Part shown: piece by piece, positions 1 through 64,000 of the stretch | Position numbering within the stretch: position 1 is the stretch's first letter | Layout: every line of letters starts with the position of its first letter | Assembly: GCA_964641245.1 (NCBI GenBank) | Contig: CAZXML010000001.1 | Location: 45,065-109,064 of the forward strand | Source of the DNA: an uncultured Gammaproteobacteria bacterium | GTDB lineage: Bacteria > Patescibacteriota > Patescibacteriia > Magasanikbacterales > GWA2-37-8 | Reading direction: 5' to 3' | DNA: 64,000 nucleotides | Program-made: the position numbers and the translations under genes | Notes under the pieces: generated by a model | The model's input: the letters and a program-made list of their open reading frames with translations, nothing else | What the model was told of the DNA's origin: nothing | Database searches by the model: none

Positions 1-80
1 TTTTATCAAGGCCAATATTTCCATGGAAAAACTGATGCAAAATGTCAGAAAAATAGCTAAGTGATAAGTATAGACTTGTT

Positions 81-467
81 ATGTCTGAAGAACCAAAAAA
101 ATCCGCTAAGACCATACTGATAGTTGAAGATGACGATGTGTTGTTGCGTACTCTGTACCTGGTTTTTCACAAAACCGGTTTTACGATTGCCACGGCCACC
201 GATGGCGACACCGCGTTAAAAATGGTTTTGCGCCTTAAACCGTCTTTGGTGCTGTTGGATTTACTTTTACCAAAAATGAACGGGTTTGATTTTTTAAAAA
301 ATATTAAGGCAGACCCGGCCTTAAAAACTATCCCCATAATTGTATTGTCCAATTTAGGCGAGGAAAATATCCAAAAAGCAAAAGATTTGGGAGCCGCGGA
401 TTATTTTATAAAATCCGACACCAGTTTGGAAAATTTAAAAGAAAAAGTTTTAAAAATTCTAGCATAA
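81..467 (+). CDS. Stand-alone response-regulator receiver (CheY-like) protein
   Basis: ILIVEDDDVLL...LLDLLLPKMNGFDFL...IIVLSN shows the receiver-domain phospho-acceptor Asp and the loop motifs. 128 aa with no output domain. Confidence 0.8.
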   Translation: MSEEPKKSAKTILIVEDDDVLLRTLYLVFHKTGFTIATATDGDTALKMVLRLKPSLVLLDLLLPKMNGFDFLKNIKADPALKTIPIIVLSNLGEENIQKAKDLGAADYFIKSDTSLENLKEKVLKILA

Positions 468-497
468 ATTTTTATGTTAAAGGGGAGGTGGCTTAAC

Positions 498-1298
498 ATG
501 ATTCTGGTTTTAACTAACAGAATCTATGTAAAAAAACAGTTAGTTTTGGGTGGGGAGGGTCTAAAGGTAGGAAAAGATGTATTATTACTGGTTTTGTACC
601 AGATCTTTTTGGCCCTGGTCTCATTACCGTTATATCTTAGCGTAAAACCGGCGGGGTTGGCTGTTTATGTTAAAGATACGGCCACCTATACCAAAATTTC
701 CGCGGATTACAGTCTGCGCCGTATTTTAACCCTCACCGGTGTCGGCGTTTTTTTAATTATCTGGGTGGTAAAACTAATATTAATAATATCTCTGCCTAGT
801 TTTTACGGACCATTGCGTCTTTATGAAGTGGTAAATTTTCGTCCGGCCGATATTTTAAACAGCGATTTAGTGGCCACGGAAACAGGTATGCAAACTGCGC
901 GTGTTCTGTCTACAATTCCAATTCCAACCTTAAAAACTGCCACCAAAGTAAGCGGCGGAGATTATATTTTTTCCGGTTCAGCCACTCCGTTATCTACGGT
1001 CGCCTTGCTTTTATCCGGCAATCAAACCGCGGTTTATTCGGCAGTGGCAGATAAAAGCGGTAAATGGGAAATCAGCCACGCGCAAAGCGGGTTCCGGCTG
1101 GCCGAGGGCAATCATTCCATAATAATTTTTGAATACGATCAAAAAAACAGCGCCCGAGGGCAAGCCGCGCCGGAACAATATTTTAAAGTTACCACCAACA
1201 TCTGGGATAAAATTACCGGCAGTGTAGATACCATCGCCAATTGGTCGGTGGTCATTATTTTAATATTAGGGGTATTCCTAACTCTTCTCACTCTTTAA
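498..1298 (+). CDS. Membrane-anchored Ig-like domain protein, a short paralog of the giant gene's termini
   Basis: SD-like AAGGGGAGGTGG lies 8 nt before the second ATG (498). The N-terminal TM region SLPLYLSVKP...RRILTLTGVGVF matches the giant protein N-terminus. The C-terminus SG.A.P...D.SG.W.ISHAQSG...G.HSI plus a final TM helix matches the giant protein C-terminus. Confidence 0.6.
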   Translation: MILVLTNRIYVKKQLVLGGEGLKVGKDVLLLVLYQIFLALVSLPLYLSVKPAGLAVYVKDTATYTKISADYSLRRILTLTGVGVFLIIWVVKLILIISLPSFYGPLRLYEVVNFRPADILNSDLVATETGMQTARVLSTIPIPTLKTATKVSGGDYIFSGSATPLSTVALLLSGNQTAVYSAVADKSGKWEISHAQSGFRLAEGNHSIIIFEYDQKNSARGQAAPEQYFKVTTNIWDKITGSVDTIANWSVVIILILGVFLTLLTL

Positions 1299-1320
1299 AC
1301 GTATAGGAGTTTTTTTTAAT

Positions 1321-1404
1321 TGTCATTCTGAGCAAAGCGAAGAATCTCTGTCCGGCTGGTCAAAACGGTACTGACAGAGATCCTTCACTGCGTTCAGGAT
1401 GACA
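1321..1404. repeat. Family-A miniature palindromic element (TGTCATTCTGAGCAAAGCGAAGAATCTCTGTC...GACAGAGATCCTTCACTGCGTTCAGGATGACA)
   Basis: Imperfect palindrome with near-identical copies at 19004, 20417, 21290, 41493 and 50664. Confidence 0.85.
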
Positions 1405-1433
1405 AATAATATAAATAATTAGCTACCATTTGT

Positions 1434-4400
1434 ATGAAAGCAAGCTGGCTAAATATATTTTTCCATTTTTCCGGAAAAATATTCAAATTAAAACAAGGCT
1501 TAATTGCTTCCACCCGCTGGTATGTGGCGGTGTATTATGCTTTATTGTTGTTTTTTGTGGAGTTGGCTTTGGCTATTATTTCTTTTCCGCTGTATTTTTT
1601 GGTTTCTCCAAAAGATATTCAAAAAGGGGGATTATATTCGTTGCCCGGTCCGCAAGCGTCTATAAACGAATATCTTTGGCGCAGAAGAATCGGCCTTACC
1701 ACCGGTGTTGGCGCCACATCCGTATTTTTGCTTAAAGTTGTTTTAGTCGGCGTGGTCTCTTTTTATTTTTTGGGAGCGCAAAAATTGCTGGCCGATTCGC
1801 AAGATTGGACTTTTGGGACGCCATCGGATTATACATATAATTCTTCCATCGTTGAAATTACCGGCGGGGTTGCGCGGTTAAAAGATCTTGGAAGTTTGGT
1901 TGCCAGTAGCACAATTAATTCCGGTTTTACCACTAATTCGGTTGGTTGGACAAACGCAGATTGGACCGATCCAGGCAATGTAACTGTGGGCCAAACTCGG
2001 CAGACATCTGGTGGAAACACCGGCGCTTATGTAGATGTTGATATCGCGATAACCGGTTCGGCTACCGCAAATAGATCCGGCGCCGGTTATTGGCAACAAA
2101 CATTTATTACCAATGTTGCTACTCCGGATACCGCCACGTTAAATTTAGATTGGAAATCAATTACTTACACTTCGCCAACTCCGCCCGCTACATATCGGCT
2201 GTATGCTTTTATTGAAACTACCAGCGGCGCCCCCACCGCAACCAATACCGCTATTTGGAATAGCGGAGAAATTACCGCCGCCACCAGCTGGGCAAGTATT
2301 TCGGCCGTGGATATTGTTAGTAAAATTCCTACGGCCGGCACTTATTATTTAAAAATTGCCGCTTATGCTACCAGCCCATTGGCAACCGGAGCGTATTCTT
2401 TTATTTCCGGCTTTGACAATGTAATTGTAAATTGGTCCAAAACAACTCACTCGTATTCCACCGCCAACCCCACCACCACGCCGGTCGCTTCGCTGTCCGC
2501 GCCAAAAATTATGAGCTGGAACGGATTCACCGAAAACGCTACACTCAACGGCGGTTCAATCAGCTACCAACTCACCGCAGACAATGGAACAAATTGGAAA
2601 TACTGGAACGGCTCTGCTTGGGCAACGTCCAGCGTCAGTAATTTCAACATTGCCAGCGTTATTAATTCCAACATCGCTACTTTCCCCACATCATCCAATC
2701 AAATTAAATGGAGGGCGTACATGACCAGTGACGGAACACAACAAGTATCGCTAAGCGGAGTTTCTATTACATACACCCAAAACGATCCGCCGCACATCAT
2801 AAGTCTGTCGCCGGCGCAAAATACCGGCAATGGCACTGTATATGTTGCTTATAGTTTACAAGACGCCAACAGCGACCCGGAATCATTGGTTGATTATGAG
2901 TATTCATTAACCGGCGCGTTTGCCGGCGAGCAAACCACCATGACCGCTTCTACTTCTGATGCGGCGCATAATGGAATCACAGGATTAAGTTCCTCGCCAA
3001 TCGGCACCGCGCATACATTTGTTTGGGATGCCCGCGCCCAGCTTGGAAACATCGTCACCACCACTGTTTATGTACGCTTACGCGCCAACGACGGTATTGC
3101 TAACGGCGCCTATACCACCAGTTCCGTATTCACAGTAGATTATGTTGCGCCAATCGTTTCCAATGTTTCCGCCGTACAAACACCGGGCACAACCACTGTC
3201 AGTATTTCCTACGATTTAACCGATTTCACAGCGTCCGGTTTAAATGTTGAATTGGGAATCTCCAACGACAGCGGCAGTACCTGGACAATCGCCACTACCT
3301 CTGCCACAGGCAATGTGGGGAGTGGTCAAACCACCGGAACAGGCAAAACCATTACCTGGAACGCGGGCGCGGATTATTCCGGACAAAGCCTTTCTACAAT
3401 GCGGGCGCGGGTAAAAGCGCGTGATAACTGGCAAAACCAGGGAACATTCACCAGTTCTTCAAATTTTTCTTTAGACACTTTGGCCCCGGCCACTCTTGCC
3501 ACCGCCAATTTGCAAGCCCAGCCAAATGCCGGAGACACCACCGTGCTTATCGGCGGAACATTCACCGAAGCCAACCCCAATACCAATGATTTTTACGTTG
3601 CCATTAACAACGGTGTATATAGTAGCGCTACGGCCGGCACAGGTAATACCGCCTCGCCGTCAAACCAAGCCACCGATGTCGGCGCCACTTTAGACGGCAA
3701 TGATTTTATTTCCAAAGTTAAAATTACTCATACCGATGATTTTGGCAACTCCGGAAATAATGAAAATACATCGCCTACCACTACCTATATATATGTAAAG
3801 CCGTACACACCGTCCGCGCCGACATTAAATAATCCGGTAACTACTCGTTTGGATTTAACGATTAACCCGCATGCAAGTGAAACCAGTGGTTTGGAATACG
3901 CCATCCAGGAAACAACCAGCGGTTTTTTTGTCCAGACCGACGGAACTTTGGCCGCCAGCGTTGTCTGGCAAATTTTAGGAACAAGCGCCGGACAGTGGGG
4001 GAATATCACCGCAGTTTCCGGCAAGGCCCGCGTTACCGGTTTATCATCTCCGGTGGCCAATTATGTTTTTAAAGTAAAATCACGCAACACCGGCGATACG
4101 GCGCACGCCACCTCATCCGAATCCGCTTACTCCGCCACCGCGCAAATTACCAACACCGCGCCTTCGGTTTCATTATCAAGTTATTCTCAAACCACAGACG
4201 GAACCCGTTATGTGCCGATAAATTATACCGGCACAGACGCGCAGGGCGATATCAACAGTTTAAATCAACGCCAATATTCCACCGATAACAGCGCCTGGAA
4301 CACCATGACCGAAAAATCCGGCGTGGGTAGTAGCGGCATAACCAACCTCACATTCCTATCTGGTGGCAGTAGTTACAATTTTGCCTGGGATTCAAATACA

Positions 4401-7400
4401 GATTTGCCGAGCGTAGAGGACACCACTGTTTATGTCCGTTTGCGGTCTACCGACACTTTGGCCAGCAGTTCTTTGGCCACCTCCAACGCTTTCGAAATAG
4501 ACAATGTCAATCCGGTTATTTCTACCACCACAGCCAGCCAAGACAGCGGAGCCAGAACCGTAACCATCACCTATAATTTAACCGACGCTAATGCCAGCAA
4601 TGTGCTTTTGGAAATTTCATCCAATAGCGGTTCTACCTGGGTTGTGGCCACATCTTCCGCTACCGGCGCAGTTGGTTCCGGAGTAACAGCCGGTGCCGGT
4701 AAAACTATTACCTGGAACGCGGGTACGGATTTCAATAGTCAATACAACACAACTATGATGGTCCGCGTTACACCGCGGGATACTTTTGGTAATCTTGGTT
4801 CCAGCGCGTCATCGGCCAATTTTACAGTAGACACAAAATCTCCAACCGTTACCAATGTTACCGCCGTTCAAGATTCCGGCGCCTCAACATTTGTTTTCCA
4901 CTACGACATTGTCGAAGACTCCGGAAATTCTCGGGTTGTGCTGGCAATTTCATCCAACAGCGGTAGTACTTGGGTTGTGCCAACGTCTTCGGTTAGCGGA
5001 GATTACGGCGCCAGCGTCACTCCCGGCACCGGCAAAACAATTACTTGGGATGGGGGAGCGGATTATAGTAGTCAGGAAAAATCTACCATGCAAATCCGTC
5101 TTACAGCCACAGATAGTTTCTCAAATAACAGCGTAAACACATCGGCGGATTTTAATTTGGATACATATGCTCCGCGTATTACCAATGTCAGCGCTTCACA
5201 AAATGCCGGCAATACCACCGTGGCTATTTCTTACGATTTAGCGGATGCAAATACCTCCACAATTTTATTGCAAATTTCTTCGGACAATGGTTCCAGCTGG
5301 ACAGTGCCAACCACCACCGCCACCGGAAATCTGGGCAGTAATATTTCCGCCGGCACCGGTAAATCAATTTCCTGGAACGCCGGAACAGATTTCTCCGCCC
5401 AGGATATTTCCAACATGAAAATACGTTTGCGCGGTACCGATACATTTAGCAATCAATCCGGCTACGTAACATCTTCCGCGTTTGCCTTAGACACAAAATC
5501 TCCGGTTGTGGCCACCACCGCCAATTTGCAAGCCCAGCCCAACGCCGGCGACACCACCGCTTTAATCGGCGGATCATTTACCGAAACCAATCCAAACACC
5601 AATAATTTTTATGTCGCGCTTGATGGCGGTTCGTATGGTTCGGCTACCGCCGGCACGGGCAACACCGCTTCTCCTTCAGACCAAAGCACAGCCACCGGCG
5701 TCACCTTAAAAGGCAATAATTATATTTCCAAAGTTAAAATTGTTCACACCGATGATTTTGGATTGGCAACTACAAACGAAAACACATCGCCAGCTACCAG
5801 TTTAAAATATGTTAAACCTTATACACCGTCGGCGCCTACCGCGGATAATCCGGCAGTTGGTGAAGTGGATGTTTTGGTAAATGCTAATCCTTCGGAAGTT
5901 ACCGGTTTGCAATACGCAATTTACGAAACTACGCAAAGTAAGTATGTTCAGGCCAACGGCACACTTGGGGTTACACCAATTTGGCAGACCATCGGCACAT
6001 CATTTGGCCAGTGGGGGAACACCACCGCGATATCCGGTAAAATCCGCGTAAACGGATTGGCGAACGCTTCTTATACATATCAATTCAAAACCAAATCACG
6101 CAACAGCTCAGACTTTTTCAACACGGCCAGCAGTGAAAGCGCATTGTCCGCCGGCGCCTCTTCCGCCAATCAAGCGCCGTCAATTTCTATCAATTCGGCT
6201 GCTCAAACCACCAACGGCACTCAATATATTACAGTAAATTATACAGGTACGGATTTGGAAAGCGAAACTGTTTCGCTGGTCAGATACCAATATTCTACAG
6301 ACAACAGCATTTGGAACACAATGACGGAAAAATCAGGTGTTGGTTCGCAGGGAACAAGCGGTTTGGCATTTAGCGCCGCCGGAGCCAGTCATAATTTTGC
6401 CTGGGATGTTGGCGCGGATTTAGCAAACACCGAAGACACAACCGTTTACGTTAGACTCCAAGCCAACGACGGCACCAGCAGTGGAAACACCGCCGTATCC
6501 AGCGCGTTTGTGGTAGACACCAAAAATCCGGCCATTAGCAGTGTCACCGCCAGCCAAAATTCCGGCGCCGGCACCGTGGCTATTTCATATACTTTAACAG
6601 ACGACAGCACCAGCACGATAGTTATGGAAATGTCGTCCAGCAGTGGTTCTACCTATAATGTTTCCGTCAGTTCTGCAACCGGCAATGTAGGCGCAGGAAT
6701 TTCATCCGGCTCCGGTAAATCTATTTCCTGGAATGCCGGCACAGACTTTTCCGGTCAGGAATTATCTACCATGAAAACACGTTTACGCGCCACGGATGCA
6801 TTTGGCAACGTGGGTTCGTTATCCGCGTCCGGTTTGTTTGACTTAGACACCAAAGTTCCGGCTGTTTCCAACGTTTCGGCTATTCAAAGCGCCGGTGGCG
6901 GGTCCGTATCAATTACCTATGATTTAAGCGACACAAATCAAAGCACTGTTGTCTTGGAAGTTTCTTCAAGCAGTGGTTCTACCTGGCTAGTGCCGGTTAG
7001 TTCGGTTACCGGAGCGGTTGGTTCCGGAGTTTCGGGCGGTACCGGAAAGACAATTACGTGGAATGCTAATGCGGATTTCTCGGGCCAAGAATTTGCCGGC
7101 ATGATTGCGCGGGTTAGGGCCACCGATATTTATAGCAATGCCGGAAGCAATGTTCAGTCCGGAGCATTTTCCTTAGACACGAAAGCCCCGGTTGTATTAA
7201 ATGTTGGCGCTTCACAAACAGCCGGCACTACTACTGTGGTAATTTCTTACGATTTATCAGATTTGGGAACAAGCACGGTAGATGTTGAAATATCTTCCAA
7301 TAACGGTTTGGGTTGGACAGTGGCCACGAGCACACTTACGGGTTCGGTTGGCTCAAATATTACGGCTGGATTCGGCAAAACAGTAGTTTGGAATGCTAAA

Positions 7401-10400
7401 GTGGATTATTCCGGCCAAGACAGCAATTCAATGCGCGTCCGCGTGCGGGGCAGAGACCGATTTAATAACATCGGCGACTTTACTCAATCCACAGATTTTA
7501 ATTTAGACACATTATCTCCGGCAACACTCACCACCGCCGATTTAATTTCCCAGCCTAATGCCGGCGATACCACGGCTTCAATCGGAGGGTCATTTACGGA
7601 AACTCACCCCAACACCAATGATTTCTATATTGCTATTAATGGCGGGGCTTATGGTTCGGCCACTGCCGGTACAGCCAACACTGCCGCTCCATCCAATCAG
7701 GCCACTGGCGTTGGTGCTACTTTAACCGGTAATGATTATATTTCCAAAGTAAAAATTGCCCACGCCGATGATTTTGGCCAGGCAACCACCAACGAAAATA
7801 CTTCTCCGGCCACCAGCCTAAAATATGTTAAGCCGTACACACCGTCCGCTCCCACAGTAAATAATCCGCAAAATACTTCCGTAACCGTTGCCGTTAACTC
7901 GCATGCCAGCGAAAGCGCTTCTGTGGAGTACGCTATTGCCGAAGTTTCCACCGGTAATTATATACAAACCAATGGCACACTCGGCGCCAGCGCGGTTTGG
8001 AAAACGCTTGGCACCGGCGCCGGGAAGTGGGGGAATGTATCCGGCGTAACCGGCACAATTAGTGTCAGCGGTCTTACTTCACCGGTAGCAAATTACAGTT
8101 TTAAAGTTAAATCGCGCAATCCTTCGGACTCTCTGCACGCCTCCGCCAGCGAAAGTAATTTTTCCACTATCGTAGGAATCAGCAACACCGCGCCCGGTAT
8201 TTCCGTTTCCAGCGTTAGTCAGCAAACCGGCAATTCTTACGCTTTAATTAATTACGTCGGCACCGATACTCAAAATGACACAAACAATCTAAACGCGTTT
8301 GAATTTTCTACGAACACCGTAAATTGGTTTACTATGACTCAAAAATCCGGCGTGGGTAGTAGTGGAGTCAGCTCATTAATATTCTCATCAACCGGCACGA
8401 ACTTTATTTTTGCTTGGGATATTGCCACAGATTTGCCCGGATATGAATCCAGCGCCGTACGCATCCGCTTAAAATCCAATGACGGTCTTACAGACAGTAA
8501 TTTAGCGCAATCTTCCGCCTTCGCCGTAGATGCCAAAGCGCCGGTAGTTTCCGGTATCAGCGCCAGTCAAGCGCCAAGCACCGGTATATTTACTTTTGAA
8601 TATACTCTGGCCGATAATTCCGCCGCCAGCAATACAATCTCACTACAAATTTCCGATGATAGCGGTTCTACCTGGACCGTGCCCACCACTTCAGCATCCG
8701 GCGATGTTGGTAGCGGTGTATCCGCCGGTTCAGCCCGTTCTATAACATGGAATCCGGCCACCAATTATCCAAACGCCGAAAGTAGTAATTTCAGAATCCG
8801 AATTCGCGGTACCGATATATATAGTAATGTCGGATCCTATGCAACGTCCTCATTATTCGCCGTAGACACCAAAGGCCCCGTAGTCAGTTCGGTTTCAGCG
8901 GTACAAAGCACCAGCACGGGTAAAGTAACTGTTTCATATTCATTCTCCGACATCACTTCCGCCGGTAACTCAACCGAATTCCAGGTTTCTTCCAACAACG
9001 GCTCAACCTGGGTTGTTGCCACCACCACCCGTAGCGGAGAAATCGGTTCCGGTCAAAGCACCGGTTCAAAAACATTTATCTGGGACGCGCCCACGGATTT
9101 TAACGGCCAGTCCAATTCGCAAATGATGGTTCGCGTCCGCGCCACTGATTATTTTGGCAACCTTGGTAGTTTTACCAATTCTTCCGCTTTCTCGCTTGAT
9201 ACCGCCGCTCCGGTTGTTTCCAGTTTAACCGGCGTGCAAATAACCAATTCCACCACCGTTCAATTTACTTATAATTTAGCAGACACCCAATCCAGCGCAT
9301 CCGTCATCGCTCAAGTTTCCTCCGACGGCGGCAGTACCTGGACTGTTCCGGTCACAACACTTGCCGGAAATATCGGTTCTGCGGTTAACACTGGCAGTGG
9401 GCTCTCTATTACTTGGCTAGTCGGTACGGATTATGGCGGACAGGAATCAAATACAATGCGGGTGAGATTGCGGGCCACGGATAGTTATGGAAACGTTAGC
9501 GCATTTTTTACATCAGCAGATTTTTCTATAAATACGCTAGCGCCGGAGTCTGTCGTTTCTGCGCCGACTGTGTCAGGTGGAGTTGCAATGCCAGTATCCG
9601 TAGTAGCGGCAGTTATTGACCTTATCCCGCCTGCCGCGCCACTTGTGTTTAGCCCAACTGCCGGTAGTGTAATCGGTGAGGCTGAGCCGACTATAATTGG
9701 CGGCTCTGAACCTGGAGCAGTTATCAACATTGTTTTGGAAGGAGAAAATAAGTTTATTGCCGAAGCGGACGCTAATGGCGCTTGGCGATTCATCTTGCCG
9801 TCGCAATTTGCTCTTCAAAACGGACAACATATCTTTACTTTAACGGCCGTTGATCAGGCCGGCAATGTTAGCGCCCCAACACAATTCACTCTTACAAAAT
9901 CTTCTTCAGCGCCGGTTAGCGCCGTTTCACCAGCTGGTGGTACTGCCGGCCTCCCCGGGCTTCTTTCAGGTGTTTTACCACCCACCCCATCCGTCGCATT
10001 AGTCCGCCAAAATATAGAAGCCACCGAAGTAGCATCCTTGCAGGTACCAAAAATTAGTACCACCACGCCCGGCGTAGTGGGCAGTGATTTTGTGTTCTCC
10101 GGCACGGCTCTGCCAAATCAGGAAGTACTGGTATATTTCCACAGTAGTCAGGCTCTTATCTACCGCACCCGTTCCGACAGCAACGGTTTCTGGCAGGTAG
10201 CCCACGCGCAAAGCACCGCCGAATTAACACCCGGTGATCATACAATCTTTGCCGTCTCCGTAGATCCGGTGAACAAAGTAAAAAGCCGGCCCAGCGCGGT
10301 TTCCAGTTTCACCATAAGAAAAAATTTCTGGGTAAGCGTATTCAACGTGTTAAATCTCCAGACCACATTAGTTACTTTAATGGTTCTTGGGTTCACCATG

Positions 10401-10445
10401 CTTTGGCTTTACCGTCTGCGAGTTAGGCAGGGTGTTGAGGTTTAG
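1434..10445 (+). CDS. Giant (3003 aa) repetitive cell-surface protein with N- and C-terminal TM anchors and Ig/FN3-like tandem domains
   Basis: 9-kb uninterrupted ORF. At least 10 copies of a ~100-aa domain (ISYDLTD...SGSTWT...TGNVGSG...GKTITWNAG.DYSGQ...RVRA.D). Three ~680-aa super-repeats start at about 3480, 5510 and 7500, each beginning LQAQPNAGDTT. C-terminal Ig-like domains are followed by a hydrophobic helix and the tail RLRVRQGVEV. Confidence 0.85.
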   Translation: MKASWLNIFFHFSGKIFKLKQGLIASTRWYVAVYYALLLFFVELALAIISFPLYFLVSPKDIQKGGLYSLPGPQASINEYLWRRRIGLTTGVGATSVFLLKVVLVGVVSFYFLGAQKLLADSQDWTFGTPSDYTYNSSIVEITGGVARLKDLGSLVASSTINSGFTTNSVGWTNADWTDPGNVTVGQTRQTSGGNTGAYVDVDIAITGSATANRSGAGYWQQTFITNVATPDTATLNLDWKSITYTSPTPPATYRLYAFIETTSGAPTATNTAIWNSGEITAATSWASISAVDIVSKIPTAGTYYLKIAAYATSPLATGAYSFISGFDNVIVNWSKTTHSYSTANPTTTPVASLSAPKIMSWNGFTENATLNGGSISYQLTADNGTNWKYWNGSAWATSSVSNFNIASVINSNIATFPTSSNQIKWRAYMTSDGTQQVSLSGVSITYTQNDPPHIISLSPAQNTGNGTVYVAYSLQDANSDPESLVDYEYSLTGAFAGEQTTMTASTSDAAHNGITGLSSSPIGTAHTFVWDARAQLGNIVTTTVYVRLRANDGIANGAYTTSSVFTVDYVAPIVSNVSAVQTPGTTTVSISYDLTDFTASGLNVELGISNDSGSTWTIATTSATGNVGSGQTTGTGKTITWNAGADYSGQSLSTMRARVKARDNWQNQGTFTSSSNFSLDTLAPATLATANLQAQPNAGDTTVLIGGTFTEANPNTNDFYVAINNGVYSSATAGTGNTASPSNQATDVGATLDGNDFISKVKITHTDDFGNSGNNENTSPTTTYIYVKPYTPSAPTLNNPVTTRLDLTINPHASETSGLEYAIQETTSGFFVQTDGTLAASVVWQILGTSAGQWGNITAVSGKARVTGLSSPVANYVFKVKSRNTGDTAHATSSESAYSATAQITNTAPSVSLSSYSQTTDGTRYVPINYTGTDAQGDINSLNQRQYSTDNSAWNTMTEKSGVGSSGITNLTFLSGGSSYNFAWDSNTDLPSVEDTTVYVRLRSTDTLASSSLATSNAFEIDNVNPVISTTTASQDSGARTVTITYNLTDANASNVLLEISSNSGSTWVVATSSATGAVGSGVTAGAGKTITWNAGTDFNSQYNTTMMVRVTPRDTFGNLGSSASSANFTVDTKSPTVTNVTAVQDSGASTFVFHYDIVEDSGNSRVVLAISSNSGSTWVVPTSSVSGDYGASVTPGTGKTITWDGGADYSSQEKSTMQIRLTATDSFSNNSVNTSADFNLDTYAPRITNVSASQNAGNTTVAISYDLADANTSTILLQISSDNGSSWTVPTTTATGNLGSNISAGTGKSISWNAGTDFSAQDISNMKIRLRGTDTFSNQSGYVTSSAFALDTKSPVVATTANLQAQPNAGDTTALIGGSFTETNPNTNNFYVALDGGSYGSATAGTGNTASPSDQSTATGVTLKGNNYISKVKIVHTDDFGLATTNENTSPATSLKYVKPYTPSAPTADNPAVGEVDVLVNANPSEVTGLQYAIYETTQSKYVQANGTLGVTPIWQTIGTSFGQWGNTTAISGKIRVNGLANASYTYQFKTKSRNSSDFFNTASSESALSAGASSANQAPSISINSAAQTTNGTQYITVNYTGTDLESETVSLVRYQYSTDNSIWNTMTEKSGVGSQGTSGLAFSAAGASHNFAWDVGADLANTEDTTVYVRLQANDGTSSGNTAVSSAFVVDTKNPAISSVTASQNSGAGTVAISYTLTDDSTSTIVMEMSSSSGSTYNVSVSSATGNVGAGISSGSGKSISWNAGTDFSGQELSTMKTRLRATDAFGNVGSLSASGLFDLDTKVPAVSNVSAIQSAGGGSVSITYDLSDTNQSTVVLEVSSSSGSTWLVPVSSVTGAVGSGVSGGTGKTITWNANADFSGQEFAGMIARVRATDIYSNAGSNVQSGAFSLDTKAPVVLNVGASQTAGTTTVVISYDLSDLGTSTVDVEISSNNGLGWTVATSTLTGSVGSNITAGFGKTVVWNAKVDYSGQDSNSMRVRVRGRDRFNNIGDFTQSTDFNLDTLSPATLTTADLISQPNAGDTTASIGGSFTETHPNTNDFYIAINGGAYGSATAGTANTAAPSNQATGVGATLTGNDYISKVKIAHADDFGQATTNENTSPATSLKYVKPYTPSAPTVNNPQNTSVTVAVNSHASESASVEYAIAEVSTGNYIQTNGTLGASAVWKTLGTGAGKWGNVSGVTGTISVSGLTSPVANYSFKVKSRNPSDSLHASASESNFSTIVGISNTAPGISVSSVSQQTGNSYALINYVGTDTQNDTNNLNAFEFSTNTVNWFTMTQKSGVGSSGVSSLIFSSTGTNFIFAWDIATDLPGYESSAVRIRLKSNDGLTDSNLAQSSAFAVDAKAPVVSGISASQAPSTGIFTFEYTLADNSAASNTISLQISDDSGSTWTVPTTSASGDVGSGVSAGSARSITWNPATNYPNAESSNFRIRIRGTDIYSNVGSYATSSLFAVDTKGPVVSSVSAVQSTSTGKVTVSYSFSDITSAGNSTEFQVSSNNGSTWVVATTTRSGEIGSGQSTGSKTFIWDAPTDFNGQSNSQMMVRVRATDYFGNLGSFTNSSAFSLDTAAPVVSSLTGVQITNSTTVQFTYNLADTQSSASVIAQVSSDGGSTWTVPVTTLAGNIGSAVNTGSGLSITWLVGTDYGGQESNTMRVRLRATDSYGNVSAFFTSADFSINTLAPESVVSAPTVSGGVAMPVSVVAAVIDLIPPAAPLVFSPTAGSVIGEAEPTIIGGSEPGAVINIVLEGENKFIAEADANGAWRFILPSQFALQNGQHIFTLTAVDQAGNVSAPTQFTLTKSSSAPVSAVSPAGGTAGLPGLLSGVLPPTPSVALVRQNIEATEVASLQVPKISTTTPGVVGSDFVFSGTALPNQEVLVYFHSSQALIYRTRSDSNGFWQVAHAQSTAELTPGDHTIFAVSVDPVNKVKSRPSAVSSFTIRKNFWVSVFNVLNLQTTLVTLMVLGFTMLWLYRLRVRQGVEV

Positions 10446-10465
10446 ATTGTGGTATAATAAAATCA

Positions 10466-13342
10466 TTGTTACTCCAACAACATGCTATGGAAGAAGCCAA
10501 AAAACTTTCATCAGACACGCTTATTGACCCAAAGCTGGTTTCATTAACGAAGTTTTTTTCGGAAGCAATAAGCATTCTAGTTGTTTTGGTTGGAGCCCTG
10601 AATTTGATTGGTTGGAAATTTAATCTGGCGGTTTTAAAGAGTGTTTCCGCCGGCTTTGTTACCATGAAACCAAATACGGCTATTGGCCTGATTTTTTTGG
10701 GCGCTTCCTTGTGGTTTTTGCAGGAAAAACGATTAAAACATTGGGCGCGATATTTTGGTTATGGAAGCGCGATCGTGGCTATACTCATTGGCGCGATGGT
10801 AATTTTCCAATATTTTTTGGGTTTTAATTTGGGTATTGACAATTTATTTTTCACAGAAACCGCGCCAGCCTTGTTTACCACTTTTCCCGGCCGCATGGCT
10901 TTAAACACCGCTTTTATTCTTGTTTTTCTCGGCGTTTCTTTGTTGTCTTTTAATATAAAAACCAAGCGCGATTTGTGTTTATGTTCGCTTACGGCCATAT
11001 TGAGCGGAGCGGCGGCCTTGTTTGTTATTCTCGGTTATTTGCATGATCTCTCGGATTTTTATTTTGCCGGGGTGTTTTATACACTCATGGCTTTGCATAC
11101 AGCTATCAGTTTTTTCCTCATTAGCTTGGGGATTTTACTTGCGCGTCCGGAAAGCAGATTAATCAAAATTTTTACGCGCAATGATTCAATTGGTATCACC
11201 GTCCGCCGCATACTGCCACTGGTTTTTATTGTATCTTTGGTCGTAGGGAAGCTGGAATGGTTTGGTCTTTATTTTAATTTATATAACAGAGATTTTGGAC
11301 ATGCGCTGGTTAGCATCGTTTCAATCACGATTTTAGTGTCGTTGGTGTGGTGGAACGCAGTCAAAATGACGCAGAAAGAAGAACAGCGCGCGCAAACCCA
11401 AGAATTGTTGATAAAGTCAACAGAAGAAGTAAGAAGGCTGGGTTTCTTGATAGAACACACAGCGGAAGCGGTCGCGTTAGTTGATTTTGAGGGGGGTAAT
11501 GTCTTGCGTTATGTTAATCATGCCTGGGAGAAATTATTTGGCTTTAGCAAGCAGGAGGCGGTGAATAAAAAAGAACCTCTGATTATTGAGGCGGCCAAAC
11601 GTGATCCGACTTTAAATAAAAAACTCAAAGACTGCATTGCTTCGCATACGCCGTTTCAGGCGGAGATGGAATGGAGAAGAAAAGACGGCGCTTTAATTCC
11701 GGTAGAAGTGTTTTCTTCGTCCAGCCGAGATGTTCTTACTGGCAAATATATTTGGCTTAACACTATTCATGATATCTCCGCGCGCAAAAAAGCCGAGAAA
11801 GAAAAAATAATTATAGATCAATCGTTGCGCCGGAGCGAGGAAAGTTTGAAAAATGCTCAGCGCATATCCCATCTTGGTAATTGGGAGTGGGATATTTCAA
11901 CTAATGACGTTTTTTGGTCTGATGAAGTATATCGTATTTATGGGTATAAACCGGGCGAGATTCAACCGAATTTTGATGTTGTTTTGCGCGCCATGTCTCC
12001 CGAAAGCATTGAGGCGTTTAAACAAGGCTTGGATGATGCTATTAAAGGAAAAAAACCGTTTGAAATGGATTATGAATTATTTCGGAAAGATGGGTCAAAG
12101 GCGGTACTGCATACTATTGGCGCGGTGATTTATGACCAAAATAAAGCGCCGTTGCATATGACAGGCACTGTTCTCGATATTACCGCGCATAAAAAAGCCG
12201 AGGAAGAAATTAAAAAAGAGCAATTAAAATCAGCGGCTTTAGCCGGTGAGCTGGAAAAGTTTAAGCTGGCCGTAGACGGCGCGAACGAGCATATTATAAT
12301 TACCGATGCGGAGGGTGGTGTTATTTACGCCAATAAAGCGGTAGAAACCATTACCGGTTTTTCGCCGGCCGAAGTATTGGGGAAAAAACCCGGAAAAATC
12401 TGGGGCGGGCACATGTCGATAGAGTTTTATAAAAAAATGTGGCATAGGATTAAAATCGAAAAGAAAGGCTTTATCGGCGAGGTAAACAATTATAAGAAAA
12501 ACAGCACTCCTTATGTCGCGTCATTAAATATAACGCCGATACTGGATAAAAATGGCGCGGTAGAATTTTTTGTCGGCATAGAACGGGATATTACTAAAGA
12601 AAAAAAGGTGGAAGAAATGAAGAATGATTTTATTTCTTTTGTTTCGCACCAATTGCGTACCCCGCTTACGGTTATGCGCTGGAACGCAGAAATGTTGCTG
12701 AGCGCGGATGCCGGGAAATTAAATCGCGAACAGAAACGATATATTGCGGAAATAGACCGTGGCGAACAAAGAATGGCTCTTTTAATAAACTCTCTGCTCA
12801 ATATTTCTCGTCTGGAATCTGGGCGATTAAAAATAAATCCCAAGCCGGTTGATTTGGAGGAATTTATCGGCAATATAGTAGCGGAAGATACTCCTTATGC
12901 CACCGCTAAAAATTGTACCATCATATTTACCAAGCCTAAAAAGAAATTGCCGCCGGTAAAGATAGACGAAATGCTAACCAAGGAGGTAATTTCCAACCTG
13001 CTAAATAACGCGATCCGGTATTCACAAACCAAAAAATGTGATATAAATGTATCGTTGGAGATAAGCGGGGAATTTTATCAGATAAATATAGTCGACCATG
13101 GTATTGGCATCCCCATAGACGTGCAGAATAAGATTTTTACTAAATTTTACCGCGCCGATAACGCCGTTAAGGTGGAAACCGAGGGAACCGGTCTGGGGCT
13201 TTACATGACAAAATTAATCGTAGAAACAGGCGGTGGAAAAATATGGTTCGAATCCACCGAAGGCAAAGGCAGCGCGTTTCATTTTACCATTTCTAAGGCC
13301 GGAATGCGGGAGGTGAAAGGAGAAAAAGAACTTTCTATTTAA
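10466..13342 (+). CDS. Sensor histidine kinase with a multi-TM N-terminus, three PAS domains, HisKA and HATPase_c
   Basis: H-box FISFVSHQLRTPLTVM, N-box NLLNNAIRYS, G-boxes DHGIGIP and GTGLGLYMTK. PAS-like segments are at about aa 330-700. Confidence 0.85.
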   Translation: MLLQQHAMEEAKKLSSDTLIDPKLVSLTKFFSEAISILVVLVGALNLIGWKFNLAVLKSVSAGFVTMKPNTAIGLIFLGASLWFLQEKRLKHWARYFGYGSAIVAILIGAMVIFQYFLGFNLGIDNLFFTETAPALFTTFPGRMALNTAFILVFLGVSLLSFNIKTKRDLCLCSLTAILSGAAALFVILGYLHDLSDFYFAGVFYTLMALHTAISFFLISLGILLARPESRLIKIFTRNDSIGITVRRILPLVFIVSLVVGKLEWFGLYFNLYNRDFGHALVSIVSITILVSLVWWNAVKMTQKEEQRAQTQELLIKSTEEVRRLGFLIEHTAEAVALVDFEGGNVLRYVNHAWEKLFGFSKQEAVNKKEPLIIEAAKRDPTLNKKLKDCIASHTPFQAEMEWRRKDGALIPVEVFSSSSRDVLTGKYIWLNTIHDISARKKAEKEKIIIDQSLRRSEESLKNAQRISHLGNWEWDISTNDVFWSDEVYRIYGYKPGEIQPNFDVVLRAMSPESIEAFKQGLDDAIKGKKPFEMDYELFRKDGSKAVLHTIGAVIYDQNKAPLHMTGTVLDITAHKKAEEEIKKEQLKSAALAGELEKFKLAVDGANEHIIITDAEGGVIYANKAVETITGFSPAEVLGKKPGKIWGGHMSIEFYKKMWHRIKIEKKGFIGEVNNYKKNSTPYVASLNITPILDKNGAVEFFVGIERDITKEKKVEEMKNDFISFVSHQLRTPLTVMRWNAEMLLSADAGKLNREQKRYIAEIDRGEQRMALLINSLLNISRLESGRLKINPKPVDLEEFIGNIVAEDTPYATAKNCTIIFTKPKKKLPPVKIDEMLTKEVISNLLNNAIRYSQTKKCDINVSLEISGEFYQINIVDHGIGIPIDVQNKIFTKFYRADNAVKVETEGTGLGLYMTKLIVETGGGKIWFESTEGKGSAFHFTISKAGMREVKGEKELSI

Positions 13343-13357
13343 TTTAATTCATTCATT

Positions 13358-13741
13358 TTGAATATGCCGAGCGCCAGAAACACAATTCTTATCGTGGAGG
13401 ACGATTTGGACCTGCTGGAGGTTTTAAGAAAAAAATTTATCATGGAGAAATTTGAGGTATTACAAGCCCCGGACGGAAAAATTGGTTTGGAGGAAGCGTT
13501 GCGCAGTCATCCGGATTTAATTTTGTTGGATATTATAATGCCGATTATGGATGGGATGACTATGTTGGCCAAATTGCGCCAGGATTCCTGGGGGAAAAAT
13601 GTATCGGTAATATTGCTGACAAACCTAAGTGATGAAAGCAAAGTGGCCGAGGGGCTGAAACACGGAGTATACGACTATCTGGTTAAGGCCGATTGGAATA
13701 TTGGTGATGTGGTAAAAAAAGTTAAAGCCAGACTTAAATAA
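13358..13741 (+). CDS. Stand-alone response-regulator receiver protein
   Basis: ILIVEDDLDLLEVL...ILLDIIMPIMDGM...ILLTNL. 127 aa, receiver only. Confidence 0.8.
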   Translation: MNMPSARNTILIVEDDLDLLEVLRKKFIMEKFEVLQAPDGKIGLEEALRSHPDLILLDIIMPIMDGMTMLAKLRQDSWGKNVSVILLTNLSDESKVAEGLKHGVYDYLVKADWNIGDVVKKVKARLK

Positions 13742-13742
13742 C

Positions 13743-14660
13743 ATGTCCATTATCGGTCACAAAAAAGTCATTTCTTTTTTTGATAAAGTGATAGCCAATA
13801 ACGCGCTAGCGCAGTCTTATTGTTTTGTGGGAAGTGATGGGACCGGAAAAAAAACAACCGCCAGATATCTGGCGGCGCAGGTGCTTAAGGTGTCGGACAA
13901 ACAACTGGATACGCATCCTGATTTTTATTTTATCTCCAGGCAAGTAGATGAAAAAACGGAAAAATTAAAAAAAGACATCAGCGCTTTGCAGGCCAGGCAA
14001 ATAAAAGAAAAATTGGGCCGTAAATCCTGGTTTGGCGGGTATCAGGTAATAATAATAGACGAAGCCGAATTGTTAAACGAAGAATCGGGGAATGCCTTGT
14101 TAAAAAATTTGGAAGAAGCCGGCGGGCAGAGAGTCTTTTTTTTATTAACATCGGACGACAGCGCATTACTACCCACCATCCGCTCCCGCTGTCAGATGTT
14201 TTATTTTTCTTTGGTTAATGAAAATGAAATCGAAGCCGGCCTTATAAAATTAGGTTACAGCCAAGCGTTATCCGCCGAATCAGCCAAAATATCCTGGGGC
14301 AGGCCCGGGCGCGCCATAATGCTGGCCGGTAGCGAAGAATCAAGAAAAAATTTTAACGCCGAAATAGAACGCTGGCAAAAAATAGAAAATGCCCCGTTTT
14401 ATCAAAAAATAAAAGCGGTTGAAGATTTATTCAATGAAAAGGTGGATAACCTTCGCACCAGTGAAAAAATATCCAACGCCTTAGAAACCTGGACCGTATT
14501 GTGGAGAGCCCGGATTTTGGATACAATGAATGCAGGAGGCGGAGGCGCTTCATTATCGCAAATGGCCTCGCTGATAGATAGTTTTAAAAAAGCGCAAATT
14601 TTATTATCCCAAAACATGAACCCGCGTTTGGTTGTTGAAGAGATATTATTAAAAATTTGA
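13743..14660 (+). CDS. holB: DNA polymerase III delta-prime subunit (clamp-loader AAA+)
   Basis: P-loop-like GSDGTGKKTTA, Walker B IIIDEAELL, and a sensor SRC motif (TIRSRCQ). Confidence 0.75.
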   Translation: MSIIGHKKVISFFDKVIANNALAQSYCFVGSDGTGKKTTARYLAAQVLKVSDKQLDTHPDFYFISRQVDEKTEKLKKDISALQARQIKEKLGRKSWFGGYQVIIIDEAELLNEESGNALLKNLEEAGGQRVFFLLTSDDSALLPTIRSRCQMFYFSLVNENEIEAGLIKLGYSQALSAESAKISWGRPGRAIMLAGSEESRKNFNAEIERWQKIENAPFYQKIKAVEDLFNEKVDNLRTSEKISNALETWTVLWRARILDTMNAGGGGASLSQMASLIDSFKKAQILLSQNMNPRLVVEEILLKI

Positions 14661-14663
14661 TAG

Positions 14664-14745
14664 GTATTAAGTATTATGTATCAAGTATTATGCGGTTGTT
14701 TGTCCGTACGATACTTAATACCTAATACTTAATACGTAATACTTA
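14664..14745. repeat. Family-F AT-rich palindrome (GTATTAAGTATTATG...TACTTAATAC)
   Basis: Long imperfect inverted repeat. A related copy lies at 32037-32123. Confidence 0.6.
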
Positions 14746-14749
14746 TTCT

Positions 14750-15829
14750 ATGTCCAAAAAAATCCATCTCCTGCTCGGCCTATTGTCCGCGCTGGTCCTC
14801 ACCGGCGCCGGCTGTATTCAGTTTACAAATTCCGCGCAGGGGCCAATGGGGGTTTTCCGGTCAGCTGATGCCGGTGAAACCTGGGCGTCAAAATCTGTTT
14901 TGCTTAGCGCGCAGGGAGTAAAAAGCCTGGCCGGAGCCAAAGTTTACAAAATTTTTACCGACCCCGGCGACCCCAAAGCCTTGTATATGGGCACACGCGG
15001 CCAAGGTTTGTATTATAGCTACGATAACGGCGATACCTGGCAGGGCACAGCGGTAATGGCCGGCAAGTACATTTACGCTTTAGCCGTAGACCCGCGCGAT
15101 AAGTGCGTTATTTATGTCAGCGATGGCCAGCATATTTATAAAACATCGGATTGCCAAAGAACTTGGGATTTATTATTCAGCGAAGAGCGAACCACGCAAA
15201 GATTTGTGGCTTTGGCCGTAGATAACAGCGATTCAAAAATAATTTATGGCGCGGAATTGGGCGGAGATATTTTCCGCAGTAAAGACGGCGGGCAAAGCTG
15301 GCGTATTATTAAACGCTTTGGTTTTGAAATGCGCCATTTAGCTGTAGATCCGTTAAGCGCGCACCGTTTGTTTGCCGCCGCGTACAACCAAGGTCTATTC
15401 CGTTCCGATGACGGCGGAGAAACCTGGGTTAGTGCCACCGACGGCTTTCAAAATTTCAACGACAGCTTTACTTTTAACCGTTTTGTCTTAAACCCATCTC
15501 AAAAAGACAGTATATTCTGGATTTCCAAATATGGCATCCTGCGTTCCGACAACGCCGGCGCTTCCTGGACAGATATCAAACTACTCACTCCGCCCGGCAG
15601 TGTAAATATTTATGGCTTTGCCATCAACCCAAAAAATCCGCTTGAAATGTATTACACCGGCACAATCCTAGGAGATAAAAATGAAAACGTCCGCAGTACT
15701 CTGTACAAATCCGTAGACGGCGGAGTAAACTGGGTCACAAGAAAACTCCCGTCTAACACCATACCGGTAGATATGCTTACCAGCCGAGAAAACGGCAAGA
15801 TGTTGTTTTTAGGATTCACGACGTTGTAA
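14750..15829 (+). CDS. BNR/Asp-box repeat beta-propeller lipoprotein
   Basis: Lipobox LTGAGC after a signal peptide. Seven S-x-D-x-G-x-T/S-W repeats (SADAGETW, YDNGDTW, SKDGGQSW, SDDGGETW, SDNAGASW, SVDGGVNW). Confidence 0.7.
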   Translation: MSKKIHLLLGLLSALVLTGAGCIQFTNSAQGPMGVFRSADAGETWASKSVLLSAQGVKSLAGAKVYKIFTDPGDPKALYMGTRGQGLYYSYDNGDTWQGTAVMAGKYIYALAVDPRDKCVIYVSDGQHIYKTSDCQRTWDLLFSEERTTQRFVALAVDNSDSKIIYGAELGGDIFRSKDGGQSWRIIKRFGFEMRHLAVDPLSAHRLFAAAYNQGLFRSDDGGETWVSATDGFQNFNDSFTFNRFVLNPSQKDSIFWISKYGILRSDNAGASWTDIKLLTPPGSVNIYGFAINPKNPLEMYYTGTILGDKNENVRSTLYKSVDGGVNWVTRKLPSNTIPVDMLTSRENGKMLFLGFTTL

Positions 15830-15856
15830 AAGTATTAAGTATTAATTTATTTCAAT

Positions 15857-15928
15857 TGTCATTCTGAGCATAGCGAAGAATCCCTCTCGTTTATGTGTAA
15901 GGGATCCTTCACTTCGTTCAGGATGACA
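15857..15928. repeat. Family-A miniature palindromic element (variant)
   Basis: TGTCATTCTGAGCATAGCGAAGAATCCCTC...GGGATCCTTCACTTCGTTCAGGATGACA. Confidence 0.8.
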
Positions 15929-15938
15929 GAAAAATCGT

Positions 15939-16487
15939 ATGAACATCACAGACTTTAAAAGCGACTTCGACTCCGCCATTTCATTCTTCAAAGAAGACAT
16001 TTCCGGATTAAGAACCGGCCGGGCGTCGGCGGCGATAGTTGAAGACATAATGGTAGAAGCCTACGGCACGCACCAAACCCTAAAATCTTTGGCCTCAATT
16101 AATATCCCCGATGCCAAAACCGTAAATATTGACCCTTGGGATAAGAGTGTTTTGTCGGCCGTAGAAAAAGCTATCCGTGATTCCGGTTTGGGTTTAAATC
16201 CGGTAAATACGGGCAGTCAGATTCGCTTAGCCATGCCGGAACTAACCAGCGAACGCCGGAATGAGTTAATAAAAATTTTACATCAAAAAGAAGAAGGCGC
16301 CCGGATTGCCCTTCGTAAAACCAGAGAGGAAGTAAAAGAAATGATAAAATCCGCCGAAGCAGACGGTGAAGTTACCGAAGATGAAAAATACCGTTTGCAG
16401 GAAGATCTGGAAAAATTGGTAAAAGAATACAACGATAAAGTTAAAGATATTGTGGTAAAGAAAGAAGGGGAGATAAATACGATATAG
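15939..16487 (+). CDS. frr: Ribosome recycling factor
   Basis: 182 aa. Its length and the conserved RRF pattern (RTGRASAAIVEDIMVEAYG...IPDAKT...LAMPELTSERR) fit RRF. Confidence 0.85.
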   Translation: MNITDFKSDFDSAISFFKEDISGLRTGRASAAIVEDIMVEAYGTHQTLKSLASINIPDAKTVNIDPWDKSVLSAVEKAIRDSGLGLNPVNTGSQIRLAMPELTSERRNELIKILHQKEEGARIALRKTREEVKEMIKSAEADGEVTEDEKYRLQEDLEKLVKEYNDKVKDIVVKKEGEINTI

Positions 16488-16491
16488 AAGT

Positions 16492-17352
16492 ATGCAGCAA
16501 GAACATTTGAAGCGTTTAGCTAAAACTTTAGATGATATCCGGCATCAAAATGGTGTTGAGTCTTGGTATGCGCGAGAGCTGTACCCGCTATTGGGCTATG
16601 TCCGTTGGGAGAACTTTGAAACCGCTATAAACAGAGCAAAAGACTCGTGTCTGAAGACCGGCGCAAATGTTGAAGATCATTTTCGTGAGGTCACGAAAAC
16701 GATAGAAATGCCTAAGGGGGCAAGCAAAGAAGTGGTAGATATCAAACTTACCCGATACGCCTGCTATTTGGTTACACTCAACGGAGATCCCAAAAAAGAA
16801 GCCATTGCGTTTGCCCAGGCGTATTTTGTCACCCAGACCAGAACTGTTGAATTATTACAACAACGAATGGCCGAGCTGGAAAGAATTGACGCCAGAGAAA
16901 AATTAAAAATTACTGAAAAGGAGTTTAGCGATATGGCGTTTAGCAGAGGTGTTGATAGTAAGGGTATTGGAGAAATACGCTCTAAGGGCGATAAAGCTCT
17001 TTTTGGCGGAAGAACAACCGACGAAATGAAGCAAAAATTAGGGGTTCAACTCAAGAAGCCTCTGGCGGATTATTTGCCGAATGTAACACTGAAAGCAAAA
17101 GATTTAGCCACCGCGATGACTATAGAAAAAACGAGGCAGAATAATCTTTCGGGAAAAAATCAGATACGGGATGAGCACGTTAATAATAATAGAAATGTCC
17201 GCGGCGCCTTAACAAAAACCGGTATTTTCCCGGAGAGTTTGCCGGTCGCGGAAGACATAAAGAAAATTGAAGCCAGACATCGGAAAGAAACAAAAGCCTT
17301 GCAAAAAAAACAGCGCGATGAGTTAGGCAGGGCAGCGAAAAAGTTGGCTTAA
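16492..17352 (+). CDS. DinD / Bro-N-like DNA-damage-inducible protein D family protein
   Basis: The N-terminal ~120 aa carry WYARELYPLLGY..WENF and LTRYACYLV.LNGDP motifs, recalled from DinD-type proteins. The C-terminus is charged and coiled. Confidence 0.45.
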   Translation: MQQEHLKRLAKTLDDIRHQNGVESWYARELYPLLGYVRWENFETAINRAKDSCLKTGANVEDHFREVTKTIEMPKGASKEVVDIKLTRYACYLVTLNGDPKKEAIAFAQAYFVTQTRTVELLQQRMAELERIDAREKLKITEKEFSDMAFSRGVDSKGIGEIRSKGDKALFGGRTTDEMKQKLGVQLKKPLADYLPNVTLKAKDLATAMTIEKTRQNNLSGKNQIRDEHVNNNRNVRGALTKTGIFPESLPVAEDIKKIEARHRKETKALQKKQRDELGRAAKKLA

Positions 17353-17389
17353 TCTAGTTGACGTAAATAGCAAAATTAAGATATAATTA

Positions 17390-17412
17390 AGGCCTGTAAA
17401 GGCCTTTTTTGT
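17390..17412 (+). terminator. Rho-independent terminator
   Basis: AGGCCTGTAAAGGCCT hairpin followed by a T6 run. Confidence 0.6.
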
Positions 17413-17424
17413 TTATTAATTTTT

Positions 17425-17433
17425 TGGTATAAT
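17425..17433 (+). promoter_or_regulatory. Extended -10 promoter element (TGGTATAAT) upstream of glyS
   Basis: Matches TGnTATAAT about 150 nt upstream of the glyS start. Confidence 0.35.
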
Positions 17434-17579
17434 TACTAATAAAAAAAGTCTGGCAGGTAGTTTGTCGTGGGGACTCTTTGCCGTGGGACAAGCCCGTGGC
17501 TGAAGGGAAAATTCCCAGTTGACTCGCTACCGTGCCAGAACGCAGTAGTATATCAGATTTTAAGTATATTGTCAATGTT

Positions 17580-18992
17580 ATGTCAGATAATAACGAAAAA
17601 ATGGACAAAATCATTTCTCTGGCCAAACGACGCGGTTTTGTGTTTCCGGGTTCGGAAATCTATGGCGGTTTGGCTAATAGTTGGGATTATGGGCCGTTGG
17701 GGCATCTGCTTAAGCAAAACATTAAAAACGCCTGGTGGAAGTTTTTTGTGCAGGAAAGAGGGGATATGGTGCCGTTAGATACGGCCATTATTATGAACCC
17801 AAAGGTTTGGGAGGCGTCCGGGCATTTGCAAAATTTTAGCGATGAACTGGTGGAATGCAAGAAATGCCATCACCGGTTTAGGGCCGACCATTTACTGGAA
17901 GCCGAAAGCGCCAAGCCGGGTTACGACAAAGAAGCCCCTAGAGTTCTGCCACCGCCCGCGGGCGGGGTGCCGCCTCATGGCGGCAAATTAAAATGCCCTG
18001 ATTGCGACGGCGGGCTTACTGAACCAAAACAATTCAATTTAATGTTTAAAACCTATTTGGGAGTAAACGAAGATACTTCCACCACGGCCTATTTGCGTCC
18101 GGAAACCGCGGCCGGTATGTTTGTTAATTTCAAAAATATTTTAAATGTTACCCGACGCCGTTTGCCTTTTGGTATTGCCCAAATCGGCAAAAATTTCCGC
18201 AACGAAATCACGCCGGGAAATTTTATTTTCCGCACCCGTGAATTCGAAATCGGGGAGTTTGAATATTTTATCAACCCAAAAGACTGGGAAAAAGTTTTTG
18301 AAATGTGGTTGAAAGAAATAAAACGCTGGTGGCAGGATGTTATGCAAATAGACATGGACAATCTGGTCTGGCACGAAATTCCGGAAGGCGAACGCGCTCA
18401 CTACAGCAAACGCACGGTAGATATAGAATACAAATATCCGTTTGGCGTTAAAGAACTGCACGGCATTGCCTACCGCACGGATTTTGATTTATCCCGCCAC
18501 GAAACCGTCAGCGGTCAGGATATGCATTACACCGATTTAGAAACAAACGAAAAATTCATTCCGCATGTAATAGAACCGACTTTTGGCATCGACCGTATGC
18601 TGTTGGTGTGTTTGCTGGAGGCGTATCACGAAGAAGCGGCTCCGACCACTGTTGAGGGAGAATCCGAAGCACGTATCGTCATGAAATTCCCGAAACACCT
18701 CGCTCCAATTCAGGTTGCCGTGTTGCCGTTATCCAAAAAAGAAGAATTATCCAATGTTGCCAAAGATTTAGCAGACAGTTTGCGCAAAGATTTTTCTGTG
18801 GAATATGACGAAACCCAAAGCATCGGCAAACGCTATCGCCGGCAAGATGAAATCGGTACACCGTATTGTATAACAGTAGATTTTGAATCGTTAGAGGACA
18901 AAAAAGTGACAGTGAGGGATAGGGATACGATGGAACAAGAAAGGGTTGAGATGGTGGGGTTAGGGGAGTACTTGAGAAATAAATTTATTTAG
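17580..18992 (+). CDS. glyQS: Glycyl-tRNA synthetase (class II, alpha2 type) carrying a 13-aa in-frame hairpin-element insertion
   Basis: LAKRRGFVFPGSEIYGGL...WDYGPLG, motif 2/3 region and the anticodon-binding C-terminus are present. The start is probably the ATG at 17580 or 17601. The insertion LPPPAGGVPPHGG maps to nt 17946-17984. Confidence 0.85.
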   Translation: MSDNNEKMDKIISLAKRRGFVFPGSEIYGGLANSWDYGPLGHLLKQNIKNAWWKFFVQERGDMVPLDTAIIMNPKVWEASGHLQNFSDELVECKKCHHRFRADHLLEAESAKPGYDKEAPRVLPPPAGGVPPHGGKLKCPDCDGGLTEPKQFNLMFKTYLGVNEDTSTTAYLRPETAAGMFVNFKNILNVTRRRLPFGIAQIGKNFRNEITPGNFIFRTREFEIGEFEYFINPKDWEKVFEMWLKEIKRWWQDVMQIDMDNLVWHEIPEGERAHYSKRTVDIEYKYPFGVKELHGIAYRTDFDLSRHETVSGQDMHYTDLETNEKFIPHVIEPTFGIDRMLLVCLLEAYHEEAAPTTVEGESEARIVMKFPKHLAPIQVAVLPLSKKEELSNVAKDLADSLRKDFSVEYDETQSIGKRYRRQDEIGTPYCITVDFESLEDKKVTVRDRDTMEQERVEMVGLGEYLRNKFI

Positions 18993-19003
18993 CGTTTTTT
19001 AAC

Positions 19004-19087
19004 TGTCATTCTGAGCAAAGCGAAGAATCTCTGTCTGGTTGGTAAAAACAATACTGACAGAGATCCTTCACTGCGTTCAGGATGACA
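19004..19087. repeat. Family-A miniature palindromic element
   Basis: Canonical copy. It overlaps the annotated ORF start, so the real peptidase start is downstream. Confidence 0.85.
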
Positions 19088-19099
19088 ATAATAAAGTGT

Positions 19100-20383
19100 A
19101 TGCACAAAATTTCAAAGTTAAAAAACGGCATCAATCTTATCAAAATTCCTTTAAAAGGAAGCAAAGCCCTCACCGTCATGGCCATGTTTCCGGTTGGTTC
19201 GCGTTATGAAGACAAAAAACTTTCCGGCGCTTCGCATTTTGTGGAACACATGATGTTTAAGGGCACCAAAAAACGCCCCACTCATTTAGAAATTTCCCGC
19301 GAACTGGATTCCTTGGGCGCCGAATACAACGCCTTCACTTCCAAAGATTATACCGGTTATTATGTAAAAACCGGAGAAGTTAATACCGAAAAAGCTTTTG
19401 ACTGGCTGGCCGATATTATTTTTAATTCCAAAATGGACGCGGAGGAAATCGCCAAAGAAAAAGGTGTGATTGTGGAAGAATTACGGATGTATGAAGACAA
19501 TCCGTTGATGGCTGTAGATACTTTGTTTGAAAAAGCCATGTTTGGCGATCATCCGCTGGGCTGGGATGTGGGCGGTACCCCGGAAACCGTAAACGGTTTA
19601 AGCCGGGCTGATTTGTGGAATTATTATCAAAATTATTATTTACCCAGCAACATGGTTTTAATCGTGGCCGGCAATCTTAATGAAAAAAAACTGGCAAAAT
19701 CATTAAAACTTTTTGCGGCAGACAGGGCAAAAGATAGAAAGCATGATTTAAAAGCAAATTTTACCAAGTTTGTCTGGCCAAAAACCATTTTACCTTTGGA
19801 AAACAGAGTGGTAGTCTCCGAAAAAAAACTGGACCAGGCGCAGGTAATTCTTGGCTTTCCCGGGCTACATTATAATGACCCCGACCGTTTTGCCGCTTCG
19901 GTGTTATTCAATATTTTAGGCGGAGGCATGAGTTCCAGATTATTTGTGGAAGTGCGCGAAAAACGCGGCTTGGCCTATATGGTCAATGCCGGCGCCGGTT
20001 CATTCCGCGATGTCGGAGTGGCTAGTATTCAAGCCGGTTTGGATCCTTCCCGGCTAGCCGACGCTCTTAAAGTTATAAAAGACGAATTAATAAAAATAAC
20101 AAAAGAACCGGTTTCAGCTAAAGAATTATTGGATTCAAAAAATAATATTGCCGGACGAACCGAACTGGCCATGGAAGATTCCAGCGCGCAAGCTCAATGG
20201 TTTGCCAAACAATTTTGGTTTGCCAACAAAATAGAATCATACGACGAAGTGGTAAAACAAATTAAGCGCGTGACGGTCGCGGATGTAAAAAAGCTGGCCA
20301 AAAAATTATTTGATTTAAATCAAATGCGCGTGGCCGTAATCGGCCCGATGAGCAGAGAAAAAGTTTTGGATTTACTAAAGTAA
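19100..20383 (+). CDS. M16 (pitrilysin/insulinase) family zinc peptidase
   Basis: Inverted zinc motif HFVEHMMFKGT (HxxEH). About 430 aa with a two-domain M16 architecture. Confidence 0.75.
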   Translation: MHKISKLKNGINLIKIPLKGSKALTVMAMFPVGSRYEDKKLSGASHFVEHMMFKGTKKRPTHLEISRELDSLGAEYNAFTSKDYTGYYVKTGEVNTEKAFDWLADIIFNSKMDAEEIAKEKGVIVEELRMYEDNPLMAVDTLFEKAMFGDHPLGWDVGGTPETVNGLSRADLWNYYQNYYLPSNMVLIVAGNLNEKKLAKSLKLFAADRAKDRKHDLKANFTKFVWPKTILPLENRVVVSEKKLDQAQVILGFPGLHYNDPDRFAASVLFNILGGGMSSRLFVEVREKRGLAYMVNAGAGSFRDVGVASIQAGLDPSRLADALKVIKDELIKITKEPVSAKELLDSKNNIAGRTELAMEDSSAQAQWFAKQFWFANKIESYDEVVKQIKRVTVADVKKLAKKLFDLNQMRVAVIGPMSREKVLDLLK

Positions 20384-20393
20384 CCTATATTTC

Positions 20394-20524
20394 TGTCATC
20401 CCCCCGACCCATTAATTGTCATTCTGAGCAAAGCGAAGAATCTCTGTCCGTTCGGCGATTGAGACAGAGATCCTTCACTGCGTTCAGGATGACAGTTGGC
20501 GCAAGACTCGCTCGGAATGACAAA
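20394..20524. repeat. Cluster of a TGTCATCC fragment, a family-A element and a partial GAATGACA terminus
   Basis: CTGTCATCCCCCCGACC, then the full A element 20417-20494, then CTCGGAATGACA. Confidence 0.75.
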
Positions 20525-20535
20525 CGCACAAACAT

Positions 20536-21288
20536 ATGAATAATAAAAAAATCTACCTATTCGCCAACTGGAAAATGTACCTGGATTACGATGAAAGTAA
20601 TATTTTAGCGAACGCTATTGCTGATAAGAAAAAAATTATTCCAAAATCCGTAAAAATGGCAATTTTCCCAAGCGCTTTGTCGCTTTATCCTGTGGGGCAG
20701 GTTTTGCATGATGCCGGCATTAGTGTTGGCGCGCAAAATACATATTGGTTAGACAAAGGTGGGTACACCGGTGAAGTGTCAGCCGTCATGTACAACGAAG
20801 CCGGATGTGAGTATGCTTTAACTGGTCATTCCGAACGCAGGCACTTGTTTCACGAAACCAACGATGAGGTGCGTAAAAAAGTAGAAGCAATTTTATCTGC
20901 GGGATTAACTCCGGTTATTTGCGTTGGCGAAACTGAAAAAGAACGAAAAGAAAATAAATCCGACGAGGCCATTGAAATTCAAATCAGAGCCGCCTTTCAC
21001 AATATTGTCTGGCCAAAGGAACGGGAATTAATTGTGGCCTATGAACCGGTTTGGGCTATTGGCACCGGAGAAAATTGCGATCCGATTGAAGCCGAACGGA
21101 TGCATGAACTGATCAAAAAACAAATTATCGCGTTAACCGGCATCACTCCCGTTATTTTATATGGAGGCAGTATCAATCCCAAAAATATTGCCGGATATTT
21201 AAAAAATCCGAACATAAACGGCGTATTGGTCGGTAGCGCGTCGGCTAATTATGAAAGCTGGATGGAAATTATATCTAATAGTTTTTAA
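20536..21288 (+). CDS. tpiA: Triosephosphate isomerase
   Basis: FANWKM, GHSERR, AYEPVWAIGTG and YGGS motifs. Confidence 0.9.
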   Translation: MNNKKIYLFANWKMYLDYDESNILANAIADKKKIIPKSVKMAIFPSALSLYPVGQVLHDAGISVGAQNTYWLDKGGYTGEVSAVMYNEAGCEYALTGHSERRHLFHETNDEVRKKVEAILSAGLTPVICVGETEKERKENKSDEAIEIQIRAAFHNIVWPKERELIVAYEPVWAIGTGENCDPIEAERMHELIKKQIIALTGITPVILYGGSINPKNIAGYLKNPNINGVLVGSASANYESWMEIISNSF

Positions 21289-21289
21289 T

Positions 21290-21435
21290 TGTCATTCTGA
21301 GCAAAGCGAAGAATCTCTGTCCGCATATTGTCATTCCCGCCCGAGAGCGGGAATCCAGACAATTCAACCGGACACTGGATTCCCAATCAAGTTGGGAATG
21401 ACAGACAGAGATCCTTCACTGCGTTCAGGATGACA
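21290..21435. repeat. Nested elements: a family-D palindrome (TGTCATTCCCGC...GGGAATGACA, 21339-21404) inserted inside a family-A element
   Basis: The A left half is at 21290-21328 and the A right half at 21405-21435. They are interrupted by a complete D-type element. Confidence 0.8.
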
Positions 21436-21471
21436 ATCTAATTCAAGTTTGTTCCGATTAAAAGTAGTAGT

Positions 21472-22377
21472 ATGCTAAACGCATTATTTATAATAATCAT
21501 CATTGCCGCCCTCGCCGTTATTTTGTTTTTGGTTATCCGCAAATTTCCTCATCTGGCAAATTTGGATATTCAAAATCTGGACGAAGAAAAAATTTACCGC
21601 AAGAAAAAAGAAATTATAAATAAGCGCATAGAAAAAAGTAGCGGCCTTTTAAAAGAAAAAATTATCAGAAGTCTTGTGCCGGTCAGCAAATTGTGGGGAA
21701 GGCTTCAGCTCCAATTTAGAATATATGTGGGAAAAATAGAAAGACTTCTTCATCATGAGCAGGTGCTTAAAACAAAACAAAAAAAGACTGTTGTCGGCAA
21801 CGAAGAGAGCGGACAAAAATTAACTTCCTTAATTCAGGAAGGCGAACAGCAGTTAAAAGCGGGCAATTACGATAAAGCCGAAGAAGTTTTTATCTCCGCC
21901 ATAAAAATTGACCCGAAATCTGCGGTCGCTTATAGAGGATTAGGCGATACCTATTTGGCCAAAAATTCTCTGGAGGAAGCCAGACAGACTTATAAATTTT
22001 TAATCAGAATGGAACCGGACGACGATAATGTGTTGGTCAAATTGGCGGAAATAGCGGAAAGCCATGGCGATCTGGAAGAGGCGATACATCATTACCAGCA
22101 GGCGGTTTTGGTCAATGATTCATTTTCCCCGCGTTTTTATCACTTGGCCGAACTGCTGGTAAAGGTGGGCCAACCGCAGGTGGCGGTAGAATCTATTCTG
22201 CAGGCCGTAGAACTGGAACCCCAAAATCCAAAGTACCTTGACTTATTGATAGAAATTGCTATAATATGCGGCAATAAAGAGTTGGCGCTTAAAGGTTACG
22301 GAGAATTACGCTTAGTCAACCCCGACAATCAAAAATTACCCAGTTTCAAAGATAGAATTTATCGAATAGGCGTATAA
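21472..22377 (+). CDS. TPR-repeat protein with an N-terminal TM helix
   Basis: N-terminal hydrophobic segment. Repeated A..Y...G/A..Y...G TPR-like helices (AYRGLGDTYLAK, ARQTYKFLIRMEPDD). Confidence 0.6.
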   Translation: MLNALFIIIIIAALAVILFLVIRKFPHLANLDIQNLDEEKIYRKKKEIINKRIEKSSGLLKEKIIRSLVPVSKLWGRLQLQFRIYVGKIERLLHHEQVLKTKQKKTVVGNEESGQKLTSLIQEGEQQLKAGNYDKAEEVFISAIKIDPKSAVAYRGLGDTYLAKNSLEEARQTYKFLIRMEPDDDNVLVKLAEIAESHGDLEEAIHHYQQAVLVNDSFSPRFYHLAELLVKVGQPQVAVESILQAVELEPQNPKYLDLLIEIAIICGNKELALKGYGELRLVNPDNQKLPSFKDRIYRIGV

Positions 22378-22389
22378 GAAAAACGAAAT

Positions 22390-22424
22390 GCCGTCTTAGC
22401 TCAGCTGGTAGAGCAACAGTTTTG
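22390..22424 (+). pseudogene. 5' fragment (~35 nt) of a tRNA-Thr, fused to a double-hairpin element
   Basis: GCCGTCTTAGCTCAGCTGGTAGAGCAACAGTTTTG equals the acceptor, D-arm and half the anticodon stem of the downstream tRNA. It is followed by CCACCGCCCGCGGGCGGGGTGCCGCC, which also occurs in glyS. Confidence 0.6.
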
Positions 22425-22492
22425 CCACCGCCCGCGGGCGGGGTGCCGCCACGGGGCGGCATAAACTTCCAATGATTAAATAACAATTAAAC

Positions 22493-22568
22493 GCCGCCTT
22501 AGCTCAGCTGGTAGAGCAACACTTTTGTAAAGTGAAGGTCCTGGGTTCGAATCCCTGAGGCGGCTCCA
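22493..22568 (+). tRNA. tRNA-Thr (anticodon UGU), with CCA encoded
   Basis: Hand-folded cloverleaf. Acceptor GCCGCCT/AGGCGGC, D-arm GCTC-AGCTGGTA-GAGC, anticodon loop TTTGTAA, T-loop TTCGAAT. There is one U-U mismatch in the T-stem. Confidence 0.7.
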
Positions 22569-22632
22569 GATTAGGGGTTGTTCTTTGAAAATAAATAAGG
22601 TATAATGTAAGTGGCTATACGCCATTTAGTTT

Positions 22633-23241
22633 ATGCCTAATAAAAAAATTACAAAAGAACAGGAAGCCTTAGTAAAGAGTTTGTATTCTAGCGGAAAAAT
22701 GGGGTTGGAAATTGCCACTAAGTTAGAAATTTCTCTTAAACAAGTTTACGGTTCTCTCCGCCGTCAACAAATACCACGCAAGAGCTTACGTGAGCAAAAT
22801 AAAGTTCTTTTTGAGAGAAAGCCATTGTCGTTTCGTTTTAAGGAAAAACTCACAACAAAGGAACGTGAACTCCTGATTGCGGCGATTATGCTGTATTATG
22901 GCGAGGGCGCAAAAACATCTGTTACGGTTGATTTTGCGAATTCAGATGGTCGGACAGTTAAATTATTTTTAAAGTTTTTAAGGAAAATTTGTCGTATAGA
23001 CGAGAAGCGATTGCGGTTTTATTTGTACTGTTTTTCAGATCAAGATTCTAATTCTTTGATTAGTTATTGGTCGTCTCAATTGAAAGCTGAACGAAATCAA
23101 TTCACAAAACCATACGTGCGTTCAACTTTCAACAGAGGCAGTAGAGCAATGCCTTACGGAGTAATTCATGTGCGATATAGTGATAAGAAATTATTAGACA
23201 AAATTCTATCACTATGTAATAGTTTGGTCGTGTCGTTATAA
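22633..23241 (+). CDS. Hypothetical HTH protein, possibly a degenerate LAGLIDADG-like homing endonuclease
   Basis: N-terminal HTH (GLEIATKLEISLKQVYGSL). LIAAIMLYYGEGAK loosely resembles a LAGLIDADG motif. It lies between a tRNA and the tmRNA candidate. Confidence 0.3.
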   Translation: MPNKKITKEQEALVKSLYSSGKMGLEIATKLEISLKQVYGSLRRQQIPRKSLREQNKVLFERKPLSFRFKEKLTTKERELLIAAIMLYYGEGAKTSVTVDFANSDGRTVKLFLKFLRKICRIDEKRLRFYLYCFSDQDSNSLISYWSSQLKAERNQFTKPYVRSTFNRGSRAMPYGVIHVRYSDKKLLDKILSLCNSLVVSL

Positions 23242-23244
23242 AAT

Positions 23245-23527
23245 GGGTGGATTCCTGAGCGGTCAAAAGGGGCAGACTGTAGTAAAATGCAGCTCTTGAG
23301 GGAAACTTCAGGATGAACTTTCTGGGATAACGGTGAAAGCTAAGGCAGGTGCTATGCCAATACCGTGGGAACCCCGATATTTGGTCGGGGGCGCCGTAGA
23401 GACTAGATACCAGAGTGCCTAAAGTCAATGTGACTAAGGCAAAGATATAGTCCACGCCAGAAGGAAACTTTTGGATTAGTGAAATCTGCTGGCTCCGCCT
23501 TCGTAGGTTCGAATCCTACTCCACCCA
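23245..23527 (+). ncRNA. ssrA: Probable tmRNA (ssrA); the tRNA-like domain is clear but the tag ORF is not resolved
   Basis: The 5' GGGTGGA pairs with the 3' TCCACCC. A perfect T-arm GTAGG-TTCGAAT-CCTAC and a discriminator A follow. About 283 nt, with no ORF. Confidence 0.5.
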
Positions 23528-23614
23528 CACGGCTTCACTGCGTTACGCCGTGTAAACCACAGCTTCTACTGTGTTACACTATGTAAACTCAGTCTTGCCT
23601 AGGTACATAAAATT

Positions 23615-23881
23615 ATGCAACACTTTGTATATATCTTGAAATGTTGCGATGAGAGTTTTTATACAGGTTTAAGCAACAATCTTAAAAGAAGATTGAAAGA
23701 GCATGAGGATGGTAAAAGCGTTAATACAAAAAATTTGAGACCAGTTAAGTTAGTATTTTATTGCTGTTTTAAAGATCAGCATTTAGCTGCAGAATTTGAG
23801 CAATACTTAAAATCACATTCAGGAATTGCGTTTAGGAATAAACACTTAGCTACTACTACAAAACGCACAGTGAAGACATAG
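23615..23881 (+). CDS. GIY-YIG nuclease domain protein (UPF0213 / YhbQ-like)
   Basis: FVYILKC.DESFYTGLSNNLKRRLKEHEDGK is the classic GIY-YIG core. 88 aa. Confidence 0.8.
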   Translation: MQHFVYILKCCDESFYTGLSNNLKRRLKEHEDGKSVNTKNLRPVKLVFYCCFKDQHLAAEFEQYLKSHSGIAFRNKHLATTTKRTVKT

Positions 23882-23936
23882 CTTGCACTGGATAGTGTGA
23901 GAAGTAGCTTGCACTGCGTAGCCGTAGCGAAGCAGT

Positions 23937-24009
23937 GCCGTTGTAGCTCAGTTGGTAGAGCATTTCCATGGTAAGGAAAAGGTCTCGGGTTCGAATCCCG
24001 ACAACGGCT
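23937..24009 (+). tRNA. tRNA-Thr (anticodon GGU)
   Basis: Acceptor GCCGTTG/CAACGGC, D-arm GCTC-AGTTGGTA-GAGC, anticodon stem TTTCC/GGAAA with loop ATGGTAA, T-arm TCGGG-TTCGAAT-CCCGA. Confidence 0.75.
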
Positions 24010-24093
24010 CAACGCGTGAATCATGAAGCACGAATCATGAATCATGAACGTTACAAACAATCCCTAATTCTTAATTCGTAATTCATACACAAT

Positions 24094-24276
24094 ATGTCGC
24101 AGGATAATTTGGTGAAAATGGAATGCAAGGAATGTAAACACACGAACTATTTTACCAGCAAGAACAAGAAGGTTTTAAAGAACCGCTTGGAGCTGGAAAA
24201 GTTCTGTAAGTTTTGCCGAAAGCACACCGGTCACAAAGAAACAAAATAGAAATGAAAAAGCCCTGCTCTGAATAGT
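24094..24276 (+). CDS. rpmG: 50S ribosomal protein L33
   Basis: Hand translation gives [49 protein letters not shown]..., the L33 zinc-ribbon signature. It is absent from the supplied ORF track. The rpmG-tRNA-Trp arrangement is common. Confidence 0.7.
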
Positions 24277-24299
24277 TTTCCGGGTGGGGTTTGTTCTTA

Positions 24300-24371
24300 G
24301 GCCTGTAGTTTCAATGGTAAAACAGCGGTCTCCAAAACCGCGGTTCTCGGTTCGAATCCGAGCGGGCCTGC
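24300..24371 (+). tRNA. tRNA-Trp (anticodon CCA)
   Basis: Acceptor AGGCCTG/CGGGCCT, D-arm GTTT-CAATGGTA-AAAC, anticodon stem GCGGT/ACCGC with loop CTCCAAA, T-arm CTCGG-TTCGAAT-CCGAG. Confidence 0.75.
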
Positions 24372-24387
24372 AAAATAAATTCACTTT

Positions 24388-24834
24388 ATGCCGGAAATAG
24401 ATTTCTATCAAATTTCCTTGAAAGTTATTTTAAGGAATAAAAAAGGCGAGGTTTTAATTTTGAAAACACCTGAATATGGAAGTTATTCTGGTTGTTATGA
24501 TTTGCCGGGAGGCCGTATAGATGCAAACGAATTTGATGTTCCGTATGAGCAAATAATGAAACGGGAAATTACAGAGGAAGTGGGGGATATACAATATAAA
24601 TTTAATCCTAAACCGGTTGCGATTGGCCGTCATCTGGTGCATGCCCATCAAAGCAGGCTTAAGCGCGAACTTCATATTCAGTATATATTTTTTGAAGCGG
24701 AATATTTGGGAGGGGATATTTGCGTTAGCCGCGAGCATACAGAATATAAATGGGTGGATATGTCTGCTGAAAAATTAGAAGATTTATTTAAGTCCGGAAT
24801 TTTGGAAGGAATGAAGATGTGTTTCTTGGGTTAA
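24388..24834 (+). CDS. NUDIX hydrolase
   Basis: Nudix box GGRIDANEFDVPYEQIMKREITEEVG (Gx5Ex7REUxEExGU). Confidence 0.8.
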   Translation: MPEIDFYQISLKVILRNKKGEVLILKTPEYGSYSGCYDLPGGRIDANEFDVPYEQIMKREITEEVGDIQYKFNPKPVAIGRHLVHAHQSRLKRELHIQYIFFEAEYLGGDICVSREHTEYKWVDMSAEKLEDLFKSGILEGMKMCFLG

Positions 24835-24983
24835 TTTGGTTTTTTAGCTAATTAAGCCCCAAGTGCGTACCATAACGCCCGGCAAGGCGTGCCCCTTGAC
24901 CAGAAAGGCGCTTTAACGTAATATAGACCATTACAAAAGTCAGGTAATGTGGTACTATATAAATACTTATAATTAATAAGCGT

Positions 24984-25292
24984 ATGTTTAATAAATTATT
25001 CCGTTCGGTCTTTCCAGCGCGTAATCCGGCTGATATAGCGCGAGAATATAAAATCCCATCACAAATCCGTTTTAAGTTCCAGACTAAAGATGGTTGGATT
25101 ATTGCAACCTCTGAAAATTTGCCTGGTTTTATTACTGAAGCACGCAATCCGCAAGAATTGTTAGAAATGATTAACGACGGCATTTTAACGTACTTTGATG
25201 TTCCGCGGCGCGTAGGCGATGTTGTCCATAATCAAATGACACTTGACGGCTATGGGACTGTCTCGTTGGATAAACACTTGCAACCAGCTTAA
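24984..25292 (+). CDS. hicB: HicB-like antitoxin (UPF0150)
   Basis: DGWIIATSENLPGFITEARNPQELLEMINDGILTYFDV matches the HicB N-domain pattern. It is adjacent to HicA. Confidence 0.6.
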   Translation: MFNKLFRSVFPARNPADIAREYKIPSQIRFKFQTKDGWIIATSENLPGFITEARNPQELLEMINDGILTYFDVPRRVGDVVHNQMTLDGYGTVSLDKHLQPA

Positions 25293-25297
25293 ACACT

Positions 25298-25537
25298 ATG
25301 GGCGAAAATACCTTCAATCGCCGACAGTGTGTGCGGGCATTAAATAAGCTAAATTTTGTTCTTGATAACAAACGTTCTGGCAAGCACGATAAATACAAGG
25401 CACCGTTTGCCAATGCCAATCCGCCGTTTATTATGGTGCCTCGTCATAATGACATTCACTGTCAGGACGATATTGTAAAGGAATTGGAAAGAATGGGCGG
25501 GAAGGAACTGGTCGAAAAATTTAAGCAGTATTTGTAA
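25298..25537 (+). CDS. hicA: HicA-like mRNA interferase toxin
   Basis: RSGKHDKY...PPFIMVPRHNDI matches the HicA (YcfA) G-S/K-H...VP.H pattern. 79 aa. Confidence 0.6.
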   Translation: MGENTFNRRQCVRALNKLNFVLDNKRSGKHDKYKAPFANANPPFIMVPRHNDIHCQDDIVKELERMGGKELVEKFKQYL

Positions 25538-25676
25538 AAGCCTTTGTAAAGAGGTTTTTATTGTTTAGTTAAATTTTAATATACAGTGAGTAGTGCTAGG
25601 GAGTAAAGTCGGTATATAAACATACCGATTTGTCTTCATAAAAATAGTTCTAACGTCCTGTACGATGCCCTGCTAA

Positions 25677-25700
25677 GACCGGTTAAAACTGGTCTTTTTT
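25677..25700 (+). terminator. Rho-independent terminator
   Basis: GACCGGTTAAAACTGGTC hairpin followed by a T6 run. Confidence 0.6.
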
Positions 25701-25792
25701 GTATGTGAGTTGTTGGTCGCGAGCAGTAGATAAAAATAAACGGTCACCGAAATCACTACTCTAAATTCGGTAGGTTTCGGTAACATTTATTT

Positions 25793-26185
25793 TTGTCTAC
25801 AACGAGGGAGTTTTTTGTTATTAGACGATATGGTATAATATGTTATATGTCTATCATCATCCTACAACGTTTGTTATTGGACGCGGTACTGGATATTTTT
25901 TATTTCCCTATTTGGTGGTACACCAAAGGCGCGGCGCATGCTTTGCGCTGGTGTTTTAATTTATTAAAAACAGGAAACAAAAATCTGGCTCCGGGTTTGT
26001 GGCTGGCAAATTTATTTGTGCCCATGTTTGGGCAATTTGACTGGCAGGGGCGGATTGTCAGTTTTTTAATGCGTTTGGCGCAAATTTTTGCCCGTACGGT
26101 AGCGCTGGCCGTTTGGGTTAGTTTGTGTTTTGTTTTATTTTTAGGCTGGCTGGCATTGCCGGCGCTTGTTGCGTATGCAATTTAA
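25793..26185 (+). CDS. Small polytopic membrane protein (the start is probably downstream)
   Basis: Hydrophobic helices. Its 3' end overlaps the clpC-like ORF in another frame. Confidence 0.4.
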   Translation: MSTTREFFVIRRYGIICYMSIIILQRLLLDAVLDIFYFPIWWYTKGAAHALRWCFNLLKTGNKNLAPGLWLANLFVPMFGQFDWQGRIVSFLMRLAQIFARTVALAVWVSLCFVLFLGWLALPALVAYAI

Positions 26186-28940
26186 AAAAGCTGAACCATT
26201 AAATTTAATTTCCTGCGACCGTTGCCACGCAACCGGTTATATTGGGTTTGGCAAATGCCCGGAATGCAAGGGAATGGAAATGGGAATCAGCAAAAGGGGT
26301 AAATGGCTTTATTGGGATTATCCGCTTACCCGTTATAATTTATCTTTGCAAAGCGGACGGCGGATTTTAAACCGTATTCGTTTAATTACGGCGCTGGTTT
26401 TTTGGTTAACTTGTTGGATTTGGGTTGGAGTCACTGCCTACAAGGCAGATTTAGGCATTGTTTTTCGTGATCCCATTCATTGGCGTAATTTTATTTTAAC
26501 TTTGGGAAACAGCACCACCATTTTATTTTGGATGGGCGTAATCAGTTTATTTTATTTTTGGTACAGGATTATCCGGCAAAAAGAATTGGTGGGCGCGGTG
26601 GAAACTTTTAATTATGATGAAAAAAATAAAAAAGATTTAGTTGTTGGTTCCTGGGTTGACGCAAAAAAATTACCAAAGCGAAAAAAACATAATATCGCCG
26701 ACGCTTTTACCGAAGAGGCTTTATCCGCGCTGGCCAAGGCGTATCGTTTTGCTGATAAGAATGGCGCCAAAGAAGCAACTCCCGAACATTTATTTTATAC
26801 CCTGCTATCATTCAACAGAATCAGTAATATTTTTATCAGACTAGGCATTCCGGCTTCGTCACTACAAAAAGAATTGGTACCGTTGTTGCCAACCCACCCC
26901 AACCCCGCCCGAGCGGGGAATCGAGAAATGCCAACAGTGTCCAAAGATTTTCAACAAATTATTTTTCAGGCTTACGAATCGGCCTATAGCGCGCACCAGG
27001 ATTACGTTAGCGTCACCGAACTACTTATCATCGCCCTGCAGGAAACTCCGGCCATCGCCAAGGTTTTATTTAATTTTAATATCAGCGAACGTGATTTGGC
27101 AAATGTTATAGAGTGGGCCAGAATGCGCGAAAAACTTCACCGTCAATACCTCAAATTCAAACGGGCGGCCAGTCATCATTCCAAATACGGCATGGACAAA
27201 GCTATGACCGCGCTGGCCACTCCTTATTTAAATAGTTTCAGTTCCGACATTACCATGCTGGCGCATTACGGCCAGTTAAATCAATGCGTGGCCCGCTCCA
27301 AAGAAATAGAAGAAATTTATCAGGTTATAGACAGTGGTGAACACAATGTATTGCTGGTGGGGGAACATGGCGTCGGTAAAAAAACAATTGTGGAAGGCAT
27401 TGCGCAAAGCATGATAGAAGACGACGTGCCGGCCAGACTAAAAGACAAACGTTTGGTGCGTTTAAGTGTGTCGGCGCTGCTCGCCGGTACCAGTCCGGCC
27501 GGAGCGGTAGAAAGATTGCGGAATATAATGAACGAAATGTCGCGGGCGCGCAATGTAATTTTATTTATTCATAATTTACACGAACTGGTTGGCGTGGCGG
27601 CCGGCGAGAGCGGGAGTTTAGATATCGCGGACACCCTCACGGAATTTTTAGACAGTGATAAATTTTTAACCATCGCCACCACCACCACCGAAGATTTTTC
27701 GGAACATATTTCCAACTCTTCAATTAAAAGCGTGTTTACAAAAATAGATATTGCCGAGATGACCGAAGATCAGGCCATACAGGTTTTGGAATCGCGGGCG
27801 GGCGCGCTGGAGTATAAACAAAATGTATTTTTTTCTTACGATGCCGTGGCCAAAGCCGTGGAATACGCCGTTAAATTTATTCACGAATCATTTTTGCCAG
27901 GAAACGCTTTGGAACTTCTTACCGAATCCGCCACTTATACTCACAATAAAAAAGGCGGTAATTCCATCGTCACCAAAGAAGAAGTGGCGGCGGTAGTGAC
28001 CGAAAAAACCAAAATTCCTTTGTCCGCTATTTCCAGTGATGAATCCAGCAAACTCTTACTTTTAGAAGAAGAAATGCATGAACGCGTGATTGGCCAGGAT
28101 GAGGGCGTAACCGCCGTCGCCAATGCTTTGCGCCGGGCCCGCGCCGAAATGCGTTCGTCCAAACGGCCCATCGCCAACTTTTTATTTTTGGGCCCCACCG
28201 GCGTAGGCAAAACCGAACTTGCCAAAACCATCGCCCAAGTGTACTTTGGAGGTGAAAACAAAATGATTCGCCTAGACATGAGCGAGTATCAGGACAAGAG
28301 CAGTATATATAGGTTGATTGGCATGCCCGGAGCCAAAGGAACCGGCATACTTACCGAGGCTGTCCGCCGGAGTCCGTTTTCTCTTTTATTGCTGGATGAA
28401 ATAGAAAAAGCCGACCATGATGTGCTGAATTTATTTCTGCAGGTTATGGATGAAGGCCGGCTTAGCGACAGCGCCGGACACGTATTTGATTTTACCAATG
28501 TAATTTTAATCGCCACATCCAATGCCGGTACGGCCTATGTGCAAGAACAAAATAAAAAAGGCGTGGCGCACGAAGTTTTGCTGGACAGTCTTTTGCACGG
28601 AGAATTGAAAGAATATTTCCGCCCGGAATTTTTAAATCGTTTTGACGGAATTATTTTGTTCAACGCCTTAACCCAGCCGGATATTAAAAAAATCGCCGGT
28701 TTAATGTTTGGCGCTATTGCCAAAAGCATGGAACAAAAAGGCGTGCAGTTGACGGCCACAGACGATGCCCTGGAATTTTTGGCCACCGCCGGTTTTGATC
28801 CGGAATTTGGCGCTCGGCCGATGCGCCGGGTTTTGCAGGAAAAAGTAGAAAATAAACTGGCAGAATTATTTTTACAGGGAAAATTAAAAAGAGGCAGTAT
28901 GGTGACGGTCGGGGCGGGAGGAGAGATAAATGTAAATTAA
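26166..28940 (+). CDS. ClpC/ClpA-like double AAA+ unfoldase with an N-terminal zinc ribbon and two TM helices
   Basis: CDRCHATGYIGFGKCPECKG zinc ribbon, then TM segments, then Clp_N. D1 Walker A LLVGEHGVGKKT. D2 Walker A FLGPTGVGKTELAK. Sensor-2 GARPMRRV. Confidence 0.8.
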   Translation: MLRMQFKKAEPLNLISCDRCHATGYIGFGKCPECKGMEMGISKRGKWLYWDYPLTRYNLSLQSGRRILNRIRLITALVFWLTCWIWVGVTAYKADLGIVFRDPIHWRNFILTLGNSTTILFWMGVISLFYFWYRIIRQKELVGAVETFNYDEKNKKDLVVGSWVDAKKLPKRKKHNIADAFTEEALSALAKAYRFADKNGAKEATPEHLFYTLLSFNRISNIFIRLGIPASSLQKELVPLLPTHPNPARAGNREMPTVSKDFQQIIFQAYESAYSAHQDYVSVTELLIIALQETPAIAKVLFNFNISERDLANVIEWARMREKLHRQYLKFKRAASHHSKYGMDKAMTALATPYLNSFSSDITMLAHYGQLNQCVARSKEIEEIYQVIDSGEHNVLLVGEHGVGKKTIVEGIAQSMIEDDVPARLKDKRLVRLSVSALLAGTSPAGAVERLRNIMNEMSRARNVILFIHNLHELVGVAAGESGSLDIADTLTEFLDSDKFLTIATTTTEDFSEHISNSSIKSVFTKIDIAEMTEDQAIQVLESRAGALEYKQNVFFSYDAVAKAVEYAVKFIHESFLPGNALELLTESATYTHNKKGGNSIVTKEEVAAVVTEKTKIPLSAISSDESSKLLLLEEEMHERVIGQDEGVTAVANALRRARAEMRSSKRPIANFLFLGPTGVGKTELAKTIAQVYFGGENKMIRLDMSEYQDKSSIYRLIGMPGAKGTGILTEAVRRSPFSLLLLDEIEKADHDVLNLFLQVMDEGRLSDSAGHVFDFTNVILIATSNAGTAYVQEQNKKGVAHEVLLDSLLHGELKEYFRPEFLNRFDGIILFNALTQPDIKKIAGLMFGAIAKSMEQKGVQLTATDDALEFLATAGFDPEFGARPMRRVLQEKVENKLAELFLQGKLKRGSMVTVGAGGEINVN

Positions 28941-28945
28941 AATTT

Positions 28946-29947
28946 GTGTTCTATTTTCTAATCACCTTTTTTTTATCAATAATTTTAACTTTGCTGGTTA
29001 AAAAGGCGGCGCAAAGCCTTCGGGTCACAGACCATCCTGACCAGCAAAGAAAACCGAATTGGAAACCCATCCCGCTATTAGGCGGAGTGGCTATTTTTTT
29101 GTCTTTTTGGGCCGTGGTTATATTTTTAATTTTTAATCCGATTTTTGGCATAGAAAGAATAGCCAATCAATTGCTAGCCGCGTTTTTTTCCGGAACAATA
29201 ATTCTTTTGATCGGGATTGCCGATGATTTTCGGCCACTATCAGCCAAGGTTCGTTTGCTGTTTGTGATGCTTGCCATTTCATTTATCGCGGTTTGGGCAA
29301 GCGGATCGCTGACCAGAATTACTAATCCATTGGGCGGATATTTTGCGCTGGGGAAAATAGCCAGCGGAATTTTGATATTTTTTTGGCTGATGGGCACAAC
29401 TTATACGGTAAAAATTTTAGACGGTTTGGATGGACTGGCCACGGGCGTGGTAGCGATTGGCGCGCTTATTATTTTTTTGCTCGCGTCCGTTACCAAATTT
29501 TATCAGCCTAATGTTGCTTTAGTGTCCGCTGTATTTCTAGCCGCTTGTCTTGGGTTTTTAGTTTTTAATTTTAATCCGGCAAAAATATTTTTAGGTGAAA
29601 GCGGCAGTATGTTTATCGGGTTTATGCTGGGCGTTCTGGCTATAATCGGCGGAGGGAAATTGGCCACCGCCTTGCTGGTAATGGCCATTCCGATTTTGGA
29701 TCTGGCGCGCGTGGCTTATGTTAGAATCAGAAGAAAACAATCTGTATTTAAAGGCGACCGCGAGCATCTTCATTTCCGCCTGCTGGATTCCGGCTTAAGC
29801 CACCGCCAATCCGTTCTCTTGCTCTACGGTTTATCATTTTTATTCGGCATCACCACTTTATTTTTACAAAGCCTGCAAAAATTGTACGCGCTTTTGGCGC
29901 TAGTGGTTTTGATGGCGGTTATTAGCCGTCTTCTGGGACGACGATGA
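28946..29947 (+). CDS. MraY/WecA-family polyprenyl-phosphate phospho-sugar transferase (GT4)
   Basis: Ten or more TM helices. Conserved IADDF and NFNPAKIFLGESGSMF motifs. Confidence 0.7.
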   Translation: MFYFLITFFLSIILTLLVKKAAQSLRVTDHPDQQRKPNWKPIPLLGGVAIFLSFWAVVIFLIFNPIFGIERIANQLLAAFFSGTIILLIGIADDFRPLSAKVRLLFVMLAISFIAVWASGSLTRITNPLGGYFALGKIASGILIFFWLMGTTYTVKILDGLDGLATGVVAIGALIIFLLASVTKFYQPNVALVSAVFLAACLGFLVFNFNPAKIFLGESGSMFIGFMLGVLAIIGGGKLATALLVMAIPILDLARVAYVRIRRKQSVFKGDREHLHFRLLDSGLSHRQSVLLLYGLSFLFGITTLFLQSLQKLYALLALVVLMAVISRLLGRR

Positions 29948-30066
29948 TGGTGAAAATGGTGAAGATGAACAAATTGTTCACGCGGAGCGATTAACCAACT
30001 ACAACAATAGATCATTTGCACCACCTTCATCAAGCGTAACGATTTACCAATTTAATCAATTTCAGT

Positions 30067-30537
30067 ATGCGCGACCCAAAACCCTTTAAAACCTGGCATT
30101 TAGTTTTTATAATCATAGTCATCCTTATTTCCATCGGTTATAAAATCTACGGTTCTTTGTGGACAAAGGCGACTATAAAAATCGGTGGGCAAGAAATCCG
30201 CGTTTTGGTGGCGGACACCTATAACCACCGTCTAAAAGGCTGGAGCGACCGGAAAGATATGGGCCAATACGGCGGTATGCTTTTTGTGTTTCCCGATAGC
30301 GCCCAGCACGCCATGGTAATGCGTGATATGCATTTTCCATTGGATATAATTTGGCTGGACGGAACTAAAATCATAGACATCGCCCCAAATATACCCCTGG
30401 AACCCGGACTGGCCGAATCGCAATTAACAATCTACCGATCCCGCGCCGCCTCTACCTTGGTTTTGGAAGTATCAGCCGGTTTTATGGAAAGAACCGGGTT
30501 GAAAATAGGGGATACGGTGGAAATAATACAGGATTAG
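30067..30537 (+). CDS. DUF192 (COG1430) domain protein
   Basis: N-terminal TM helix, then the conserved DUF192 core VFPDSAQHAMVMRDMHFPLDIIWLDG...LEVSAGF. Confidence 0.65.
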   Translation: MRDPKPFKTWHLVFIIIVILISIGYKIYGSLWTKATIKIGGQEIRVLVADTYNHRLKGWSDRKDMGQYGGMLFVFPDSAQHAMVMRDMHFPLDIIWLDGTKIIDIAPNIPLEPGLAESQLTIYRSRAASTLVLEVSAGFMERTGLKIGDTVEIIQD

Positions 30538-30661
30538 GCGCGGGGTTGACATATTTTGAGTTTTAATATATACTAAGCGCACTAACAAATTAGCAATAAA
30601 CAATTAGCAACTAACAATCGATTTGTTGTTTGTTAATTGTTATTTGTTAATTAATCAAATT

Positions 30662-30967
30662 ATGTACGCAGTAATCGCAACCGGCGGAAAACAGTATCTT
30701 GTTAAAACCGGCGATGTTATAAAAATAGAAAAATTGCCTTTAAACGAAGGCGAGAAAGTTGTTTTTGACAAAGTTTTACTTACCGCCAAAGATGACGGTT
30801 CCGATGTAAAAGTTGGCAAGCCTTATGTGGAAGGTGTAACCATAGAAGCGACTTTAGAAAAACAAGGCAAGACACGCACCTTGCGCGTAGAAAAATTCAA
30901 ACGCAAAGTCCGTTACCACAAAGTTCACGGGCAAAGACAGAGATTCAGCCAAGTGAAAATTAAGTAA
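30662..30967 (+). CDS. rplU: 50S ribosomal protein L21
   Basis: MYAVIATGGKQYLVKTGDVIKIEKL. The start is the internal ATG at 30662. Confidence 0.9.
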   Translation: MYAVIATGGKQYLVKTGDVIKIEKLPLNEGEKVVFDKVLLTAKDDGSDVKVGKPYVEGVTIEATLEKQGKTRTLRVEKFKRKVRYHKVHGQRQRFSQVKIK

Positions 30968-31003
30968 TATAAAAAAATCAGTCCGTAAGGGCTGATTTTT
31001 TAT
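30968..31003. terminator. Bidirectional rho-independent terminator between rplU (+) and recR (-)
   Basis: AAAAAATCAGTCCGTAAGGGCTGATTTTTTATTTT. Confidence 0.7.
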
Positions 31004-31599
31004 TTTGTTGTTCTGTTCTTAATCGCGCTTCCCAGAGTAATTTCATCCGCGTATTGAATGTCGCTTCCCATCGGCAAACCGCGCGCCAGACGGGTAATTT
31101 TTAAATTAGGGTTGAGCCGTTTTATTTCTTTTTCAAAATAAAGCATGGTGGTTTCTCCGGGCAGATCAGGGTTAAGCGCCAAGATAATTTCTCTAATTTC
31201 TTCATTTCTTATTTTCTCAAACAATTCTTTGATTTTTATTTTATCAATTTCATCATCTCCCGGTTCTATCACTCCGCGTAAAACATGATACAAACCGTTG
31301 TACATTCCCGTGCGTTCTATAACCGGAATATCCTGCGGTTCGCTTACCACGCACAGCACGGATTGGTCTCTGGTTTTGTTGCTGCAAATAGAGCAAGGGT
31401 TTTGGTCGGAAAAATCCCAGCATACCTCGCAGCTTTTCACATTATCAATCAATTCTTTTAAAGCCAGGGTAATTTCGCCAACTTCTTTTTTCCCGGATTT
31501 TAGCAAATAAAAAACAAACCGCTCGGCGGTGCGCTGACCGACCGTGGGCAGTTTTCTAAATGCGCCGATAAGATTTTGAATTGAACGAGAATAAGACAT
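31000..31599 (-). CDS. recR: Recombination protein RecR
   Basis: C4 zinc finger CEVCWDFSDQNPCSIC, Toprim domain, 199 aa. The ybaB-recR linkage is conserved. Confidence 0.9.
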   Translation of the reverse strand: MSYSRSIQNLIGAFRKLPTVGQRTAERFVFYLLKSGKKEVGEITLALKELIDNVKSCEVCWDFSDQNPCSICSNKTRDQSVLCVVSEPQDIPVIERTGMYNGLYHVLRGVIEPGDDEIDKIKIKELFEKIRNEEIREIILALNPDLPGETTMLYFEKEIKRLNPNLKITRLARGLPMGSDIQYADEITLGSAIKNRTTK

Positions 31600-31609
31600 A
31601 GCGTTGTTT

Positions 31610-31735
31610 TGTCATTGCGAGGAGTGAAGCGACGCGGTCCCGACCGCGGTCGAGGATCCTCGATTCACTATCGGGACAATCCCATTGTTGGCAGCACCAG
31701 TATTGTGGGATTGCTTCGCTTTGCTCGCAATGACA
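31610..31735. repeat. Family-B miniature palindromic element (TGTCATTGCGAGGAG...GGTCCCGACCGCGGTCGAGGATCCTCGATTCACTATCGGGACAATCCC...CTCGCAATGACA)
   Basis: A full copy in the recR-ybaB spacer. Related copies lie at 35429 (in frame within a CDS) and 36887 (inverted). Confidence 0.85.
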
Positions 31736-31736
31736 A

Positions 31737-32036
31737 TTACTTCTTAAGCATGCCGTCAAATCCGCCCATCTCCTGCATTTTGCCGGCCATTATTTTTTGC
31801 ATTTTTTTGGTGGCGTCGCCGTGCGCGTCTTTGATGGCGTTTTGCAGTTTTTCTTTTTTAGCCGGATTTAACATTTCGTCGTCTATGGCCACGCCGGTTA
31901 GCTGTAAATTTCCATCCATAGTTAAAGCCACGCCACTACTGTGGCTGGTGACGGACTCGCCCGCTAAAGCGCCCTGAAGTTTTTTACCCTGGTCGCGCAG
32001 GTCTTTGAATTGTTTTAATTTGCTAAACACTGACAT
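31737..32036 (-). CDS. ybaB: Nucleoid-associated protein YbaB/EbfC
   Basis: 99 aa. Motifs ...GGFDGMLKK and the DnaX-YbaB-RecR context. Confidence 0.85.
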   Translation of the reverse strand: MSVFSKLKQFKDLRDQGKKLQGALAGESVTSHSSGVALTMDGNLQLTGVAIDDEMLNPAKKEKLQNAIKDAHGDATKKMQKIMAGKMQEMGGFDGMLKK

Positions 32037-32123
32037 ATTGTATTAAGTATTATGTATTAAGTATTATGTATCCAGCGAACGATTTCGTGCTTAATACATA
32101 ATACTTGCTACTTAATACTAACA
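32037..32123. repeat. Family-F AT-rich palindrome (GTATTAAGTATTATGTAT...ATACATAATACTTGCTACTTAATAC)
   Basis: Long inverted repeat between ybaB and dnaB. It may be a bidirectional terminator or a mobile mini-element. Confidence 0.6.
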
Positions 32124-33575
32124 CTACATCGGCGGCATGGCCGAGCTGTTGCGTTGTGTAAACGCGGATTTTGGCTTTAGTGTTGGCGTGGCGGTGGGGT
32201 GGTCTATAAATTTGGTGGTTAGACTGCGGAAGGAAGCGCGCTGTTCGTCAAATATCATGCGCACCATGCCGGTGGGGCCGTTGCGGTGTTTGGCAATGTG
32301 AATTTCGGCGATATTTTTTTCATCCGGAGAAATATCTTCTGGGCGGTAATTGCGGTCGGCGGATTTTCGGTAGATAAATAATACCACATCGGCGTCTTGT
32401 TCAATAGAACCGGATTCACGCAAGTGAGAAAGTTTAGGAATAGCAGGAGTGCTGGATTCTACGGTACGCGATAATTGGGAAAGTGCCAGCACCGGAATAT
32501 TTAATTCACGCGCGATACTTTTTAAACCACGGGTAATTTCCGCCACTTCCTGCACGCGGTTTTCTATATTGCCACGGGATTCCATTAACTGCAAGTAGTC
32601 AATAACTATCAGTCCCAAACCATGTTCCATTTGCAACCGGCGCGCTTTGGTGCGAATCTGCATTATATTATTGTTGGACGCGTCATCTATAAAAATTGGC
32701 GCTTCGGAAAGCACACCCATGGCATGGCCGATGCGAGGAAAATCATCATCTTCCGGACGTTCGCTTAACCGGCCGGTTCTCATTCTCCATAAATCCACAT
32801 TGGCTTCCGAACAAAGCAAACGGTCTACCAACTGTTCCTTACTCATTTCCAAAGAAAATAATCCGACCGGTATTTTTCCTTTTACGCCCACATGACGCAC
32901 AATATCCAAAGCAAAAGAAGATTTTCCCACACTGGGGCGGGCTCCCAAAATTATTAAATCGGATTTTTGCAGTCCGGCCAGTAAATTATCCAAATCAGGA
33001 TAGCCCGTGGGAATGCCGCGCATCTGCCCTTTATTTTTGTGCAAGTCATCTATTCTGTCAAAAGCTTCATTTAATATTCCTCGAATCGGCGTAAAAGTTT
33101 GCCGCATGAAATTTTGCGACACGCCGAACAATTGCCGTTGCGCGTTATCCAAAAGAGAATCCAATTCCTCGGTTTCTTCATAGCCCATTTTAGAAATTTC
33201 GTGCGCGGCCGTAAGCAATCGGCGCCGGGTGGCTTTTTTATGAACAATGTTGGCGTAATTTACCACGTGAGAGGCGGTGGGAACGGCGTTGGTAAGCGAT
33301 ACTAAATAACTGTAACCGCCAGCTCTTTCCAGATGTCCTTTTTCCGTAAGCCGGTTGCTTAGTGTCAGTAAATCAATTGGTTCATTTTTTTGGTAAAGTT
33401 CCAAAATGGATTCAAAAATTTGCGCGTGAGCGTTTTTATAAAAATCTTCCGGCTGAACAATATCCGCAATTTTTAACATCGCATCTTTGTCCAACAAAAC
33501 CGAACCGAGTAATGACATCTCGGCTTCCATGCTTTGCGGTGGAATTTTTTCCAGTTGGGTTATGTCTTGTGTCAT
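32124..33575 (-). CDS. dnaB: Replicative DNA helicase DnaB
   Basis: Walker A GARPSVGKSSFALDI, Walker B IVIDYLQLM, and an N-terminal DnaB domain. Confidence 0.9.
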   Translation of the reverse strand: MTQDITQLEKIPPQSMEAEMSLLGSVLLDKDAMLKIADIVQPEDFYKNAHAQIFESILELYQKNEPIDLLTLSNRLTEKGHLERAGGYSYLVSLTNAVPTASHVVNYANIVHKKATRRRLLTAAHEISKMGYEETEELDSLLDNAQRQLFGVSQNFMRQTFTPIRGILNEAFDRIDDLHKNKGQMRGIPTGYPDLDNLLAGLQKSDLIILGARPSVGKSSFALDIVRHVGVKGKIPVGLFSLEMSKEQLVDRLLCSEANVDLWRMRTGRLSERPEDDDFPRIGHAMGVLSEAPIFIDDASNNNIMQIRTKARRLQMEHGLGLIVIDYLQLMESRGNIENRVQEVAEITRGLKSIARELNIPVLALSQLSRTVESSTPAIPKLSHLRESGSIEQDADVVLFIYRKSADRNYRPEDISPDEKNIAEIHIAKHRNGPTGMVRMIFDEQRASFRSLTTKFIDHPTATPTLKPKSAFTQRNSSAMPPM

Positions 33576-33582
33576 GTTAATG

Positions 33583-33648
33583 TGTCATGCTGAACTTGTT
33601 TCAGCATCTTTCGATACACCGTAGATCCTGAAATGAATTCAGGATGAC
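33583..33648. repeat. Family-C element (TGTCATGCTGAACTTGTTTCAGCATC...GATCCTGAAATGAATTCAGGATGAC)
   Basis: Two short hairpins. Copies lie at 45665 and 47766 (inverted), at 52063, and in the 52666-52860 and 55184-55320 clusters. Confidence 0.8.
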
Positions 33649-33756
33649 GGGTAGTTTGGTTCGTCTATTTTAGTCCAGCACGTTTCTTTTGGCAAGAAAA
33701 AATCAAGGCCCGTATGTTAGCAGAAGGGGGATGAAATGTGGGTAGAATTAATTTGA

Positions 33757-34077
33757 TTGTTTGGGGTTGACATTTGGGTTATTTTGATCTATTATGGGCG
33801 TGGTCAGACAACCAACCACGGAGGAATGCCAATGAGTGAACAGGCGTCGCAATACGAGAAGTCGTTGAGAAAGCGAACGTACTTGGTGGCCTTTCGTTCC
33901 GTAGCTGGTGATTTTTATCATATTCCGGATAACCTGCGTTATTTTCTCATCTTTCTTGAGAATCATAGCGCAACCATCCTATTCATCATTTCGGAGGACG
34001 GTCCTAATAAAGGCCAAATTACCCGTTTGATTGAACAAGCGCAGAAGGAAGCCGAACGTATTGGCGCTCGATTCTAG
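33757..34077 (+). CDS. Hypothetical protein
   Basis: ORF only. A possible internal start MPMSEQ lies near 33826. Confidence 0.3.
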   Translation: MFGVDIWVILIYYGRGQTTNHGGMPMSEQASQYEKSLRKRTYLVAFRSVAGDFYHIPDNLRYFLIFLENHSATILFIISEDGPNKGQITRLIEQAQKEAERIGARF

Positions 34078-34167
34078 CTTCTGATGATCAGCACCATGTT
34101 GGCCCCGTTACGCATCATGCGGATGGGGTCTTTTTCTTTTCAGATTATCTGATATAATTGCATTTAT

Positions 34168-36471
34168 ATGATTTCTCGCCTTTTACTGAAAAATATGGTT
34201 CCGGCCGGGGCTTTGTCTGCCTTGGCTTATTTGGTTTTTGAAAAATGGCATAATTGGTTTTTGGGAACCCTGGTTTTATTTTTATATTTTTTGTTTGTTT
34301 CGGCCAAAACACAAGGGGTGTTGGTAAATTATTTCGGATTTACAAAATCGTTGCGGATTAGACTGTTGGCATTTTTTTTAAGTCTGGCCACATTGGGCTG
34401 GTTTTTGGGAATTTTTATATTTTTTGATTATTTTAATGGTTTGGCGGTATTTTTATCTTTTTTTGTAAACGCACTGGCGTGGTCACTCGCCACTCAATCG
34501 CTCTCTCCCCTTTTAGGGGAGAGACAGAGAGAGGGGTATACGGCGGGCATTGACGCACAAACAGATACCCCACCCCTCGCCCCTCCCCTAATAGGGGAGG
34601 GAGACCTTGAACCGCCCCACGCCAAAATCAGTGTCTTAATTTATCTGGGCCTGGTAATTTACGGATTTTATCTTTTGATGCAATCCAAAACCGGTGGCGT
34701 CATTTCTTCGCCGTGGCAAACTATTAATCAGAGTTATGTGTGGATTTTTTTGTTGGCTACTTTTTTGCTGGGTGCGTTAATATTTTTCTCAAAGATTTCT
34801 CTAAAAACTCTACTGTTCCTTCTTATAGTACATGCATTTTTACTTCACAGTTATTTACCGCTCACTCACGAATTATTTTACGGCGCGGACGGTTGGAGAC
34901 ATATTGCGAATGAACAGAGATTGGTGGAAGGAAAATCATTCTTAGAAGCAAAGCTTTCTACTGACACAAAAAATCAGAAGTCTGAAGTCCAAAGTCTGAA
35001 GTCCAAAGCCGGGCTTTTGTCTTATGCCAATTATTGGGGAACAAATGCGGCGCTGTCAAAAATACTGCAAATAGATTTAATTTCTTTGACCAAATGGTTT
35101 TTGCCGATTTCCTGGTCAATAATTTTTACTATTTTGTTATTAGAGATTGGATTGGCGTTGGGCTGGTCCGGCCGGAATTCATTGCTCTTTGCTTGGGCCG
35201 GAATGTGGCCGTTTGCTTTGCAGGTTGGCGGTTCTTTTTCTTTGCCCGTGAACTGGGGCTTCCTAATTTTTGTTTTGTTGTTTTTGCTGTTGATTAAAAG
35301 AATAAAAGAGCCAAATGACGAACAGAAAAATATTTTGTTGGCACTTGGACTTGGTTCAGCGCTGGGGTATTTATTATTTTTTGTTTTGTATTGGATGAGT
35401 TTTTTCTTAATGTCGCTTGTCTCACATTTGTCATTGCGAGGAGAGCAGCGACGCGGTCCCGACCGCGGTCGAGGATCCTCGATTCACTATCGGGACAATC
35501 CCATTGTCAGCACTACAGTATTTTGGGATTGCTTCGCTCTGCTCGCAATGACAGTGGTTGCGACATTGATTTTACCGGTTTTAGAGTTAGCTGGGAAGTT
35601 TAGTGTGTGGGATAGCGGGGTAAATATTTTGTTGCAAGCAAAACAATTTGCCGGCAATTTTTTATCTTTATATTTGGCCGCCGGCCCGCGTCCGCACGAT
35701 ATTATTGGCGGGAATATTTTGTTTAATCAAATGCCCGCTTCAATTTTTACATCAAATATTCTTACGCAATGGCTATGGTGGTTGCCAATGGTAATTTTGT
35801 CCGCCATCATTTTTATTATCCTGGGAATTAAGCGAAACAGAAAAGACCCAATTTATAAATTTATCCTGACTATTTTTTCCGTCCTGCTCACCAGTTATTT
35901 TTTATCCTTCTATTTATTATCCGGCGAGCGCTTGTTTTCCCGTCGTCTGGACGCAACACTGGCGCTCTTGTTTTTGATTTTGCTTTTCTACGGAGTAAAA
36001 GATATTCTTGATAAAAAGTGTATGGCTGGTTTAGCGGTAGTTATTTTATCCCTCGCCATCACCGCTTCATATACTTTGGGTCCGGATACTTATACTGTCA
36101 GCGCCAATCAATATACTGCCATCAATTATGTCTGGTCCCAAGAACAAAATAGTAATACGCATTGTGTTTTAGGCAACACTTATCCACTGCTCGCGCTGGA
36201 AGCCGTTTCCGGTAAAGAAATCATCGGCGGCGGTTTCCCCATAGATGCCAGTTTTGCCCAACCGGAACGGGAAGAACTATTTAAACAAATGAATATAGCC
36301 ATCAACGACAATTTACTTTCTCAAACAGCGTCTTTGACCAAAGCCGACCATTGTTGGTTTGTGGGGGAGAAGGCGAATTTTGCACAGCAAGGAATTTTGG
36401 GCGGTAATAGCACAAAAATATTTGGTGATACGGCGGTGGTGAGATATAATACTGCGGTCAATCTAAAATAA
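34168..36471 (+). CDS. Large polytopic membrane protein (767 aa) carrying two in-frame repeat-element insertions
   Basis: More than 12 predicted TM helices. A family-G insertion at 34497-34612 encodes SLSPLLGERQREGY...PPLIGEGDLEP. A family-B insertion at 35429-35553 encodes SLRGEQRRGPDRGRGSSIHYRDNPIV. Confidence 0.55.
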   Translation: MISRLLLKNMVPAGALSALAYLVFEKWHNWFLGTLVLFLYFLFVSAKTQGVLVNYFGFTKSLRIRLLAFFLSLATLGWFLGIFIFFDYFNGLAVFLSFFVNALAWSLATQSLSPLLGERQREGYTAGIDAQTDTPPLAPPLIGEGDLEPPHAKISVLIYLGLVIYGFYLLMQSKTGGVISSPWQTINQSYVWIFLLATFLLGALIFFSKISLKTLLFLLIVHAFLLHSYLPLTHELFYGADGWRHIANEQRLVEGKSFLEAKLSTDTKNQKSEVQSLKSKAGLLSYANYWGTNAALSKILQIDLISLTKWFLPISWSIIFTILLLEIGLALGWSGRNSLLFAWAGMWPFALQVGGSFSLPVNWGFLIFVLLFLLLIKRIKEPNDEQKNILLALGLGSALGYLLFFVLYWMSFFLMSLVSHLSLRGEQRRGPDRGRGSSIHYRDNPIVSTTVFWDCFALLAMTVVATLILPVLELAGKFSVWDSGVNILLQAKQFAGNFLSLYLAAGPRPHDIIGGNILFNQMPASIFTSNILTQWLWWLPMVILSAIIFIILGIKRNRKDPIYKFILTIFSVLLTSYFLSFYLLSGERLFSRRLDATLALLFLILLFYGVKDILDKKCMAGLAVVILSLAITASYTLGPDTYTVSANQYTAINYVWSQEQNSNTHCVLGNTYPLLALEAVSGKEIIGGGFPIDASFAQPEREELFKQMNIAINDNLLSQTASLTKADHCWFVGEKANFAQQGILGGNSTKIFGDTAVVRYNTAVNLK

Positions 36472-36477
36472 ATAATT

Positions 36478-36882
36478 ATGCAAGAATGCCTCTTCTGTAA
36501 AATAATCAATAAAGAAATTTCCAACTATACCGTCTACGAAGACGCCAATGTTTTGGCGTTTTTGGATATTCATCCTTGTTCCAAGGGGCATACGGTGGTG
36601 GTGCCGAAAAAACATTTTGCGGATTTAACGAAAATGTCGGCAGGTGATTGGCAAGGCATGAGCGGGGGATTGGCGGGGGTTTTTTCTAAAGTACAAAAAA
36701 TTTTAAATCCGGATGGAATAAATTTGGGAATAAACAACGGCAAAGCCGCTGGGCAGGCCGTGGGGCATGTTCATTGGCATCTTATTCCGCGGTGGAATGG
36801 GGATGGGGGAGGGAGTATGCATTCGATAATTCGTAAAGGGGAGGGCGTGGATGTGAAGGGAGTAGCAGAATTATTTATCTAA
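36478..36882 (+). CDS. HIT-family hydrolase
   Basis: Histidine triad HVHWHLIPR. 134 aa. Confidence 0.85.
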   Translation: MQECLFCKIINKEISNYTVYEDANVLAFLDIHPCSKGHTVVVPKKHFADLTKMSAGDWQGMSGGLAGVFSKVQKILNPDGINLGINNGKAAGQAVGHVHWHLIPRWNGDGGGSMHSIIRKGEGVDVKGVAELFI

Positions 36883-36886
36883 TAAT

Positions 36887-37012
36887 TGTCATTGCGAGCG
36901 AAGCGAAGCAATCCCAAAATACTGTAGTGCTGACAATGGGATTGTCCCGATAGTGAATCGAGGATCCTCGACCGCGGTCGGGACCGCGTCGCTACGGCTC
37001 CTCGCAATGACA
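36887..37012. repeat. Family-B element (inverted relative to 31610)
   Basis: TGTCATTGCGAGCGAAGCGAAGCAATCCC...CGAGGATCCTCGACCGCGGTCGGGACC...CTCGCAATGACA. Confidence 0.85.
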
Positions 37013-37023
37013 TAAAGTGCGCT

Positions 37024-37572
37024 ATGGAAATAAAAAAACTCTCCTCCGAAATTGTTCACAAAAATCCGTTTTGGGAATATGTACGCGACAAGTTTGTTTT
37101 GCCGGACGGCAAGAAGGATGATTATTATTATGCCAGAACAAATGGCAATGTTATTTTAATCCCCGTTTTAGACGATGGCCGGCTGGTGTTGGTGAGGCAG
37201 TATCGATATTTGGAGGAAAAGTATAGTGTGGAATTTCCGGGCGGGGGAATTACCGCGGGAGAATCCGCGACAGACGCGGCCAACCGGGAATTTTTGGAAG
37301 AAACCGGATATAAAACCGATAATTTAATAAAAATCGGAACCTTTGAACCGTGCGTGGGCATGCTAAAAGATTTATCCCATGTTTTTATTGCCAACGAATT
37401 AACGGAATTACAACAGCCAAAATCCCATGATGTGGAACACACCGAAGTAATCTTGCGCCGGGTGGATGAATTTGAAAATATGATTAAACAAGGAGAGATT
37501 TGGGGTGGACAGGTTTTGGCCGCGTGGGCTTTGGTGCGGGATTTATTGCAAAAAATCGAGTCCGGCCAATAA
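37024..37572 (+). CDS. NUDIX hydrolase (ADP-ribose pyrophosphatase-like)
   Basis: Nudix box GGGITAGESATDAANREFLEETGY. Confidence 0.8.
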   Translation: MEIKKLSSEIVHKNPFWEYVRDKFVLPDGKKDDYYYARTNGNVILIPVLDDGRLVLVRQYRYLEEKYSVEFPGGGITAGESATDAANREFLEETGYKTDNLIKIGTFEPCVGMLKDLSHVFIANELTELQQPKSHDVEHTEVILRRVDEFENMIKQGEIWGGQVLAAWALVRDLLQKIESGQ

Positions 37573-37660
37573 TTGGTTCATTCGCGGAAATTGTGCTATA
37601 ATTTATATATCCGTATATCTACGGATATAAACTCATTCGCTCGGAAGCGATCAAGCAAGC

Positions 37661-39658
37661 TTGTCGTTTAGCTCTCTCATTTCGATTATGGAACCAAGCG
37701 AAAAAGAACCGGACATTATAGGCAACCCGGATGTCAACTATTTTGCCACCACCAATTTTCGCAATAAAAACCGGAAATTTGGCATAAAGCTGGACGATCG
37801 CCGCCGGCATTTATATGTTGTGGGCAAAACGGGTATGGGCAAAACCACCATGTTAGAAAACATGGTTCTTAATGATATCTACGCGGGGCACGGCGTGGGA
37901 GTGGTAGATCCGCACGGCGATTTTGCCGAAAAAATTATAGATTATATTCCGGCTAATCGCATTAACGACGTGGTTTATTTTAATCCGTCCGATATTGATT
38001 TTCCAATCGGTTTTAATATTTTAGAAAGCATAGATCCGCGCTACCGCCATTTGGTGGCATCCGGACTTATGGGCGTTTTCAAAAAAATCTGGCCGGATGT
38101 GTGGAGCGCGCGCATGGAATACATTTTAAACAACACTCTTTTGGCCTTGCTGGAATTTCCCAACACCACCCTGCTAGGCATCAACCGACTGCTGGCCGAC
38201 AACGCTTACCGCAAACGCGTCATTAAAAATTTAAAAGATCCTGTTATCCGTTCATTCTGGGAAACGGAATTTGCCGGTTATAACGACCGCTATAAACAGG
38301 AAGCGGTCGCTCCGGTACAAAATAAAATCGGTCAATTTTTGTCGGCTTCGGTTATCCGCAACATTGTGGCGCAGACAAAATCGCGCATCAACATCCGCGA
38401 AATCATGGACACCAAGAAAATTTTTATCATGAACTTATCCAAAGGCAGAATCGGCGAAGATAATTCCCGGTTGCTGGGTGGTATGCTTATCACCAAAATT
38501 CAATTGGCGGCCATGGAAAGAGTAGACACTCCGGAAAAAGACCGCAAAGATTTTTTTCTTTATGTAGATGAATTTCAAAATTTTGCCACGGAAAGTTTTT
38601 CCAACATTTTATCCGAAGCGCGCAAATACCGGTTAGACTTAACCATGGCGCACCAATATATGGAGCAGTTGGATGAAACCGTGCTGGCCGCGGTAATTGG
38701 TAACGTGGGTACGCTGGTAACATTCCGGGTGGGTTCTACGGATGCGGAAATTCTGGCCAAAGAATTCGCGCCTACTTTTATAGAAACCGATTTGGTTAAT
38801 TTAACAAAATTTCAAATTTATTTAAAATTAATGATAGACGGCGTTGCTTCACAGCCTTTTTCCGCCAACACTTTATCGCCGATAAATATTTCCACCCATA
38901 GCACAGAAAAAGTTATTAAAGTTTCCCGCGAACGCTACGCCACCAGCCGGGAAAATATAGAAGACAAAATTATGCGTTGGACCGGTATGGAAGCCGGCGG
39001 AACGGGGGATACCGATGTAGACGAGGACGATGAAAATTACGGCGAGGATGAAGAGGGTATGCCGGTTTTGTTAGATAAGATGGTTGCTCCACCAATGGTG
39101 CCGGTTGCTCCAAAAGCTCCGACTCCGTCTGCTGTAAAAAAACTCCCGATTCTGACTCCGAGTCAGAATCGAGGATCCTCGATTTTGCCCGAACGCAAAA
39201 TCGGGACAACCCCTCCGCCGGTCAAAAAATCAGAACCCGCTCCGGTTAAATCAGACATAAAAGACAGTCAGCCGATTTCATTGGTGGATACAAGTCAAAA
39301 GGGGATAAGTTTGTCGCAAGCAGTACAAACTAACAAACAACCTGTTAAAGTAGAGAAAAAACACGAACATAAACCGGTGCAGGTGAGTCAGACGGTTCCT
39401 AAACAAGCGACAAATGCCAACCCACCCCTACCCAGACGCCTCCCGACCGCGGTCGAGGATCCTCGATTCTCGAGAATCGGGACAAGCGGGGAATTGCCAA
39501 AACCGCCAGCGCCACCGGCGACACCGGCGTCGGTAATTCCGCCTAAACCTTTACCAATAAATCAAACAGAGAAAAAGATTTTCCCGGATAAAATTGTCCA
39601 CATAGACGATGACACGGATAATGGCCTGCCTGCCGGCAGGCAGGTTGACAAAAATTAA
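37661..39658 (+). CDS. TraD/VirD4/HerA-like P-loop NTPase with a Pro-rich low-complexity C-terminus that contains repeat-element insertions
   Basis: Walker A VVGKTGMGKTT, Walker B FFLYVDEFQNF, and an AHQYMEQL motif. The C-terminal 250 aa are P/K-rich with embedded CGAGGATCCTCG and CCTGCCTGCCGGCAGGCAGG hairpins. Confidence 0.5.
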   Translation: MSFSSLISIMEPSEKEPDIIGNPDVNYFATTNFRNKNRKFGIKLDDRRRHLYVVGKTGMGKTTMLENMVLNDIYAGHGVGVVDPHGDFAEKIIDYIPANRINDVVYFNPSDIDFPIGFNILESIDPRYRHLVASGLMGVFKKIWPDVWSARMEYILNNTLLALLEFPNTTLLGINRLLADNAYRKRVIKNLKDPVIRSFWETEFAGYNDRYKQEAVAPVQNKIGQFLSASVIRNIVAQTKSRINIREIMDTKKIFIMNLSKGRIGEDNSRLLGGMLITKIQLAAMERVDTPEKDRKDFFLYVDEFQNFATESFSNILSEARKYRLDLTMAHQYMEQLDETVLAAVIGNVGTLVTFRVGSTDAEILAKEFAPTFIETDLVNLTKFQIYLKLMIDGVASQPFSANTLSPINISTHSTEKVIKVSRERYATSRENIEDKIMRWTGMEAGGTGDTDVDEDDENYGEDEEGMPVLLDKMVAPPMVPVAPKAPTPSAVKKLPILTPSQNRGSSILPERKIGTTPPPVKKSEPAPVKSDIKDSQPISLVDTSQKGISLSQAVQTNKQPVKVEKKHEHKPVQVSQTVPKQATNANPPLPRRLPTAVEDPRFSRIGTSGELPKPPAPPATPASVIPPKPLPINQTEKKIFPDKIVHIDDDTDNGLPAGRQVDKN

Positions 39659-39781
39659 AAATTGCAGTATAATGATAACTATATAATTTGGGGTACAGAA
39701 GTACCAACGAAGTTCCCAAAGTAGGTCGACTTAATAAACTCTCAAAAACCATTTTGGGAACAAACAAGAAGTACAAATACT

Positions 39782-40090
39782 ATGGCATTCGACGGAACAA
39801 GACAAATGTACAATGTGGATCTTTCCTGCGGAAAATGCGGAACCCACATTTCACAATTACCTTTTGAACCAAAAGGTGATCGCCCGGTTTATTGTTTTGA
39901 CTGCAACAAGACCTACCGCCAAGACAGACCAGCAGGTGGCGACAGAGGTGTTCGCGCTCCAAGACAAATGTACAGCGTCAATGTAAATTGCGCTCAGTGC
40001 GGAACCCAGATTTCGGAATTACCATTCCAACCATCTGGCGACAAGCCGGTTTACTGCAGAGAATGTATGCAAGCTCGCAGAAATTCCTAA
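39782..40090 (+). CDS. Tandem zinc-ribbon small protein
   Basis: Two repeats of CGKCGT.IS.LPF.P.GD.PVYC..C. Confidence 0.5.
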   Translation: MAFDGTRQMYNVDLSCGKCGTHISQLPFEPKGDRPVYCFDCNKTYRQDRPAGGDRGVRAPRQMYSVNVNCAQCGTQISELPFQPSGDKPVYCRECMQARRNS

Positions 40091-40194
40091 TTTAAACTTA
40101 AAACAGAGCGCCCTTCCTAACCGGAGGGTGTTTTGTTATCATTGACAAAATCAATTTTTTTCTGTAAGATTGGGTTTATTAAAAAGGAGGATAT

Positions 40195-40479
40195 GTGTTC
40201 AAAAAAATTGAAATTCAGCTGACGGAACCTTTGTGTGGGTGTTCGGTCGCCAATCTTAAGTGGGGGATTCCCACGGATAGCGAAGGGAAACCTTGTTTAA
40301 TAATTACCTGTAGGACGTGTAAAATTTCGATGTTCATTCCTAGTGAAAAGTTTTTTGCGAATTTTAAGTTGGATATTCCTTATCCCGGAGTTAAGTCCGT
40401 GGAAAAGCCTAAGGAAAAACATACTGTTATCGATGGTGGTAAGGTAATCCCTTTGCACAAAGATGAGGAAGAAAAATAG
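40195..40479 (+). CDS. Hypothetical small Cys-containing protein
   Basis: ORF followed by the terminator GCCGTTTCGATTTCATCGGACGGC plus a T-run at ~40501-40535. Confidence 0.35.
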   Translation: MFKKIEIQLTEPLCGCSVANLKWGIPTDSEGKPCLIITCRTCKISMFIPSEKFFANFKLDIPYPGVKSVEKPKEKHTVIDGGKVIPLHKDEEEK

Positions 40480-40706
40480 TATTATAGTTCCTGCGTTGTT
40501 ATAGGCCGTTTCGATTTCATCGGACGGCTTTTTTTATTCCACTCATCTTGTTCCCTCCCGCTATTAGAGGAGGGATAATGGGTGGGGTTTTGTTTTAATT
40601 TGGCTTTTTCAATTACCAAACCCCCGCCTCTGCCCCCCCCCTTGTAGGGGGAGAAAGCCGGCCACAAGTGCTTGAAAAAATATCAAAAATAGAGTAGTTT
40701 ATCCCC

Positions 40707-41948
40707 ATGTCCAAAGCAAATAAAAAAATAAAGGTTTTGTGTACCATGAGTGGCGGGGTGGATTCCTCGGTTGCCTCGGCTCTTTTGGTTGCCCAAGGCT
40801 ATGATGTTACTGGCGCATTCATGGTCAATTACGACGAAATTGGCCCGCAAGGCGAATCCTGCTGGACTAGTGATTATCAAGACGCTCTGCGGGTGGCGGC
40901 CAAGCTGGGCATACCGCTGATGCGTTTGGATTTTGTAAAAGAATATAAAAAAACCGTTTTGGATTATATGTATGAGGAGTACCGGAAAGGCAGAACGCCG
41001 AACCCGGATGTTTTGTGTAATAAGTTTGTAAAGTTTGGCGTGTGGTTGGAAAAGGCGAAGGAGTTGGGGTTTGATAAGCTCGCAACAGGTCACTACGCGC
41101 GTCTCGCAAATTCCCCGCTTGGGCCTGCCTGCCGGCAGGCAGGCGGGGTAAGGGGTGGGTTGGCGTTAATGGAAGCGATGGATGCCAACAAAGACCAAAC
41201 CTATTTTTTACACCAATTAAATCAGGAACAATTAAAATTCGTTTTATTTCCTATCGGAGAATACACCAAGCCCCAAGTTAGAAAATTGGCCAAAAAATTC
41301 AATTTACCAAATGCCGACAAGGAAGAAAGCATGGGAATTTGTTTTGTGGGCGAAGTGCCAATGAAAGAATTTTTATTGAAAAAAATTAAGGCGAAAAAAG
41401 GGAAAATTATTTTAAGTACTGGTGAACAAATTGGCGTGCACGATGGTCTGCCTTTTTATACTATCGGACAGCGCCAAGGCCTTCGGACGTCTTGTCATTC
41501 TGAACGGAGTGAAGAATCTCTGTCTCAATCGTCAAACGGACAGAGATCCTTCGCTGGCACTCAGGATGACAATACGCGACCGCTTTACGTTCTTGCTAAA
41601 AATTTTGAGAAAAACGAATTGGTAGTCGGCTACGAAGACGATCCGTTATTATATAAAAAAACCGCCGAAGTGTCGGAGGTAAATTGGGTAAGCGGGCAAC
41701 CACCGAAATTTCCCTTAAATTGCGAAGTCCGTTTGCGTCATCGACAATCACTGCAAAAGTGCCTCGTTGATTCCCCGCTTGTCCCGATTCTCGAGAATCG
41801 TGGATCCCGACTCACTGTCGGGAGGCGGTCTACGGGTAGGGGTGGGTTGGCCATTAAATTTTCCAAACCTCAACGCGCGGTAACCCCCGGCCAATTTGCT
41901 GTCTTCTATAAAAAAGGTGAATGTCTTGGCGGTGGAATAATAAACTAA
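40707..41948 (+). CDS. mnmA: tRNA-specific 2-thiouridylase MnmA carrying three in-frame palindromic-element insertions
   Basis: PP-loop CTMSGGVDSSVA and the conserved MnmA core. It is 413 aa against about 360 typical. Extra segments are encoded at 41107-41165, 41493-41571 (family A) and 41770-41855. Confidence 0.85.
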   Translation: MSKANKKIKVLCTMSGGVDSSVASALLVAQGYDVTGAFMVNYDEIGPQGESCWTSDYQDALRVAAKLGIPLMRLDFVKEYKKTVLDYMYEEYRKGRTPNPDVLCNKFVKFGVWLEKAKELGFDKLATGHYARLANSPLGPACRQAGGVRGGLALMEAMDANKDQTYFLHQLNQEQLKFVLFPIGEYTKPQVRKLAKKFNLPNADKEESMGICFVGEVPMKEFLLKKIKAKKGKIILSTGEQIGVHDGLPFYTIGQRQGLRTSCHSERSEESLSQSSNGQRSFAGTQDDNTRPLYVLAKNFEKNELVVGYEDDPLLYKKTAEVSEVNWVSGQPPKFPLNCEVRLRHRQSLQKCLVDSPLVPILENRGSRLTVGRRSTGRGGLAIKFSKPQRAVTPGQFAVFYKKGECLGGGIIN

Positions 41949-41959
41949 AAAAGAAAAAG

Positions 41960-42290
41960 ACCTACCAGACCGCCCCTTTTTTGTTTTTTTATGGGGCTGG
42001 CTCTGATAAGTCTCATTCCGATTGTCCTGTGCTTTCGGATGCTCTCTTCCCGTAGGTGGGAGCATTGGGTTAACCAACCCCGATGGCGGTCGCTGACCAT
42101 GGTTCTTCGGCCTAGTGGCCTATCATGTTCTGCGCCATCGCGCTCGGCACGGTCTGTAGTACCCTCCTTCCTCGGTGTGGGTGTTGCTGGGGTTGATTTT
42201 TGAGCGGTGTGAGCAACCCAGGTCCCGCTGGGTTTCACGTTTTATATACTACTTTGCCTCTTGAGTTTTGTCAAGAGTAGTGATAAGATT
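41960..42290. ncRNA. ORF-free, GC-rich structured region; candidate non-coding RNA of unknown class
   Basis: About 300 nt with markedly higher GC than the flanks, containing many short complementary segments. Only short, low-complexity ORFs are present. Confidence 0.25.
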
Positions 42291-42297
42291 TATCAAT

Positions 42298-44229
42298 ATG
42301 ATTAACTCTCACGAATTACGTCAAAAATATCTGGAATTTTTCAAATCAAAAGGGCATGCCATTATTCCTTCGGCTTCTTTGATTCCGGAAAATGATCCCA
42401 CTGTGTTATTTACCACAGCCGGCATGCACCCGCTTGTTCCATATTTGCTTGGAGAAAAACATCCGGGTGGCAAACGGGTTACCAGCGCGCAAAAATGTGT
42501 GCGTACAGGCGACATAGACGAAGTGGGCGACAACCGTCATCTTACTTTTTTTGAAATGATGGGCAATTGGTCTTTTGGCGACTACTTCAAGAAGGAAGCG
42601 ATAGAATGGAGCTGGGAATTTTTAACATCTACAGTTTATTTAGGATTAGACCCGCGCCAATTGGCCGTGTCTGCTTTTGAAGGTGAAGAGGGGATTCCGC
42701 GCGACAACGAAGCCGCGGAAATTTGGCAATCTTTGGGAATGAGTGAAGAAAGAATTGCGTTTTTACCGAGAAAAAATAATTGGTGGGGTCCGGCGGGTCA
42801 AACCGGTCCGTGCGGTCCGGATACGGAAATGTTTTTTTGGCGCCCCAGTCATTCGACAGGGCAAGCGGCGGGTGAATTTCCTCCGGCCGGCAGTAATCCC
42901 AAAACAGACGAAGACAATTGGTTGGAAATTTGGAACGATGTTTTCATGCAGTACAATAAAAATACCGCCGGCGCCTACGAACCGTTAAAACAAACCAATG
43001 TAGATACGGGTATGGGTTTGGAACGGACGCTGGTGGTTCTAAATGGTTATGCGGATGTTTTTCAGATAGACACGCTTTGGCCGGTTATCCAAAAAATTCA
43101 AAACATTTCCGGGCGCGAGTATATAGAAAGCGCGGACGTCACCCGTTCCATGAGAATAATTGCCGACCATTTGCGTACGGCCACTATGATTATGGCCGAC
43201 GATACCAAAATCGCGCCCAGTAATGTGGATCAGGGTTATATTGTCCGTCGGTTAATCCGCCGCGCCGTGCGTCACGGCCGGCTGTTAGGCATGCACGCCA
43301 ATTTTTGCAGTATTATTTCTCAAGAAGTAATAAATATTTTGGCCGATGTTTATCCGGAGCTGGAAAAAAATAAAGAATTTGTGTTAACCGAAATGGCGCG
43401 GGAAGAAAGCGGTTTTAAAAATACCATTGAACAAGGTTTAAAAGAATTTGAAAAATTATTGCGCGGATTTCAAATGGCATTCGAAAAAATGCCGATTTTG
43501 CCTCGGCAAAATCGAGCATCCTCGATTTCAACGCCAGTTGAAATCGGGACAGGCCAAATGGTAAAACAAATTTCCGGCAAACAAGCATTCAAGTTATTTG
43601 AGACTTTTGGTTTTCCTTTGGAAATAACCCAGGAGCTGGCCAACGAAAATAATTTAATGGTAGATGTGAACGGTTTTGAGGAAGCGTTTAAAGCGCATCA
43701 GGATTTATCGCGCGTTGGCGCCGAACAAAAATTCAAAGGCGGGCTGGCCGATACCGGCGAGATGTCCACCAAATATCATACTGCCACCCATTTGCTCCAT
43801 GCCGTACTGCGCAAAGTGCTCGGGACGCATGTAGAACAGCGGGGCAGTAACATTACCGCCGAACGTTTGCGTTTTGATTTTTCTCATCCGGAAAAAATGT
43901 CGGAGGAACAAAAAAAACAAGTGGAAGATTTAATAAATTACGCCATCGGCCATGACTACCATGTATCTTTCGCCGAAATGTCTGTAGATGAAGCTAAAGC
44001 CAAGGACGCGATGGGTTTATTTGGCGATAAATACGGCGCCCAAGTTAAAGTTTATTCCATCGGCGATCCCAATTCCGCTCCGGACGCTCACGCCAATTCC
44101 CTAACATTCAGCCGCGAAATTTGCGGCGGTCCTCATGTAGAACACACCGGCACTCTCGGTAAATTTAAAATTATAAAAGAAGAAGCCGTGAGTTCGGGAA
44201 TTCGCCGTATCAAAGCTATTTTGGAATAA
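42298..44229 (+). CDS. alaS: Alanyl-tRNA synthetase, compact form lacking the C-Ala domain, with one in-frame element insertion
   Basis: Catalytic motifs FTTAGMHP, QKCVRTGDID and FFEMMGNWSFGDYFK. Editing domain HTATHLLH...CGGPHV. Insertion at ~43495-43560. Confidence 0.85.
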   Translation: MINSHELRQKYLEFFKSKGHAIIPSASLIPENDPTVLFTTAGMHPLVPYLLGEKHPGGKRVTSAQKCVRTGDIDEVGDNRHLTFFEMMGNWSFGDYFKKEAIEWSWEFLTSTVYLGLDPRQLAVSAFEGEEGIPRDNEAAEIWQSLGMSEERIAFLPRKNNWWGPAGQTGPCGPDTEMFFWRPSHSTGQAAGEFPPAGSNPKTDEDNWLEIWNDVFMQYNKNTAGAYEPLKQTNVDTGMGLERTLVVLNGYADVFQIDTLWPVIQKIQNISGREYIESADVTRSMRIIADHLRTATMIMADDTKIAPSNVDQGYIVRRLIRRAVRHGRLLGMHANFCSIISQEVINILADVYPELEKNKEFVLTEMAREESGFKNTIEQGLKEFEKLLRGFQMAFEKMPILPRQNRASSISTPVEIGTGQMVKQISGKQAFKLFETFGFPLEITQELANENNLMVDVNGFEEAFKAHQDLSRVGAEQKFKGGLADTGEMSTKYHTATHLLHAVLRKVLGTHVEQRGSNITAERLRFDFSHPEKMSEEQKKQVEDLINYAIGHDYHVSFAEMSVDEAKAKDAMGLFGDKYGAQVKVYSIGDPNSAPDAHANSLTFSREICGGPHVEHTGTLGKFKIIKEEAVSSGIRRIKAILE

Positions 44230-44232
44230 ATT

Positions 44233-44661
44233 ATGCTCAAAAAAATTATTTTATATCTTTGGTCAATGCGCCATCAGTTCGCGCGTTATTTTATTATTGG
44301 GTTAGGCGGGGTCGTTTTAGACATCGGCAGCCTTTACTTGTTAAAAGAATATTTACATTTGCGTCCGGTAATTGCGGTTATTGTCAACGGTATATTTTTG
44401 CTTAATTACGTTTTTTTTCTAAACAAGTATTGGACTTTTAAATCGCAAGGCGTTACGCACAAGCAGGTAATCCGGTTTTTTATTTTATCGGGAATAAACT
44501 ACGGTATTTCTATCGGCTGGATGTATATTTTCAATCATATATTCGGCTTTAATTACCTTTTGGTCAGACTTTCCAACATCGCCCTTTCGGTAGCCTGGAA
44601 TTTCCTTCTATATAAGTACTGGGTGTACAAACAGGAAGAGCCGGTAATTTTCGCCAGTTAG
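44233..44661 (+). CDS. GtrA-family membrane protein
   Basis: 142 aa with four TM helices. GtrA-like RYFIIGLGGVVLDIGSLYLL...KYWTFK. Confidence 0.65.
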   Translation: MLKKIILYLWSMRHQFARYFIIGLGGVVLDIGSLYLLKEYLHLRPVIAVIVNGIFLLNYVFFLNKYWTFKSQGVTHKQVIRFFILSGINYGISIGWMYIFNHIFGFNYLLVRLSNIALSVAWNFLLYKYWVYKQEEPVIFAS

Positions 44662-44734
44662 AGCCAAGACACATACCCCTTGACTTAATTACTGTTTTGT
44701 ATTATCATATACCTCGTTACTAATATCCACGTAA

Positions 44735-44953
44735 ATGGCTAATAACAAAGACATCATCGAAGTAAAAGGTACTATAGAGGAGCTACTCCCGGCTACGACT
44801 TTTAAAGTAAAGCTGGAAAGCGGCCAGATGATCATTGCCCATTTATCCGGAAAAATCAGAATGAATAAAATCAGAATGAGCATTGGCGACAGCGTAAAAA
44901 TAGAAATGACGCCATACGACTTGACAAAAGGAAGAATAACGTATAGATTCTAG
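44735..44953 (+). CDS. infA: Translation initiation factor IF-1
   Basis: 72 aa S1-like. [54 protein letters not shown]. Confidence 0.9.
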
Positions 44954-45105
44954 TAGTCGGCAAGGGAGTGGACAACTTACTATATATACATATCAATCAT
45001 TGCGGTGTAGCTGGATCGTAGTTATACAACGTCTAAATGTCCGTATAACTTAACCATCTGGTGCTGATATCGCGGCAGTGATTGGTATTTTTTAAAACTA
45101 AAATT

Positions 45106-45219
45106 ATGAAAGTACGCGCATCTGTAAGAAAAATTTGTATCAAATGTAAAATCGTCCGCCGCAAGGGACGCGTTTGTGTTATCTGCGTTACACCAAAACA
45201 CAAGCAACGACAAGGTTAA
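45106..45219 (+). CDS. rpmJ: 50S ribosomal protein L36
   Basis: Hand translation [37 protein letters not shown]. It is below the ORF-track length cutoff. Confidence 0.85.
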
Positions 45220-45265
45220 TTTCTTAATTTCTAAATCATTTTTCTAATCATTAATTTCTCCGTGT

Positions 45266-45649
45266 ATGCGTGTATCCGGTATAAACATTCCTAAGGAAAA
45301 AAGAATCGTCATTGCTTTAAGTTATATTTACGGCATCGGCCCTACTTTTGCTAAAAAGATTTTGGCTCAAGCCAAAATCAGCGAAGACACCAGAACAAAA
45401 GATCTTACTCCGGAACAGGAAGACAAATTACGCATGATTATTGAAAAAGAATATAAGACAGAAGGTGATTTGCGCCGTGAAGTTATGGCCAACATCAAAC
45501 GTCTTAAAGATATCAAAGCCTACAGAGGCATCCGCCACATGAAACACTTGCCGGTCAGAGGTCAGCGCACCAAAACCAACTCACGCACTGTCCGCGGTAA
45601 TGTCCGCAAAACTATGGGTAGCGGCCGGGTCAAGGAAGGTTTAAAGTAA
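45266..45649 (+). CDS. rpsM: 30S ribosomal protein S13
   Basis: [25 protein letters not shown]. Confidence 0.9.
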
Positions 45650-45664
45650 AAAGATAATCGTTAA

Positions 45665-45734
45665 TGTCATGCTGAACTTGTTTCAGCATCCAGTCGGATA
45701 AATTAATAGATCCTGAATCAAGTTCAGGATGACA
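45665..45734. repeat. Family-C element
   Basis: GTCATGCTGAACTTGTTTCAGCATC...GATCCTGAATCAAGTTCAGGATGACA, between rpsM and rpsK. Confidence 0.8.
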
Positions 45735-45746
45735 AATAATATAAAT

Positions 45747-46205
45747 ATGTCAGATGTTCAATCAGTACAACCAGCCGAAGTAAAAGTGGCCACAGAAGCC
45801 GTCAAAACTACTTCCGAAAAGCCGGTCGCAAAGGGAAAGAAAAAGAAAGTAGTCAGACAAGTTGTTCATGGCAATGCTTTTATTCAGGCTTCCTACAACA
45901 ACACCATCATCAGCATCACCGATCCTAACGGAGATGTTTTGGGCTGGTCATCGGCCGGTAAAGTAGGGTTTAAGGGTCCAAAAAAGGCCACTCCTTACGC
46001 CGCCAGCATGGTGGTAAAAGACATTGTGGATAAGTTGGTTGCTTACGGACTTAAAGATATCCATGTTTTTGTAAAAGGAATCGGCGGAGGCCGTGAAGGC
46101 GCCATCCGCGGTTTGCACTTAAACGGTTTGAATGTTTTATCCATCAGCGACGTCACCCCAATCCCGCACAACGGTTGCCGCGCTCCAAGAAAACGCAGAA
46201 TTTAA
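45747..46205 (+). CDS. rpsK: 30S ribosomal protein S11
   Basis: HGNAFIQASYNNTIISITDPNGDVLGWSSAG...PYAA. The start is probably the internal ATG. Confidence 0.85.
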   Translation: MSDVQSVQPAEVKVATEAVKTTSEKPVAKGKKKKVVRQVVHGNAFIQASYNNTIISITDPNGDVLGWSSAGKVGFKGPKKATPYAASMVVKDIVDKLVAYGLKDIHVFVKGIGGGREGAIRGLHLNGLNVLSISDVTPIPHNGCRAPRKRRI

Positions 46206-46257
46206 ACGCAAATTATCATTTATCATTTATCATTTATCAATTATCAAGTATTGAAAT

Positions 46258-46866
46258 ATGGCAAGAGATTTAAGACCAAAACATAAATTGTGCAGAAAAT
46301 ACGGAGAGAAGCTTTGTGATTCTCCTAAATGTCCGCTTACCAAACGCCCATATCCGGCCGGCGTTCATGGTCCAAGCAAAAAACACCACAAGCAATCTGT
46401 TTATGGTAAACAATTGTTCGAAAAACAAAAAGCCAAACAATTGTATGGTCTTTTGGAAAAACAATTTTCAAACTATGTAGCCGAAGCTTCAAAAAGCACC
46501 GGCGACACCGGAAAGTTTCTGGTAAATTATTTGGAATCAAGACTGGACAATGTTATTTACCGCACCGGTTTGGCTTCTTCCCGTCGCGCCGGCCGACAAT
46601 TGGTTTGTCATGGCCACGTATTGGTAAACGGCAAGAAAGTAGATATCCCTTCTTACAGAGTTCGTATTGGTGAAGAAGTTGGTTTATCCGAAAAAAGCAA
46701 AACCAGTCCGCTTTTTGCCAAAGTTACCGAAACTTTAAGCAAAGTAGACGCGCCAGGTTGGTTGGCTATCAATCCAAAAAATGCGTCCGCCAAAGTGCTT
46801 AACGCTCCTACGGTAGATACTCCGGGTTACGACGCTAAATCAATCATTGAGTTCTACTCACGTTAA
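46258..46866 (+). CDS. rpsD: 30S ribosomal protein S4
   Basis: N-terminal Cys cluster and an S4 domain (LDNVIYRTGLASSRRAGRQLV.HGHVLVNGKKV). Confidence 0.9.
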   Translation: MARDLRPKHKLCRKYGEKLCDSPKCPLTKRPYPAGVHGPSKKHHKQSVYGKQLFEKQKAKQLYGLLEKQFSNYVAEASKSTGDTGKFLVNYLESRLDNVIYRTGLASSRRAGRQLVCHGHVLVNGKKVDIPSYRVRIGEEVGLSEKSKTSPLFAKVTETLSKVDAPGWLAINPKNASAKVLNAPTVDTPGYDAKSIIEFYSR

Positions 46867-46983
46867 TTTGATAGTTAAAACATATAATCTCATTCGCTCG
46901 AAAATATTTAGCAAGCTAAACATTTTACTCACTCATTTCGATTATAAGGAGGGGACACCCCCATTTACTCACAGTTTAAATCT

Positions 46984-47757
46984 ATGGAAAATCTATTGCT
47001 GCCGTCAAAAATAGAGTTCGTGCCAGGAGACGCCCCAAACAAAGGGCAATTAATTGTGTCACCGTGCTTTTTTGGCTACGGCACAACTTTGGGCAACACT
47101 TTAAGACGCGTTTTGCTTTCTTCTCTTCCCGGAGCCGCGGTTGAAGCCTTAAAAATAAAAGGCGTTTCCCACGAATTCAGTTCCGCCGAAGGTTTAAAAG
47201 ACGATGTGGTAGATATAATTTTAAGCTTAAAACAATTAGCTGTCAGAGTTTTTATAGATGAACCGGTTACCTTACACATCAGCAAGAAAGGCCCGGGCGA
47301 AGTCACCGCCGCCGACATCGAACCAAATGCCAGTGTGCAAATTATGAATCCGGATTTGGTTTTGGCTACCCTTACCTCCAACAAAACTTTTGAAATGGAT
47401 TTGGTTGTTGGTCGCGGACGCGGTTTTAAACCGGTAGAAGAAAAAGACAAAAAGCACTATGATTTGGGTACTATCGTTATCGATTCCATTTACACCCCAA
47501 TCAAAGATGTCGGCTATAATGTTGAATACACCCGCGTGGGCGATATCACCAACTACGAAAAGTTAATTTTAAATATCGAAACTAACGGCACTATCACTCC
47601 AAGTGAAGCCGTTAAACAAACCACCCAGATTATAATGGATCACTTTGCTATTATCGCCGCCGCCGCTGCCGAAATAATCGAAGAAATGCCGGTACCGGTT
47701 ACAGCCGAAGAAGAACCAAAAGCCAAGAAAGCTAAAAAAGCTAAAAAGAAAGCGTAA
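46984..47757 (+). CDS. rpoA: RNA polymerase alpha subunit consisting of the N-terminal domain only, with a Lys-rich tail
   Basis: Alpha-NTD motifs GYGTTLGNTLRRVLLSSLPGAAV and ...RGRGF. It ends after ~235 aa with EEPKAKKAKKAKKKA. No alpha-CTD follows. Confidence 0.8.
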   Translation: MENLLLPSKIEFVPGDAPNKGQLIVSPCFFGYGTTLGNTLRRVLLSSLPGAAVEALKIKGVSHEFSSAEGLKDDVVDIILSLKQLAVRVFIDEPVTLHISKKGPGEVTAADIEPNASVQIMNPDLVLATLTSNKTFEMDLVVGRGRGFKPVEEKDKKHYDLGTIVIDSIYTPIKDVGYNVEYTRVGDITNYEKLILNIETNGTITPSEAVKQTTQIIMDHFAIIAAAAAEIIEEMPVPVTAEEEPKAKKAKKAKKKA

Positions 47758-47765
47758 TTAACACC

Positions 47766-47833
47766 TGTCATCCTGAACTAGTTTCAGGATCTACGGAATC
47801 CCCGAAAGATGCTGAAACAAGTTCAGCATGACA
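47766..47833. repeat. Family-C element (inverted)
   Basis: TGTCATCCTGAACTAGTTTCAGGATC...GATGCTGAAACAAGTTCAGCATGACA. Confidence 0.8.
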
Positions 47834-47849
47834 CAATACTAAATATCAT

Positions 47850-48200
47850 ATGCGTCACCAAAAGAACAAGGTTACCTTAGATAGAAAGACAGCCGCGCGC
47901 CGATCTCTTTTGGCAAACCTGGCTGAGAGTTTGATTATATACGAAAAAATAAAAACCACTAAAGCCAAGGCCAAAGCTTTGCGCCCTTACGTGGAACGCC
48001 TAATCACCAAAGCCAAACTGCAAACTTTAGCCGCCCGCAGAGATATCATGAAGTCATTATACACTCAAAATGCGGTTAAAAAGTTAATGGAGAACTTGGC
48101 CCCAAGATTTAAAGAAAGACCAGGTGGCTTTACCCGTATCATCATGATTCGAAACAGAAAAGGCGACGGCGCTGAAGAGGTTCTTATCGAGTTAGTATAA
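47850..48200 (+). CDS. rplQ: 50S ribosomal protein L17
   Basis: MRHQKNKVTLDRKTAARRSLLANLAESLI. Confidence 0.9.
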   Translation: MRHQKNKVTLDRKTAARRSLLANLAESLIIYEKIKTTKAKAKALRPYVERLITKAKLQTLAARRDIMKSLYTQNAVKKLMENLAPRFKERPGGFTRIIMIRNRKGDGAEEVLIELV

Positions 48201-48204
48201 TTTA

Positions 48205-48594
48205 ATGAATATGACAACAACAGCGATTAAAAGAAAAAAAATATCTTTAGACGCCTCCGGCCAGATTGTCGGCCGTTTAGCTACCAAAATTGCTATGATT
48301 TTGATGGGCAAAAACAAACCGGATTTCCAGCGCCACATAGACACCGGAGATAAAGTGGAAGTTTCTAACATTAAAGAAATCCGTTTTACCGGAAAAAAGG
48401 CTATCAGCAAAGAATATAGACACCACAGTTTACACCCGGGTGGTTTAAAAATTAAAACAGCCCAGACTTTGATAAAAGAAGATCCGGAAGAAATTCTTAA
48501 GCACGCTGTTTCCAGAATGTTGCCAAAAAACAAAATGCGCACCGCCAGATTATTGCGTATTAAATTTATAAATCAAATAACAAAAAACAATTAG
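48205..48594 (+). CDS. rplM: 50S ribosomal protein L13
   Basis: LDASGQIVGRLATKIAMILMGKNKPDF. Confidence 0.85.
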   Translation: MNMTTTAIKRKKISLDASGQIVGRLATKIAMILMGKNKPDFQRHIDTGDKVEVSNIKEIRFTGKKAISKEYRHHSLHPGGLKIKTAQTLIKEDPEEILKHAVSRMLPKNKMRTARLLRIKFINQITKNN

Positions 48595-48653
48595 CAATAA
48601 ACAAACGGTTTGTTGCTTGTTAATTGCTAGTTGCTAATTGTTAATTAAATACT

Positions 48654-49073
48654 ATGCCAAAGATTGCAAAGACAAAAGAAACAGCAGGGGATTCGCTTCG
48701 TTCGGTTGGACGACGTAAAACCGCATCGGCCCGTGTTCGCTTAACACCGGGTACCGGCAAAATCACCATCAACGGAAAAGATTTTAAAACCTATCTTCCT
48801 TATTTTGAATGGCAAAATATCGTGATGGCCCCGCTGGTAGCCGTCGGTAAAGAAAAAACTTTCGATGTTTCCGTAAAAATCGTCGGTGGCGGCCAAAAAG
48901 GCCAAGCAACCGCCGTCCAATTGGGCATTGCCCGCGCTTTGGTAAAATGGAACGAAGATTTAAAGAAATCACTAAAAACTCAAGGTTATTTAACCCGCGA
49001 CGCCCGCGTCAAAGAACGCAAGAAACCCGGTCTCAAACGCGCCCGCCGAGCACCACAGTGGTCCAAACGTTAA
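48654..49073 (+). CDS. rpsI: 30S ribosomal protein S9
   Basis: GRRKTASARVRL..G.G.I.ING...GGGQKGQATAVQLGIARAL...LTRDARVKERKK. Confidence 0.9.
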   Translation: MPKIAKTKETAGDSLRSVGRRKTASARVRLTPGTGKITINGKDFKTYLPYFEWQNIVMAPLVAVGKEKTFDVSVKIVGGGQKGQATAVQLGIARALVKWNEDLKKSLKTQGYLTRDARVKERKKPGLKRARRAPQWSKR

Positions 49074-49079
49074 TCGATT

Positions 49080-49112
49080 ATTTAAAAAGCCTTCGCACTT
49101 GCAGAGGCTTTT
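49080..49112 (+). terminator. Rho-independent terminator
   Basis: AAAAAGCCTTCGCACTTGCAGAGGCTTTTTT. Confidence 0.65.
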
Positions 49113-49205
49113 TTAGTTGACGGGCAATTGTCATTCCCGCTTGCGGCGGGAATGACAGTAAAATCGTTTGTTTTTTTGGTGTCACTAGGGTAAAATATAC
49201 CCATT

Positions 49206-50651
49206 ATGTCCTACACCGTCGCCCAAAACACCTCTTTTCTCACCATCGCCTCTGTTCTGCAAAAGGTAATTTCTTTTTTTTACTTTATTTTTGTCGCCCG
49301 AATAATTCAGGTAGAAAATACCGGCGTGTATTTTTTTGCCATTGCTTTTACAACTATTTTTATTGTGGTGGCCGATTTTGGTATGGGCTCGGTTTTAACC
49401 AGAGAAGCGTCCCGTTTTCCGGACAGATCCGAAAGTTATTTCAACACCGTTTTTTGGACAAAAGTAATTTTTGGCGCCGGCACTTATTTATTGGTGGTTT
49501 TGTTCGCCAATATTTTAAAATATCCGGAAACCACCAAACTGCTTATCTATGTTTCCGGTATTACCATGTTCCTGGACAATCTTACCGGCGCGTTCAACAG
49601 TATTTTTCGGGCCAAGAAAAATCTAATCTATGAATCTCTGGGTATTATCATCTCCCAATTCACTACCTTGCTTATCGGCACTTTTGCGTTGCTTAATCAC
49701 TGGCCGCTTGTCTGGCTTATCCTGGCCTACACTATTCCCAGTTTTTTAAACTTAATTTACATTAGAATTTTTTTAAAAAAAGTTTACAACATCGGCGTTC
49801 ATTTTGTCTGGCAAAGCCAGGTGTTTAAAATTTTTCTGGCCACAGCCCTGCCGTTTGCTTTGGCGGGTATTATCGGCCGGTTGTTTTCTTTCAGCGATTC
49901 TCTGCTTATGTCTAAACTGCTTTCCGCTAAAGAGCTGGGGTGGTGGAGCGTGTCGTACAAAATCACTTTTGCTTTCCAGTTTATTCCCGTGGCCTTATCC
50001 GCCAGTGTTTACCCCGTTTTCAGCAGTTTATTTTTAACCAACAAAATGGCCATTGGTCCGTTGTTCGAAAAATCATGGCGTTATTTATTTGCCATTATTT
50101 TCCCCATCGCCTTTGGGCTCATTGCCATTGCCGATCCGGTGGTACGCAAAGTTTTTGGCCAGGAATTTTCGCCCTCCATCACACCCCTGCGATTTTTGCT
50201 GATTAGTTTAATTTTTGGATTTTTGTCATTTATAACCGGCGCTTTGCTCAATGCCATCAACAAACAAAAAACACAAACCGCACTAATGGCTGTAGTTTTA
50301 GTTATAAATGTTATTTTAAATATAATTTTATTGCCGAAGCTGGGAATTACCGGCGCAGCCATTTCGGCGCTGGCCAGCAATGCCGTTCTTTGTCTGGCCG
50401 GCCTCTATTTTGCCCGCCGCCAAGTGGCCATAGATTCCACAAAACTTCTAAAATACATCAACCAAACCCTCTGGCCATCCCTAGCCATGGCCGCCGTCGT
50501 CTACTACCTTTCCAATAAAATTCATTACCTCCCCACAATTTTAATCGGTGGCGCAATTTATCTGATTTTGATTTGTTTTACCGGCGTTGTTACCAGAAAC
50601 CATGTTTCGATAATTATTGATAAATTAAAGCCGAAACGTCGAATTGCGTAG
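49206..50651 (+). CDS. Polysaccharide flippase (Wzx/MOP superfamily)
   Basis: 481 aa with ~14 TM helices. The loop pattern is flippase-like. Confidence 0.6.
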   Translation: MSYTVAQNTSFLTIASVLQKVISFFYFIFVARIIQVENTGVYFFAIAFTTIFIVVADFGMGSVLTREASRFPDRSESYFNTVFWTKVIFGAGTYLLVVLFANILKYPETTKLLIYVSGITMFLDNLTGAFNSIFRAKKNLIYESLGIIISQFTTLLIGTFALLNHWPLVWLILAYTIPSFLNLIYIRIFLKKVYNIGVHFVWQSQVFKIFLATALPFALAGIIGRLFSFSDSLLMSKLLSAKELGWWSVSYKITFAFQFIPVALSASVYPVFSSLFLTNKMAIGPLFEKSWRYLFAIIFPIAFGLIAIADPVVRKVFGQEFSPSITPLRFLLISLIFGFLSFITGALLNAINKQKTQTALMAVVLVINVILNIILLPKLGITGAAISALASNAVLCLAGLYFARRQVAIDSTKLLKYINQTLWPSLAMAAVVYYLSNKIHYLPTILIGGAIYLILICFTGVVTRNHVSIIIDKLKPKRRIA

Positions 50652-50663
50652 CGTCGTCAATTT

Positions 50664-50744
50664 TGTCATTCTGAGCAAAGCGAAGAATCTCTGTCCGTAC
50701 AATCACAACTAGACAGAGATCCTTCACTACGTTCAGGATGACAA
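50664..50744. repeat. Family-A element
   Basis: TGTCATTCTGAGCAAAGCGAAGAATCTCTGTCCG...GACAGAGATCCTTCACTACGTTCAGGATGACA. Confidence 0.85.
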
Positions 50745-50783
50745 ATCCGTATAATCCGTTAAAAATCCGTGTAATCTATAATT

Positions 50784-51908
50784 ATGAAAACCCTCATCAT
50801 CACCCTGGAATACCCGCCGCAAATCGGGGGAGTGGCATCCTACACTTACAACCTCGCCAAAAACATGTCTGGCGACGATGTTGTCGTCTACGCCCCAAAA
50901 ATGGAAGGGGACTTGGCTTTTGATAAAAAAAATAAATGGAAGGTTATGCGCGCCAATCCGTTTTATTGGTTTGCCTGGCCGAAGTGGGTAAGAATGCTGG
51001 TACACGTTTGGGACTTGGCAAAAAAAGAAAAAATCCAAATGATTTACGCTCATCATGCCTTGCCGGTGGGCTACGTGGCCTATTTATTAAAAAAATTCCA
51101 AAAAATTCCTTACGTTGTTTTTTTCCACGGCACGGATTTGGATTTAGGGATAAAAAATAAAAAAAATAAATTAAAAAAGATTTGCGCGGAGGCGGAAAAA
51201 ATAGTGGTCAACAGCGAATATCTAAAAAATAAATTTCAATCCGCTTTTGAAGATTTAAAAAAAGAAATCACCGTGGTCTATCCCTGCCCGGACGAAATTT
51301 TTTCTCGGCGCGTTCCGGAACCGGAATTAAAAAAATTAAAATCACAGCTGGCGTTGGAGGGTAAAAAAGTTATCATTACCGTCGCCCGCATCGCCGAAGG
51401 CAAAGGCTACCCGCACATCATCCGCCTGCTCCCAAAAATTCTGGAAAAAGTTCCAAACCTAGTCTGGCTTATTGTCGGAGACGGCCCTAAAAAAGACGAA
51501 GTCATAATATCCATCCAAAAAAACTTCCTGCAAAACGTCACCCGTTTCATCGGCAAAATACCCTACACCGAACTCCCCAAATACTACCAATTGGCCGATT
51601 TATTGGTGCTTTTAACGCACCCGGACGAATCTACAGCCGAAGAAGCCTGGGGCACCGCTTTCGTTGAAGCCGCCGCCTCCGGACTCCCCGTAGTGGCCGG
51701 TAGAGCCGGCGGTGTAGAAGAAGCCGTCCAAAACATGGTTTCCGGCCTGGTGGTAGACGTCTACCAAGACCAAAGCATCATCTCCGCCATCACCGAATTA
51801 TTACGCAACCCGGATTATTCCAAACAAATGGGCCAAGCCGGCAAAGAACGTGTTATACGTGAGTTTAATTGGTCAGAACAATTGAAGAAATTAGAAATTA
51901 GAAATTAG
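50784..51908 (+). CDS. Glycosyltransferase family 4 (GT-B, group 1)
   Basis: C-terminal EAWGTAFVEAAASGLPVVAGRAGGVEE (the E-x7-E region). Confidence 0.75.
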   Translation: MKTLIITLEYPPQIGGVASYTYNLAKNMSGDDVVVYAPKMEGDLAFDKKNKWKVMRANPFYWFAWPKWVRMLVHVWDLAKKEKIQMIYAHHALPVGYVAYLLKKFQKIPYVVFFHGTDLDLGIKNKKNKLKKICAEAEKIVVNSEYLKNKFQSAFEDLKKEITVVYPCPDEIFSRRVPEPELKKLKSQLALEGKKVIITVARIAEGKGYPHIIRLLPKILEKVPNLVWLIVGDGPKKDEVIISIQKNFLQNVTRFIGKIPYTELPKYYQLADLLVLLTHPDESTAEEAWGTAFVEAAASGLPVVAGRAGGVEEAVQNMVSGLVVDVYQDQSIISAITELLRNPDYSKQMGQAGKERVIREFNWSEQLKKLEIRN

Positions 51909-51913
51909 AAATT

Positions 51914-52663
51914 ATGGAATTGATAAGTGTCATCATCCCCGTCTACAACCACGCCCACACCCTAAAAAGATCCCTAGATTCTATTTTTAACCAAACCTAC
52001 CGCCCTTTAGAGGTAATCGTAGTCAACGACGGCAGCACCGACAATTTCTCCGAAGTCATGTCAAGCTGTCATCCTGAACTTGTTTCAGGATCTATCACTG
52101 TAAAAACAATCTCCCAACCCAACTCCGGCGCCCCCACCGCCCGCAACAACGGCTTCGCCCTCTCCAAAGGCGACTACGTCATCTTCTGGGACGCCGACAC
52201 CCTCGCCAACCCCCAAATGCTCCAAAAAATGTTCTCTTATTTACAAAAACACCCCGACGCTTCTTATTCCTACTCCCAATTCAAATTCGGCTGGAAAACC
52301 ATAAAAAGCCACCCCTTCGACGCTCAAAAACTAAAGCAATTAAATTACATCGACGTCACCTCCCTCATCCGCCGCCAATCTCTCAATTGTCATCCTGAAC
52401 GCAGTGAAGGATCCCTCTCTGTCTGCCCCTTCGACCCATCCCTAAAACGTTTCCAAGACTGGGACCTCTGGCTCACTCTCTTATCCCGTGGAAAAACCGG
52501 CGTCTTCATCCCCGAAGTCCTCTACGAAAAAGTAGTCGGCTCCCGCGAAGGCATCAGCACCTGGCTCCCCAGTTTTATGTATCTTCTACCCTGGAAAACC
52601 AAAGAAGTAAAAAAATACGAATCCGCCCGTTCAATCATTATAAAAAAACACAATCTATTGTAG
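51914..52663 (+). CDS. Glycosyltransferase family 2, with two in-frame partial palindromic-element insertions
   Basis: ISVIIPVYNHAHTLKRSL...LEVIVVNDGSTD, and a D.D region. The insertions encode SSCHPELVSGSITV (52063-52100) and NCHPERSEGSLSVCP (~52378-52425). Confidence 0.7.
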   Translation: MELISVIIPVYNHAHTLKRSLDSIFNQTYRPLEVIVVNDGSTDNFSEVMSSCHPELVSGSITVKTISQPNSGAPTARNNGFALSKGDYVIFWDADTLANPQMLQKMFSYLQKHPDASYSYSQFKFGWKTIKSHPFDAQKLKQLNYIDVTSLIRRQSLNCHPERSEGSLSVCPFDPSLKRFQDWDLWLTLLSRGKTGVFIPEVLYEKVVGSREGISTWLPSFMYLLPWKTKEVKKYESARSIIIKKHNLL

Positions 52664-52665
52664 TA

Positions 52666-52860
52666 TTTTGTCATCCTGAACTTGTTTCAGGATCTTTGTC
52701 CGTCAGTTGTCATCCTGTCCGTCATTTGTCATCCTGACAAAGGCCGTAGCCGCCGAAGGATCTATACCTATTAAAGAAAATCGTAAATTCGCGGCTTGTC
52801 ATCTAGTTTTTTAATTGTCATCCTGAACTTGTTTCAGGATCTATCATTTGTAAAACACCT
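52666..52860. repeat. Cluster of family-C / TGTCATCCTG hairpin elements
   Basis: At least four TGTCATCCTG termini. It matches 55184-55320. Confidence 0.75.
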
Positions 52861-52885
52861 CAGGAGAGCGTAAACTACCACCAAC

Positions 52886-53200
52886 ATGCCCACCAAAACC
52901 ATCCTCAACCGCCTCCAAAAAACCTGCGCGTGTTGCGGTAAAGCAATTCATGTCATCGTCTATTCTCCCGCAGCGAGCGGGATCCTCGACTCGTGGAGTC
53001 GGGAAAAAAAAGATTATCGCGGCGGCCATTTCTTTGGAAAACTCCCGCTATATACCAAAAAAGAGGAAGCGCGCGCCCACAGTTTTGGTTTTACAAAAGA
53101 ACTTTTTGGAAAAACAGAGGTAAGAGTCATGAAAAAAGACCCTAAGCCGTATGGGTATGTGGAGTATTGGGAGTGTCCGAAGTGTTATTGGCAAGGATAA
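52886..53200 (+). CDS. Small Cys-rich (zinc-ribbon-like) protein
   Basis: CACCGK...CPKCYW. It contains a CCCGCAGCGAGCGGGATCCTCGACTCGTGGAGTCGGG hairpin in frame. Confidence 0.45.
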   Translation: MPTKTILNRLQKTCACCGKAIHVIVYSPAASGILDSWSREKKDYRGGHFFGKLPLYTKKEEARAHSFGFTKELFGKTEVRVMKKDPKPYGYVEYWECPKCYWQG

Positions 53201-53404
53201 AACGAAGCCGTTCACTGGGCGGTTTTCGGCTTGAGTTTTGGGTGGGGAGGGGTGTTCGCTCAATGGTTCTCTCCCCATTTATTTGCAAGTCGAGTGAGAG
53301 AAAAGGACACAAAGTGTACTTTTCCGAGCGAGCGAAGCAAATATGTGGCAAAGCCCATATGGGAGAGATAAAGAGAGGGGTATTTTTCCCTTAAAATTTT
53401 TTTT

Positions 53405-53782
53405 ATGAAGCTAACCAAGATACAAATACAGGAAATTTGGGGTGATGACGGACCGTATTCTCAAGTGCAAATGATAGTGGAGACACGCATATTAGACGAC
53501 TCGGTAAGTCGAATTTTTATAAATGTTGAGGCTCAAATAAATCCCTTAACTTATAAAACCATAAAGCAGAATATAAATAAGTTTGAGGACGACGAGAAGA
53601 TACAACAGCTTTTTGATCATGCGCAATATCGAGGTAATAGTTATGGTTATGTAGCCAGTTCATTTTCAGAGGAGTTTACGGGTCCGGACGTTTTAGAACG
53701 AGCTCAATTTGCGGTCGAGTATACAAAGGAAAGTATAATTAAAATGCATAAATTTGTAATGGATTTGTTTGATATCGGGTAA
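53405..53782 (+). CDS. Hypothetical protein
   Basis: ORF only. Confidence 0.3.
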   Translation: MKLTKIQIQEIWGDDGPYSQVQMIVETRILDDSVSRIFINVEAQINPLTYKTIKQNINKFEDDEKIQQLFDHAQYRGNSYGYVASSFSEEFTGPDVLERAQFAVEYTKESIIKMHKFVMDLFDIG

Positions 53783-53990
53783 ACCTATGAGAAAAAAATC
53801 AAAAATAAAGCAACTACAATTATCGTCGGTAAAAAAAAGCAAAAAAATGGCTTGCAGGCACGACTATAAAAATGCAATTAAAGTTGGCAATATAGATTAT
53901 CAATGTCCGTTGTGCGGCAAGCTTTTAGATCCGCTCGAATGGTTCCTTATGAACAGCTTTAATTTTATTGATGTTGAAATTGAAAAATAA
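53769..53990 (+). CDS. Small Lys-rich zinc-ribbon protein
   Basis: CRHDY...CPLCGK. Confidence 0.3.
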   Translation: MISGKPMRKKSKIKQLQLSSVKKSKKMACRHDYKNAIKVGNIDYQCPLCGKLLDPLEWFLMNSFNFIDVEIEK

Positions 53991-53991
53991 T

Positions 53992-54222
53992 ATGAATGAC
54001 CTTATAAACATTAAAGTAATTCAGAAAGATTTTAACGGTGAGAAAAAGCGGTTCGTTAATGCCAGAGAATTGTATAAATGGCTGGGCGTGGGTAGAGATT
54101 TTTCCAATTGGATAAAAGACAGAATTGAAAAGTATGATTTTGTAGAAGACCTTGATTATTTTATAGCCATCGCCAAATTTGGCGATGGACTAAAACCCCA
54201 TAACACAGGCAAAATCGTATGA
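53992..54222 (+). CDS. AntA/AntB-type phage antirepressor N-terminal domain protein
   Basis: FVNARELYKWLGVGRDFSNWIKDRIEKYDFVEDLDYF matches the AntA-domain pattern. Confidence 0.5.
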   Translation: MNDLINIKVIQKDFNGEKKRFVNARELYKWLGVGRDFSNWIKDRIEKYDFVEDLDYFIAIAKFGDGLKPHNTGKIV

Positions 54223-54362
54223 TAGTAAAACGTAAAAAAGAATATTATGTCCTCTCCGAAAAAACCCGCAAAAATCTAGGCGGGCCGTATAAAACTCGGG
54301 CCGAGGCTGTTAAACGGTTGGGGCAGGTTGAGTTTTTTAAGCATAGGAAATAAGTTATATTT

Positions 54363-55013
54363 ATGTGGTATTTGTACTTAGACGAAAGTGGTGATTTGGG
54401 TTTTGATTTTGTAAATAAAAAACCATCGAAATTTTTTACGGTTGCCATTTTGGCATTGAGCACCCGCGACGCTAATCGCCAGATGATTAAAGCGGTTAAA
54501 ATTACGTTGCGTCGCAAGCTCAACAGCGCCAAGCGTCAAAAAAGAATCGCTCAGGAACTTAAAGGTACTGGTACAACGATAGAAGTAAAAAAGTATTTTT
54601 TCGGAAAGGCAAAAAAAATTAAATTTGGCATCTACTCTATAACGTTGAATAAGAAAAAAGTTTTTGAAAGATTAGCTAAAGATAAGCCGCGTATCTATAA
54701 CTATATCGCTCGTAAAGTTTTAGACCAAATTCCTTTTGAAAAGAATAATGGTGATAGGGTAGAGTTAATATTAGATAAATCAATGGCTAAACCGGAGATC
54801 GCTGAGTTTAATTCCTACATTCGTCGACAGTTGGAGGGCCGTTTATCACCCACCATTCCTTTGGATATTTATCACTGGCTTTCGCATGAGAATTACGGCT
54901 TGCAGGCTGTGGATTTGTTTTCTTGGGGGATATTTCAAAAATATGAACGACAAAACACCGAATGGTATGGTGTATTTGATGAAAAAGTAAGATTTGATGA
55001 ACAATTTTTATAA
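54363..55013 (+). CDS. DUF3800 family protein
   Basis: The N-terminal YLYLDESGD motif is the hallmark of DUF3800. Confidence 0.55.
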   Translation: MWYLYLDESGDLGFDFVNKKPSKFFTVAILALSTRDANRQMIKAVKITLRRKLNSAKRQKRIAQELKGTGTTIEVKKYFFGKAKKIKFGIYSITLNKKKVFERLAKDKPRIYNYIARKVLDQIPFEKNNGDRVELILDKSMAKPEIAEFNSYIRRQLEGRLSPTIPLDIYHWLSHENYGLQAVDLFSWGIFQKYERQNTEWYGVFDEKVRFDEQFL

Positions 55014-55183
55014 AACAAAAAAGCCCCTTGCGGGGAGGTAGCCTTATAGATTTGTGATGCCTAGATTATAGCCAACCGATGGATGGGAACATCTAGAACA
55101 ATCTACAAAGGACTTATACCTGACTCTAGAATACAGCTTTTTAACCTAAATGTCAATAGTTATCCACAGGTCATTTTATGCCT

Positions 55184-55340
55184 GTCATTCCCGCTTGTCA
55201 CTTGTCATCTCGCGTCTTTAACTGTCATCCTGAGCGAAGCGTAGGATCTATACCTATAAAAGAAAATCGTAAATTCGTATCTTGTCATCCTGAACTTGTT
55301 TCAGGATCTATTAGTTGTAAAACACCCCCAAAAAGCGTAA
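55184..55340. repeat. Cluster of family-D (TGTCATTCCCGC), short TGTCATC and family-C hairpin elements
   Basis: It matches the 52666-52860 cluster. Confidence 0.75.
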
Positions 55341-55352
55341 AATACAACCAAT

Positions 55353-55505
55353 ATGCCCACCAAAACAATCCTCAAACGCCTACAAAAAACCTGCGCGTGC
55401 TGCGGAAAAGCAATTCATGTTATTGTCTATTCTCCCGCAGCGAGCGGGATCCTCGACTCGTGGAGTCGGGACAAAAAAGATTATCGCGGCGGTTTTTTTA
55501 TTTAA
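55353..55505 (+). pseudogene. Truncated duplicate of the 52886-53200 Zn-ribbon gene
   Basis: MPTKTILKRLQKTCACCGKAIHVIVYSPAASGILDSWSRDKKDYRGG then a stop. It is ~90% identical to the first 50 codons of the upstream copy. Confidence 0.6.
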
Positions 55506-55582
55506 GTTTTAGGTGGCTCTCTCCCTATTTAGGGGAGAGATACAGAGTGGGGTATTTTTACCTTTATGTGTTTAGTTATTTT

Positions 55583-56248
55583 ATGACCAAAATTAAAGAT
55601 ATTCCTAAAATAGACAGACCCAGGGAAAAATTAATAAAGTACGGTCCGGAGAAATTATCTAACTCAGAATTGTTGGCAATTTTATTAGGTACGGGAGTAA
55701 AAGGTGTGAATGTAGTGGAATTATCAAATAAAATTCTAAAGAAATTTAGCAGCGTAGGTTTGGCCACCGCAAATTTTGATGAATTAAAAAATACTTTTGG
55801 CCTGGGTCCCGCCAAAGCCTGCGAAATCTCTGCTTGTTTTGAATTAGGACGTAGATTGCTAAAAGACAAGAAGTTCGCTTTGCTTTTGTCCCCTCAAGAG
55901 GTGTGGCAGGAGTTAAGGGATCTCCGGGATTTAAAGAAGGAGCATTTTGTTATTTTTTATCTTGATACCAGAAATCAGGAAATTAAACGGGACATCATTT
56001 CGTTCGGTACTCTTAATGCAAATTTAGTCCACCCACGCGAAGTATTTGAACCGGCCATTATCCACTGCGCCGCCCAAATTATCGTCGCCCACAACCACCC
56101 TTCCGGCAATCCTGAACCATCCGAAGAGGATATAGAAATCACCAAGCGTTTGGTGGAAGCGGGGAAGATATTGGGAATAGAGGTGTTAGATCATGTAATA
56201 GTAACTAAATCAGGCTTTAGTAGTCTTAAAGAGTTGGGCTTAATGTAA
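55583..56248 (+). CDS. radC: RadC-like JAB/MPN domain protein (UPF0758)
   Basis: HhH N-terminus and the JAMM motif HNHPSG...E. 221 aa from the internal ATG. The upstream ORF extension is a translation of the repeat cluster. Confidence 0.8.
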   Translation: MTKIKDIPKIDRPREKLIKYGPEKLSNSELLAILLGTGVKGVNVVELSNKILKKFSSVGLATANFDELKNTFGLGPAKACEISACFELGRRLLKDKKFALLLSPQEVWQELRDLRDLKKEHFVIFYLDTRNQEIKRDIISFGTLNANLVHPREVFEPAIIHCAAQIIVAHNHPSGNPEPSEEDIEITKRLVEAGKILGIEVLDHVIVTKSGFSSLKELGLM

Positions 56249-56385
56249 ATTTGACAAATCATTGTATGTACGTTATTATGTACATATCCGTATTCCCCGC
56301 TTGGGCGGGGTAGGGGTGGGTTGGCCACTTCATTGTCATCCCGACCGCAGTGGAGGGATCCCTTAACCATTTTAATTAATATAAT

Positions 56386-56739
56386 ATGAACACCAAAACC
56401 ACCCTCTCCATCTCCGAAGCCAGAAAAAAAATATTTGACATCGCCGAAGCAGTGCAACGCCCGGGGAATTATTATACCATTACAGAAAATGGAAAGCCAA
56501 AAGCGGTGCTGATGAGTGCGGAGGAATTTGAGTCGTGGGTAGAAACAATGGAAATTTTGAGTGACCCAAAAGCAATGAAACGGATTGAACAGGCGGAAAA
56601 GGAGCTAAGGCGCGGTGATTATGTAAGTTGGACTGATTTTAAAAAAGGATGGGGGCATACGCAAAAGACCGGTGTTATGGCATTGGCAGATAAAGGCAAA
56701 AAAAAGTATCGTGTTGGCGGTGGAAAAAAGAAGCGTTAA
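56386..56739 (+). CDS. Phd/YefM-family antitoxin
   Basis: LSISEARKKIFDIAEAV....YTITENGKPKAVLMSAEEFESW.ET.EIL. Confidence 0.7.
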   Translation: MNTKTTLSISEARKKIFDIAEAVQRPGNYYTITENGKPKAVLMSAEEFESWVETMEILSDPKAMKRIEQAEKELRRGDYVSWTDFKKGWGHTQKTGVMALADKGKKKYRVGGGKKKR

Positions 56740-56740
56740 T

Positions 56741-57004
56741 ATGCCCACAGAATTCTTTGTTAAAACACCTCCGTCAGTCCAAAAATCAATGCGTAAAATA
56801 CCTTTTCCGTGGATAGAAAGAATTAGAATGGCGATAGATAGTATTTCGATAGATCCATTCCAGGGTGAAAAAATGCTTGGACGATATAAACATGCGCGGA
56901 AAGTGCGTGTTTGGCCATATAGAATTATTTATGTTGTGGATAAGGTAAATAGAGTCGTTTCTCTGCTAGAAGTCGATCATCGGGGGAGTATGTCGTATGA
57001 TTAA
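56741..57004 (+). CDS. RelE/ParE-family toxin
   Basis: It starts 2 nt after the antitoxin stop. C-terminal YRIIYVVDKVNRVVSLLEVDHR. Confidence 0.7.
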   Translation: MPTEFFVKTPPSVQKSMRKIPFPWIERIRMAIDSISIDPFQGEKMLGRYKHARKVRVWPYRIIYVVDKVNRVVSLLEVDHRGSMSYD

Positions 57005-57183
57005 AAAGTTACAGTCTCCGCGTCTGGCCGTACAGGATAATTTATCGGGTATATAAAGACCTTGTTTTGTTGGTTATTATCCGTATTGGGCATCGGCAAG
57101 GAGTGTATTAATTTTCTTGACTTTATAGCTGAAATGGCGCAAAATTAAAGGGAATTATTTATGTATTTAACCGTGTATTTTAT

Positions 57184-58206
57184 ATGGACAAGAAAGAACT
57201 TATAGCACAAATTGAACAAACCAGAGGGTCGAAAGTTATAACCTATTTAACAAGCGATAGACAGGGGCCGGTTAATGCCCGCATTGCCATGGATATCATA
57301 CCAATTTTTAGCCGACAGCTTCGTTTAATGGGGAAGGTAAGCAAAATCGACCTTTTTCTTTATAGCTCTGGCGGCGACACCATGGTGCCTTGGCGTTTAG
57401 TTTCTATGATTCGCGAATACTGCGATACATTTTCGGTTCTTATTCCGTACAAGGCCCACAGCTCTGCAACCATGATATCATTGGGTGCGGACGAGATAGT
57501 CATGAGCGATTTATCGGAAATTTCTCCGATTGACCCATCCACGGCCAACGTTTTTAATCCAACCGATCCGCAAAATCCGCAGATGAAAATTCCAATCTCC
57601 GTGGAAGACGTGATGGCATATTTTGACTTAGCTAAAAATAAATTTGGAATAAAAAGCGATGAGCAGTTGACTGATATCTTTACCGAATTTATTGGCGCTA
57701 ACCCTCAGATTCATCCGCTCGCGTTGGGCAATGTAAATCGTACGCACAATTTAATCCGTATGTTGGCCAGACGTTTGTTGAAAAGCCATAAGTCGCCAAT
57801 GAAAGAAGATGAAATAGAAAAAGTGGTAGATTATTTTACCGAGAAATTATATTCACATCAATATTTTGTTGGCCGCAAAGAAGCCAGAGAGGACTTGAAT
57901 GTTAAGACTGTTGTTGATGCCGAAAAAAACCTGGCAAACTTAATGACCACACTTTATGATGTATACAAGAGTGAGATGGAGCTGGACAAAATGTGGGTGC
58001 CGGAAAATGAACTTGGACCAGTCATGCAAAGTAGAAAGGAGTATAAGATTGCCTGCATAGACAGTGCCGCGACAGATAATCATTTCAAACTTGCAATAGA
58101 ATTTAAACGACAACAAGTTAATATTGTACAACAAACACCTCAAGGTCCGATCCAAATTCCGCAGGAACAGGTAGGATTTAAGATTGTGGAGCAGGGGTGG
58201 AAATAA
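57184..58206 (+). CDS. SDH_sah / ClpP-fold serine peptidase (S49-like)
   Basis: IDLFLYSSGGD...PYKAHSSATMISLGADEIVMSDLSEISPIDPS matches the ClpP/SDH nucleophile-Ser region. Confidence 0.55.
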   Translation: MDKKELIAQIEQTRGSKVITYLTSDRQGPVNARIAMDIIPIFSRQLRLMGKVSKIDLFLYSSGGDTMVPWRLVSMIREYCDTFSVLIPYKAHSSATMISLGADEIVMSDLSEISPIDPSTANVFNPTDPQNPQMKIPISVEDVMAYFDLAKNKFGIKSDEQLTDIFTEFIGANPQIHPLALGNVNRTHNLIRMLARRLLKSHKSPMKEDEIEKVVDYFTEKLYSHQYFVGRKEAREDLNVKTVVDAEKNLANLMTTLYDVYKSEMELDKMWVPENELGPVMQSRKEYKIACIDSAATDNHFKLAIEFKRQQVNIVQQTPQGPIQIPQEQVGFKIVEQGWK

Positions 58207-58222
58207 AAATAATATACATCAT

Positions 58223-58918
58223 ATGACTAAATTAAAACCTTATTTTTCATTGCTAATCATTATCTTCTTATTCACTTCAATCTCGGTTCTTTTATACTTT
58301 TTAAACTCAAAATTGATAAAAGAATCAGATTTTTATGTTGCTCTAGTCACATTCTTTGTGGGTAGTTTTGTGATTTATTTGTATATTGCCCAAAAAGCTG
58401 GGTTTAAGAGGGATGCTGCAAATATACTTCTAATGGAAGTTAGATATGCTGAGAATACAATTGATCGGATGAAGGAAGGGCAACTGTTGTTAAATAATGA
58501 GAATAAATTGCTCCCGGTTAATAATTGGTCAAAGTATAATTATTTATTTATAAATGATTTAGATCGTGACGAACTTGATCTGATAAATAATTTCTATAAT
58601 AAATGTCTGCTAATTGATGAATCGCTAAATCAGTTAAGTATTTCTAAACAACTGGAACAAAAATCAGGACATATTCATAGTGCTTTAGTTAAGCTTGCAT
58701 TAGATTTAAGTCAGCAGAACCCAACTGCCGATCCGGCTGTTTTAATACAGAATTTTAATCAAACAAAAATTCTATTTATTAAAATGATATCATCTGATGG
58801 ATATGCTTTCTTGCCAGATAAACCAAAGCAGGAGTTGCTCAATGCTTTGACTAACATAGAAAAAATTACAACCAGTAGCCCAGGTACGAAATTAAAGCAA
58901 ATTGCAAACATTCGTTAA
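58223..58918 (+). CDS. Hypothetical two-TM membrane protein, translationally coupled to the upstream peptidase
   Basis: Its ORF overlaps the end of the peptidase gene. Two N-terminal TM helices, and the mod gene starts 4 nt downstream. Confidence 0.4.
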   Translation: MTKLKPYFSLLIIIFLFTSISVLLYFLNSKLIKESDFYVALVTFFVGSFVIYLYIAQKAGFKRDAANILLMEVRYAENTIDRMKEGQLLLNNENKLLPVNNWSKYNYLFINDLDRDELDLINNFYNKCLLIDESLNQLSISKQLEQKSGHIHSALVKLALDLSQQNPTADPAVLIQNFNQTKILFIKMISSDGYAFLPDKPKQELLNALTNIEKITTSSPGTKLKQIANIR

Positions 58919-58921
58919 AGT

Positions 58922-60499
58922 ATGCCCACACTCAACTGGATCGGAAAAGATAAAATTACTAATCATGACAAGGATGTGCCGTTCCGGCTGTTGAAGAAAA
59001 ATAACAAACTTTCGCTTGGGCAAAGTGATAATTTGGTTGTGGAAGGTGATAATTTGGAGGCATTAAAGGCATTAATGCCTTTTTATTATAATAAAGTAAA
59101 ATGTATCTATATTGACCCACCATATAACACCGGCAATGAGGGGTGGGTTTATAACGACAGGGTAAATTCAACAAGAATTCAGGAGTGGCTGGGTAAGGCC
59201 GTCGGACCGGAAGGGGAGGATCTTACGCGCCACGACAAGTGGTTGTGCATGATGTATCCACGGCTAAAGCTGTTAAAAGATTTATTACGGGATGACGGAG
59301 TTATTTTTATTTCCATTGATGACAATGAACATTGTAGCTTGCGAATGATTGTGGATGAAATTTTTGGTATAGAAAATTTTGTTGAATCTTTTATCTGGAA
59401 ATCTAGACTTGGAAAAGGTGCTACTTCTCAGACTACAGCCAAATTGCATGAATATGTTGTGGCTTATGCAAAAAATATCCAACAACTGGAATTTAAAACC
59501 GACAAAAGAATTAGTGTTGGTGAGGCCAAAGAAAGACTGCGACAGTGGGGGCAAGGTGATCGAAGAGAGGATCGTCCCACGATGTATTATTCTGTGTATT
59601 CAAAAAAATTTGGTAAGGTATACCCGATAAGACCAGATGGAAGTGGTGGACGATGGCGCATAAGTAAAAATAAAATGGAGGAGTTAATTTCTGGCGGGTC
59701 TGTTATTTTTGAAAAACAGAAGGATGGTCGCATCGAAGCTTATAGAATTATACCGTCTGGTTCAGAAACAAATACCGCCTATTCATCTATTCTTAATTCT
59801 GACATTGTAAAAACGACCGCACACGGTAGTACGGAATTGAAGGAGGTTTTTGGTAAGCAAATTTTTGCTTACCCTAAACCCGCCAGCCTAATCAAAGAAT
59901 TAGTTTCGCTTTGTGCTGAAAAAGACAAAGAGGCGATAATTCTCGACTCATTTGCTGGTTCCGGCACAACTGGCCATGCGGTTTTGGAATTAAATAAAGA
60001 GGACGGTGGGAATCGTAAGTTTATTTTGGTAGAAATGGAAGAAAAAATTGCCAAAGAAATTACTTCGGAAAGAATGAGGCGGGTGATCGGCGGGTATTCC
60101 TATAAAACTAATAGCGATAAGTCAGTGAAAGTTGCTGGTTTAGGTGGCGGATTTGAATATGTTGAACTGGGTTCCACGTTATTTTCTAACGCCGGAGCGA
60201 TTAGTGACAGCGTAAAATATTTTGACTTGGCCAGCTATGTATTTTTTACTGAAACGCTTACCAATTTAGAAAAGAGGAAAGTTAAAGAGCCATATTTGGG
60301 TAATTTTGCTGATTCTGATTACTATCTACTGTTCACCGGCAAGGACAAAAATATTTTGGATCGTAAGTTTTTAAAACAAATCCAAAATAAAACTAGCCGC
60401 AACGTAATTTATGCAGATAAATGTTTATTAGATGAAGATATGTTGGAAAAGTACCAAATTATTTTCAAACAAATTCCGTATCAGATTAAGGTATATTAA
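58922..60499 (+). CDS. mod: Type III R-M Mod-like beta-class N6-adenine / N4-cytosine DNA methyltransferase
   Basis: Motif IV IYIDPPYN precedes motif I LDSFAGSGTTGHAV. Confidence 0.8.
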   Translation: MPTLNWIGKDKITNHDKDVPFRLLKKNNKLSLGQSDNLVVEGDNLEALKALMPFYYNKVKCIYIDPPYNTGNEGWVYNDRVNSTRIQEWLGKAVGPEGEDLTRHDKWLCMMYPRLKLLKDLLRDDGVIFISIDDNEHCSLRMIVDEIFGIENFVESFIWKSRLGKGATSQTTAKLHEYVVAYAKNIQQLEFKTDKRISVGEAKERLRQWGQGDRREDRPTMYYSVYSKKFGKVYPIRPDGSGGRWRISKNKMEELISGGSVIFEKQKDGRIEAYRIIPSGSETNTAYSSILNSDIVKTTAHGSTELKEVFGKQIFAYPKPASLIKELVSLCAEKDKEAIILDSFAGSGTTGHAVLELNKEDGGNRKFILVEMEEKIAKEITSERMRRVIGGYSYKTNSDKSVKVAGLGGGFEYVELGSTLFSNAGAISDSVKYFDLASYVFFTETLTNLEKRKVKEPYLGNFADSDYYLLFTGKDKNILDRKFLKQIQNKTSRNVIYADKCLLDEDMLEKYQIIFKQIPYQIKVY

Positions 60500-60843
60500 T
60501 CAAGAATTTTAGGGTTAAATGTGGCGCTGTGTTCCAAGACATTGGCAATGGCGCGGATAGTGTCTTGAGCTGTGAGGGAGGTTTCGCTCAAAGAAACGAT
60601 ATAGGTGCCGCGCGACGGCGATGAAAAAACACCAGTATTTACCAGTGCGCTATGCACATCAGCGTAAGATACAAACGGGCTCATTTCCGAATTAATCCAC
60701 ATAACAGGTTTGGCAGTCCAGAATTCGGCGTCTTGGCCCAGGCAGGTTGATGTCACCAGCATCACTAACCCACTACCAGTCGATATGTTTTGTAAGTTGG
60801 AATTATAAGCTAAACCCGATGTCAGATAAATATCTTCTTTCAT
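60496..60843 (-). CDS. Hypothetical protein encoded antisense between mod and res
   Basis: 115-aa ORF in a locally GC-richer segment, convergent with mod and divergent from res. Confidence 0.35.
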   Translation of the reverse strand: MKEDIYLTSGLAYNSNLQNISTGSGLVMLVTSTCLGQDAEFWTAKPVMWINSEMSPFVSYADVHSALVNTGVFSSPSRGTYIVSLSETSLTAQDTIRAIANVLEHSATFNPKILD

Positions 60844-60897
60844 AAAAATAAATTAAGAATAAGGCGTTATTGTAACATTCATTTTAAATACAAGCAA

Positions 60898-63183
60898 ATG
60901 CAGCTTAAAAAATACCAACAAAAAGTATTAGATGCTCTGGAAAAGTATGTTCTGGAGATTAAAAAATACGACACCGCCAAGGCGGCGGGTGTGGCTTTTA
61001 TGGTCCAAGCGGATAAGCAGTATAATTGGGTGCCGGAGTTGGGGAGTAGCCCATTCGTTTGTGTAAAGGTACCTACCGGTGGAGGTAAAACAATTATCGC
61101 TTCTTCGGCTTTAGGTGTTTTGTTTAAACAGTTTGTGCCGGAGAGAAATGATCACGGATTAGTAATGTGGTTTGTGCCTTCGGACGCAATTAAAAAACAA
61201 ACCTTAGATAATTTACGTAATCGTAAGCATCCTTACCGTTCGATTTTGGATGATCGTTTTGATACCGCAGTTAAAGTTTTTGATTTATCAGAAGCCAAGA
61301 CAATGAAGAAGGATGATTTACGGGATAATGCCTGCATAGTTGTTACGACTCTAAGCGCCTTTAGGCGCACTGACAGAGAGTGGCTTAAGGTTTTTCAAGA
61401 CAACGGAAGTCTGATGACTCATTTTGAGAATGAAGAAATTGACAAGTTGGATTTTTTACAGAAAAACAAACAAGGTGGTGTGGTTTTTTCTTTGGCCAAT
61501 GTTATAAAATTATATAATCCTTTGGTGATTGTTGATGAAGGGCATAATGTCCAAACGAATTTGTCTTTTGACATGTTGAAGGAATTGAATCCGGCGTTTA
61601 TTTTGGAGTTTACTGCCACGCCAAAAGGGCAAAGCAATGTTTTGATAAATATTTCAGCTCAGGAATTGAAAGAAGAGAAAATGATTAAAATGCCAATTTA
61701 TTTGGCGAATCAAACACCTTGGCAAGATACTGTTTATGCCGGTATTGAGAAAATTAAGGAATTGGAAAAGATCACACAAAAATTAAAAGGTGAATACATA
61801 CGACCAATTATGCTTATTCAGGCGGAGCAAGAATTGGTTAATGAAAAGAAAATTTATGTAGATAAAATTGTTAAATTTTTATTGGAGGAAGCAAAAATTC
61901 CCGCTGAACAAATCGCCATTCAAACCAGTAAAACTAAGCAGTTGCCTACAGCCGAAGAATTAGCCGATAAAAAATGTCCGATAAGATATATTATTACAGT
62001 TAATGCTTTGCGTGAGGGTTGGGACTGTCCTTTCGCCTATGTTTTGGTGTCGGTATCCAATATGGGCGCCAGACTTTCGGTGGAGCAAACCATCGGTCGT
62101 CTAATGCGTTTACCGGGAGCCAAAGAAAAAGCGGACCCGGCTTTAAATTCGGCCTATGTTTTTGCTTGTACTAGGAATTTTAGTGAAACATCAGAAATGG
62201 TAATTAAGGCGTTGCAAGAAAACGGATATGAGGATGTCGTTGGTGTTGCAAACGGTGTTAATATTGTGCGGAATGTTTTTGCACGGAAAATTAAAGATAA
62301 AAATATTATTTTGCCATTATTGAATATTAAAGAAGGTGAAAAATATCGTAAGATGGATTATGTTGGAGATTTAATTGGCGATGACTCAATATTGGTTTCC
62401 GCTTCTTTTTCTGGTGGTGTTAAGCTGGAAAGTGATAGTAAAATGATAAAAATTGATATTGGTCATGAGGGTGAACTGGTGCGCGATTCTGTTGGAAAAT
62501 TGGGGCTTATTTACCATCATCAGGATTTATCGCGCGCAGAATTAGAAAGTTGGTTTATTACCAAAATTCAACGCGGCTTTATTTCCATAAAAGAAATGAG
62601 TGGATATGTCTCTAAAGCCATTGGAGTTTTATTAAGTAAGTATAGTTTAAGCGCTCTTAGTACAAATCGTTATCAGGTCAAAGAAGAAATTGATCGACAG
62701 ATTGATTTAGCGGTTGATAAACATACAAAGAAAAAATTTATTGAATTAAAAAAGTTGTTAAAATCTGAAGGCGAAGGCCTTGTGTTGGGAGCTGAAATTA
62801 GTTTACTACAATACACTAAAGATAACTTTATTAAGCACCTATACGAACGAGCTGGAGCAATGAATCGGGAAGAATTAGATTTAGCGTTTAAAATTGATAA
62901 TTCGGATAATGTTTTATGGTGGTTCCGCAATCCGGACGTTGGCGGGTTTTATATTCAAGGTTGGCTGAAGCATAAATTTTATCCGGATTTTGTTGTTAAA
63001 ACTAAAAAAGGCAATTATTTCGTTTTGGAATATAAAGGTGAACATTTAGAAGGATCGGAAGATTCGGAATATAAAATGGAGATAGGAAAAATATGGCAGG
63101 AGTTAGCAGATAAAAATTATCACTTTGAATGGGTGGACAAGAAAAATATGGTGGAGGTAGTTGATAAAATTAGCAAATTATGA
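60898..63183 (+). CDS. res: Type III restriction enzyme Res subunit (SF2 helicase plus a PD-(D/E)xK nuclease)
   Basis: Motif I KVPTGGGKT, motif II VIVDEGHN, motif III FTATP, ALREGWDCP, motif VI QTIGRLMR, and a C-terminal PD...EYK. Confidence 0.8.
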   Translation: MQLKKYQQKVLDALEKYVLEIKKYDTAKAAGVAFMVQADKQYNWVPELGSSPFVCVKVPTGGGKTIIASSALGVLFKQFVPERNDHGLVMWFVPSDAIKKQTLDNLRNRKHPYRSILDDRFDTAVKVFDLSEAKTMKKDDLRDNACIVVTTLSAFRRTDREWLKVFQDNGSLMTHFENEEIDKLDFLQKNKQGGVVFSLANVIKLYNPLVIVDEGHNVQTNLSFDMLKELNPAFILEFTATPKGQSNVLINISAQELKEEKMIKMPIYLANQTPWQDTVYAGIEKIKELEKITQKLKGEYIRPIMLIQAEQELVNEKKIYVDKIVKFLLEEAKIPAEQIAIQTSKTKQLPTAEELADKKCPIRYIITVNALREGWDCPFAYVLVSVSNMGARLSVEQTIGRLMRLPGAKEKADPALNSAYVFACTRNFSETSEMVIKALQENGYEDVVGVANGVNIVRNVFARKIKDKNIILPLLNIKEGEKYRKMDYVGDLIGDDSILVSASFSGGVKLESDSKMIKIDIGHEGELVRDSVGKLGLIYHHQDLSRAELESWFITKIQRGFISIKEMSGYVSKAIGVLLSKYSLSALSTNRYQVKEEIDRQIDLAVDKHTKKKFIELKKLLKSEGEGLVLGAEISLLQYTKDNFIKHLYERAGAMNREELDLAFKIDNSDNVLWWFRNPDVGGFYIQGWLKHKFYPDFVVKTKKGNYFVLEYKGEHLEGSEDSEYKMEIGKIWQELADKNYHFEWVDKKNMVEVVDKISKL

Positions 63184-63815
63184 ACCCTGAAACCAAAGCT
63201 AGAATCATAGTTAATTTAAAAAGATGGGTTTTTAATCACGATTTTAATTTCATCAAAGCACTAGTTGCGTTAGCTGTTTTAGTTTTTTTATGTTTAGCTC
63301 TTATTAATCAATTCGGTCCCGTAACAAAGACTAATGATGATTTTTCTATTGTTTTAAGCATGGTAAGCATGCTAGTTTTAGGCGGAACATTTTTTGCTAT
63401 TTTTTGGAATACATTAGAAACTAAAAGTTTAAAAGAGCTTCAGATGAAACAGATAAATCTTAGTTTAAAACCAATACTTATTATATTCAAGAAGCACCAC
63501 CCTAATCATGGGGATGTAGATACGATAAAAAATATTGGACTTGGAGTTGCGAATAATATTAAATTTGAAGAATTGCAAGATAGCGGTGGTTTCAAACATC
63601 AATTTAATACAAAAAAATTATTAGCACCTCAAGAAGAATATAGAGTCGAGATGAGTGTTTTGGGTAGTATGTTACCGCCAATTTTTTCTTTTATAAATTT
63701 ATTTAGAAATGAAAAGATTGTATTAAAGGTTGACTTTGAAGACATTGATGGCATGCCATATCGTACGAATTTAGAGATCGACAAAGGGGAAATTAGGATT
63801 ATTAATCAAGTTTAG
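63180..63815 (+). CDS. Hypothetical membrane protein overlapping the res stop (ATGA)
   Basis: ORF with N-terminal TM helices, translationally coupled to res. Confidence 0.35.
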   Translation: MNPETKARIIVNLKRWVFNHDFNFIKALVALAVLVFLCLALINQFGPVTKTNDDFSIVLSMVSMLVLGGTFFAIFWNTLETKSLKELQMKQINLSLKPILIIFKKHHPNHGDVDTIKNIGLGVANNIKFEELQDSGGFKHQFNTKKLLAPQEEYRVEMSVLGSMLPPIFSFINLFRNEKIVLKVDFEDIDGMPYRTNLEIDKGEIRIINQV

Positions 63816-64000
63816 TGTTTTAATCCATGTCCCAATACTACAACCCCCAACGCACATCGCGAATGTACATACCGGGCGCATCAGAACCATTCAAACTCTC
63901 TCGCTCCAAGATAGATCTTTTTTTAAACTGCCCTCGCTGTTGTGTAGATCTGTAGTTTTAAGCGGTTTTTCCTTCAAAAAGTTATCCACATTGCAAGATT

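Follow-up and report, generated by a model that had tools for sequence, protein, structure and literature searches.

The locus described here raises the question of why a small nuclease gene should lie in the spacer of a bacterial tRNA operon with repeats on either side, and of whether gene and repeats together constitute a mobile element. A first-pass annotation had placed the gene between a tmRNA and tRNA-Thr(GGU), and had regarded the arrangement as a small mobile cassette that homed there. Listed in Table 1 are the relevant features of the window, by which is meant the whole stretch of 64,000 nucleotides under study. The 88-residue GIY-YIG reading frame and the neighboring tRNA-Thr(GGU), the latter identified by both ARAGORN and Rfam, are as annotated. 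Neither program detects a tmRNA beside the reading frame, and the region from 23245 to 23527 is instead a tRNA-Tyr(GUA) with a group I intron inserted after position 35, ahead of position 36.

Table 1 Features of the tRNA operon and the GIY-YIG cassette in the window
Feature	Position	Strand	Remarks
tRNA-Thr(UGU)	22493..22568	+	first gene of the tRNA operon; ARAGORN; Rfam tRNA, 65.7 bits
tRNA-Tyr(GUA), 5' exon	23245..23280	+	last base U35; ARAGORN on the spliced sequence
group I intron, 201 nt, without an ORF	23281..23481	+	in the anticodon loop of tRNA-Tyr; Rfam RF00028
tRNA-Tyr(GUA), 3' exon	23482..23527	+	ARAGORN on the spliced sequence
left terminal hairpin	23526..23554	-	begins 1-2 nt past the tRNA-Tyr discriminator base; model R1
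two tandem 31-nt units	23528..23588	+	TRF period 31, 2.0 copies, 80% match, score 80
conserved word CTTGCCTAG	23594..23602	+	12 nt ahead of the ATG; resembles TAGCTTGCA at the stop codon
GIY-YIG nuclease ORF, 88 aa	23615..23881	+	single catalytic domain, UPF0213 / SLX1-URI type
two tandem 26-nt units (TAGCTTGCACTG...)	23874..23921	+	begin at the stop codon; second unit continues into the right hairpin
right terminal hairpin	23910..23939	+	canonical motif GCACTG-CGTAGC-CGTA-GCGAAG-CAGTGC; model R1
tRNA-Thr(GGU)	23937..24010	+	ARAGORN; Rfam, 72.9 bits
rpmG (ribosomal protein L33)	24094..24249	+	next gene of the cluster; Pfam PF00471, E 2e-17
tRNA-Trp(CCA)	24299..24371	+	last gene of the cluster; ARAGORN

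The Rfam match to the intron (RF00028) extends from 23270 to 23474 and scores 50.5 bits, the gathering score being 50. Upon splicing of the exons, ARAGORN returns a tRNA-Tyr(gta) of 82-83 nt with a seven-nucleotide anticodon loop, CUGUAAA, and its intron option (-i) likewise yields a tRNA-Tyr, i(37,201), from the unspliced sequence. The hallmarks of a group I intron are present, namely a 5' exon ending in ...CUGU (U at -1) and an intron ending in ...AGUG (3' G). Introns between positions 35 and 36 of tRNA-Tyr(GUA) have already been published for the Patescibacteria (PMC13011429). The corresponding tRNA-Tyr is intronless in L098, L118, L112, L122, and L101. A strict tie between the presence of the intron and that of a 202-residue ORF was considered and rejected because a homologue of this ORF in L107 adjoins an intronless tRNA-Tyr. 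To judge by the names given to homologues of the 202-residue ORF, the genome probably belongs to the Patescibacteria. The local annotation is corrected accordingly: an intron-split tRNA-Tyr, missed by the default tRNA finders, had been taken for a tmRNA, and the GIY-YIG reading frame therefore sits in a tRNA operon, in the spacer between tRNA-Tyr and tRNA-Thr(GGU). Along the plus strand across this cluster, no terminator was found, nor any sigma-70-like promoter apart from one weak match within the preceding ORF.

On the basis of its sequence, the encoded protein is assigned to the UPF0213 / SLX1-URI clade of the GIY-YIG superfamily, with the catalytic domain standing alone. The match to Pfam PF01541 spans residues 2-69 with 57.2 bits (E 2.1e-15), the curated cut-off being 22.6. 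In profile searches against the PDB, the closest solved relatives are the UPF0213 proteins BH0048 (1zg2, E 1.7e-19) and EF2693 (1ywl, 5.6e-12), followed by the nuclease domains of eukaryotic SLX1 chains (1e-6 to 1e-4). The AlphaFold2 model, with a pLDDT of 91, consists of one folded domain of 78 residues, with residues 79-88 disordered, and it displays the beta-beta-alpha-beta-alpha-alpha order of these relatives. A second domain was found neither in the Pfam and NCBIfam searches nor in the AlphaFold2 model. No specific NCBIfam model exists for the protein (TIGR01453 reaches just 17.6 bits against a cut-off of 56), the PADLOC defense models give no match, and there is no further GIY-YIG copy elsewhere within the 64-kb window. 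Among 28 family members, Tyr 16, Gly 18, Arg 26, His 30, and Glu 62 are invariant, and Val 5 and Tyr 6 nearly so; these residues are presumed to play the catalytic roles known from the GIY-YIG superfamily, whose core comprises the Tyr of the GIY and YIG motifs, an Arg, a His or Tyr, and a metal-binding Glu. Unlike the UPF0213 and SLX1 proteins, members of this subfamily carry a C-terminal motif of their own, YLKS(G/H)SGIAFRNK (hereafter the YLKSGSGIAFRNK tail). The UPF0213 entries in the PDB were deposited as hypothetical proteins, and the subfamily itself is annotated merely as hypothetical or putative endonuclease.

SLX1 acts in partnership with SLX4 and possesses a further domain at its C-terminus. 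We know of no reported link between UPF0213 or SLX1 proteins and either tRNA genes or hairpins. GIY-YIG homing endonucleases of the I-TevI and SegA-G type possess a DNA-binding domain, whereas the 88-residue protein has none beside its catalytic domain; sequence-specific cleavage by this protein alone would thus not be expected.

The flanks of the gene had been described as tandem units of ~27 nt sharing a core pattern. Repeats do occur on both sides, but their periods are 31 nt upstream and 26 nt downstream, and the exact core pattern is not enriched, with five matches in the window and at least five in 4 of 100 shuffled sequences. The first of the upstream units holds the left hairpin and the second is a degenerate copy of it, whereas the downstream pair, from 23874 to 23895 and from 23900 to 23921, shows 82% identity at a spacing of 26 nt in a repeat search. 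When the two flanks are aligned to one another, as had been suggested at the outset, they prove to be related beyond chance. A direct local alignment (GCTT-CACTGCGTTACGCCGT versus GCTTGCACTGCG-TA-GCCGT) has a score of 24, compared with 13.6 ± 2.3 in dinucleotide shuffles, and is equaled or surpassed by 4 of 2000 of these; the inverted alignment has a score of 23, compared with 15.4 ± 2.7, and is equaled or surpassed by 40 of 2000.

The deeper kinship of the flanks is that of a single inverted hairpin motif and not of a direct repeat alone. Its signature is an imperfect hairpin of the form stem-CG(A/T)AGC-loop (or inner hairpin)-GCGAAG-stem. A covariance model, R1, was built from 33 hairpins taken from unrelated loci of other phyla and used, without filters, to search the entire window. 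As can be seen in Table 1, its only two matches with E < 0.01 in 64 kb, and hence the only signature hairpins that it places in the window, are the two cassette ends in opposite orientation. The right hairpin is the best match (35 bits, E 3.6e-7) and also the single match in the window to a regular expression for the motif; its 3' arm takes in the first two bases of tRNA-Thr(GGU). Folded as DNA, it has an energy of -9.6 kcal/mol (z -2.9), and none of 200 shuffled sequences is equally stable. The left hairpin (19.6 bits, E 0.007; -6.8 kcal/mol, z -2.1) reads CACGG-CTTCAC-TGC-GTTACG-CCGTG on the plus strand, with the signature motif on the minus strand. The cassette, then, is a nuclease gene with one signature hairpin at each end, the two being oppositely oriented, and the 31- and 26-nt units are lineage-specific tandem expansions of these terminal hairpins. 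A search of Rfam 15 from 20000 to 27000 at E <= 1 yielded just the tRNAs, the intron, and, elsewhere in that stretch, a chance-level match to MIR1444 (E 0.81).

The notion that the hairpin beside the tRNA is a plain mimic of the acceptor stem was rejected because its arm forms pairs with the discriminator base and CC, bases that stay unpaired in a tRNA. The abutment of the hairpins on both tRNAs to the nucleotide carries no evidential weight in the window because the empty spacer measures just 1-5 nt.

The same site was compared in related contigs having the same or nearly the same tRNA-Tyr 3' half together with tRNA-Thr(GGU). The spacer is empty in L098 (5 nt, CAATC), L113 (about 1-4 nt), and L092 (14 nt), and it contains the cassette in L118, L112, and L122, where the proteins are 90-92% identical to that of the window. 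In L101, there is a remnant consisting of hairpins and a start-codon relic without the ORF. Presence or absence of a cassette at a conserved site is a feature shared with GIY-YIG homing endonucleases. The number of upstream units varies from one (L118) through two (window) to three (L112 and L122), and the downstream 26-nt unit is present in a single copy in L118. The word CTTGCCTAG is kept in all four carriers, and the intervening 12-15 nt up to the ATG are variable. Hairpins lacking an ORF also lie 5' of tRNA-Thr(UGU) in L112 and L118. Because hairpins occur without the ORF there and in L101, they could themselves be the mobile or functional part.

The dS values between carriers are 0.29-0.39, and dN/dS for the ORF is 0.08-0.12 in comparisons of the window with L118, L112, and L122. 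The 30 nt of the left hairpin are identical in all four at an ORF dS of about 0.3, and stem and motif of both hairpins are invariant. By these values, the protein and both hairpins are kept by purifying selection. Because the four carriers differ by a dS of about 0.3-0.4, the cassette is old in the lineage of the window and has long been inherited vertically, and it may no longer move. It could be argued from this selection and vertical inheritance, and from the window ORF having no promoter of its own, that the gene is a resident of housekeeping type, acting for example on tRNA or in repair, that came to lie within tRNA operons by chance, and that the hairpins are RNA terminators, processing signals, or stabilizers with no mobility involved. 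The run of T that follows the first hairpin in the Bacteroidota is indeed reminiscent of an intrinsic terminator. The finding of presence, absence, and an ORF-less remnant at one and the same site speaks against such a resident gene, as does a good part of the evidence from other phyla presented below.

For a wider view, a single peptide pattern gave 552 hits, of which the top 80 were taken as the family sample. Its members occur in at least four phyla and adjoin at least 12 tRNA species; Bacteroidota, Patescibacteria, and Alpha- and Gammaproteobacteria are among the hosts. A co-oriented tRNA or tmRNA gene ends within 250 nt upstream of 54 of the 88 family genes, and within 400 nt of 66; a tRNA within 250 nt downstream accompanies just six of the 88. 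At L040, the first copy comes after a tmRNA, which was detected by Rfam alone, and a close relative with 67% identity is located between tRNA-Met and tRNA-Gly. Protein identity is 68-72% across phyla and 75-80% beside different tRNAs, and tandem copies of the cassette occur in L051, L059, and L044. A literature search returned nothing on GIY-YIG genes adjoining bacterial tRNA or tmRNA genes. With the empty, filled, and remnant sites, this association across phyla supports the original suggestion of a small mobile cassette in a tRNA spacer.

The hairpin accompanies the gene at about 69 of the 80 family loci. A regular expression combined with a stem check picks out 69 instances from 468 kb of sequence; in 66 cases, a GIY-YIG gene is no more than 400 nt away. 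Model R1, when applied to L010-L089, gives 112 matches, nearly all adjoining the ORF. Both cassette ends bear hairpins in the window and in L118, L129, L013, L018, L045, and L036; of these, the viral contig L129 has the same hairpin-ORF-hairpin layout as the window. No matching Rfam family was found, nor any account of the motif among the papers searched, and an Rfam search over the spacers of 11 family loci gave nothing but a sub-threshold match to sX4 across a tRNA-Ser and its spacer. Relative to the gene, 47 of 77 hairpins are in the sense orientation and 30 are antisense. In the hairpin alignment, compensatory changes are observed at six of the seven pairs of the outer stem, and G:T wobbles lie on the purine-rich strand in both orientations (16 versus 2 and 16 versus 3), statistics that are inflated inasmuch as the hairpins were pre-selected for pairing and many of the loci are related.

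For a gene merely resident in its operon, a motif strand antisense to the transcript in 30 of 77 cases would be hard to explain, as would 68-72% identity across phyla for a non-essential protein of 80 residues, the patchy distribution, the tandem copies, and the displaced tRNA ends considered below. A reading that dispenses with mobility is accordingly judged quite improbable.

The strand preference of the wobbles, the occurrence of the motif in both orientations, its strong conservation with covarying stems, and the hairpins at both ends would all be in keeping with a transposon-like element. Its nuclease would read the folded purine-rich hairpin strand and the hairpin-like T-arm DNA of tRNA genes by structure and not by sequence, and excision and insertion would proceed through single-stranded or cruciform intermediates in the manner of IS200/IS605 or REP/RAYT systems, with GIY-YIG chemistry. 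A structure-specific nuclease, SLX1, is among the closest solved relatives of the protein, and the bases of abutting tRNAs are built into the hairpin stems. Shared with REP/RAYT and IS200/IS605 systems are imperfect GC-rich palindromes, GTAG-like core words, a single small nuclease gene, and a signal that appears to be strand-specific. Those systems employ HUH tyrosine nucleases, however, rather than a GIY-YIG enzyme, and REPs are scattered throughout genomes, whereas the hairpins here lie no more than about 400 nt from the gene, with one pair in 64 kb. There is no regular target duplication at the loci, the arrangement of hairpins around the ORF differs from locus to locus, and a strand-joining activity is not evident in an 80-residue nuclease. 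We know of no GIY-YIG transposase of such a kind, and consider this mechanism rather unlikely.

Further evidence comes from the region just past the ORF. At 9 of 70 family loci, it contains a displaced tRNA 3' end, that is, an exact copy of at least 12 nt, whereas the permuted controls average 0.7 and never exceed 2. Each copy begins within the T-loop or T-stem; the copies run to the 3' terminus of the tRNA, and lie 31-125 nt past the stop codon. The window has no displaced tRNA-Tyr 3' end, the sole match being the T-loop of the next tRNA. In addition, the junction at the 3' end of the tRNA is complemented within its own spacer at 38 of 68 loci, compared with 14.8% for foreign junctions; the pairing is 6 nt long and reaches across the junction. 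Exact complements of 7 nt to the tRNA end occur in the spacer at 2 of 68 loci, which is chance level.

Direct repeats of 13-22 nt that begin in the T-loop or T-stem and reach the tRNA 3' end might also be expected if the cassette were a very small integrative element that arose by deletion from a tRNA-integrating island, was moved in trans by a tyrosine integrase encoded elsewhere, and carried the GIY-YIG gene as cargo. The attB sites usually lie at the 3' ends of tRNA and tmRNA genes, and repeats of this kind fit the classic integrase sublocations in such genes reportedly defined by Williams in 2002. As with the islands, the insert adjoins the 3' end of a tRNA or tmRNA gene, the tRNA regains an intact 3' end, and a partial copy comes to lie beyond the insert. 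The insert here is about 0.4 kb, however, with one nuclease ORF and no recombinase, and the repeats are set apart by a roughly 450-bp cassette alone, with no integrase between them. They range from 13 to 82 nt in length, at times include the whole spacer (L034, L072, L051), and are missing at most loci, the window and L118 among them. Moreover, an arbitrary cargo is unlikely to be found as the same ORF-plus-hairpin unit in four phyla and beside at least 12 tRNA species. An origin by integrase is held to be very doubtful.

Taken together, the observations point to a small mobile element of a kind that has apparently not been described before. We consider it modestly probable that this is a selfish GIY-YIG mini-cassette of about 350-410 bp that colonizes the flanks of tRNA and tmRNA genes as SegB of phage T4 does. 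SegB is a GIY-YIG homing endonuclease of the T4 tRNA cluster with a 27-bp site that holds a T-psi-C stem-loop motif (PMC2330249). It also drives segmental amplification in that cluster (PMC13096335). The parallels are a GIY-YIG gene lying between tRNA genes and present or absent among relatives, a site with the T-psi-C motif there and displaced tRNA copies that start in the T-loop or T-stem here, and local amplification there and tandem units here. The differences are that SegB is a phage protein, whereas the present family resides in the chromosomes of at least four bacterial phyla and comprises the catalytic domain only. SegB carries a DNA-binding region besides its catalytic domain, and to our knowledge no signature hairpin accompanies it. 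Another parallel is the GIY-YIG mobile ORF of the Allomyces mitochondrial atp6 gene, which was reportedly found by Paquin et al. in 1994 to bring a replacement 3' end. There, too, a nuclease ORF has entered an essential gene at its 3' end, and the old 3' end remains downstream; the host gene is a protein-coding one in an organelle, and there is no hairpin motif.

In a selfish mini-cassette of this type, the nuclease would break a cassette-free tRNA or tmRNA gene, within the gene or beside it, as SegB does in T4. Repair from a carrier would bring in the cassette along with a tRNA 3' end to replace the old one, and where homology existed on one side only, the old 3' end would stay behind as the displaced copy. 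Note that tyrosine integrases also leave direct repeats running from the T-loop to the 3' end. Breaks and slippage at the hairpins might give rise to the local tandem duplications of one, two, or three units. The hairpins would act as cis-acting ends, folding as single-stranded or cruciform DNA, and could plausibly be recognized by the structure-specific SLX1-like nuclease. Because neither a promoter-like nor a terminator-like site is seen at the window ORF, its expression probably occurs by read-through of the tRNA operon, with tRNA processing freeing the message. The manner of movement, including the homing proposed for this site, is something that we infer; the cassette of the window is old and is not accompanied by a target duplication.

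A bolder proposal is that the YLKSGSGIAFRNK-tail mini-nucleases and the CG(A/T)AGC...GCGAAG hairpins form a distinct and widespread class of autonomous micro-elements of ~0.4 kb that insert without a recombinase where tRNA and tmRNA genes end on their 3' side. Instead of a long sequence, the structure-specific nuclease would read folded DNA, namely the hairpins at the ends of its own element and the palindromic T-arm of the target gene. The proposal is judged unlikely to hold. If it were true, it would provide the first natural substrate for the bacterial homologues of SLX1, and breaks in tRNA genes could explain the movement of the ORF-less tRNA introns and the spacer ORFs of the Patescibacteria.

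What began as a one-off oddity has become a testable rule, namely that a single-domain GIY-YIG subfamily lies directly behind tRNA and tmRNA genes together with a covarying hairpin, and this hairpin offers a candidate substrate for the bacterial SLX1/UPF0213 proteins. If mobile, the cassettes would be among the smallest autonomous elements in bacteria, and would target tRNA genes without a recombinase. The Thr-Tyr-Thr tRNA operon of the Patescibacteria hosts at least four kinds of insert: the group I intron, an HTH-LAGLIDADG ORF, a PD-(D/E)XK ORF, and the GIY-YIG cassette. Its role as a landing pad for selfish inserts bears on how ORF-less tRNA introns spread in the Patescibacteria.

Presented in the table are the features of the window that bear on the GIY-YIG cassette. 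The cluster is arranged in the order TPR protein gene, tRNA-Thr(UGU), a 202-aa ORF, an intron-bearing tRNA-Tyr(GUA), the GIY-YIG cassette, tRNA-Thr(GGU), rpmG, and tRNA-Trp. The 88-aa GIY-YIG ORF and its downstream neighbor, tRNA-Thr(GGU), are as described in the first-pass annotation. The "tmRNA" that had been placed 5' of the ORF, however, is a tRNA-Tyr(GUA) gene containing a group I intron (23270-23474, 50.5 bits, Rfam), and neither ARAGORN nor Rfam matched a tmRNA. Excision of 23281-23481 (201 nt, without an ORF) leaves an 82-83-nt tRNA-Tyr(GUA) whose anticodon loop reads CUGUAAA. When run with the intron option, ARAGORN gives the same assignment; in default mode it overlooks the gene. The window and loci L104, L106/L120, L111, and L048 of relatives carry the intron, whereas L098, L118, L112, L122, and L101 lack it; it is thus itself polymorphic. 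The 35/36 intron of tRNA-Tyr in Patescibacteria has already been published, together with the observation, from a search of intron-internal ORFs only, that most tRNA introns in these bacteria lack endonuclease genes (PMC13011429). A text search of that paper revealed no mention of GIY-YIG or of the hairpins described below. Across the cluster there are no plus-strand terminator-like sites, and the only plus-strand promoter-like site is a weak match within the end of the 202-aa ORF. The GIY-YIG ORF, which has no promoter-like site of its own, is probably expressed by read-through of the tRNA operon.

Coordinates of the GIY-YIG cassette and its flanking tRNA genes in the window
Feature	Position	Strand	Evidence
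tRNA-Tyr(GUA), split by intron between positions 35 and 36	23245-23527	+	Rfam, ARAGORN
Left terminal hairpin	23526-23554	-	R1 19.6 bits, E 0.007
Upstream tandem repeat, two 31-nt units	23528-23588		Tandem Repeats Finder
GIY-YIG ORF, 88 aa	23615-23881	+	Pfam GIY-YIG E 2.1e-15
Downstream repeat pair, 26-nt spacing	23874-23895 and 23900-23921		repeat search
Right terminal hairpin	23910-23939	+	R1 35 bits, E 3.6e-7
tRNA-Thr(GGU)	23937-24010	+	ARAGORN

Repeats occur on both flanks of the ORF, as noted at first pass, but the unit size is 31 nt upstream and 26 nt downstream rather than ~27 nt. The flanks had been taken to be related, and alignment of one to the other gave scores beyond those of dinucleotide shuffles in both the direct orientation (24 versus 13.6 ± 2.3, with 4 of 2000 shuffles reaching 24) and the inverted one (23 versus 15.4 ± 2.7, with 40 of 2000 reaching 23). 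Recurrent in the family is an imperfect hairpin whose 6-7-bp stem encloses, in order, CG(A/T)AGC, a loop or inner hairpin, and GCGAAG. A covariance model of this signature hairpin, referred to as R1, was built from 33 hairpins with the window's own close relatives excluded. Scanning the full 64 kb with R1, filters disabled, gave just two matches with E < 0.01, one at each end of the cassette and oppositely oriented. The DNA folding of both beats that of shuffles (z -2.9 for the right hairpin and -2.1 for the left). The motif matched no Rfam family in the window or in the spacers of 11 family loci. Two near-identical GC-rich palindromes at 39623-39646 and 41122-41145 (TGCCTGCCG...GGCAGG), ~1.5 kb apart, are weak R1 matches (E 0.3-0.7) without the motif core, and are probably an unrelated repeat or terminators.

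The first-pass annotation had suggested comparing the spacer among relatives. The 29-nt 3' end of the window's tRNA-Tyr was used to search metagenome contigs and yielded 38 loci; once these were oriented, the Tyr-Thr(GGU) site was found in empty, filled, and remnant states. The spacer is empty in L098 (5 nt, CAATC), L113 (about 1-4 nt), and L092 (14 nt). The cassette fills the spacer in L118, L112, and L122, which together with the window are the four carriers; their proteins are 90-92% identical to that of the window. A protein identical to the window's is encoded on three contigs with the same layout. The spacer of L101 holds a 116-nt remnant that lacks the ORF and retains the left hairpin, TAAAC, a start-codon relic (ATTATGC), and the right-end hairpins. 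L118 carries a minimal cassette with a single upstream unit and a single hairpin directly 3' of the stop codon, while the window has two upstream units (plus the duplicated downstream unit) and L112 and L122 have three. Given this variation in unit number, the tandem repeats represent lineage-specific expansions of the terminal hairpins. Among the carriers the ORF displays dS values of 0.29-0.39 and dN/dS ratios of 0.08-0.12, and in all four the 30 nt directly 3' of tRNA-Tyr and the stem and motif of the right hairpin are identical. The protein and both hairpins are therefore under selective maintenance, and within the window's lineage the cassette is an old one.

Also conserved in all four carriers is the word (T)AGCTTGC(C/A), which brackets the ORF on the inner side of the hairpins (23594-23602, ~12 nt 5' of the ATG, with a further occurrence at the stop codon, 23879-23887 / 23905-23913). 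On the contig encoding the homologous protein P0003, which is 82% identical, the GIY-YIG gene begins 271 nt past a TPR gene, a gap with space for two intronless tRNAs and no spacer ORF. The next gene 3' encodes a 23S_rRNA_IVP (four-helix-bundle) protein, another type frequently carried by inserts.

Other insertions and duplications surround these tRNA genes. Just upstream of the intact tRNA-Thr(UGU) gene lies a displaced copy of its 5' half (22390-22424, 33/35 nt identical) that ends within the anticodon; a GC-rich double hairpin, CCACCGCCCGCGGGCGGGGTGCCGCCACGGGGCGGCATAAAC, comes next. The double-hairpin module is also found 3' of tRNA-Tyr in L094 and L126, there followed by a displaced tRNA-Tyr 3' half beginning at the intron insertion point. 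The structure at 22390-22466 looks like the scar of a different element targeting anticodon loops. A third insertion type, in the Tyr-Thr(GGU) spacer of L106 and L120, is a GC-rich hairpin insert of ~40 nt (TTCCGCCAGAGGCGAACCCGCCTTTGGCGGGGGTAT), bounded by a 16-nt duplication of the tRNA-Thr(GGU) 5' end. In L108, L115, and L116 the last 29 nt of tRNA-Tyr are present twice, 107 nt apart, and in L095 and L097 partial tRNA-Tyr-like 3' ends follow the gene. In these bacteria, duplication appears to have struck the tRNA-Tyr 3' half repeatedly. In L112 and L118 the signature hairpin abuts the 5' end of tRNA-Thr(UGU), > 600 nt from any GIY-YIG gene, and hence the module can exist alone; the L112 copy has the stem GCACTG/CAGTGC, matching the right end of the cassette. 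The tRNA-Thr(GGU)-rpmG gap of the window contains the 7-nt tandem arrays TGAATCA x4.6 (24017-24048) and TAATTCG x2.9 (24065-24084), where L122 has a different repeat. Just 3' of the cluster, at 24984-25537 on the plus strand, a 102-aa ORF precedes a 79-aa ORF that the precomputed annotation of L001 faintly matches to HicA_toxin; the two may form a HicAB-type toxin-antitoxin pair. At 55031-55128, on the minus strand, Rfam matches a DUF3800-V RNA (53.6 bits versus a gathering score of 37.4).

The protein subfamily is marked by the C-terminal motif YLKS(G/H)SGIAFRNK. Among solved structures, the protein is closest to BH0048 and EF2693, UPF0213 proteins that are themselves uncharacterised, and then to the SLX1 nuclease domain. 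The AlphaFold2 model consists of one GIY-YIG domain (pLDDT 91) with residues 79-88 disordered, and this predicted disorder is consistent with a reading frame running into a structured flank. One genome per species was scanned, and the best 80 loci of 552 relatives are distributed among Bacteroidota, Patescibacteria, and Alpha- and Gammaproteobacteria. In these loci a same-strand tRNA or tmRNA gene ends no more than 250 nt upstream of 54 of the 88 gene copies and no more than 400 nt upstream of 66, the contig end lying too near for several of the remaining copies to be judged; a tRNA lies within 250 nt downstream of only six. Since at most one gene per tRNA fits there, that is, a few percent of genes, the excess is not due to chance. 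The upstream genes include tRNA-Ser (several isoacceptors), Ala(GGC), Tyr, Val, Gly, Thr, Lys, Gln, Met, Glu, Trp, Arg, and tmRNA, one copy being 3' of a tmRNA seen by Rfam alone. A 67%-identical relative is located between tRNA-Met and tRNA-Gly.

The hairpin accompanies the gene throughout. A pattern search with a stem check located 69 hairpins in 468 kb, of which 66 lie no more than 400 nt from a GIY-YIG gene, and R1 gave 112 matches at E ≤ 0.05 in the 80 loci, nearly all adjoining the ORF, with at least one in ∼69 loci. The instances were preselected for pairing, and the percentage paired is not independent evidence; the outer stem shows compensatory changes in six of seven pairs, and the words CG(A/T)AGC and GCGAAG are almost invariant. 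Relative to the gene, the motif strand is sense in 47 cases and antisense in 30. G:T wobbles favor the purine-rich motif strand in both classes (16 versus 2 and 16 versus 3, among related sequences), which is suggestive of its being the folding strand. Because that strand is often antisense to the tRNA and ORF, the folded form would be single-stranded or cruciform DNA rather than sense RNA. At many loci the tRNA-proximal stem incorporates the last bases of the tRNA; indeed, the complement of the locus's own tRNA 3' junction occurs in the spacer at 38 of 68 loci, versus 14.8% for foreign junctions. On a viral contig, L129, with no tRNA nearby, hairpins lie 8 nt 5' of the ATG and 3 nt 3' of the stop codon, the same hairpin-ORF-hairpin layout as in the window and L118.

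An exact copy of the upstream tRNA 3' end, 12 nt or longer, lies 31-125 nt past the GIY-YIG stop codon at 9 of 70 loci; in permuted controls the number of such loci averages 0.7 and never exceeds 2. The copies extend from the T-loop or the 3' strand of the T-stem through the 3' terminus; longer ones reach 63 nt (L072), 82 nt (L034), and a whole tandem unit (L051). Between the tRNA repeats lies the cassette alone, without a recombinase. Protein identity is 68-72% across phyla, and 75-80% beside different tRNAs such as Ala(GGC) and Arg(CCU). The displaced tRNA ends at other loci, the cross-phylum identity, and the three states of the Tyr-Thr site support the cassette being a mobile, selfish element. 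Of the small mobile cassette beside a tmRNA proposed at first pass, the mobility is supported and the tmRNA is not.

Of the characterized systems, the closest is phage T4 SegB, a GIY-YIG homing endonuclease that is encoded within the phage tRNA cluster and whose 27-bp site includes the conserved T-psi-C stem-loop motif (PMC2330249). SegB is also reported to drive segmental amplification in the T4 tRNA cluster (PMC13096335). By analogy, a carrier would serve as the template for repairing a break within or next to a cassette-free tRNA or tmRNA gene, and the repair would copy the cassette and a replacement tRNA 3' end. With one-sided homology the old 3' end would be left behind, beginning near the break, and this fits the displaced copies that begin in the T-loop. 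Three points count against labeling it simply a homing endonuclease: the cassette protein has no DNA-binding domain, the window contains no displaced tRNA fragment, and tyrosine integrases likewise produce T-loop-to-3'-end repeats.

In the literature searched, coverage of which was incomplete, no description was found of a GIY-YIG gene adjoining bacterial tRNA or tmRNA genes, or of the signature hairpin. We rate the cassette as a free-standing nuclease cassette targeting tRNA genes and distinguished by its unusual single-domain enzyme and its signature hairpin. Because the hairpins occur in both orientations and also without the ORF (in L101 and at the tRNA-Thr(UGU) 5' end of L112 and L118), they may be the true cis-acting ends and be recognized by an SLX1-like, structure-specific nuclease.

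Follow-up and report, generated by a model that had tools for sequence, protein, structure and literature searches.

We found that the genome of an uncultured member of the Magasanikbacteria (candidate phyla radiation), whose closest relatives by AlaRS and GT2 were Candidatus Magasanikbacteria, carries dispersed hairpin repeats in frame within intact housekeeping and accessory genes, in agreement with the first-pass annotation of this DNA. Within the window, by which we mean the whole 64-kb stretch analysed, 36 element loci were identified, of which 13 (about a third) lie within seven supported genes. All nine sites claimed previously proved to be dispersed hairpin-repeat copies inside ORFs with homology on either side, and self-BLAST returned further copies of every claimed segment within the window, with dispersed copies being 85–100% identical and occurring in both genes and intergenic DNA. 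These repeats are probably selfish elements, with selection retaining in genes those copies that are in frame, free of stop codons and located in loops.

Family A consists of TGTCAT-type arms, solo or as inverted pairs, with TTGTCAT...ATGACAA termini (terminal inverted repeats), and further hairpin modules comprise families C, P and G as well as a 22-nt palindrome. Family B and other composites have one module nested within the loop of another, and the nested or mosaic combinations are P joined with either C or the palindrome, A joined with A-type, and B made up of A-type plus C. The overall architecture of solo arms, inverted arm pairs and nested composites is REP/REPIN-like. Elements are mostly 22–126 nt long (solo arms 26–40 nt), and full elements are predicted to fold at −39 to −60 kcal/mol (z −6 to −7.6). 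The arm pattern had 15 matches in the window compared to 0 expected from shuffles, and TGTCAT-type arms numbered about 45 in the 64 kb. The copies in genes other than the membrane protein, with one intergenic reference copy, are as follows.

17942-17985, + strand: GC-rich double hairpin in GlyRS (LPPPAGGVPPHGG), with a copy at 22425-22461
26885-26930, + strand: family-P copy (GCCAACCCACCCCAACCCCGC-CCGA-GCGGGGAAT) in the ClpC-like gene, encoding LPTHPNPARAGNREM
39145-39205, + strand: family-C-like triple hairpin (CCCGATT...AATCGAGGATCCTCGATT...AATCGGG) in the TraD/TrwB-like tail
39416-39494, + strand: family-P copy whose loop contains a nested family-C module, TraD-like tail, 86% identical to 41770-41849 (inverted)
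39623-39644, + strand: 22-nt palindrome GGCCTGCCTGCCGGCAGGCAGG, TraD-like tail, 8 codons ahead of the stop
41108-41163, + strand: reverse-oriented family-P copy in MnmA (NSPLGPACRQAGGVRGGLA), containing the 22-nt palindrome as a nested module
41492-41572, + strand: full family-A element of 81 nt in MnmA (SCHSERSEESLSQSSNGQRSFAGTQDDN), two inverted TGTCAT arms and a spacer
41770-41851, + strand: reverse-oriented family-P copy in MnmA (DSPLVPILENRGSRLTVGRRSTGRGGLA), containing a nested family-C module
43489-43548, + strand: family-C-like 60-nt insertion in AlaRS (MPILPRQNRASSISTPVEIG), between GAA AAA and ACA GGC
52055-52097, + strand: solo family-A arm (TGTCATCCTGAACTTGTTTCAGGATC) in GT2 loop 1, residues 52-60, CHPELVSGS
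52387-52425, + strand: solo family-A arm of 39 nt in GT2 loop 2, residues 159-168, CHPERSEGSL
56283-56328, − strand: intergenic family-P copy, reference for the ClpC copy by self-BLAST

Gaps in orthologs indicating net insertion were found for AlaRS, the three MnmA sites, both GT2 sites, the family-B copy in the membrane protein and GlyRS. The AlaRS insert is exactly 60 nt and coincides with a clean 20-codon gap in eight of eight orthologs and likewise in PDB homologs, PDB 1riq having 7 residues where the query has 33; this empty/filled pair, the cleanest available, showed no target-site duplication. In MnmA, 41108-41163 corresponds to a gap of 12–16 codons in orthologs L001, L002 and L005 and in PDB 2hma, and the element at 41492-41572 (90% identity to 20432-20494; −38.9 kcal/mol, z −7.1) is missing from the same three orthologs and from PDB homologs. 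At 41770-41851 all orthologs have a gap of 20–24 codons, and L004 MnmA bears its own TGTCAT...ATGACAA element in the same loop. The AlaRS and MnmA inserts coincide with gaps of the PDB alignments. GlyRS, which has ~13 extra residues compared to PDB 8u2q, is an instance of the same phenomenon beyond the range covered by the first-pass annotation.

That annotation had treated all nine of its sites as insertions, which held for AlaRS, both GT2 sites and the membrane-protein family-B copy. At the ClpC site and the three TraD-tail sites, sequence comparison identifies in-frame repeat copies at which net insertion is not resolvable. The ClpC copy matches 56283-56328 (inverted) with 85% identity over 46 nt (E 4e-10), and LPTHPNPARAGNREM sits in the loop joining two Clp_N-like helices, in a region too variable to decide, the loop exceeding those of relatives by just 2–6 aa. 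The TraD-like tail is unalignable to orthologs and no longer than the L001 tail; its triple hairpin (−27 kcal/mol, z −5.2) is related to the AlaRS element, and its palindrome, at which the C-terminus is extended relative to L001, is identical to 41122-41143 (22/22).

The two GT2 sites (52067-52100 and 52387-52425) match many TGTCAT arms. Site 1 adds about 27 nt (~9 aa) relative to the shortest orthologs, and site 2, with 95% identity to the arm at 21400-21437, adds 13 aa, corresponding to a 13-codon gap in 12 orthologs. Both inserts are predicted to lie in low-confidence coil loops in the AlphaFold model (loop 1 coil, pLDDT about 62; loop 2, pLDDT <50 at residues 162-168), each bordered by confidently modelled strands and helices. 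At these two loops, sister orthologs differ in whether an element is present, in its variant and in its frame, indicating turnover, and they repeat the peptides CHPERSEGSL, CHPELVSGS, VILNEMKDPS, VIPSEA... and DSPLGRGRGG. The GT2 family provides a natural series in which elements are gained, lost and replaced while the two loops stay fixed.

Alternatively, recombination or gene conversion between existing homologous copies, together with nested insertion, could be the main route by which elements spread and are replaced, with no dedicated transposase, the loops shared among orthologs then reflecting one ancient, overwritten insertion. The nested and mosaic elements fit this explanation, as does the left junction (S/E)(A/S)(L/I)(N/T) common to all inserted site-2 alleles, which derives from an element-like TTTAA/TCAA extension. 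However, site-1 arms begin 5, 9 and 14 nt past the same conserved codon in three orthologs, and conversion alone cannot explain how elements first reached new sites, AlaRS and GlyRS among them. Although a second assembly provides an example of exchange between copies (see below), we consider conversion unlikely as the main process.

The 767-aa membrane protein contains two elements, one of which has an inverted partner nearby.

34497-34612, + strand: full family-G element in the membrane protein, two inverted arms, each a TCTCCCC...GGGGAGA hairpin
35428-35553, + strand: family-B composite in the membrane protein, 126 nt = 42 codons (LSLRGEQRRGPDRGRGSSIHYRDNPIVSTTVFWDCFALLAMT)
36886-37012, − strand: intergenic family-B copy between HIT and NUDIX genes, inverted relative to 35428-35553
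31608-31739, + strand: third family-B copy, beginning an unsupported 122-aa ORF with no Pfam match

The family-G element (−56 kcal/mol, z −5.8) has arm copies at 55516-55555, 40552-40588 and 53358-53383, and the L001 ortholog is ~15 aa shorter at this site. The family-B element has TGTCATTGCGAG...CTCGCAATGACA termini and a nested CCCGA...GGATCC...TCGGG module; the membrane-protein copy folds at −59.9 kcal/mol, is 96% identical to the copy at 36887 and 93% to that at 31608, and corresponds to a 27-aa gap in L001, an ortholog of only 34% identity. The two inverted copies are 1.33 kb apart and share 107 nt that are 98% complementary. A second assembly differs by exchange within this 107-nt core, which reverses the orientation between the membrane-protein copy and its partner at 36886-37012. 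Whether the membrane gene runs on through the B copy depends on the assembly path through the 126-nt repeat, which the other assembly resolves otherwise, and colinearity with L001 favours the version in the window. It is conceivable that an in-gene copy paired in this way with an intergenic one serves as a recombination switch, by which genes are broken and restored.

The opposite orientation of the B-flanked segment in one assembly, together with contigs of two other assemblies that terminate within elements, would be expected if in-gene copies were artefacts of assembly or binning arising from repeat-induced chimeric joins. We find this scarcely credible, as the TraD, MnmA, AlaRS and GT2 alleles were reproduced by a JGI contig and a Logan contig at 99.98–100% identity, genes are colinear with orthologs on either side of each insert, and orthologs from many other assemblies hold related elements at the same GT2 loops. 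Since the two independent assemblies share the insertions, they give no direct evidence of ongoing movement, and same-species scans found neither an empty-site nor a filled allele.

ORFs remain open through all inserts, with no stops or frameshifts, and the peptides quoted previously were confirmed by translation. Homologs from other phyla and solved structures are without the segments. For an insert in a gene, a length divisible by three follows trivially from the intactness of that gene; intergenic copies of 68–148 nt are mostly not multiples of three. In-gene arms read as CHPE... or VIL/VIP...; the third frame (TTG TCA TCC TGA), which contains a stop, was never observed. Very stable hairpins inside essential genes could alternatively indicate that the segments are absent from the mature protein owing to RNA-level removal or ribosome bypass, as for mitochondrial 'byp' elements and T4 gene 60. 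This is highly improbable, because all in-gene copies are in frame and stop-free, which would be unnecessary if they were skipped; moreover, the elements had no match in Rfam, including to ribozyme or intron families, and are far too small for inteins or group I/II introns. The inserts are probably translated rather than removed; NCHPERSEGSLSVCPFD is an example of a junction peptide whose presence would contradict removal or bypass.

Intergenic family-A copies provide the background against which the in-gene copies can be viewed.

1320-1405, strand not assigned: full family-A element, intergenic reference, folding at −44.8 kcal/mol (z −7.6)
15856-15928, 19003-19088, 20416-20494 and 50663-50744: sister intergenic family-A copies
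21289-21436: sister intergenic family-A copy with a nested element

All six have the same orientation and lie 0–25 nt past stop codons, with AT-rich flanks (TTAA/TAA) that are ambiguous as to target-site duplication. Their orientation and position fit RNA 3'-end stabilisation or termination, and with the high stability of the hairpins and the conservation of an arm with covarying stems over contigs of 38–70% GC would be consistent with hairpins that serve the host (REP-like mRNA 3'-end stabilisers, terminators or protein-binding sites) and are maintained by the genome, in-gene copies being collateral or regulatory, for example as translation pause sites. We regard this as unlikely. The T-run lies upstream of the intergenic hairpins and none follows them, the closest relatives are entirely without elements in the ~60 kb of syntenic DNA compared, in-gene copies occur in both orientations and various frames, and in-gene solo arms have lost hairpin stability (GT2 site 2, z +0.1).

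The window contained 28 arms and 10 C cores, compared to 0 in ~60 kb of syntenic DNA of the closest relatives compared (L001, L002, L003 and L005), which suggests that the repeats are a lineage-specific burst. Only 13 of 36 loci are in genes though ~90% of the window is ORF, a roughly 16-fold depletion as expected under purifying selection. Under the selfish-repeat explanation, short DNA repeats of several families, all non-coding and self-complementary, would have spread through the genome, their copies arriving genome-wide, with most survivors just downstream of stop codons. In-gene copies would persist only where they keep the frame, the hairpin frame is stop-free and they fall in a surface loop or disordered tail that tolerates them, and the inserted DNA would be transcribed and translated, adding loops of 9–42 residues that the host presumably tolerates as near-neutral passengers. 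The distribution of copies suggests that the elements are mobile. In analogy to REPIN/RAYT and IS200/IS605, they might move as hairpins of single-stranded DNA, a tentative proposal that we consider somewhat less likely than not; no transposase or RAYT-like gene was present among the 19 window ORFs scanned, and none resembling a transposase among recurrent proteins near arms at 120 viral loci.

These viral loci reflect the wider occurrence of the main arm (TGTC-stem-GA-RC-GNA-GY-GA-stem), which was also found in at least 120 IMG/VR contigs of 38–70% GC. Among 151 distinct IMG/VR arms, positions 7/23 were T-A in 90, C-G in 61 and any other combination in 0, a perfect stem covariation given that the pattern permitted all four. 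Position 14 was G in 91% of these arms, giving a C-GNA-G triloop, and the core was GCGNAGC or ACGNAGT in ~90%, with tandem G-A/A-G mismatches alongside. In the left arms of the window itself the loop is GCAAAGC rather than a GNA triloop. It is conceivable, though we would not favour it at present, that TGTCAT arms belong to an undescribed, widespread superfamily of REP-like single-stranded DNA mini-hairpins (consensus TGTC-ATYCT-GA-RC-GNA-GY-GA-AGRAT-C, with a freely covarying stem) across bacteria of very different GC and their phages. These would be moved by a structure-recognising enzyme, recolonise the same permissive loops and write peptides into proteins (CHPERSEGS and VILSEAKD; in the reverse frame ...LRCAQDDK, ...LRFARNDN and ...FASLRMT). 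If so, a mechanism of mobilisation not recognised so far would be indicated by the broad arm distribution and the DNA mini-hairpin core.

Peptides such as CHPERSEGSL, CHPELVSGS and DSPLGRGRGG look conserved but are non-homologous protein sequence, and can confound the search for domains in CPR proteins as well as their clustering and alignment. The earlier expectation of spurious conserved motifs was borne out for arm peptides, which recur in GT2 orthologs with related peptides in phage ORFs, but not for the family-B peptide, which had no match in a search poorly suited to short peptides. The elements also break assemblies. They would further show, for a second time and independently, that essential genes (aminoacyl-tRNA synthetases, MnmA, ClpC) of a lineage with reduced genomes can tolerate selfish palindromes.

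Among known systems, the elements resemble REPs and REPINs (PMC3116915, PMC3337134, PMC2817692) in having imperfect palindromic arms of 25–40 nt in many copies. REPINs are REP doublets that form hairpins, and in P. fluorescens SBW25 only 14 of 1,067 REP 16-mers overlap genes, REPs being almost exclusively extragenic (PMC3116915), whereas about a third of loci are intragenic here. As in REPINs, inverted arm doublets with a spacer give long hairpins (six intergenic and one in MnmA, −39 to −45 kcal/mol), and as in REPs there are remnant-looking solo arms, clusters, tandem arrays and a conserved 5' foot (TGTC) beside a structurally conserved stem. The enterobacterial REP foot is GTAG, from which TGTC differs. 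A cognate RAYT, in REPIN/RAYT systems a single-copy Y1 HUH transposase gene with REPs on its flanks, was not found among the 19 window ORFs scanned. Bacterial MITEs (ERIC, BOX, Correia, QMITE1 and Anabaena MITEs; PMC10969869) are likewise small, non-autonomous repeats with terminal inverted repeats and occasional in-frame fusion with host ORFs, but in-frame copies are much more frequent here, the AlaRS site is without target-site duplication, and no parent IS is known, none with the same termini being seen in the window. The IMG/VR arm core shares its motif and predicted hairpin formation with the GCGNAGC mini-hairpin, an extraordinarily stable single-stranded DNA motif (PMC13037366) which, unlike the arms, is a structural motif and no mobile element family; the GCAAAGC left arms of the window depart from it.

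The closest parallel in function is with the RPEs of Rickettsia, which are known to occur in frame (Ogata et al. 2000, summarised in PMC10969869), with nearly half being intragenic in R. conorii (PMC10969869). Both are palindromic repeats lying in frame in unrelated, unbroken housekeeping genes, with a large intragenic fraction (13/36 here) and peptide segments added at apparently fold-compatible sites (GT2 model; AlaRS and MnmA PDB gaps). They differ in host phylum and have no evident sequence relationship; the elements here are also mostly shorter (22–126 nt vs. about 100–150 nt), modular and nested, and insert as solo arms of 26–40 nt too. The elements are functionally like Rickettsia RPEs but probably constitute a different family.

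Each segment that the first-pass annotation had described as an in-frame repeat element in the clpC-like, membrane-protein, TraD-like, alaS and GT2 genes was found to be a copy of a dispersed repeat by repeat search and self-BLAST of the window, the quoted peptides were reproduced by translation, and all host ORFs are open; the observation is real and its interpretation was essentially right. The TGTCAT arm pattern matched 15 times in the window against zero expected, and a looser arm search yielded approximately 45 arms. We identified 36 element loci, 13 of them within seven homology-supported genes; four of these, three in MnmA plus the GlyRS site at 17942-17985, had not been recorded earlier. 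An assembly artefact was rejected because two contigs of other assemblies, one from JGI and one from Logan, carry the same alleles of TraD, MnmA, AlaRS and GT2 (99.98-100% identity); the source samples are JGI 3300010391 and SRR6155509. The window is gene-dense, with nearly all ORFs on the forward strand and about 90% of its length in ORFs, and Pfam bore out the earlier gene calls:

26166-28940, ClpC-like AAA+ protein
34168-36471, polytopic membrane protein of 767 aa
37661-39658, TrwB/TraD-like ATPase with a long tail
40707-41948, MnmA
42268-44229, short AlaRS
51914-52663, family-2 glycosyltransferase (GT2)

The host is a candidate-phyla-radiation bacterium; the closest AlaRS genes (70-73% identity) come from MAGs, one of them labelled Candidatus Magasanikbacteria, as are the GT2 proteins closest to that of the window. 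Among the other features of the window is a 3,003-aa ORF (1434-10445) that probably encodes a giant surface repeat protein; its sequence repeats with a period of 2,016 nt (three copies, ~71% identical), and 330-nt sub-repeats are nested inside. Next to a DUF3800 protein gene (54363-55013) is a DUF3800-V RNA motif (Rfam RF02964, 53.6 bits; 55031-55128, reverse strand), and the accessory region around them also holds AntA-like, RadC, Phd/YefM antitoxin and DNA methylase genes. At 23250-23540, directly downstream of a 202-aa ORF (22633-23241), lies a tRNA-like gene that is split by a group I intron (Rfam RF00028 match at 23270-23474, barely over the gathering score) and received no ARAGORN call.

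Insertion status was assessed against L001, a locus syntenic with the window across the membrane-protein, TraD-like, MnmA and AlaRS genes, and against the further ortholog-bearing loci L002, L004 and L005. The AlaRS insert (43489-43548) comprises exactly 20 codons between GAA AAA and ACN GGC that none of the eight orthologs and no PDB homolog has, and it shows no target-site duplication. Three extra segments in MnmA are missing from L001, L002, L005 and PDB structures, while at GT2 site 2 a single solo arm of 13 codons (39 nt) is missing in 12 of 41 orthologs, leaving this loop (loop 2) empty. GT2 site 1 (loop 1) is ~9 codons longer than in the shortest orthologs, and the 126-nt family-B copy in the membrane protein (35428-35553) faces a 27-aa gap in L001 at an identity of only 34%. 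The predicted junction peptides include AFEKMPILPR...VEIGTGQM in AlaRS, SLNCHPERSEGSLSVCPFD in GT2 and GLRTSCHSERSEE in MnmA. A scan of metagenome contigs for empty junctions at the membrane-protein copy and GT2 site 1 gave no match, and the species is not in that collection: the GT2 empty-site pattern also covers the filled allele and matches the window, yet it too found nothing there. For ClpC and the TraD-like tail, in-frame repeat copies were confirmed but the insertion claimed for them was not established, since the loop between helices that holds the ClpC copy is variable and exceeds that of relatives by only 2-6 residues, and the TraD-like tail, with three copies, is unalignable and no longer than that of L001.

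Further extra segments were seen in the synthetase genes. GlyRS (17532-18992) carries its GC-rich double hairpin in frame (LPPPAGGVPPHGG), amounting to ~13 residues more than PDB 8u2q. A sister copy of this hairpin (22425-22461) forms a fusion with a duplicate of the 5' half of tRNA-Thr (22390-22424), and the intact tRNA-Thr(TGT) follows shortly downstream at 22493. AlaRS has a second lineage-specific segment of seven residues (PSHSTGQ, residues 193-199; 42823-42915), of which no repeat copy was detectable elsewhere in the window.

Some 60 kb of syntenic DNA from the closest relatives is free of copies, indicating that the elements expanded in the lineage of the window. Copies within genes are ~16-fold rarer than coding density would predict, and those that survive are in frame and use stop-free frames only: the arm is read as CHPE... 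or VIL/VIP..., while the third frame, which has a TGA, is never used. Most intergenic copies (68-148 nt) have lengths not divisible by three, such that the multiple-of-three pattern within genes reflects survivorship and not a property of the element. Rickettsia RPEs have been explained by the same selection filter (PMC10969869). An AlphaFold prediction for GT2 (mean pLDDT 80) places both inserts in coil (pLDDT 62 and <50) between confident secondary-structure elements. Introns, inteins and translational bypass were rejected, as the copies are too small, stop-free and in frame, and DNA uptake sequences were rejected because the elements are 30-126 nt insertions relative to orthologs rather than point-mutation-driven 10-mers.

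The short hairpin families of the window are modular. A family-A arm consists of TGTCAT, a short hairpin and ATC, with stem variants that include ATTCT/AGAAT, ATCCT/AGGAT, ATGCT/AGCAT, ATTGC/GCAAT and ATTCCC/GGGAAT, and occurs solo, in tandem or as an inverted pair with a spacer, the paired form (70-150 nt) folding at -39 to -45 kcal/mol (z ~ -7). Family C is a hairpin chain around AATCGAGGATCCTCGATT bounded by CCCGA...TCGGGACA, family P reads GCCAACCCACCCC[AT]ACCCCGC-loop-GCGGGGAAT, and family G is made of paired TCTCCCC...GGGGAGA hairpins. Modules sit nested in one another's loops, with C inside P in the TraD tail and MnmA, a 22-nt palindrome inside P in MnmA, family B being an A-type element with C inside, and the element at 21289 holding another A-type element. 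Six full intergenic family-A copies lie 0-25 nt past a stop codon in one common orientation. TTTAA/TCAA often flanks the copies on the left at intergenic sites and does so at GT2 site 2, but MnmA and GT2 site 1 lack it, so the sites follow no firm target rule. The window also contains a 211-nt duplication (52815-53025 and 55282-55492, 91% identity) in which a TGTCAT arm opens each copy; a small Cys-rich ORF (MPTKTILNRLQKTCACCGKAIHVIVYSPAASGILDSWSRE...), itself with an in-frame C-like hairpin, begins within the first copy. Two more AT-rich intergenic repeat types, GTATTAAGTATTATG-type repeats and inverted repeats of the form AACAATTAGCAA...TTGTTAATTG (14661-14745 and 32040-32071; 30574-30652 and 48575-48653), have no relation to the hairpin families.

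Comparison of 42 GT2 orthologs indicated that both loops carry varied element-encoded peptides, among them CHPELVSGS and VILNEMKDPS, which are the same arm in different frames, VIPSEAVADEGS, ARSEATKQS, SPxYQGGxGVVA, NCHPERSEGSL, and DSPLGRGRGG, the reverse reading of family P. On a neighbor-joining tree built with the loops masked, insertion states were scattered and sister sequences were unlike (the window vs. P0002, P0036 vs. P0062, and P0034 vs. P0054), and in the DNA of three orthologs loop-1 arms start 5, 9 and 14 nt past the same conserved codon. At loop 2, P0062 has SALN-PT where its sister P0036 has SALN-CHPERSEGSLSGNC, and the shorter form may have arisen by a deletion that left the left junction of the element in place. 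MnmA of L004, from another Patescibacteria genome, carries its own TGTCAT...ATGACAA element (~8990-9150; CHPERTQTAVVGESRDPF...GRNDN) in the same loop as the family-A element of the window, with none in L001, L002 or L005. A single ancient insertion with later conversion is a live alternative explanation for the shared loops, while the simplest reading is that elements were gained, lost or overwritten repeatedly in a small set of permissive loops.

The contig from JGI (L204) corresponds to the window from 36887 onward, and its positions 1-1554 are the reverse complement of window 35423-36974, such that a 1.33-kb segment between the family-B copy of the membrane gene and its inverted intergenic partner (36886-37012; 107-nt core, 98% identical) is flipped in that assembly. 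The segment holds the C-terminal part of the membrane protein and a HIT gene, and the assembly is independent and from the same population. The flip may reflect either true recombination between the copies or a change of path by the assembler inside the repeat, and the flipped state would split the membrane gene. Judged on sequence, the window orientation was accepted, as it is colinear with the ortholog in L001 and the gene appears intact.

The arm extends beyond the window. The exact pattern TGTCATYCTGARCNNAGYGAAGRATC occurs in at least 120 IMG/VR contigs, with GC contents of 38-70% among the matches listed, and 33 of the 120 listed have structural proteins in common, which identifies them as one phage group. 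Several viral ORFs contain element peptides (e.g., LLRCARNDK and RSFASLRMT), and about half of the arms in these contigs fall within open frames of 150 codons or more, though high GC makes long spurious frames likely. Across 151 distinct arms, the two free stem positions pair perfectly (90 T-A, 61 C-G, no other), the second stem pair is G-C in 128, A-T in 19 and otherwise in four, and 91% have G at the free loop position. Perfect stem pairing and the loop G give the consensus TGTC-ATYCT-GA-RC-GNA-GY-GA-AGRAT-C, with a 5-bp stem, tandem G-A/A-G mismatches and a GCGNAGC mini-hairpin, a structure of exceptional stability as single-stranded DNA (PMC13037366). Left arms of the window have a non-GNA loop. 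When plasmids and cultured phages were searched with the elements by BLASTN, only marginal 28-35 nt matches to Phocaeicola and Novosphingobium records were returned.

Pfam scans detected no transposase among 19 window ORFs, and clustered ORFs of the 120 arm-bearing viral loci included phage structural families only and no mobilizing enzyme. The most attractive mechanism would be mobilization that recognizes structure in single-stranded DNA, REPIN/RAYT- or IS200/IS605-like, given the GCGNAGC mini-hairpin and the lack of a target-site duplication in AlaRS. Rfam contained no family for the elements at gathering thresholds across the whole window, and permissive E-values over 18950-21500 gave only meaningless miRNA-hairpin similarities; a hammerhead-like reading of CUGA...GAA was dropped because no Rfam family matched. 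Literature searches on the element peptides, DNA strings and MITEs in CPR/Patescibacteria returned nothing relevant and no paper describing these sequences. Protein-database searches gave zero candidates for a family-B 42-mer and one candidate with zero matches for a 43-aa chimera of two arm peptides, using a word index unsuited to short peptides that also missed GT2 orthologs known to carry NCHPERSEGSL. Less certainly, the arm may represent a widely dispersed superfamily of hairpin elements that has so far gone undescribed.

Among known systems, the window elements can be assigned in full to neither RPEs nor REP/REPINs. In architecture they match REPs, REPINs and BIMEs (PMC3116915), from which they differ in that one third of the loci are intragenic; they are built like REP/REPIN elements but are not extragenic, with no RAYT found, and they work like Rickettsia RPEs, a likeness of behavior.

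Follow-up and report, generated by a model that had tools for sequence, protein, structure and literature searches.

In-frame palindromic repeat elements in the mnmA gene of a groundwater Patescibacteria genome

Three palindromic repeat elements interrupt, in frame, the mnmA gene of a genome of groundwater Patescibacteria (Magasanikbacteria), and the extra length of the encoded tRNA 2-thiouridylase is traceable to them. The protein consists of 413 aa, compared to 355 aa in orthologs that lack all three segments; judging from the sequences, the 58 surplus residues are almost entirely copies of dispersed palindromic repeats, with 12, 25 and 20 aa gained at the three sites, respectively, and 1 aa more elsewhere. 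The explanation that we favor, and consider probable, is that small, non-autonomous, hairpin-forming repeats became part of the mnmA coding sequence, where they are tolerated as loops and filtered by selection. All coordinates refer to the window, that is, the entire stretch of 64,000 nucleotides that was analyzed (Table 1). A first-pass annotation of this DNA had noted that the open reading frame (ORF) extends across three elements to 413 aa and had compared these to the Rickettsia palindromic elements (RPEs); the first observation is confirmed here, and the comparison holds as an analogy, given that the repeats are in frame, that the same DNA is found elsewhere in the genome and that the inserts map to predicted loops.

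Table 1. Coordinates of mnmA, its inserts and related repeats in the window
Feature	Position	Strand	Description
mnmA (tRNA 2-thiouridylase) ORF	40707-41948	+	open, 413 aa, intact; PP-loop SGGVDSS, catalytic C104 and C212
Site 1, family-E element, 55 nt	41110-41164	+	read (N)SPLGPACRQAGGVRGGLA, aa 135-153; MFE -33.1 kcal/mol
Perfect 22-nt GC palindrome	41123-41144	.	GCCTGCCTGCC/GGCAGGCAGGC; inverted repeat within the loop of the E hairpin at site 1
Site 2, family-A element, 79 nt	41493-41571	+	TGTCAT...ATGACA, long inverted arms; read CHSERSEESLSQSSNGQRSFAGTQDD, aa 263-288
Site 3, composite family-E element, 82 nt	41770-41851	+	read (D)SPLVPILENRGSRLTVGRRSTGRGGLA, aa 355-382; MFE -35.2 kcal/mol
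Nested hairpin module 1 of site 3	41785-41800	.	perfect palindrome CGATTCTCGAGAATCG
Nested hairpin module 2 of site 3	41805-41823	.	TCCCGAC-TCACT-GTCGGGA
Composite family-E paralog, 79 nt	39416-39494	-	in frame in the C-terminal tail of the TrwB/VirD4-like ATPase ORF 37661-39658; read ANPPLPRRLPTAVEDPRFSRIGTSGEL
Minimal 34-nt family-E unit	26888-26921	-	in frame in the ClpB-like AAA+ ORF 26166-28940; read LPTHPNPARAGN
Minimal 34-nt family-E unit	56292-56325	+	intergenic; ATTCCCCGCTTGGGCGGGGTAGGGGTGGGTTGGC
Family-A copy, 78 nt	20417-20494	.	intergenic; nearest to the mnmA copy in loop sequence
Further family-A copies	1321-1404, 15857-15928, 19004-19087, 50664-50743		intergenic
Family-A copy with a nested element	21290-21435		intergenic
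Other palindromic repeat	17942-17974	+	in frame in the glycyl-tRNA synthetase ORF 17532-18992; read RVLPPPAGGVPP
Partial family-A arm	52386-52423	+	in frame in the family-2 glycosyltransferase ORF 51914-52663; read CHPERSEGSLSV
Second TGTCAT-type arm	52066-52097		read CHPELVSGS

The identity of the gene and its integrity are supported by several lines of evidence. The ORF product contains three Pfam domains (PF03054, PF20259 and PF20258), matches the solved structures 2hma and 9hlv (E ~4e-83), aligns with the MnmA proteins of E. coli and S. pneumoniae, and combines the SGGxDS PP-loop, two catalytic cysteines and the three-domain architecture of this family. The AlphaFold2 model has a mean pLDDT of 86.9, with core values above 90, and a Foldseek comparison with 2hma and 2det yields TM scores of 0.90-0.91 (normalized to the target). 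In an alignment of 120 homologs, the columns of S15-S21, C104 and C212 are invariant or nearly so; 69 columns are invariant altogether, all of which are, by definition, retained in the window protein. The nucleotide identity of the mnmA core to the orthologs is 75-79%, with only 53-59% at third codon positions, and the amino acid identity of the core to the ten compared orthologs is 78-86%, indicating that the gene evolves under purifying selection. On both sides of each of the three inserts, the same gene continues in the same frame. Thus, the possibility that frameshifts make mnmA a pseudogene, which the first-pass annotation had raised against its own reading, was checked and finds no support: the frame is intact, the catalytic residues are conserved and selection is purifying.

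Two of the inserts belong to family E and one to family A. The element at site 1 comprises a 34-nt E unit and 21 additional nucleotides around a perfect 22-nt palindrome, a second copy of which is located at 39623-39644. As read from the sequences, the additional stretch appears to be a 20-nt palindrome plus one A (GTAGGGG becoming GTAAGGGG); because 21 is a multiple of three, the reading frame is kept. The element had initially been placed at 41107-41165, and a family-E element is indeed found there, within slightly narrower bounds; the coordinates given for the complete family-A element at site 2 (MFE of -37.9 kcal/mol) were exact, and those for site 3, 41770-41855, were correct at the start but ran 4 nt too far at the end. 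The peptides originally quoted are correct, except that the last residues of the first one, LMEAMD, belong to native MnmA and not to the element. What had been described as an E/B hybrid at site 3 is resolved as an E shell with two nested hairpins; the family-C elements at 31608-31739, 35427-35553 and 36883-37012 contain nested modules related to the second of these.

In the structural model, the three elements apparently correspond to loops of an otherwise confidently predicted MnmA fold. Apart from short dips near aa 41-50 and 201-220, extended regions of low confidence are confined to aa ~136-151, 262-290 and 356-380. Site 1 is modeled as a turn between the strands 131-135 and 152-156, with a mean pLDDT of 52 over a block of approximately aa 141-150; site 2, as a long loop ahead of strand 293-299, with pLDDT of 50-56 over aa 261-290; and site 3, as a hairpin between the strands 350-355 and 381-390, with pLDDT below 50 for aa 359-377. 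The model, the fold of which matches solved MnmA structures, is therefore in line with the earlier expectation that the insertion points might be surface loops. Tryptic peptides across the insert junctions of this protein would include LANSPLGPACR, SEESLSQSSNGQR, SFAGTQDDNTRPLYVLAK and GGLAIK, and those from other hosts would be of the xSPLGR type.

Comparison with orthologs identifies the three segments as insertions. All three are absent from the 355-aa proteins P0008 and P0010, the orthology of which is confirmed by conserved synteny (TrwB-like gene, mnmA, alaS, gtrA), and the solved MnmA structures show gaps at the same positions. The inserts had been predicted to be lineage-specific, which is borne out by their absence from the 355-aa orthologs; they are not private to this genome, however: P0002 and P0003, the closest orthologs, also have the inserts of sites 1 and 3, and P0004 has that of site 2, with the family-A element at identical junctions. 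Independent assemblies of other samples have the orthologous inserts at the same codons (4 contigs from ENA and NCBI for P0002 and 2 for P0003), and in other species the same MnmA loops are filled by unrelated repeat families. Alignment of filled and empty sites by codons shows that each element substitutes for most of the native turn, such that the net gain from the 34-nt unit at site 1 is 15 nt only. Identity along mnmA is mosaic, being highest to P0004 and P0019 at the N-terminus but to P0003 at the C-terminus, so that gains, losses and recombination are inseparable; an attempt to count independent gains on a neighbor-joining gene tree combined with a table of loop states was abandoned.

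The inserted segments recur elsewhere in the genome, which identifies them as insertions of repeat elements that were kept in frame: the mnmA copies align with intergenic copies as well as with copies in other genes. With up to 3 mismatches allowed, a 26-mer of family A matches the window 8 times, compared to 0 matches in 100 shuffled sequences, and a 13-mer of family E also has 8 matches, a number that was reached by no shuffle (mean of 1.6). Self-BLAST of the window reveals many more palindromic families. The composite element in the TrwB-like gene shares an identical first nested hairpin with site 3 and differs in the second one, and the repeat within the glycyl-tRNA synthetase gene has an intergenic copy at ~22424-22456. 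In family A and the other TGTCAT-type families, 17-20 of the 22 terminal bases are complementary, whereas family E consists of a hairpin with an asymmetric tail and is devoid of terminal inverted repeats. Strand-specific G·U pairing, considered for family A on the basis of C/T and G/A differences between the arms, was dropped because folding of both strands gave inconsistent results (for example, -43.8 versus -39.2, yet -37.0 versus -40.8). The notion that the elements are designed to be open in all frames was likewise discarded: the window copies have 47 open frames compared to 42 expected from shuffles, that is, no enrichment. Apart from the repeats, the window contains a group I intron within a tRNA-like gene.

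The phenomenon is not limited to a single genome. We fetched 80 mnmA loci, at species level, as DNA without relying on gene calling; 79 of these are intact in one frame, and the remaining one runs off its contig. Among the 80 genes analyzed (these 79 and the one in the window), 58 carry extra segments (114 altogether, with a minimum length of 8 aa), which are in frame and stop-free without exception and cluster at the same few loops. The extra segments are richer in G+C (0.50 versus 0.42) and more prone to hairpin formation (P = 7e-7). The 34-nt family-E unit is represented by 75 near-identical copies across 120 metagenome loci, and 42 of the 86 family-E copies in metagenome contigs are located inside long ORFs. 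Hosts confirmed by Pfam include UvrA, LeuRS, UvrD-like helicase, GyrB, LigA and PriA, along with a Mur ligase, an M16 peptidase and radical SAM enzymes; most of the hosts found are DNA or RNA enzymes. The unit is open in 5 of the 6 frames, but a single reading, xSPLGRGRGGLA, predominates, which fits selection on the peptide; membrane proteins that contain the element read it in a different frame. The family-E core and all its nested variants that were seen are 33, 54, 69, 78, 81 or 99 nt long, in each case a multiple of three. Metagenomes have been collected repeatedly at the groundwater sites in question.

Taken together, these observations suggest a scenario in which one insert derives from a TGTCAT...ATGACA inverted-repeat element and the other two are built on the 34-nt unit of a hairpin and a G-rich tail, with further hairpins nested inside. 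The elements would be transcribed and translated along with mnmA, as the maintenance of the frame suggests. Each of the three domains would gain a flexible loop at a turn or loop position, with a net addition of approximately 12, 25 and 20 residues at sites 1, 2 and 3, respectively; with the MnmA fold and the catalytic residues intact, the enzyme presumably still works. The elements would have spread in this genome and in related genomes of Patescibacteria by some mobilization mechanism, with selection acting as a filter: in genes that are needed, only in-frame, stop-free copies in permissive surface loops would survive, such that the same few loops are repeatedly filled by unrelated repeat families across species. 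The inserts themselves would then be neutral or at least tolerated. With regard to how the elements might move, no target-site duplication was detected in the codon alignment of filled and empty mnmA sites, in the flanks of 65 unique family-E copies or in a comparison of gyrB from L095 and L126. The only invariant positions of the 65 flanks are A(-3) and T(-1), probably parts of the element itself, and the polymorphic gyrB module accounts for a net 48 nt with untidy junctions. Given the replacement of native turns and the lack of visible target-site duplications, a simple cut-and-paste model is not established. Pfam searches detected no transposase families among the 40 window ORFs scanned, and reading through the ORFs listed for four multi-copy metagenome loci brought up no obvious candidate for a mobilizing enzyme.

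One aspect of the data is not predicted by a neutral translated loop alone. Synonymous positions are better conserved in the elements shared with orthologs than in the flanking gene: at site 3, 24 of 25 codons are identical, compared to 51 of 85 flanking codons (P = 5e-5), and at site 2, 21 of 24 compared to 63 of 88 (P = 0.06). This suggests constraint at the nucleotide level, gene conversion or a younger age. The hairpins could thus be maintained for a role of the nucleic acid itself, with the encoded loops a mere tolerated by-product; they might, for instance, affect the stability of the mRNA, make translation pause between folding units, be recognized by a mobilizing or repair protein, or form a G-quadruplex through the GGGCGGGGTAGGGGTGGG tail. 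Compatible with such a role, which we nevertheless consider unlikely, are the stems that remain paired while the loops vary (one change affects both arms of a pair, CGATTC/GAATCG becoming CGATCC/GGATCG; in the P0002 copy of the first nested module of site 3, which reads CGATCCACGAGGATCG, C:G replaces T:A with pairing kept), the near invariance of the 34-nt unit over many metagenome contigs and the high stability of the hairpins (-33 to -38 kcal/mol). The conservation, however, is explained equally well by recent spread, gene conversion or self-templating palindromes; the covariation is anecdotal, coming from five composite copies compared; the folding energies show no consistent strand asymmetry; and many orthologs function without any insert. 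Repeated occupation of the same loops, the resemblance of the predominant SPLGRGRGGLA reading to RGG-type motifs and the prevalence of DNA and RNA enzymes among the hosts might instead be taken to indicate that the loops are adaptive, with Arg/Gly-rich (GRGRGG) RNA-binding sequences that aid the binding of tRNA or other nucleic acids. This seems very unlikely to us: genomes of Patescibacteria consist largely of information-processing genes, so that such a host bias is expected; the peptides that fill the same MnmA loops in other species are chemically unrelated (Lys/Asn-rich, acidic or hydrophobic); the reading differs in membrane proteins; and inserts are missing from close orthologs.

It is also conceivable that the inserts never reach the mature protein, being excised from the mRNA like tiny introns or skipped by the ribosome, to yield an MnmA of ~355 aa. 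Patescibacteria are known for unusually many introns, one of which, as mentioned above, lies in this very window, and strong hairpins are a feature of translational bypass elements. Neither process, however, would require an open frame, and yet all 114 segments in the survey are in frame and free of stops, the DNA nested at site 1 keeps the frame, and one family-E peptide reading predominates. The core of a self-splicing intron exceeds 200 nt and the splicing domain of an intein exceeds 130 aa; with inserts of 55-82 nt, or 19-28 aa, and no Rfam intron match, the inserts fit neither of these, and the elements (34-82 nt) are far smaller than self-splicing introns. A search of the inserts against Rfam returned nothing at the gathering threshold and, with E <= 1 allowed, no credible family, the sole sub-threshold match being a spurious miRNA hairpin (E = 0.34). 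Removal or bypass therefore appears highly improbable. Finally, repeats are a classical source of misassembly and the sequence comes from a metagenome, so an artefact of assembly or binning, or else a decaying pseudogene, had to be considered; the continuity of the gene on both flanks of each insert, the same-codon inserts in independent assemblies and the intact catalytic residues under purifying selection leave this explanation with a negligible probability. We accordingly retain tolerated, translated repeat insertions as the preferred interpretation.

In-frame 'selfish' palindromic DNA in essential genes has so far been regarded as a peculiarity of Rickettsia. A full-text literature search, the coverage of which leaves out most subscription-journal papers, turned up no description of in-frame palindromic elements in Patescibacteria. 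The present observations extend Rickettsia-like behavior, on a broad scale, to a bacterial radiation that is unrelated to Rickettsia, very large and uncultivated. For annotation and structure prediction, this means proteins of Patescibacteria with extra loops, inflated lengths and spurious 'lineage-specific inserts' in alignments; for protein evolution, a natural map of insertion-tolerant loops; and for the biology of mobile elements, very short, nested elements. A more far-reaching possibility, which we put forward tentatively and would not yet bet on, is that groundwater Patescibacteria host ultra-short, horizontally spreading hairpin elements adapted to life inside genes, with ATTCCCCGCTTGGGCGGGGTAGGGGTGGGTTGGC, mostly read as a flexible loop of Ser, Pro, Gly and Arg, as the prototype. 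If so, hairpin elements would repeatedly colonize the same surface loops of essential proteins, their uniformity above that of synonymous sites would imply that machinery for homing or gene conversion is active, and they would represent a major source of differences in protein length across this radiation, one that has gone undescribed.

Among known systems, three invite comparison. REP elements, which are mobilized by RAYT (Y1/HUH) transposases and the loops of which are targeted by IS1397, are extragenic by definition. Family E resembles them in that its 34-nt unit is an imperfect palindrome, has GTAG in a flank, is highly uniform in sequence and occurs in many copies; furthermore, the elements described here insert into the loops of other palindromes, and single-strand 'peel and paste' transposition would be compatible with the lack of visible target-site duplications. 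In contrast to REPs, about half of the family-E copies are in long ORFs, as enumerated above, and no RAYT or IS200/IS605-type (Y1/HUH) gene was found among the 40 window ORFs scanned; a kinship with REP/RAYT systems is a possible lead. With MITEs (Correia, ERIC, BOX and cyanobacterial MITEs), the elements share small size, non-coding nature, dispersal in multiple copies, terminal inverted repeats in the case of family A, and occasional in-frame fusion with host ORFs. They differ from MITEs in that no target-site duplication could be discerned and no cognate insertion sequence was found among the same 40 ORFs, in that family E has a hairpin with an asymmetric G-rich tail instead of terminal inverted repeats, and in the fraction of intragenic family-E copies, which is far above the usual.

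The third comparison is with RPEs, palindromic elements notable for their in-frame retention inside genes (Ogata et al. 2000, as reviewed in PMC10969869). Here too, there are several dispersed, multi-copy families of palindromic repeats that form long hairpins, found both between genes and, in frame, within unrelated conserved housekeeping genes of a small, reduced genome, at sites where, according to the MnmA model, the protein fold tolerates insertion; the in-frame hosts are mnmA (three times), the genes for glycyl-tRNA synthetase, the ClpB-like and TrwB-like proteins and the family-2 glycosyltransferase in the window, and uvrA and others in the metagenomes. The differences are the following: a 34-nt unit and composites of 55-146 nt compared to ~100-150 bp for RPEs; a modular organization, with hairpins nested in the loops of other hairpins; reading in several frames and both orientations; occupation of one protein loop by different families in different species; and hosts among groundwater Patescibacteria rather than Rickettsia. 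The elements thus resemble RPEs in behavior only, being set apart by length, host phylum and modular nesting, and kinship at the sequence level is not expected.

The window (42.8% G+C) encodes a tRNA 2-thiouridylase, MnmA (Pfam PF03054, PF20259 and PF20258), that aligns with the solved MnmA proteins of S. pneumoniae, B. subtilis and E. coli at E = 4e-83 to 5e-77, with aa ~136-151, 262-288 and 356-380 of the query having no counterpart in these alignments. By definition, the protein keeps the 69 columns that are invariant among 120 aligned homologues, including the PP-loop and both catalytic cysteines. The core shows 78-86% amino acid identity to ten compared orthologues against only 53-59% identity at third codon positions, a signature of purifying selection; together with the structural model, these features indicate a functional host gene. 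The AlphaFold2 model, produced from the 120-sequence alignment (mean pLDDT 86.9), superimposes on the solved MnmA structures with target-normalised TM scores of 0.90-0.91. The three inserts are the only extended low-confidence parts of the model, except for brief drops around aa 41-50 and 201-220, and are modelled as loops; the S. pneumoniae turns that match sites 1, 2 and 3 in the alignment are RDED|GTVH, GLGIGGQHGGDN and VHVKGEKTEV, respectively.

Self-comparison of the window detects ~50 repeated stretches, mostly palindromic, many of which start with TGTCAT and end with ATGACA. The first 26 nt of the site 2 segment are matched at 8 places in the window with no more than 3 mismatches, compared to 0 in 100 shuffles, and the 13-mer that opens the site 1 and site 3 segments has 8 matches versus a shuffle mean of 1.6. 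The first-pass annotation of three palindromic elements in mnmA described them correctly, with ends off by a few bases that are refined in the table. Sites 1 and 3 are based on the 34-nt family-E unit, ATTCCCCGC-TTGG-GCGGGG-TAGGGGTGGGTTGGC, in which a G-rich tail follows a short hairpin. The site 1 copy consists of this unit and 21 additional nt, which we read as a 20-nt palindrome plus one A eight bases downstream, a combination that would keep the frame. Nesting of hairpins within hairpin loops recurs: the family-A copy at 21290-21435 contains another TGTCAT element, and on metagenome contigs the family-E unit often lies within a larger palindrome. The RNA folding energies of the inserts at sites 1, 2 and 3 are -33.1, -37.9 and -35.2 kcal/mol. 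The family-E tail GGGCGGGGTAGGGGTGGG (e.g., 56304-56321) has the four runs of three or more G and the short loops of a canonical G-quadruplex motif, which is unusual for a 43% G+C genome; the putative quadruplex would compete with the hairpin.

Palindromic elements of the window and their positions in MnmA
Feature	Window position	Strand	Location	Insert in MnmA model	Extra segment (homologues of 120)
mnmA ORF, 413 aa	40707-41948	+	open reading frame		
Site 1, family E	41110-41164		mnmA	between strands 131-135 and 152-156	after aa 138 (53)
Perfect 22-nt GC palindrome	41123-41144		site 1 hairpin loop		
Second copy of this palindrome, in frame	39623-39644		tail of TrwB-like ATPase ORF		
Site 2, family A, 79 nt, long inverted arms	41493-41571		mnmA	between strands 241-245 and 293-299	after aa 261 (56)
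Site 2 relatives, family A, 72-146 nt	start 1321, 15857, 19004, 20417, 21290, 50664		intergenic		
Site 3, family-E composite	41770-41851		mnmA	between strands 350-355 and 381-390	after aa 359 (28)
Two additional hairpins	41785-41800, 41805-41823		site 3 loop		
Site-3-like composite sharing first nested hairpin, in frame	39416-39494	opposite to site 3	TrwB-like ATPase		
Bare 34-nt family-E unit	56292-56325		intergenic		
Bare 34-nt family-E unit, in frame	26888-26921		ClpB-like ATPase		
In-frame repeat copy	17942-17974		glycyl-tRNA synthetase		
In-frame repeat copies	52066-52097, 52386-52423		glycosyltransferase		
Other MnmA position					after aa 48 (31)
Other MnmA position					after aa 237 (9)
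Other MnmA position					after aa 401 (5)

A search of 5.8 billion proteins found close MnmA homologues (337 to 464 aa) from Patescibacteria, mostly labelled Magasanikbacteria. DNA was compared for four orthologues, all of which share the gene order TrwB-like ATPase, small ORFs, mnmA, alaS, gtrA. In the codon alignment, none of the three segments is present in orthologue P0008 (355 aa), P0004 contains only the site 2 element, with the same junctions as in the window, and P0002 and P0003 carry family-E elements with different nested content at sites 1 and 3. Judging from this alignment, the three segments are insertions rather than ancestral sequence; the gains over P0008 at sites 1, 2 and 3 are 12, 25 and 20 codons. 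The elements are not simply added to the native loops: most of the native turn is replaced (e.g., IKQSKNSVK by L-A-NSPLG...GGLA), so that a bare 34-nt unit nets only 15 nt. The junctions are untidy, and no target-site duplication is visible in the alignment with the orthologues.

Additional segments of 6 aa or more in the 120 homologues concentrate at a few positions of MnmA (see the table). The loop peptides are translations of many distinct repeat families, e.g., CHSERSEES, SFRAESRNPL, PLLTKEGRRGGL, SPLGRGRGGL and IRNPKSEIRNKSQ. Depending on the species, TGTCAT-type ends that resemble each other are translated in at least two frames (CHSE, LSFRAE) and apparently in all three, the third being VILSE, from a more diverged arm. 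To sidestep gene-caller bias, 80 species-level mnmA loci were taken as DNA; 79 are intact in one frame and one is truncated by the end of its contig. In these 79 loci and the window, 114 additional segments of 8 aa or more are spread over 58 of the 80 genes; these segments are richer in G+C than the rest of the gene (0.50 vs 0.42) and more hairpin-prone (P = 7e-7). None of the 114 breaks the frame, compared to the ~2/3 expected if such segments were cut from the RNA or bypassed; this is the main, albeit indirect, argument that they are translated.

Elements common to two orthologues are more conserved than the surrounding gene: among codons for the same amino acid, 24 of 25 are identical at site 3 between the window and P0003, versus 51 of 85 in the local flanks (P = 5e-5), and 21 of 24 at site 2 between the window and P0004, versus 63 of 88 (P = 0.06). 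The orthologous site 3 copy, at 94% identity, is clearly more similar than the paralogue within the genome itself, whose second nested hairpin is different throughout. This excess does not fit a freely drifting loop and keeps alive the alternative that the hairpins have a role as nucleic acid; we read it as either homogenisation or a constraint acting on the hairpin in DNA or RNA form. With regard to spread, no transposase was found among the 40 window ORFs scanned; a possible lead is the resemblance of family E to REP elements mobilised by Y1 transposases. The intergenic family-A elements begin 2-34 nt past the upstream stop codon (1298-1321, 15829-15857, 18992-19004, 20383-20417, 21288-21290 and 50651-50664), and might hence function as 3'-end hairpins, either terminators or mRNA stabilisers.

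In-frame insertion is not confined to mnmA. A metagenome scan with the 17-nt family-E tail yielded at least 120 loci; among those listed, at least 86 copies have the 5' partner, 75 of these being the almost invariant bare unit, and about half lie inside long ORFs, with xSPLGRGRGGLA as the predominant reading and four further frames or orientations also in use. Pfam-confirmed hosts among the listed loci include UvrA, LeuRS, a UvrD-like helicase, GyrB, LigA, PriA, a Mur ligase, an M16 peptidase and radical SAM enzymes. The distances from TTCCCCGC to TTGGC in the bare unit and every composite seen (33, 54, 69, 78, 81 and 99 nt) are all multiples of three, with several composites on short contigs being ambiguous as to genic or intergenic location. 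At several metagenome loci (L182, L116, L133, L184 and L186), the unit is often trailed, 10-20 codons on, by an inverted E-like copy (...SPLGRGRGGLA-x(n)-EPTPGLEADPAQAGN), the pair forming a larger composite palindrome within the host protein. The window AlaRS (42268-44229; listed at 653 aa, or 631 aa when counted from the start that aligns with 616-aa orthologues) contains a window-specific insert of 20 aa, MPILPRQNRASSISTPVEIG, and one of 7 aa; its orthologues at loci L003 and L005 have different repeat-like inserts at different positions. A predicted ORF of 767 aa (34168-36471) without a Pfam match contains a 125-nt palindromic element of family C at 35429-35553 (TGTCATTGCGAGG...CTCGCAATGACA), which includes a nested hairpin.

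Several other features of the window were observed. At 22390-22456, a 35-nt duplicate of the tRNA-Thr(UGU) 5' half runs directly into the palindromic repeat CCACCGCCCGCGGGCGGGGTGCCGCC, which also lies in frame in glycyl-tRNA synthetase (17942-17974); this looks like a remnant of rearrangement or insertion at the tRNA gene, which is intact at 22493-22568. The region 23245-23530, with a group I intron match (RF00028; 23270-23474, + strand; 50.5 bits, gathering score 50), reads as a tRNA gene interrupted by this putative intron: a GTA anticodon closes the 5' exon GGGTGGATTCCTGAGCGGTCAAAAGGGGCAGACTGTAG, and the 3' exon terminates in ...GGTTCGAATCCTACTCCACCCA; ARAGORN calls no tRNA there. Introns in tRNA genes of Patescibacteria are the subject of a preprint (bioRxiv 10.1101/2025.07.03.662931). 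A DUF3800-V RNA (RF02964, 53.6 bits; 55031-55128, - strand) adjoins a DUF3800 protein gene (54363-55013), near a duplication of ~250 nt (52815-53025 repeated at 55243-55492). The 319-nt mnmA-alaS spacer (41949-42267) is G+C-rich and partly conserved at orthologous loci (e.g., GGGATAACCAATCCC and a CTCTTGA-N-TCAAGAG hairpin directly ahead of alaS). The spacer folds slightly more stably than its shuffles (z = -2.1), no Rfam family, T-box included, matches it, and it is a possible alaS leader RNA. The 3003-aa ORF at 1434-10445, with long internal DNA repeats (3499-3836, 5515-5830 and 7549-7868), probably encodes a large repetitive surface protein.

The finding in mnmA is real, and the wider pattern beyond this gene deserves a proper census; in the literature, which was covered incompletely, we found no published description of in-frame palindromic elements in Patescibacteria. 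The closest known case is that of the Rickettsia palindromic elements (RPE), dispersed palindromes inserted in frame in conserved genes at fold-compatible positions (PMC10969869). The window elements share all these properties, so the initial reading of the mnmA inserts as RPE-like is largely right as far as behaviour is concerned; it does not extend to membership in the RPE family because size, architecture and host all differ, making the window elements analogues of RPE.
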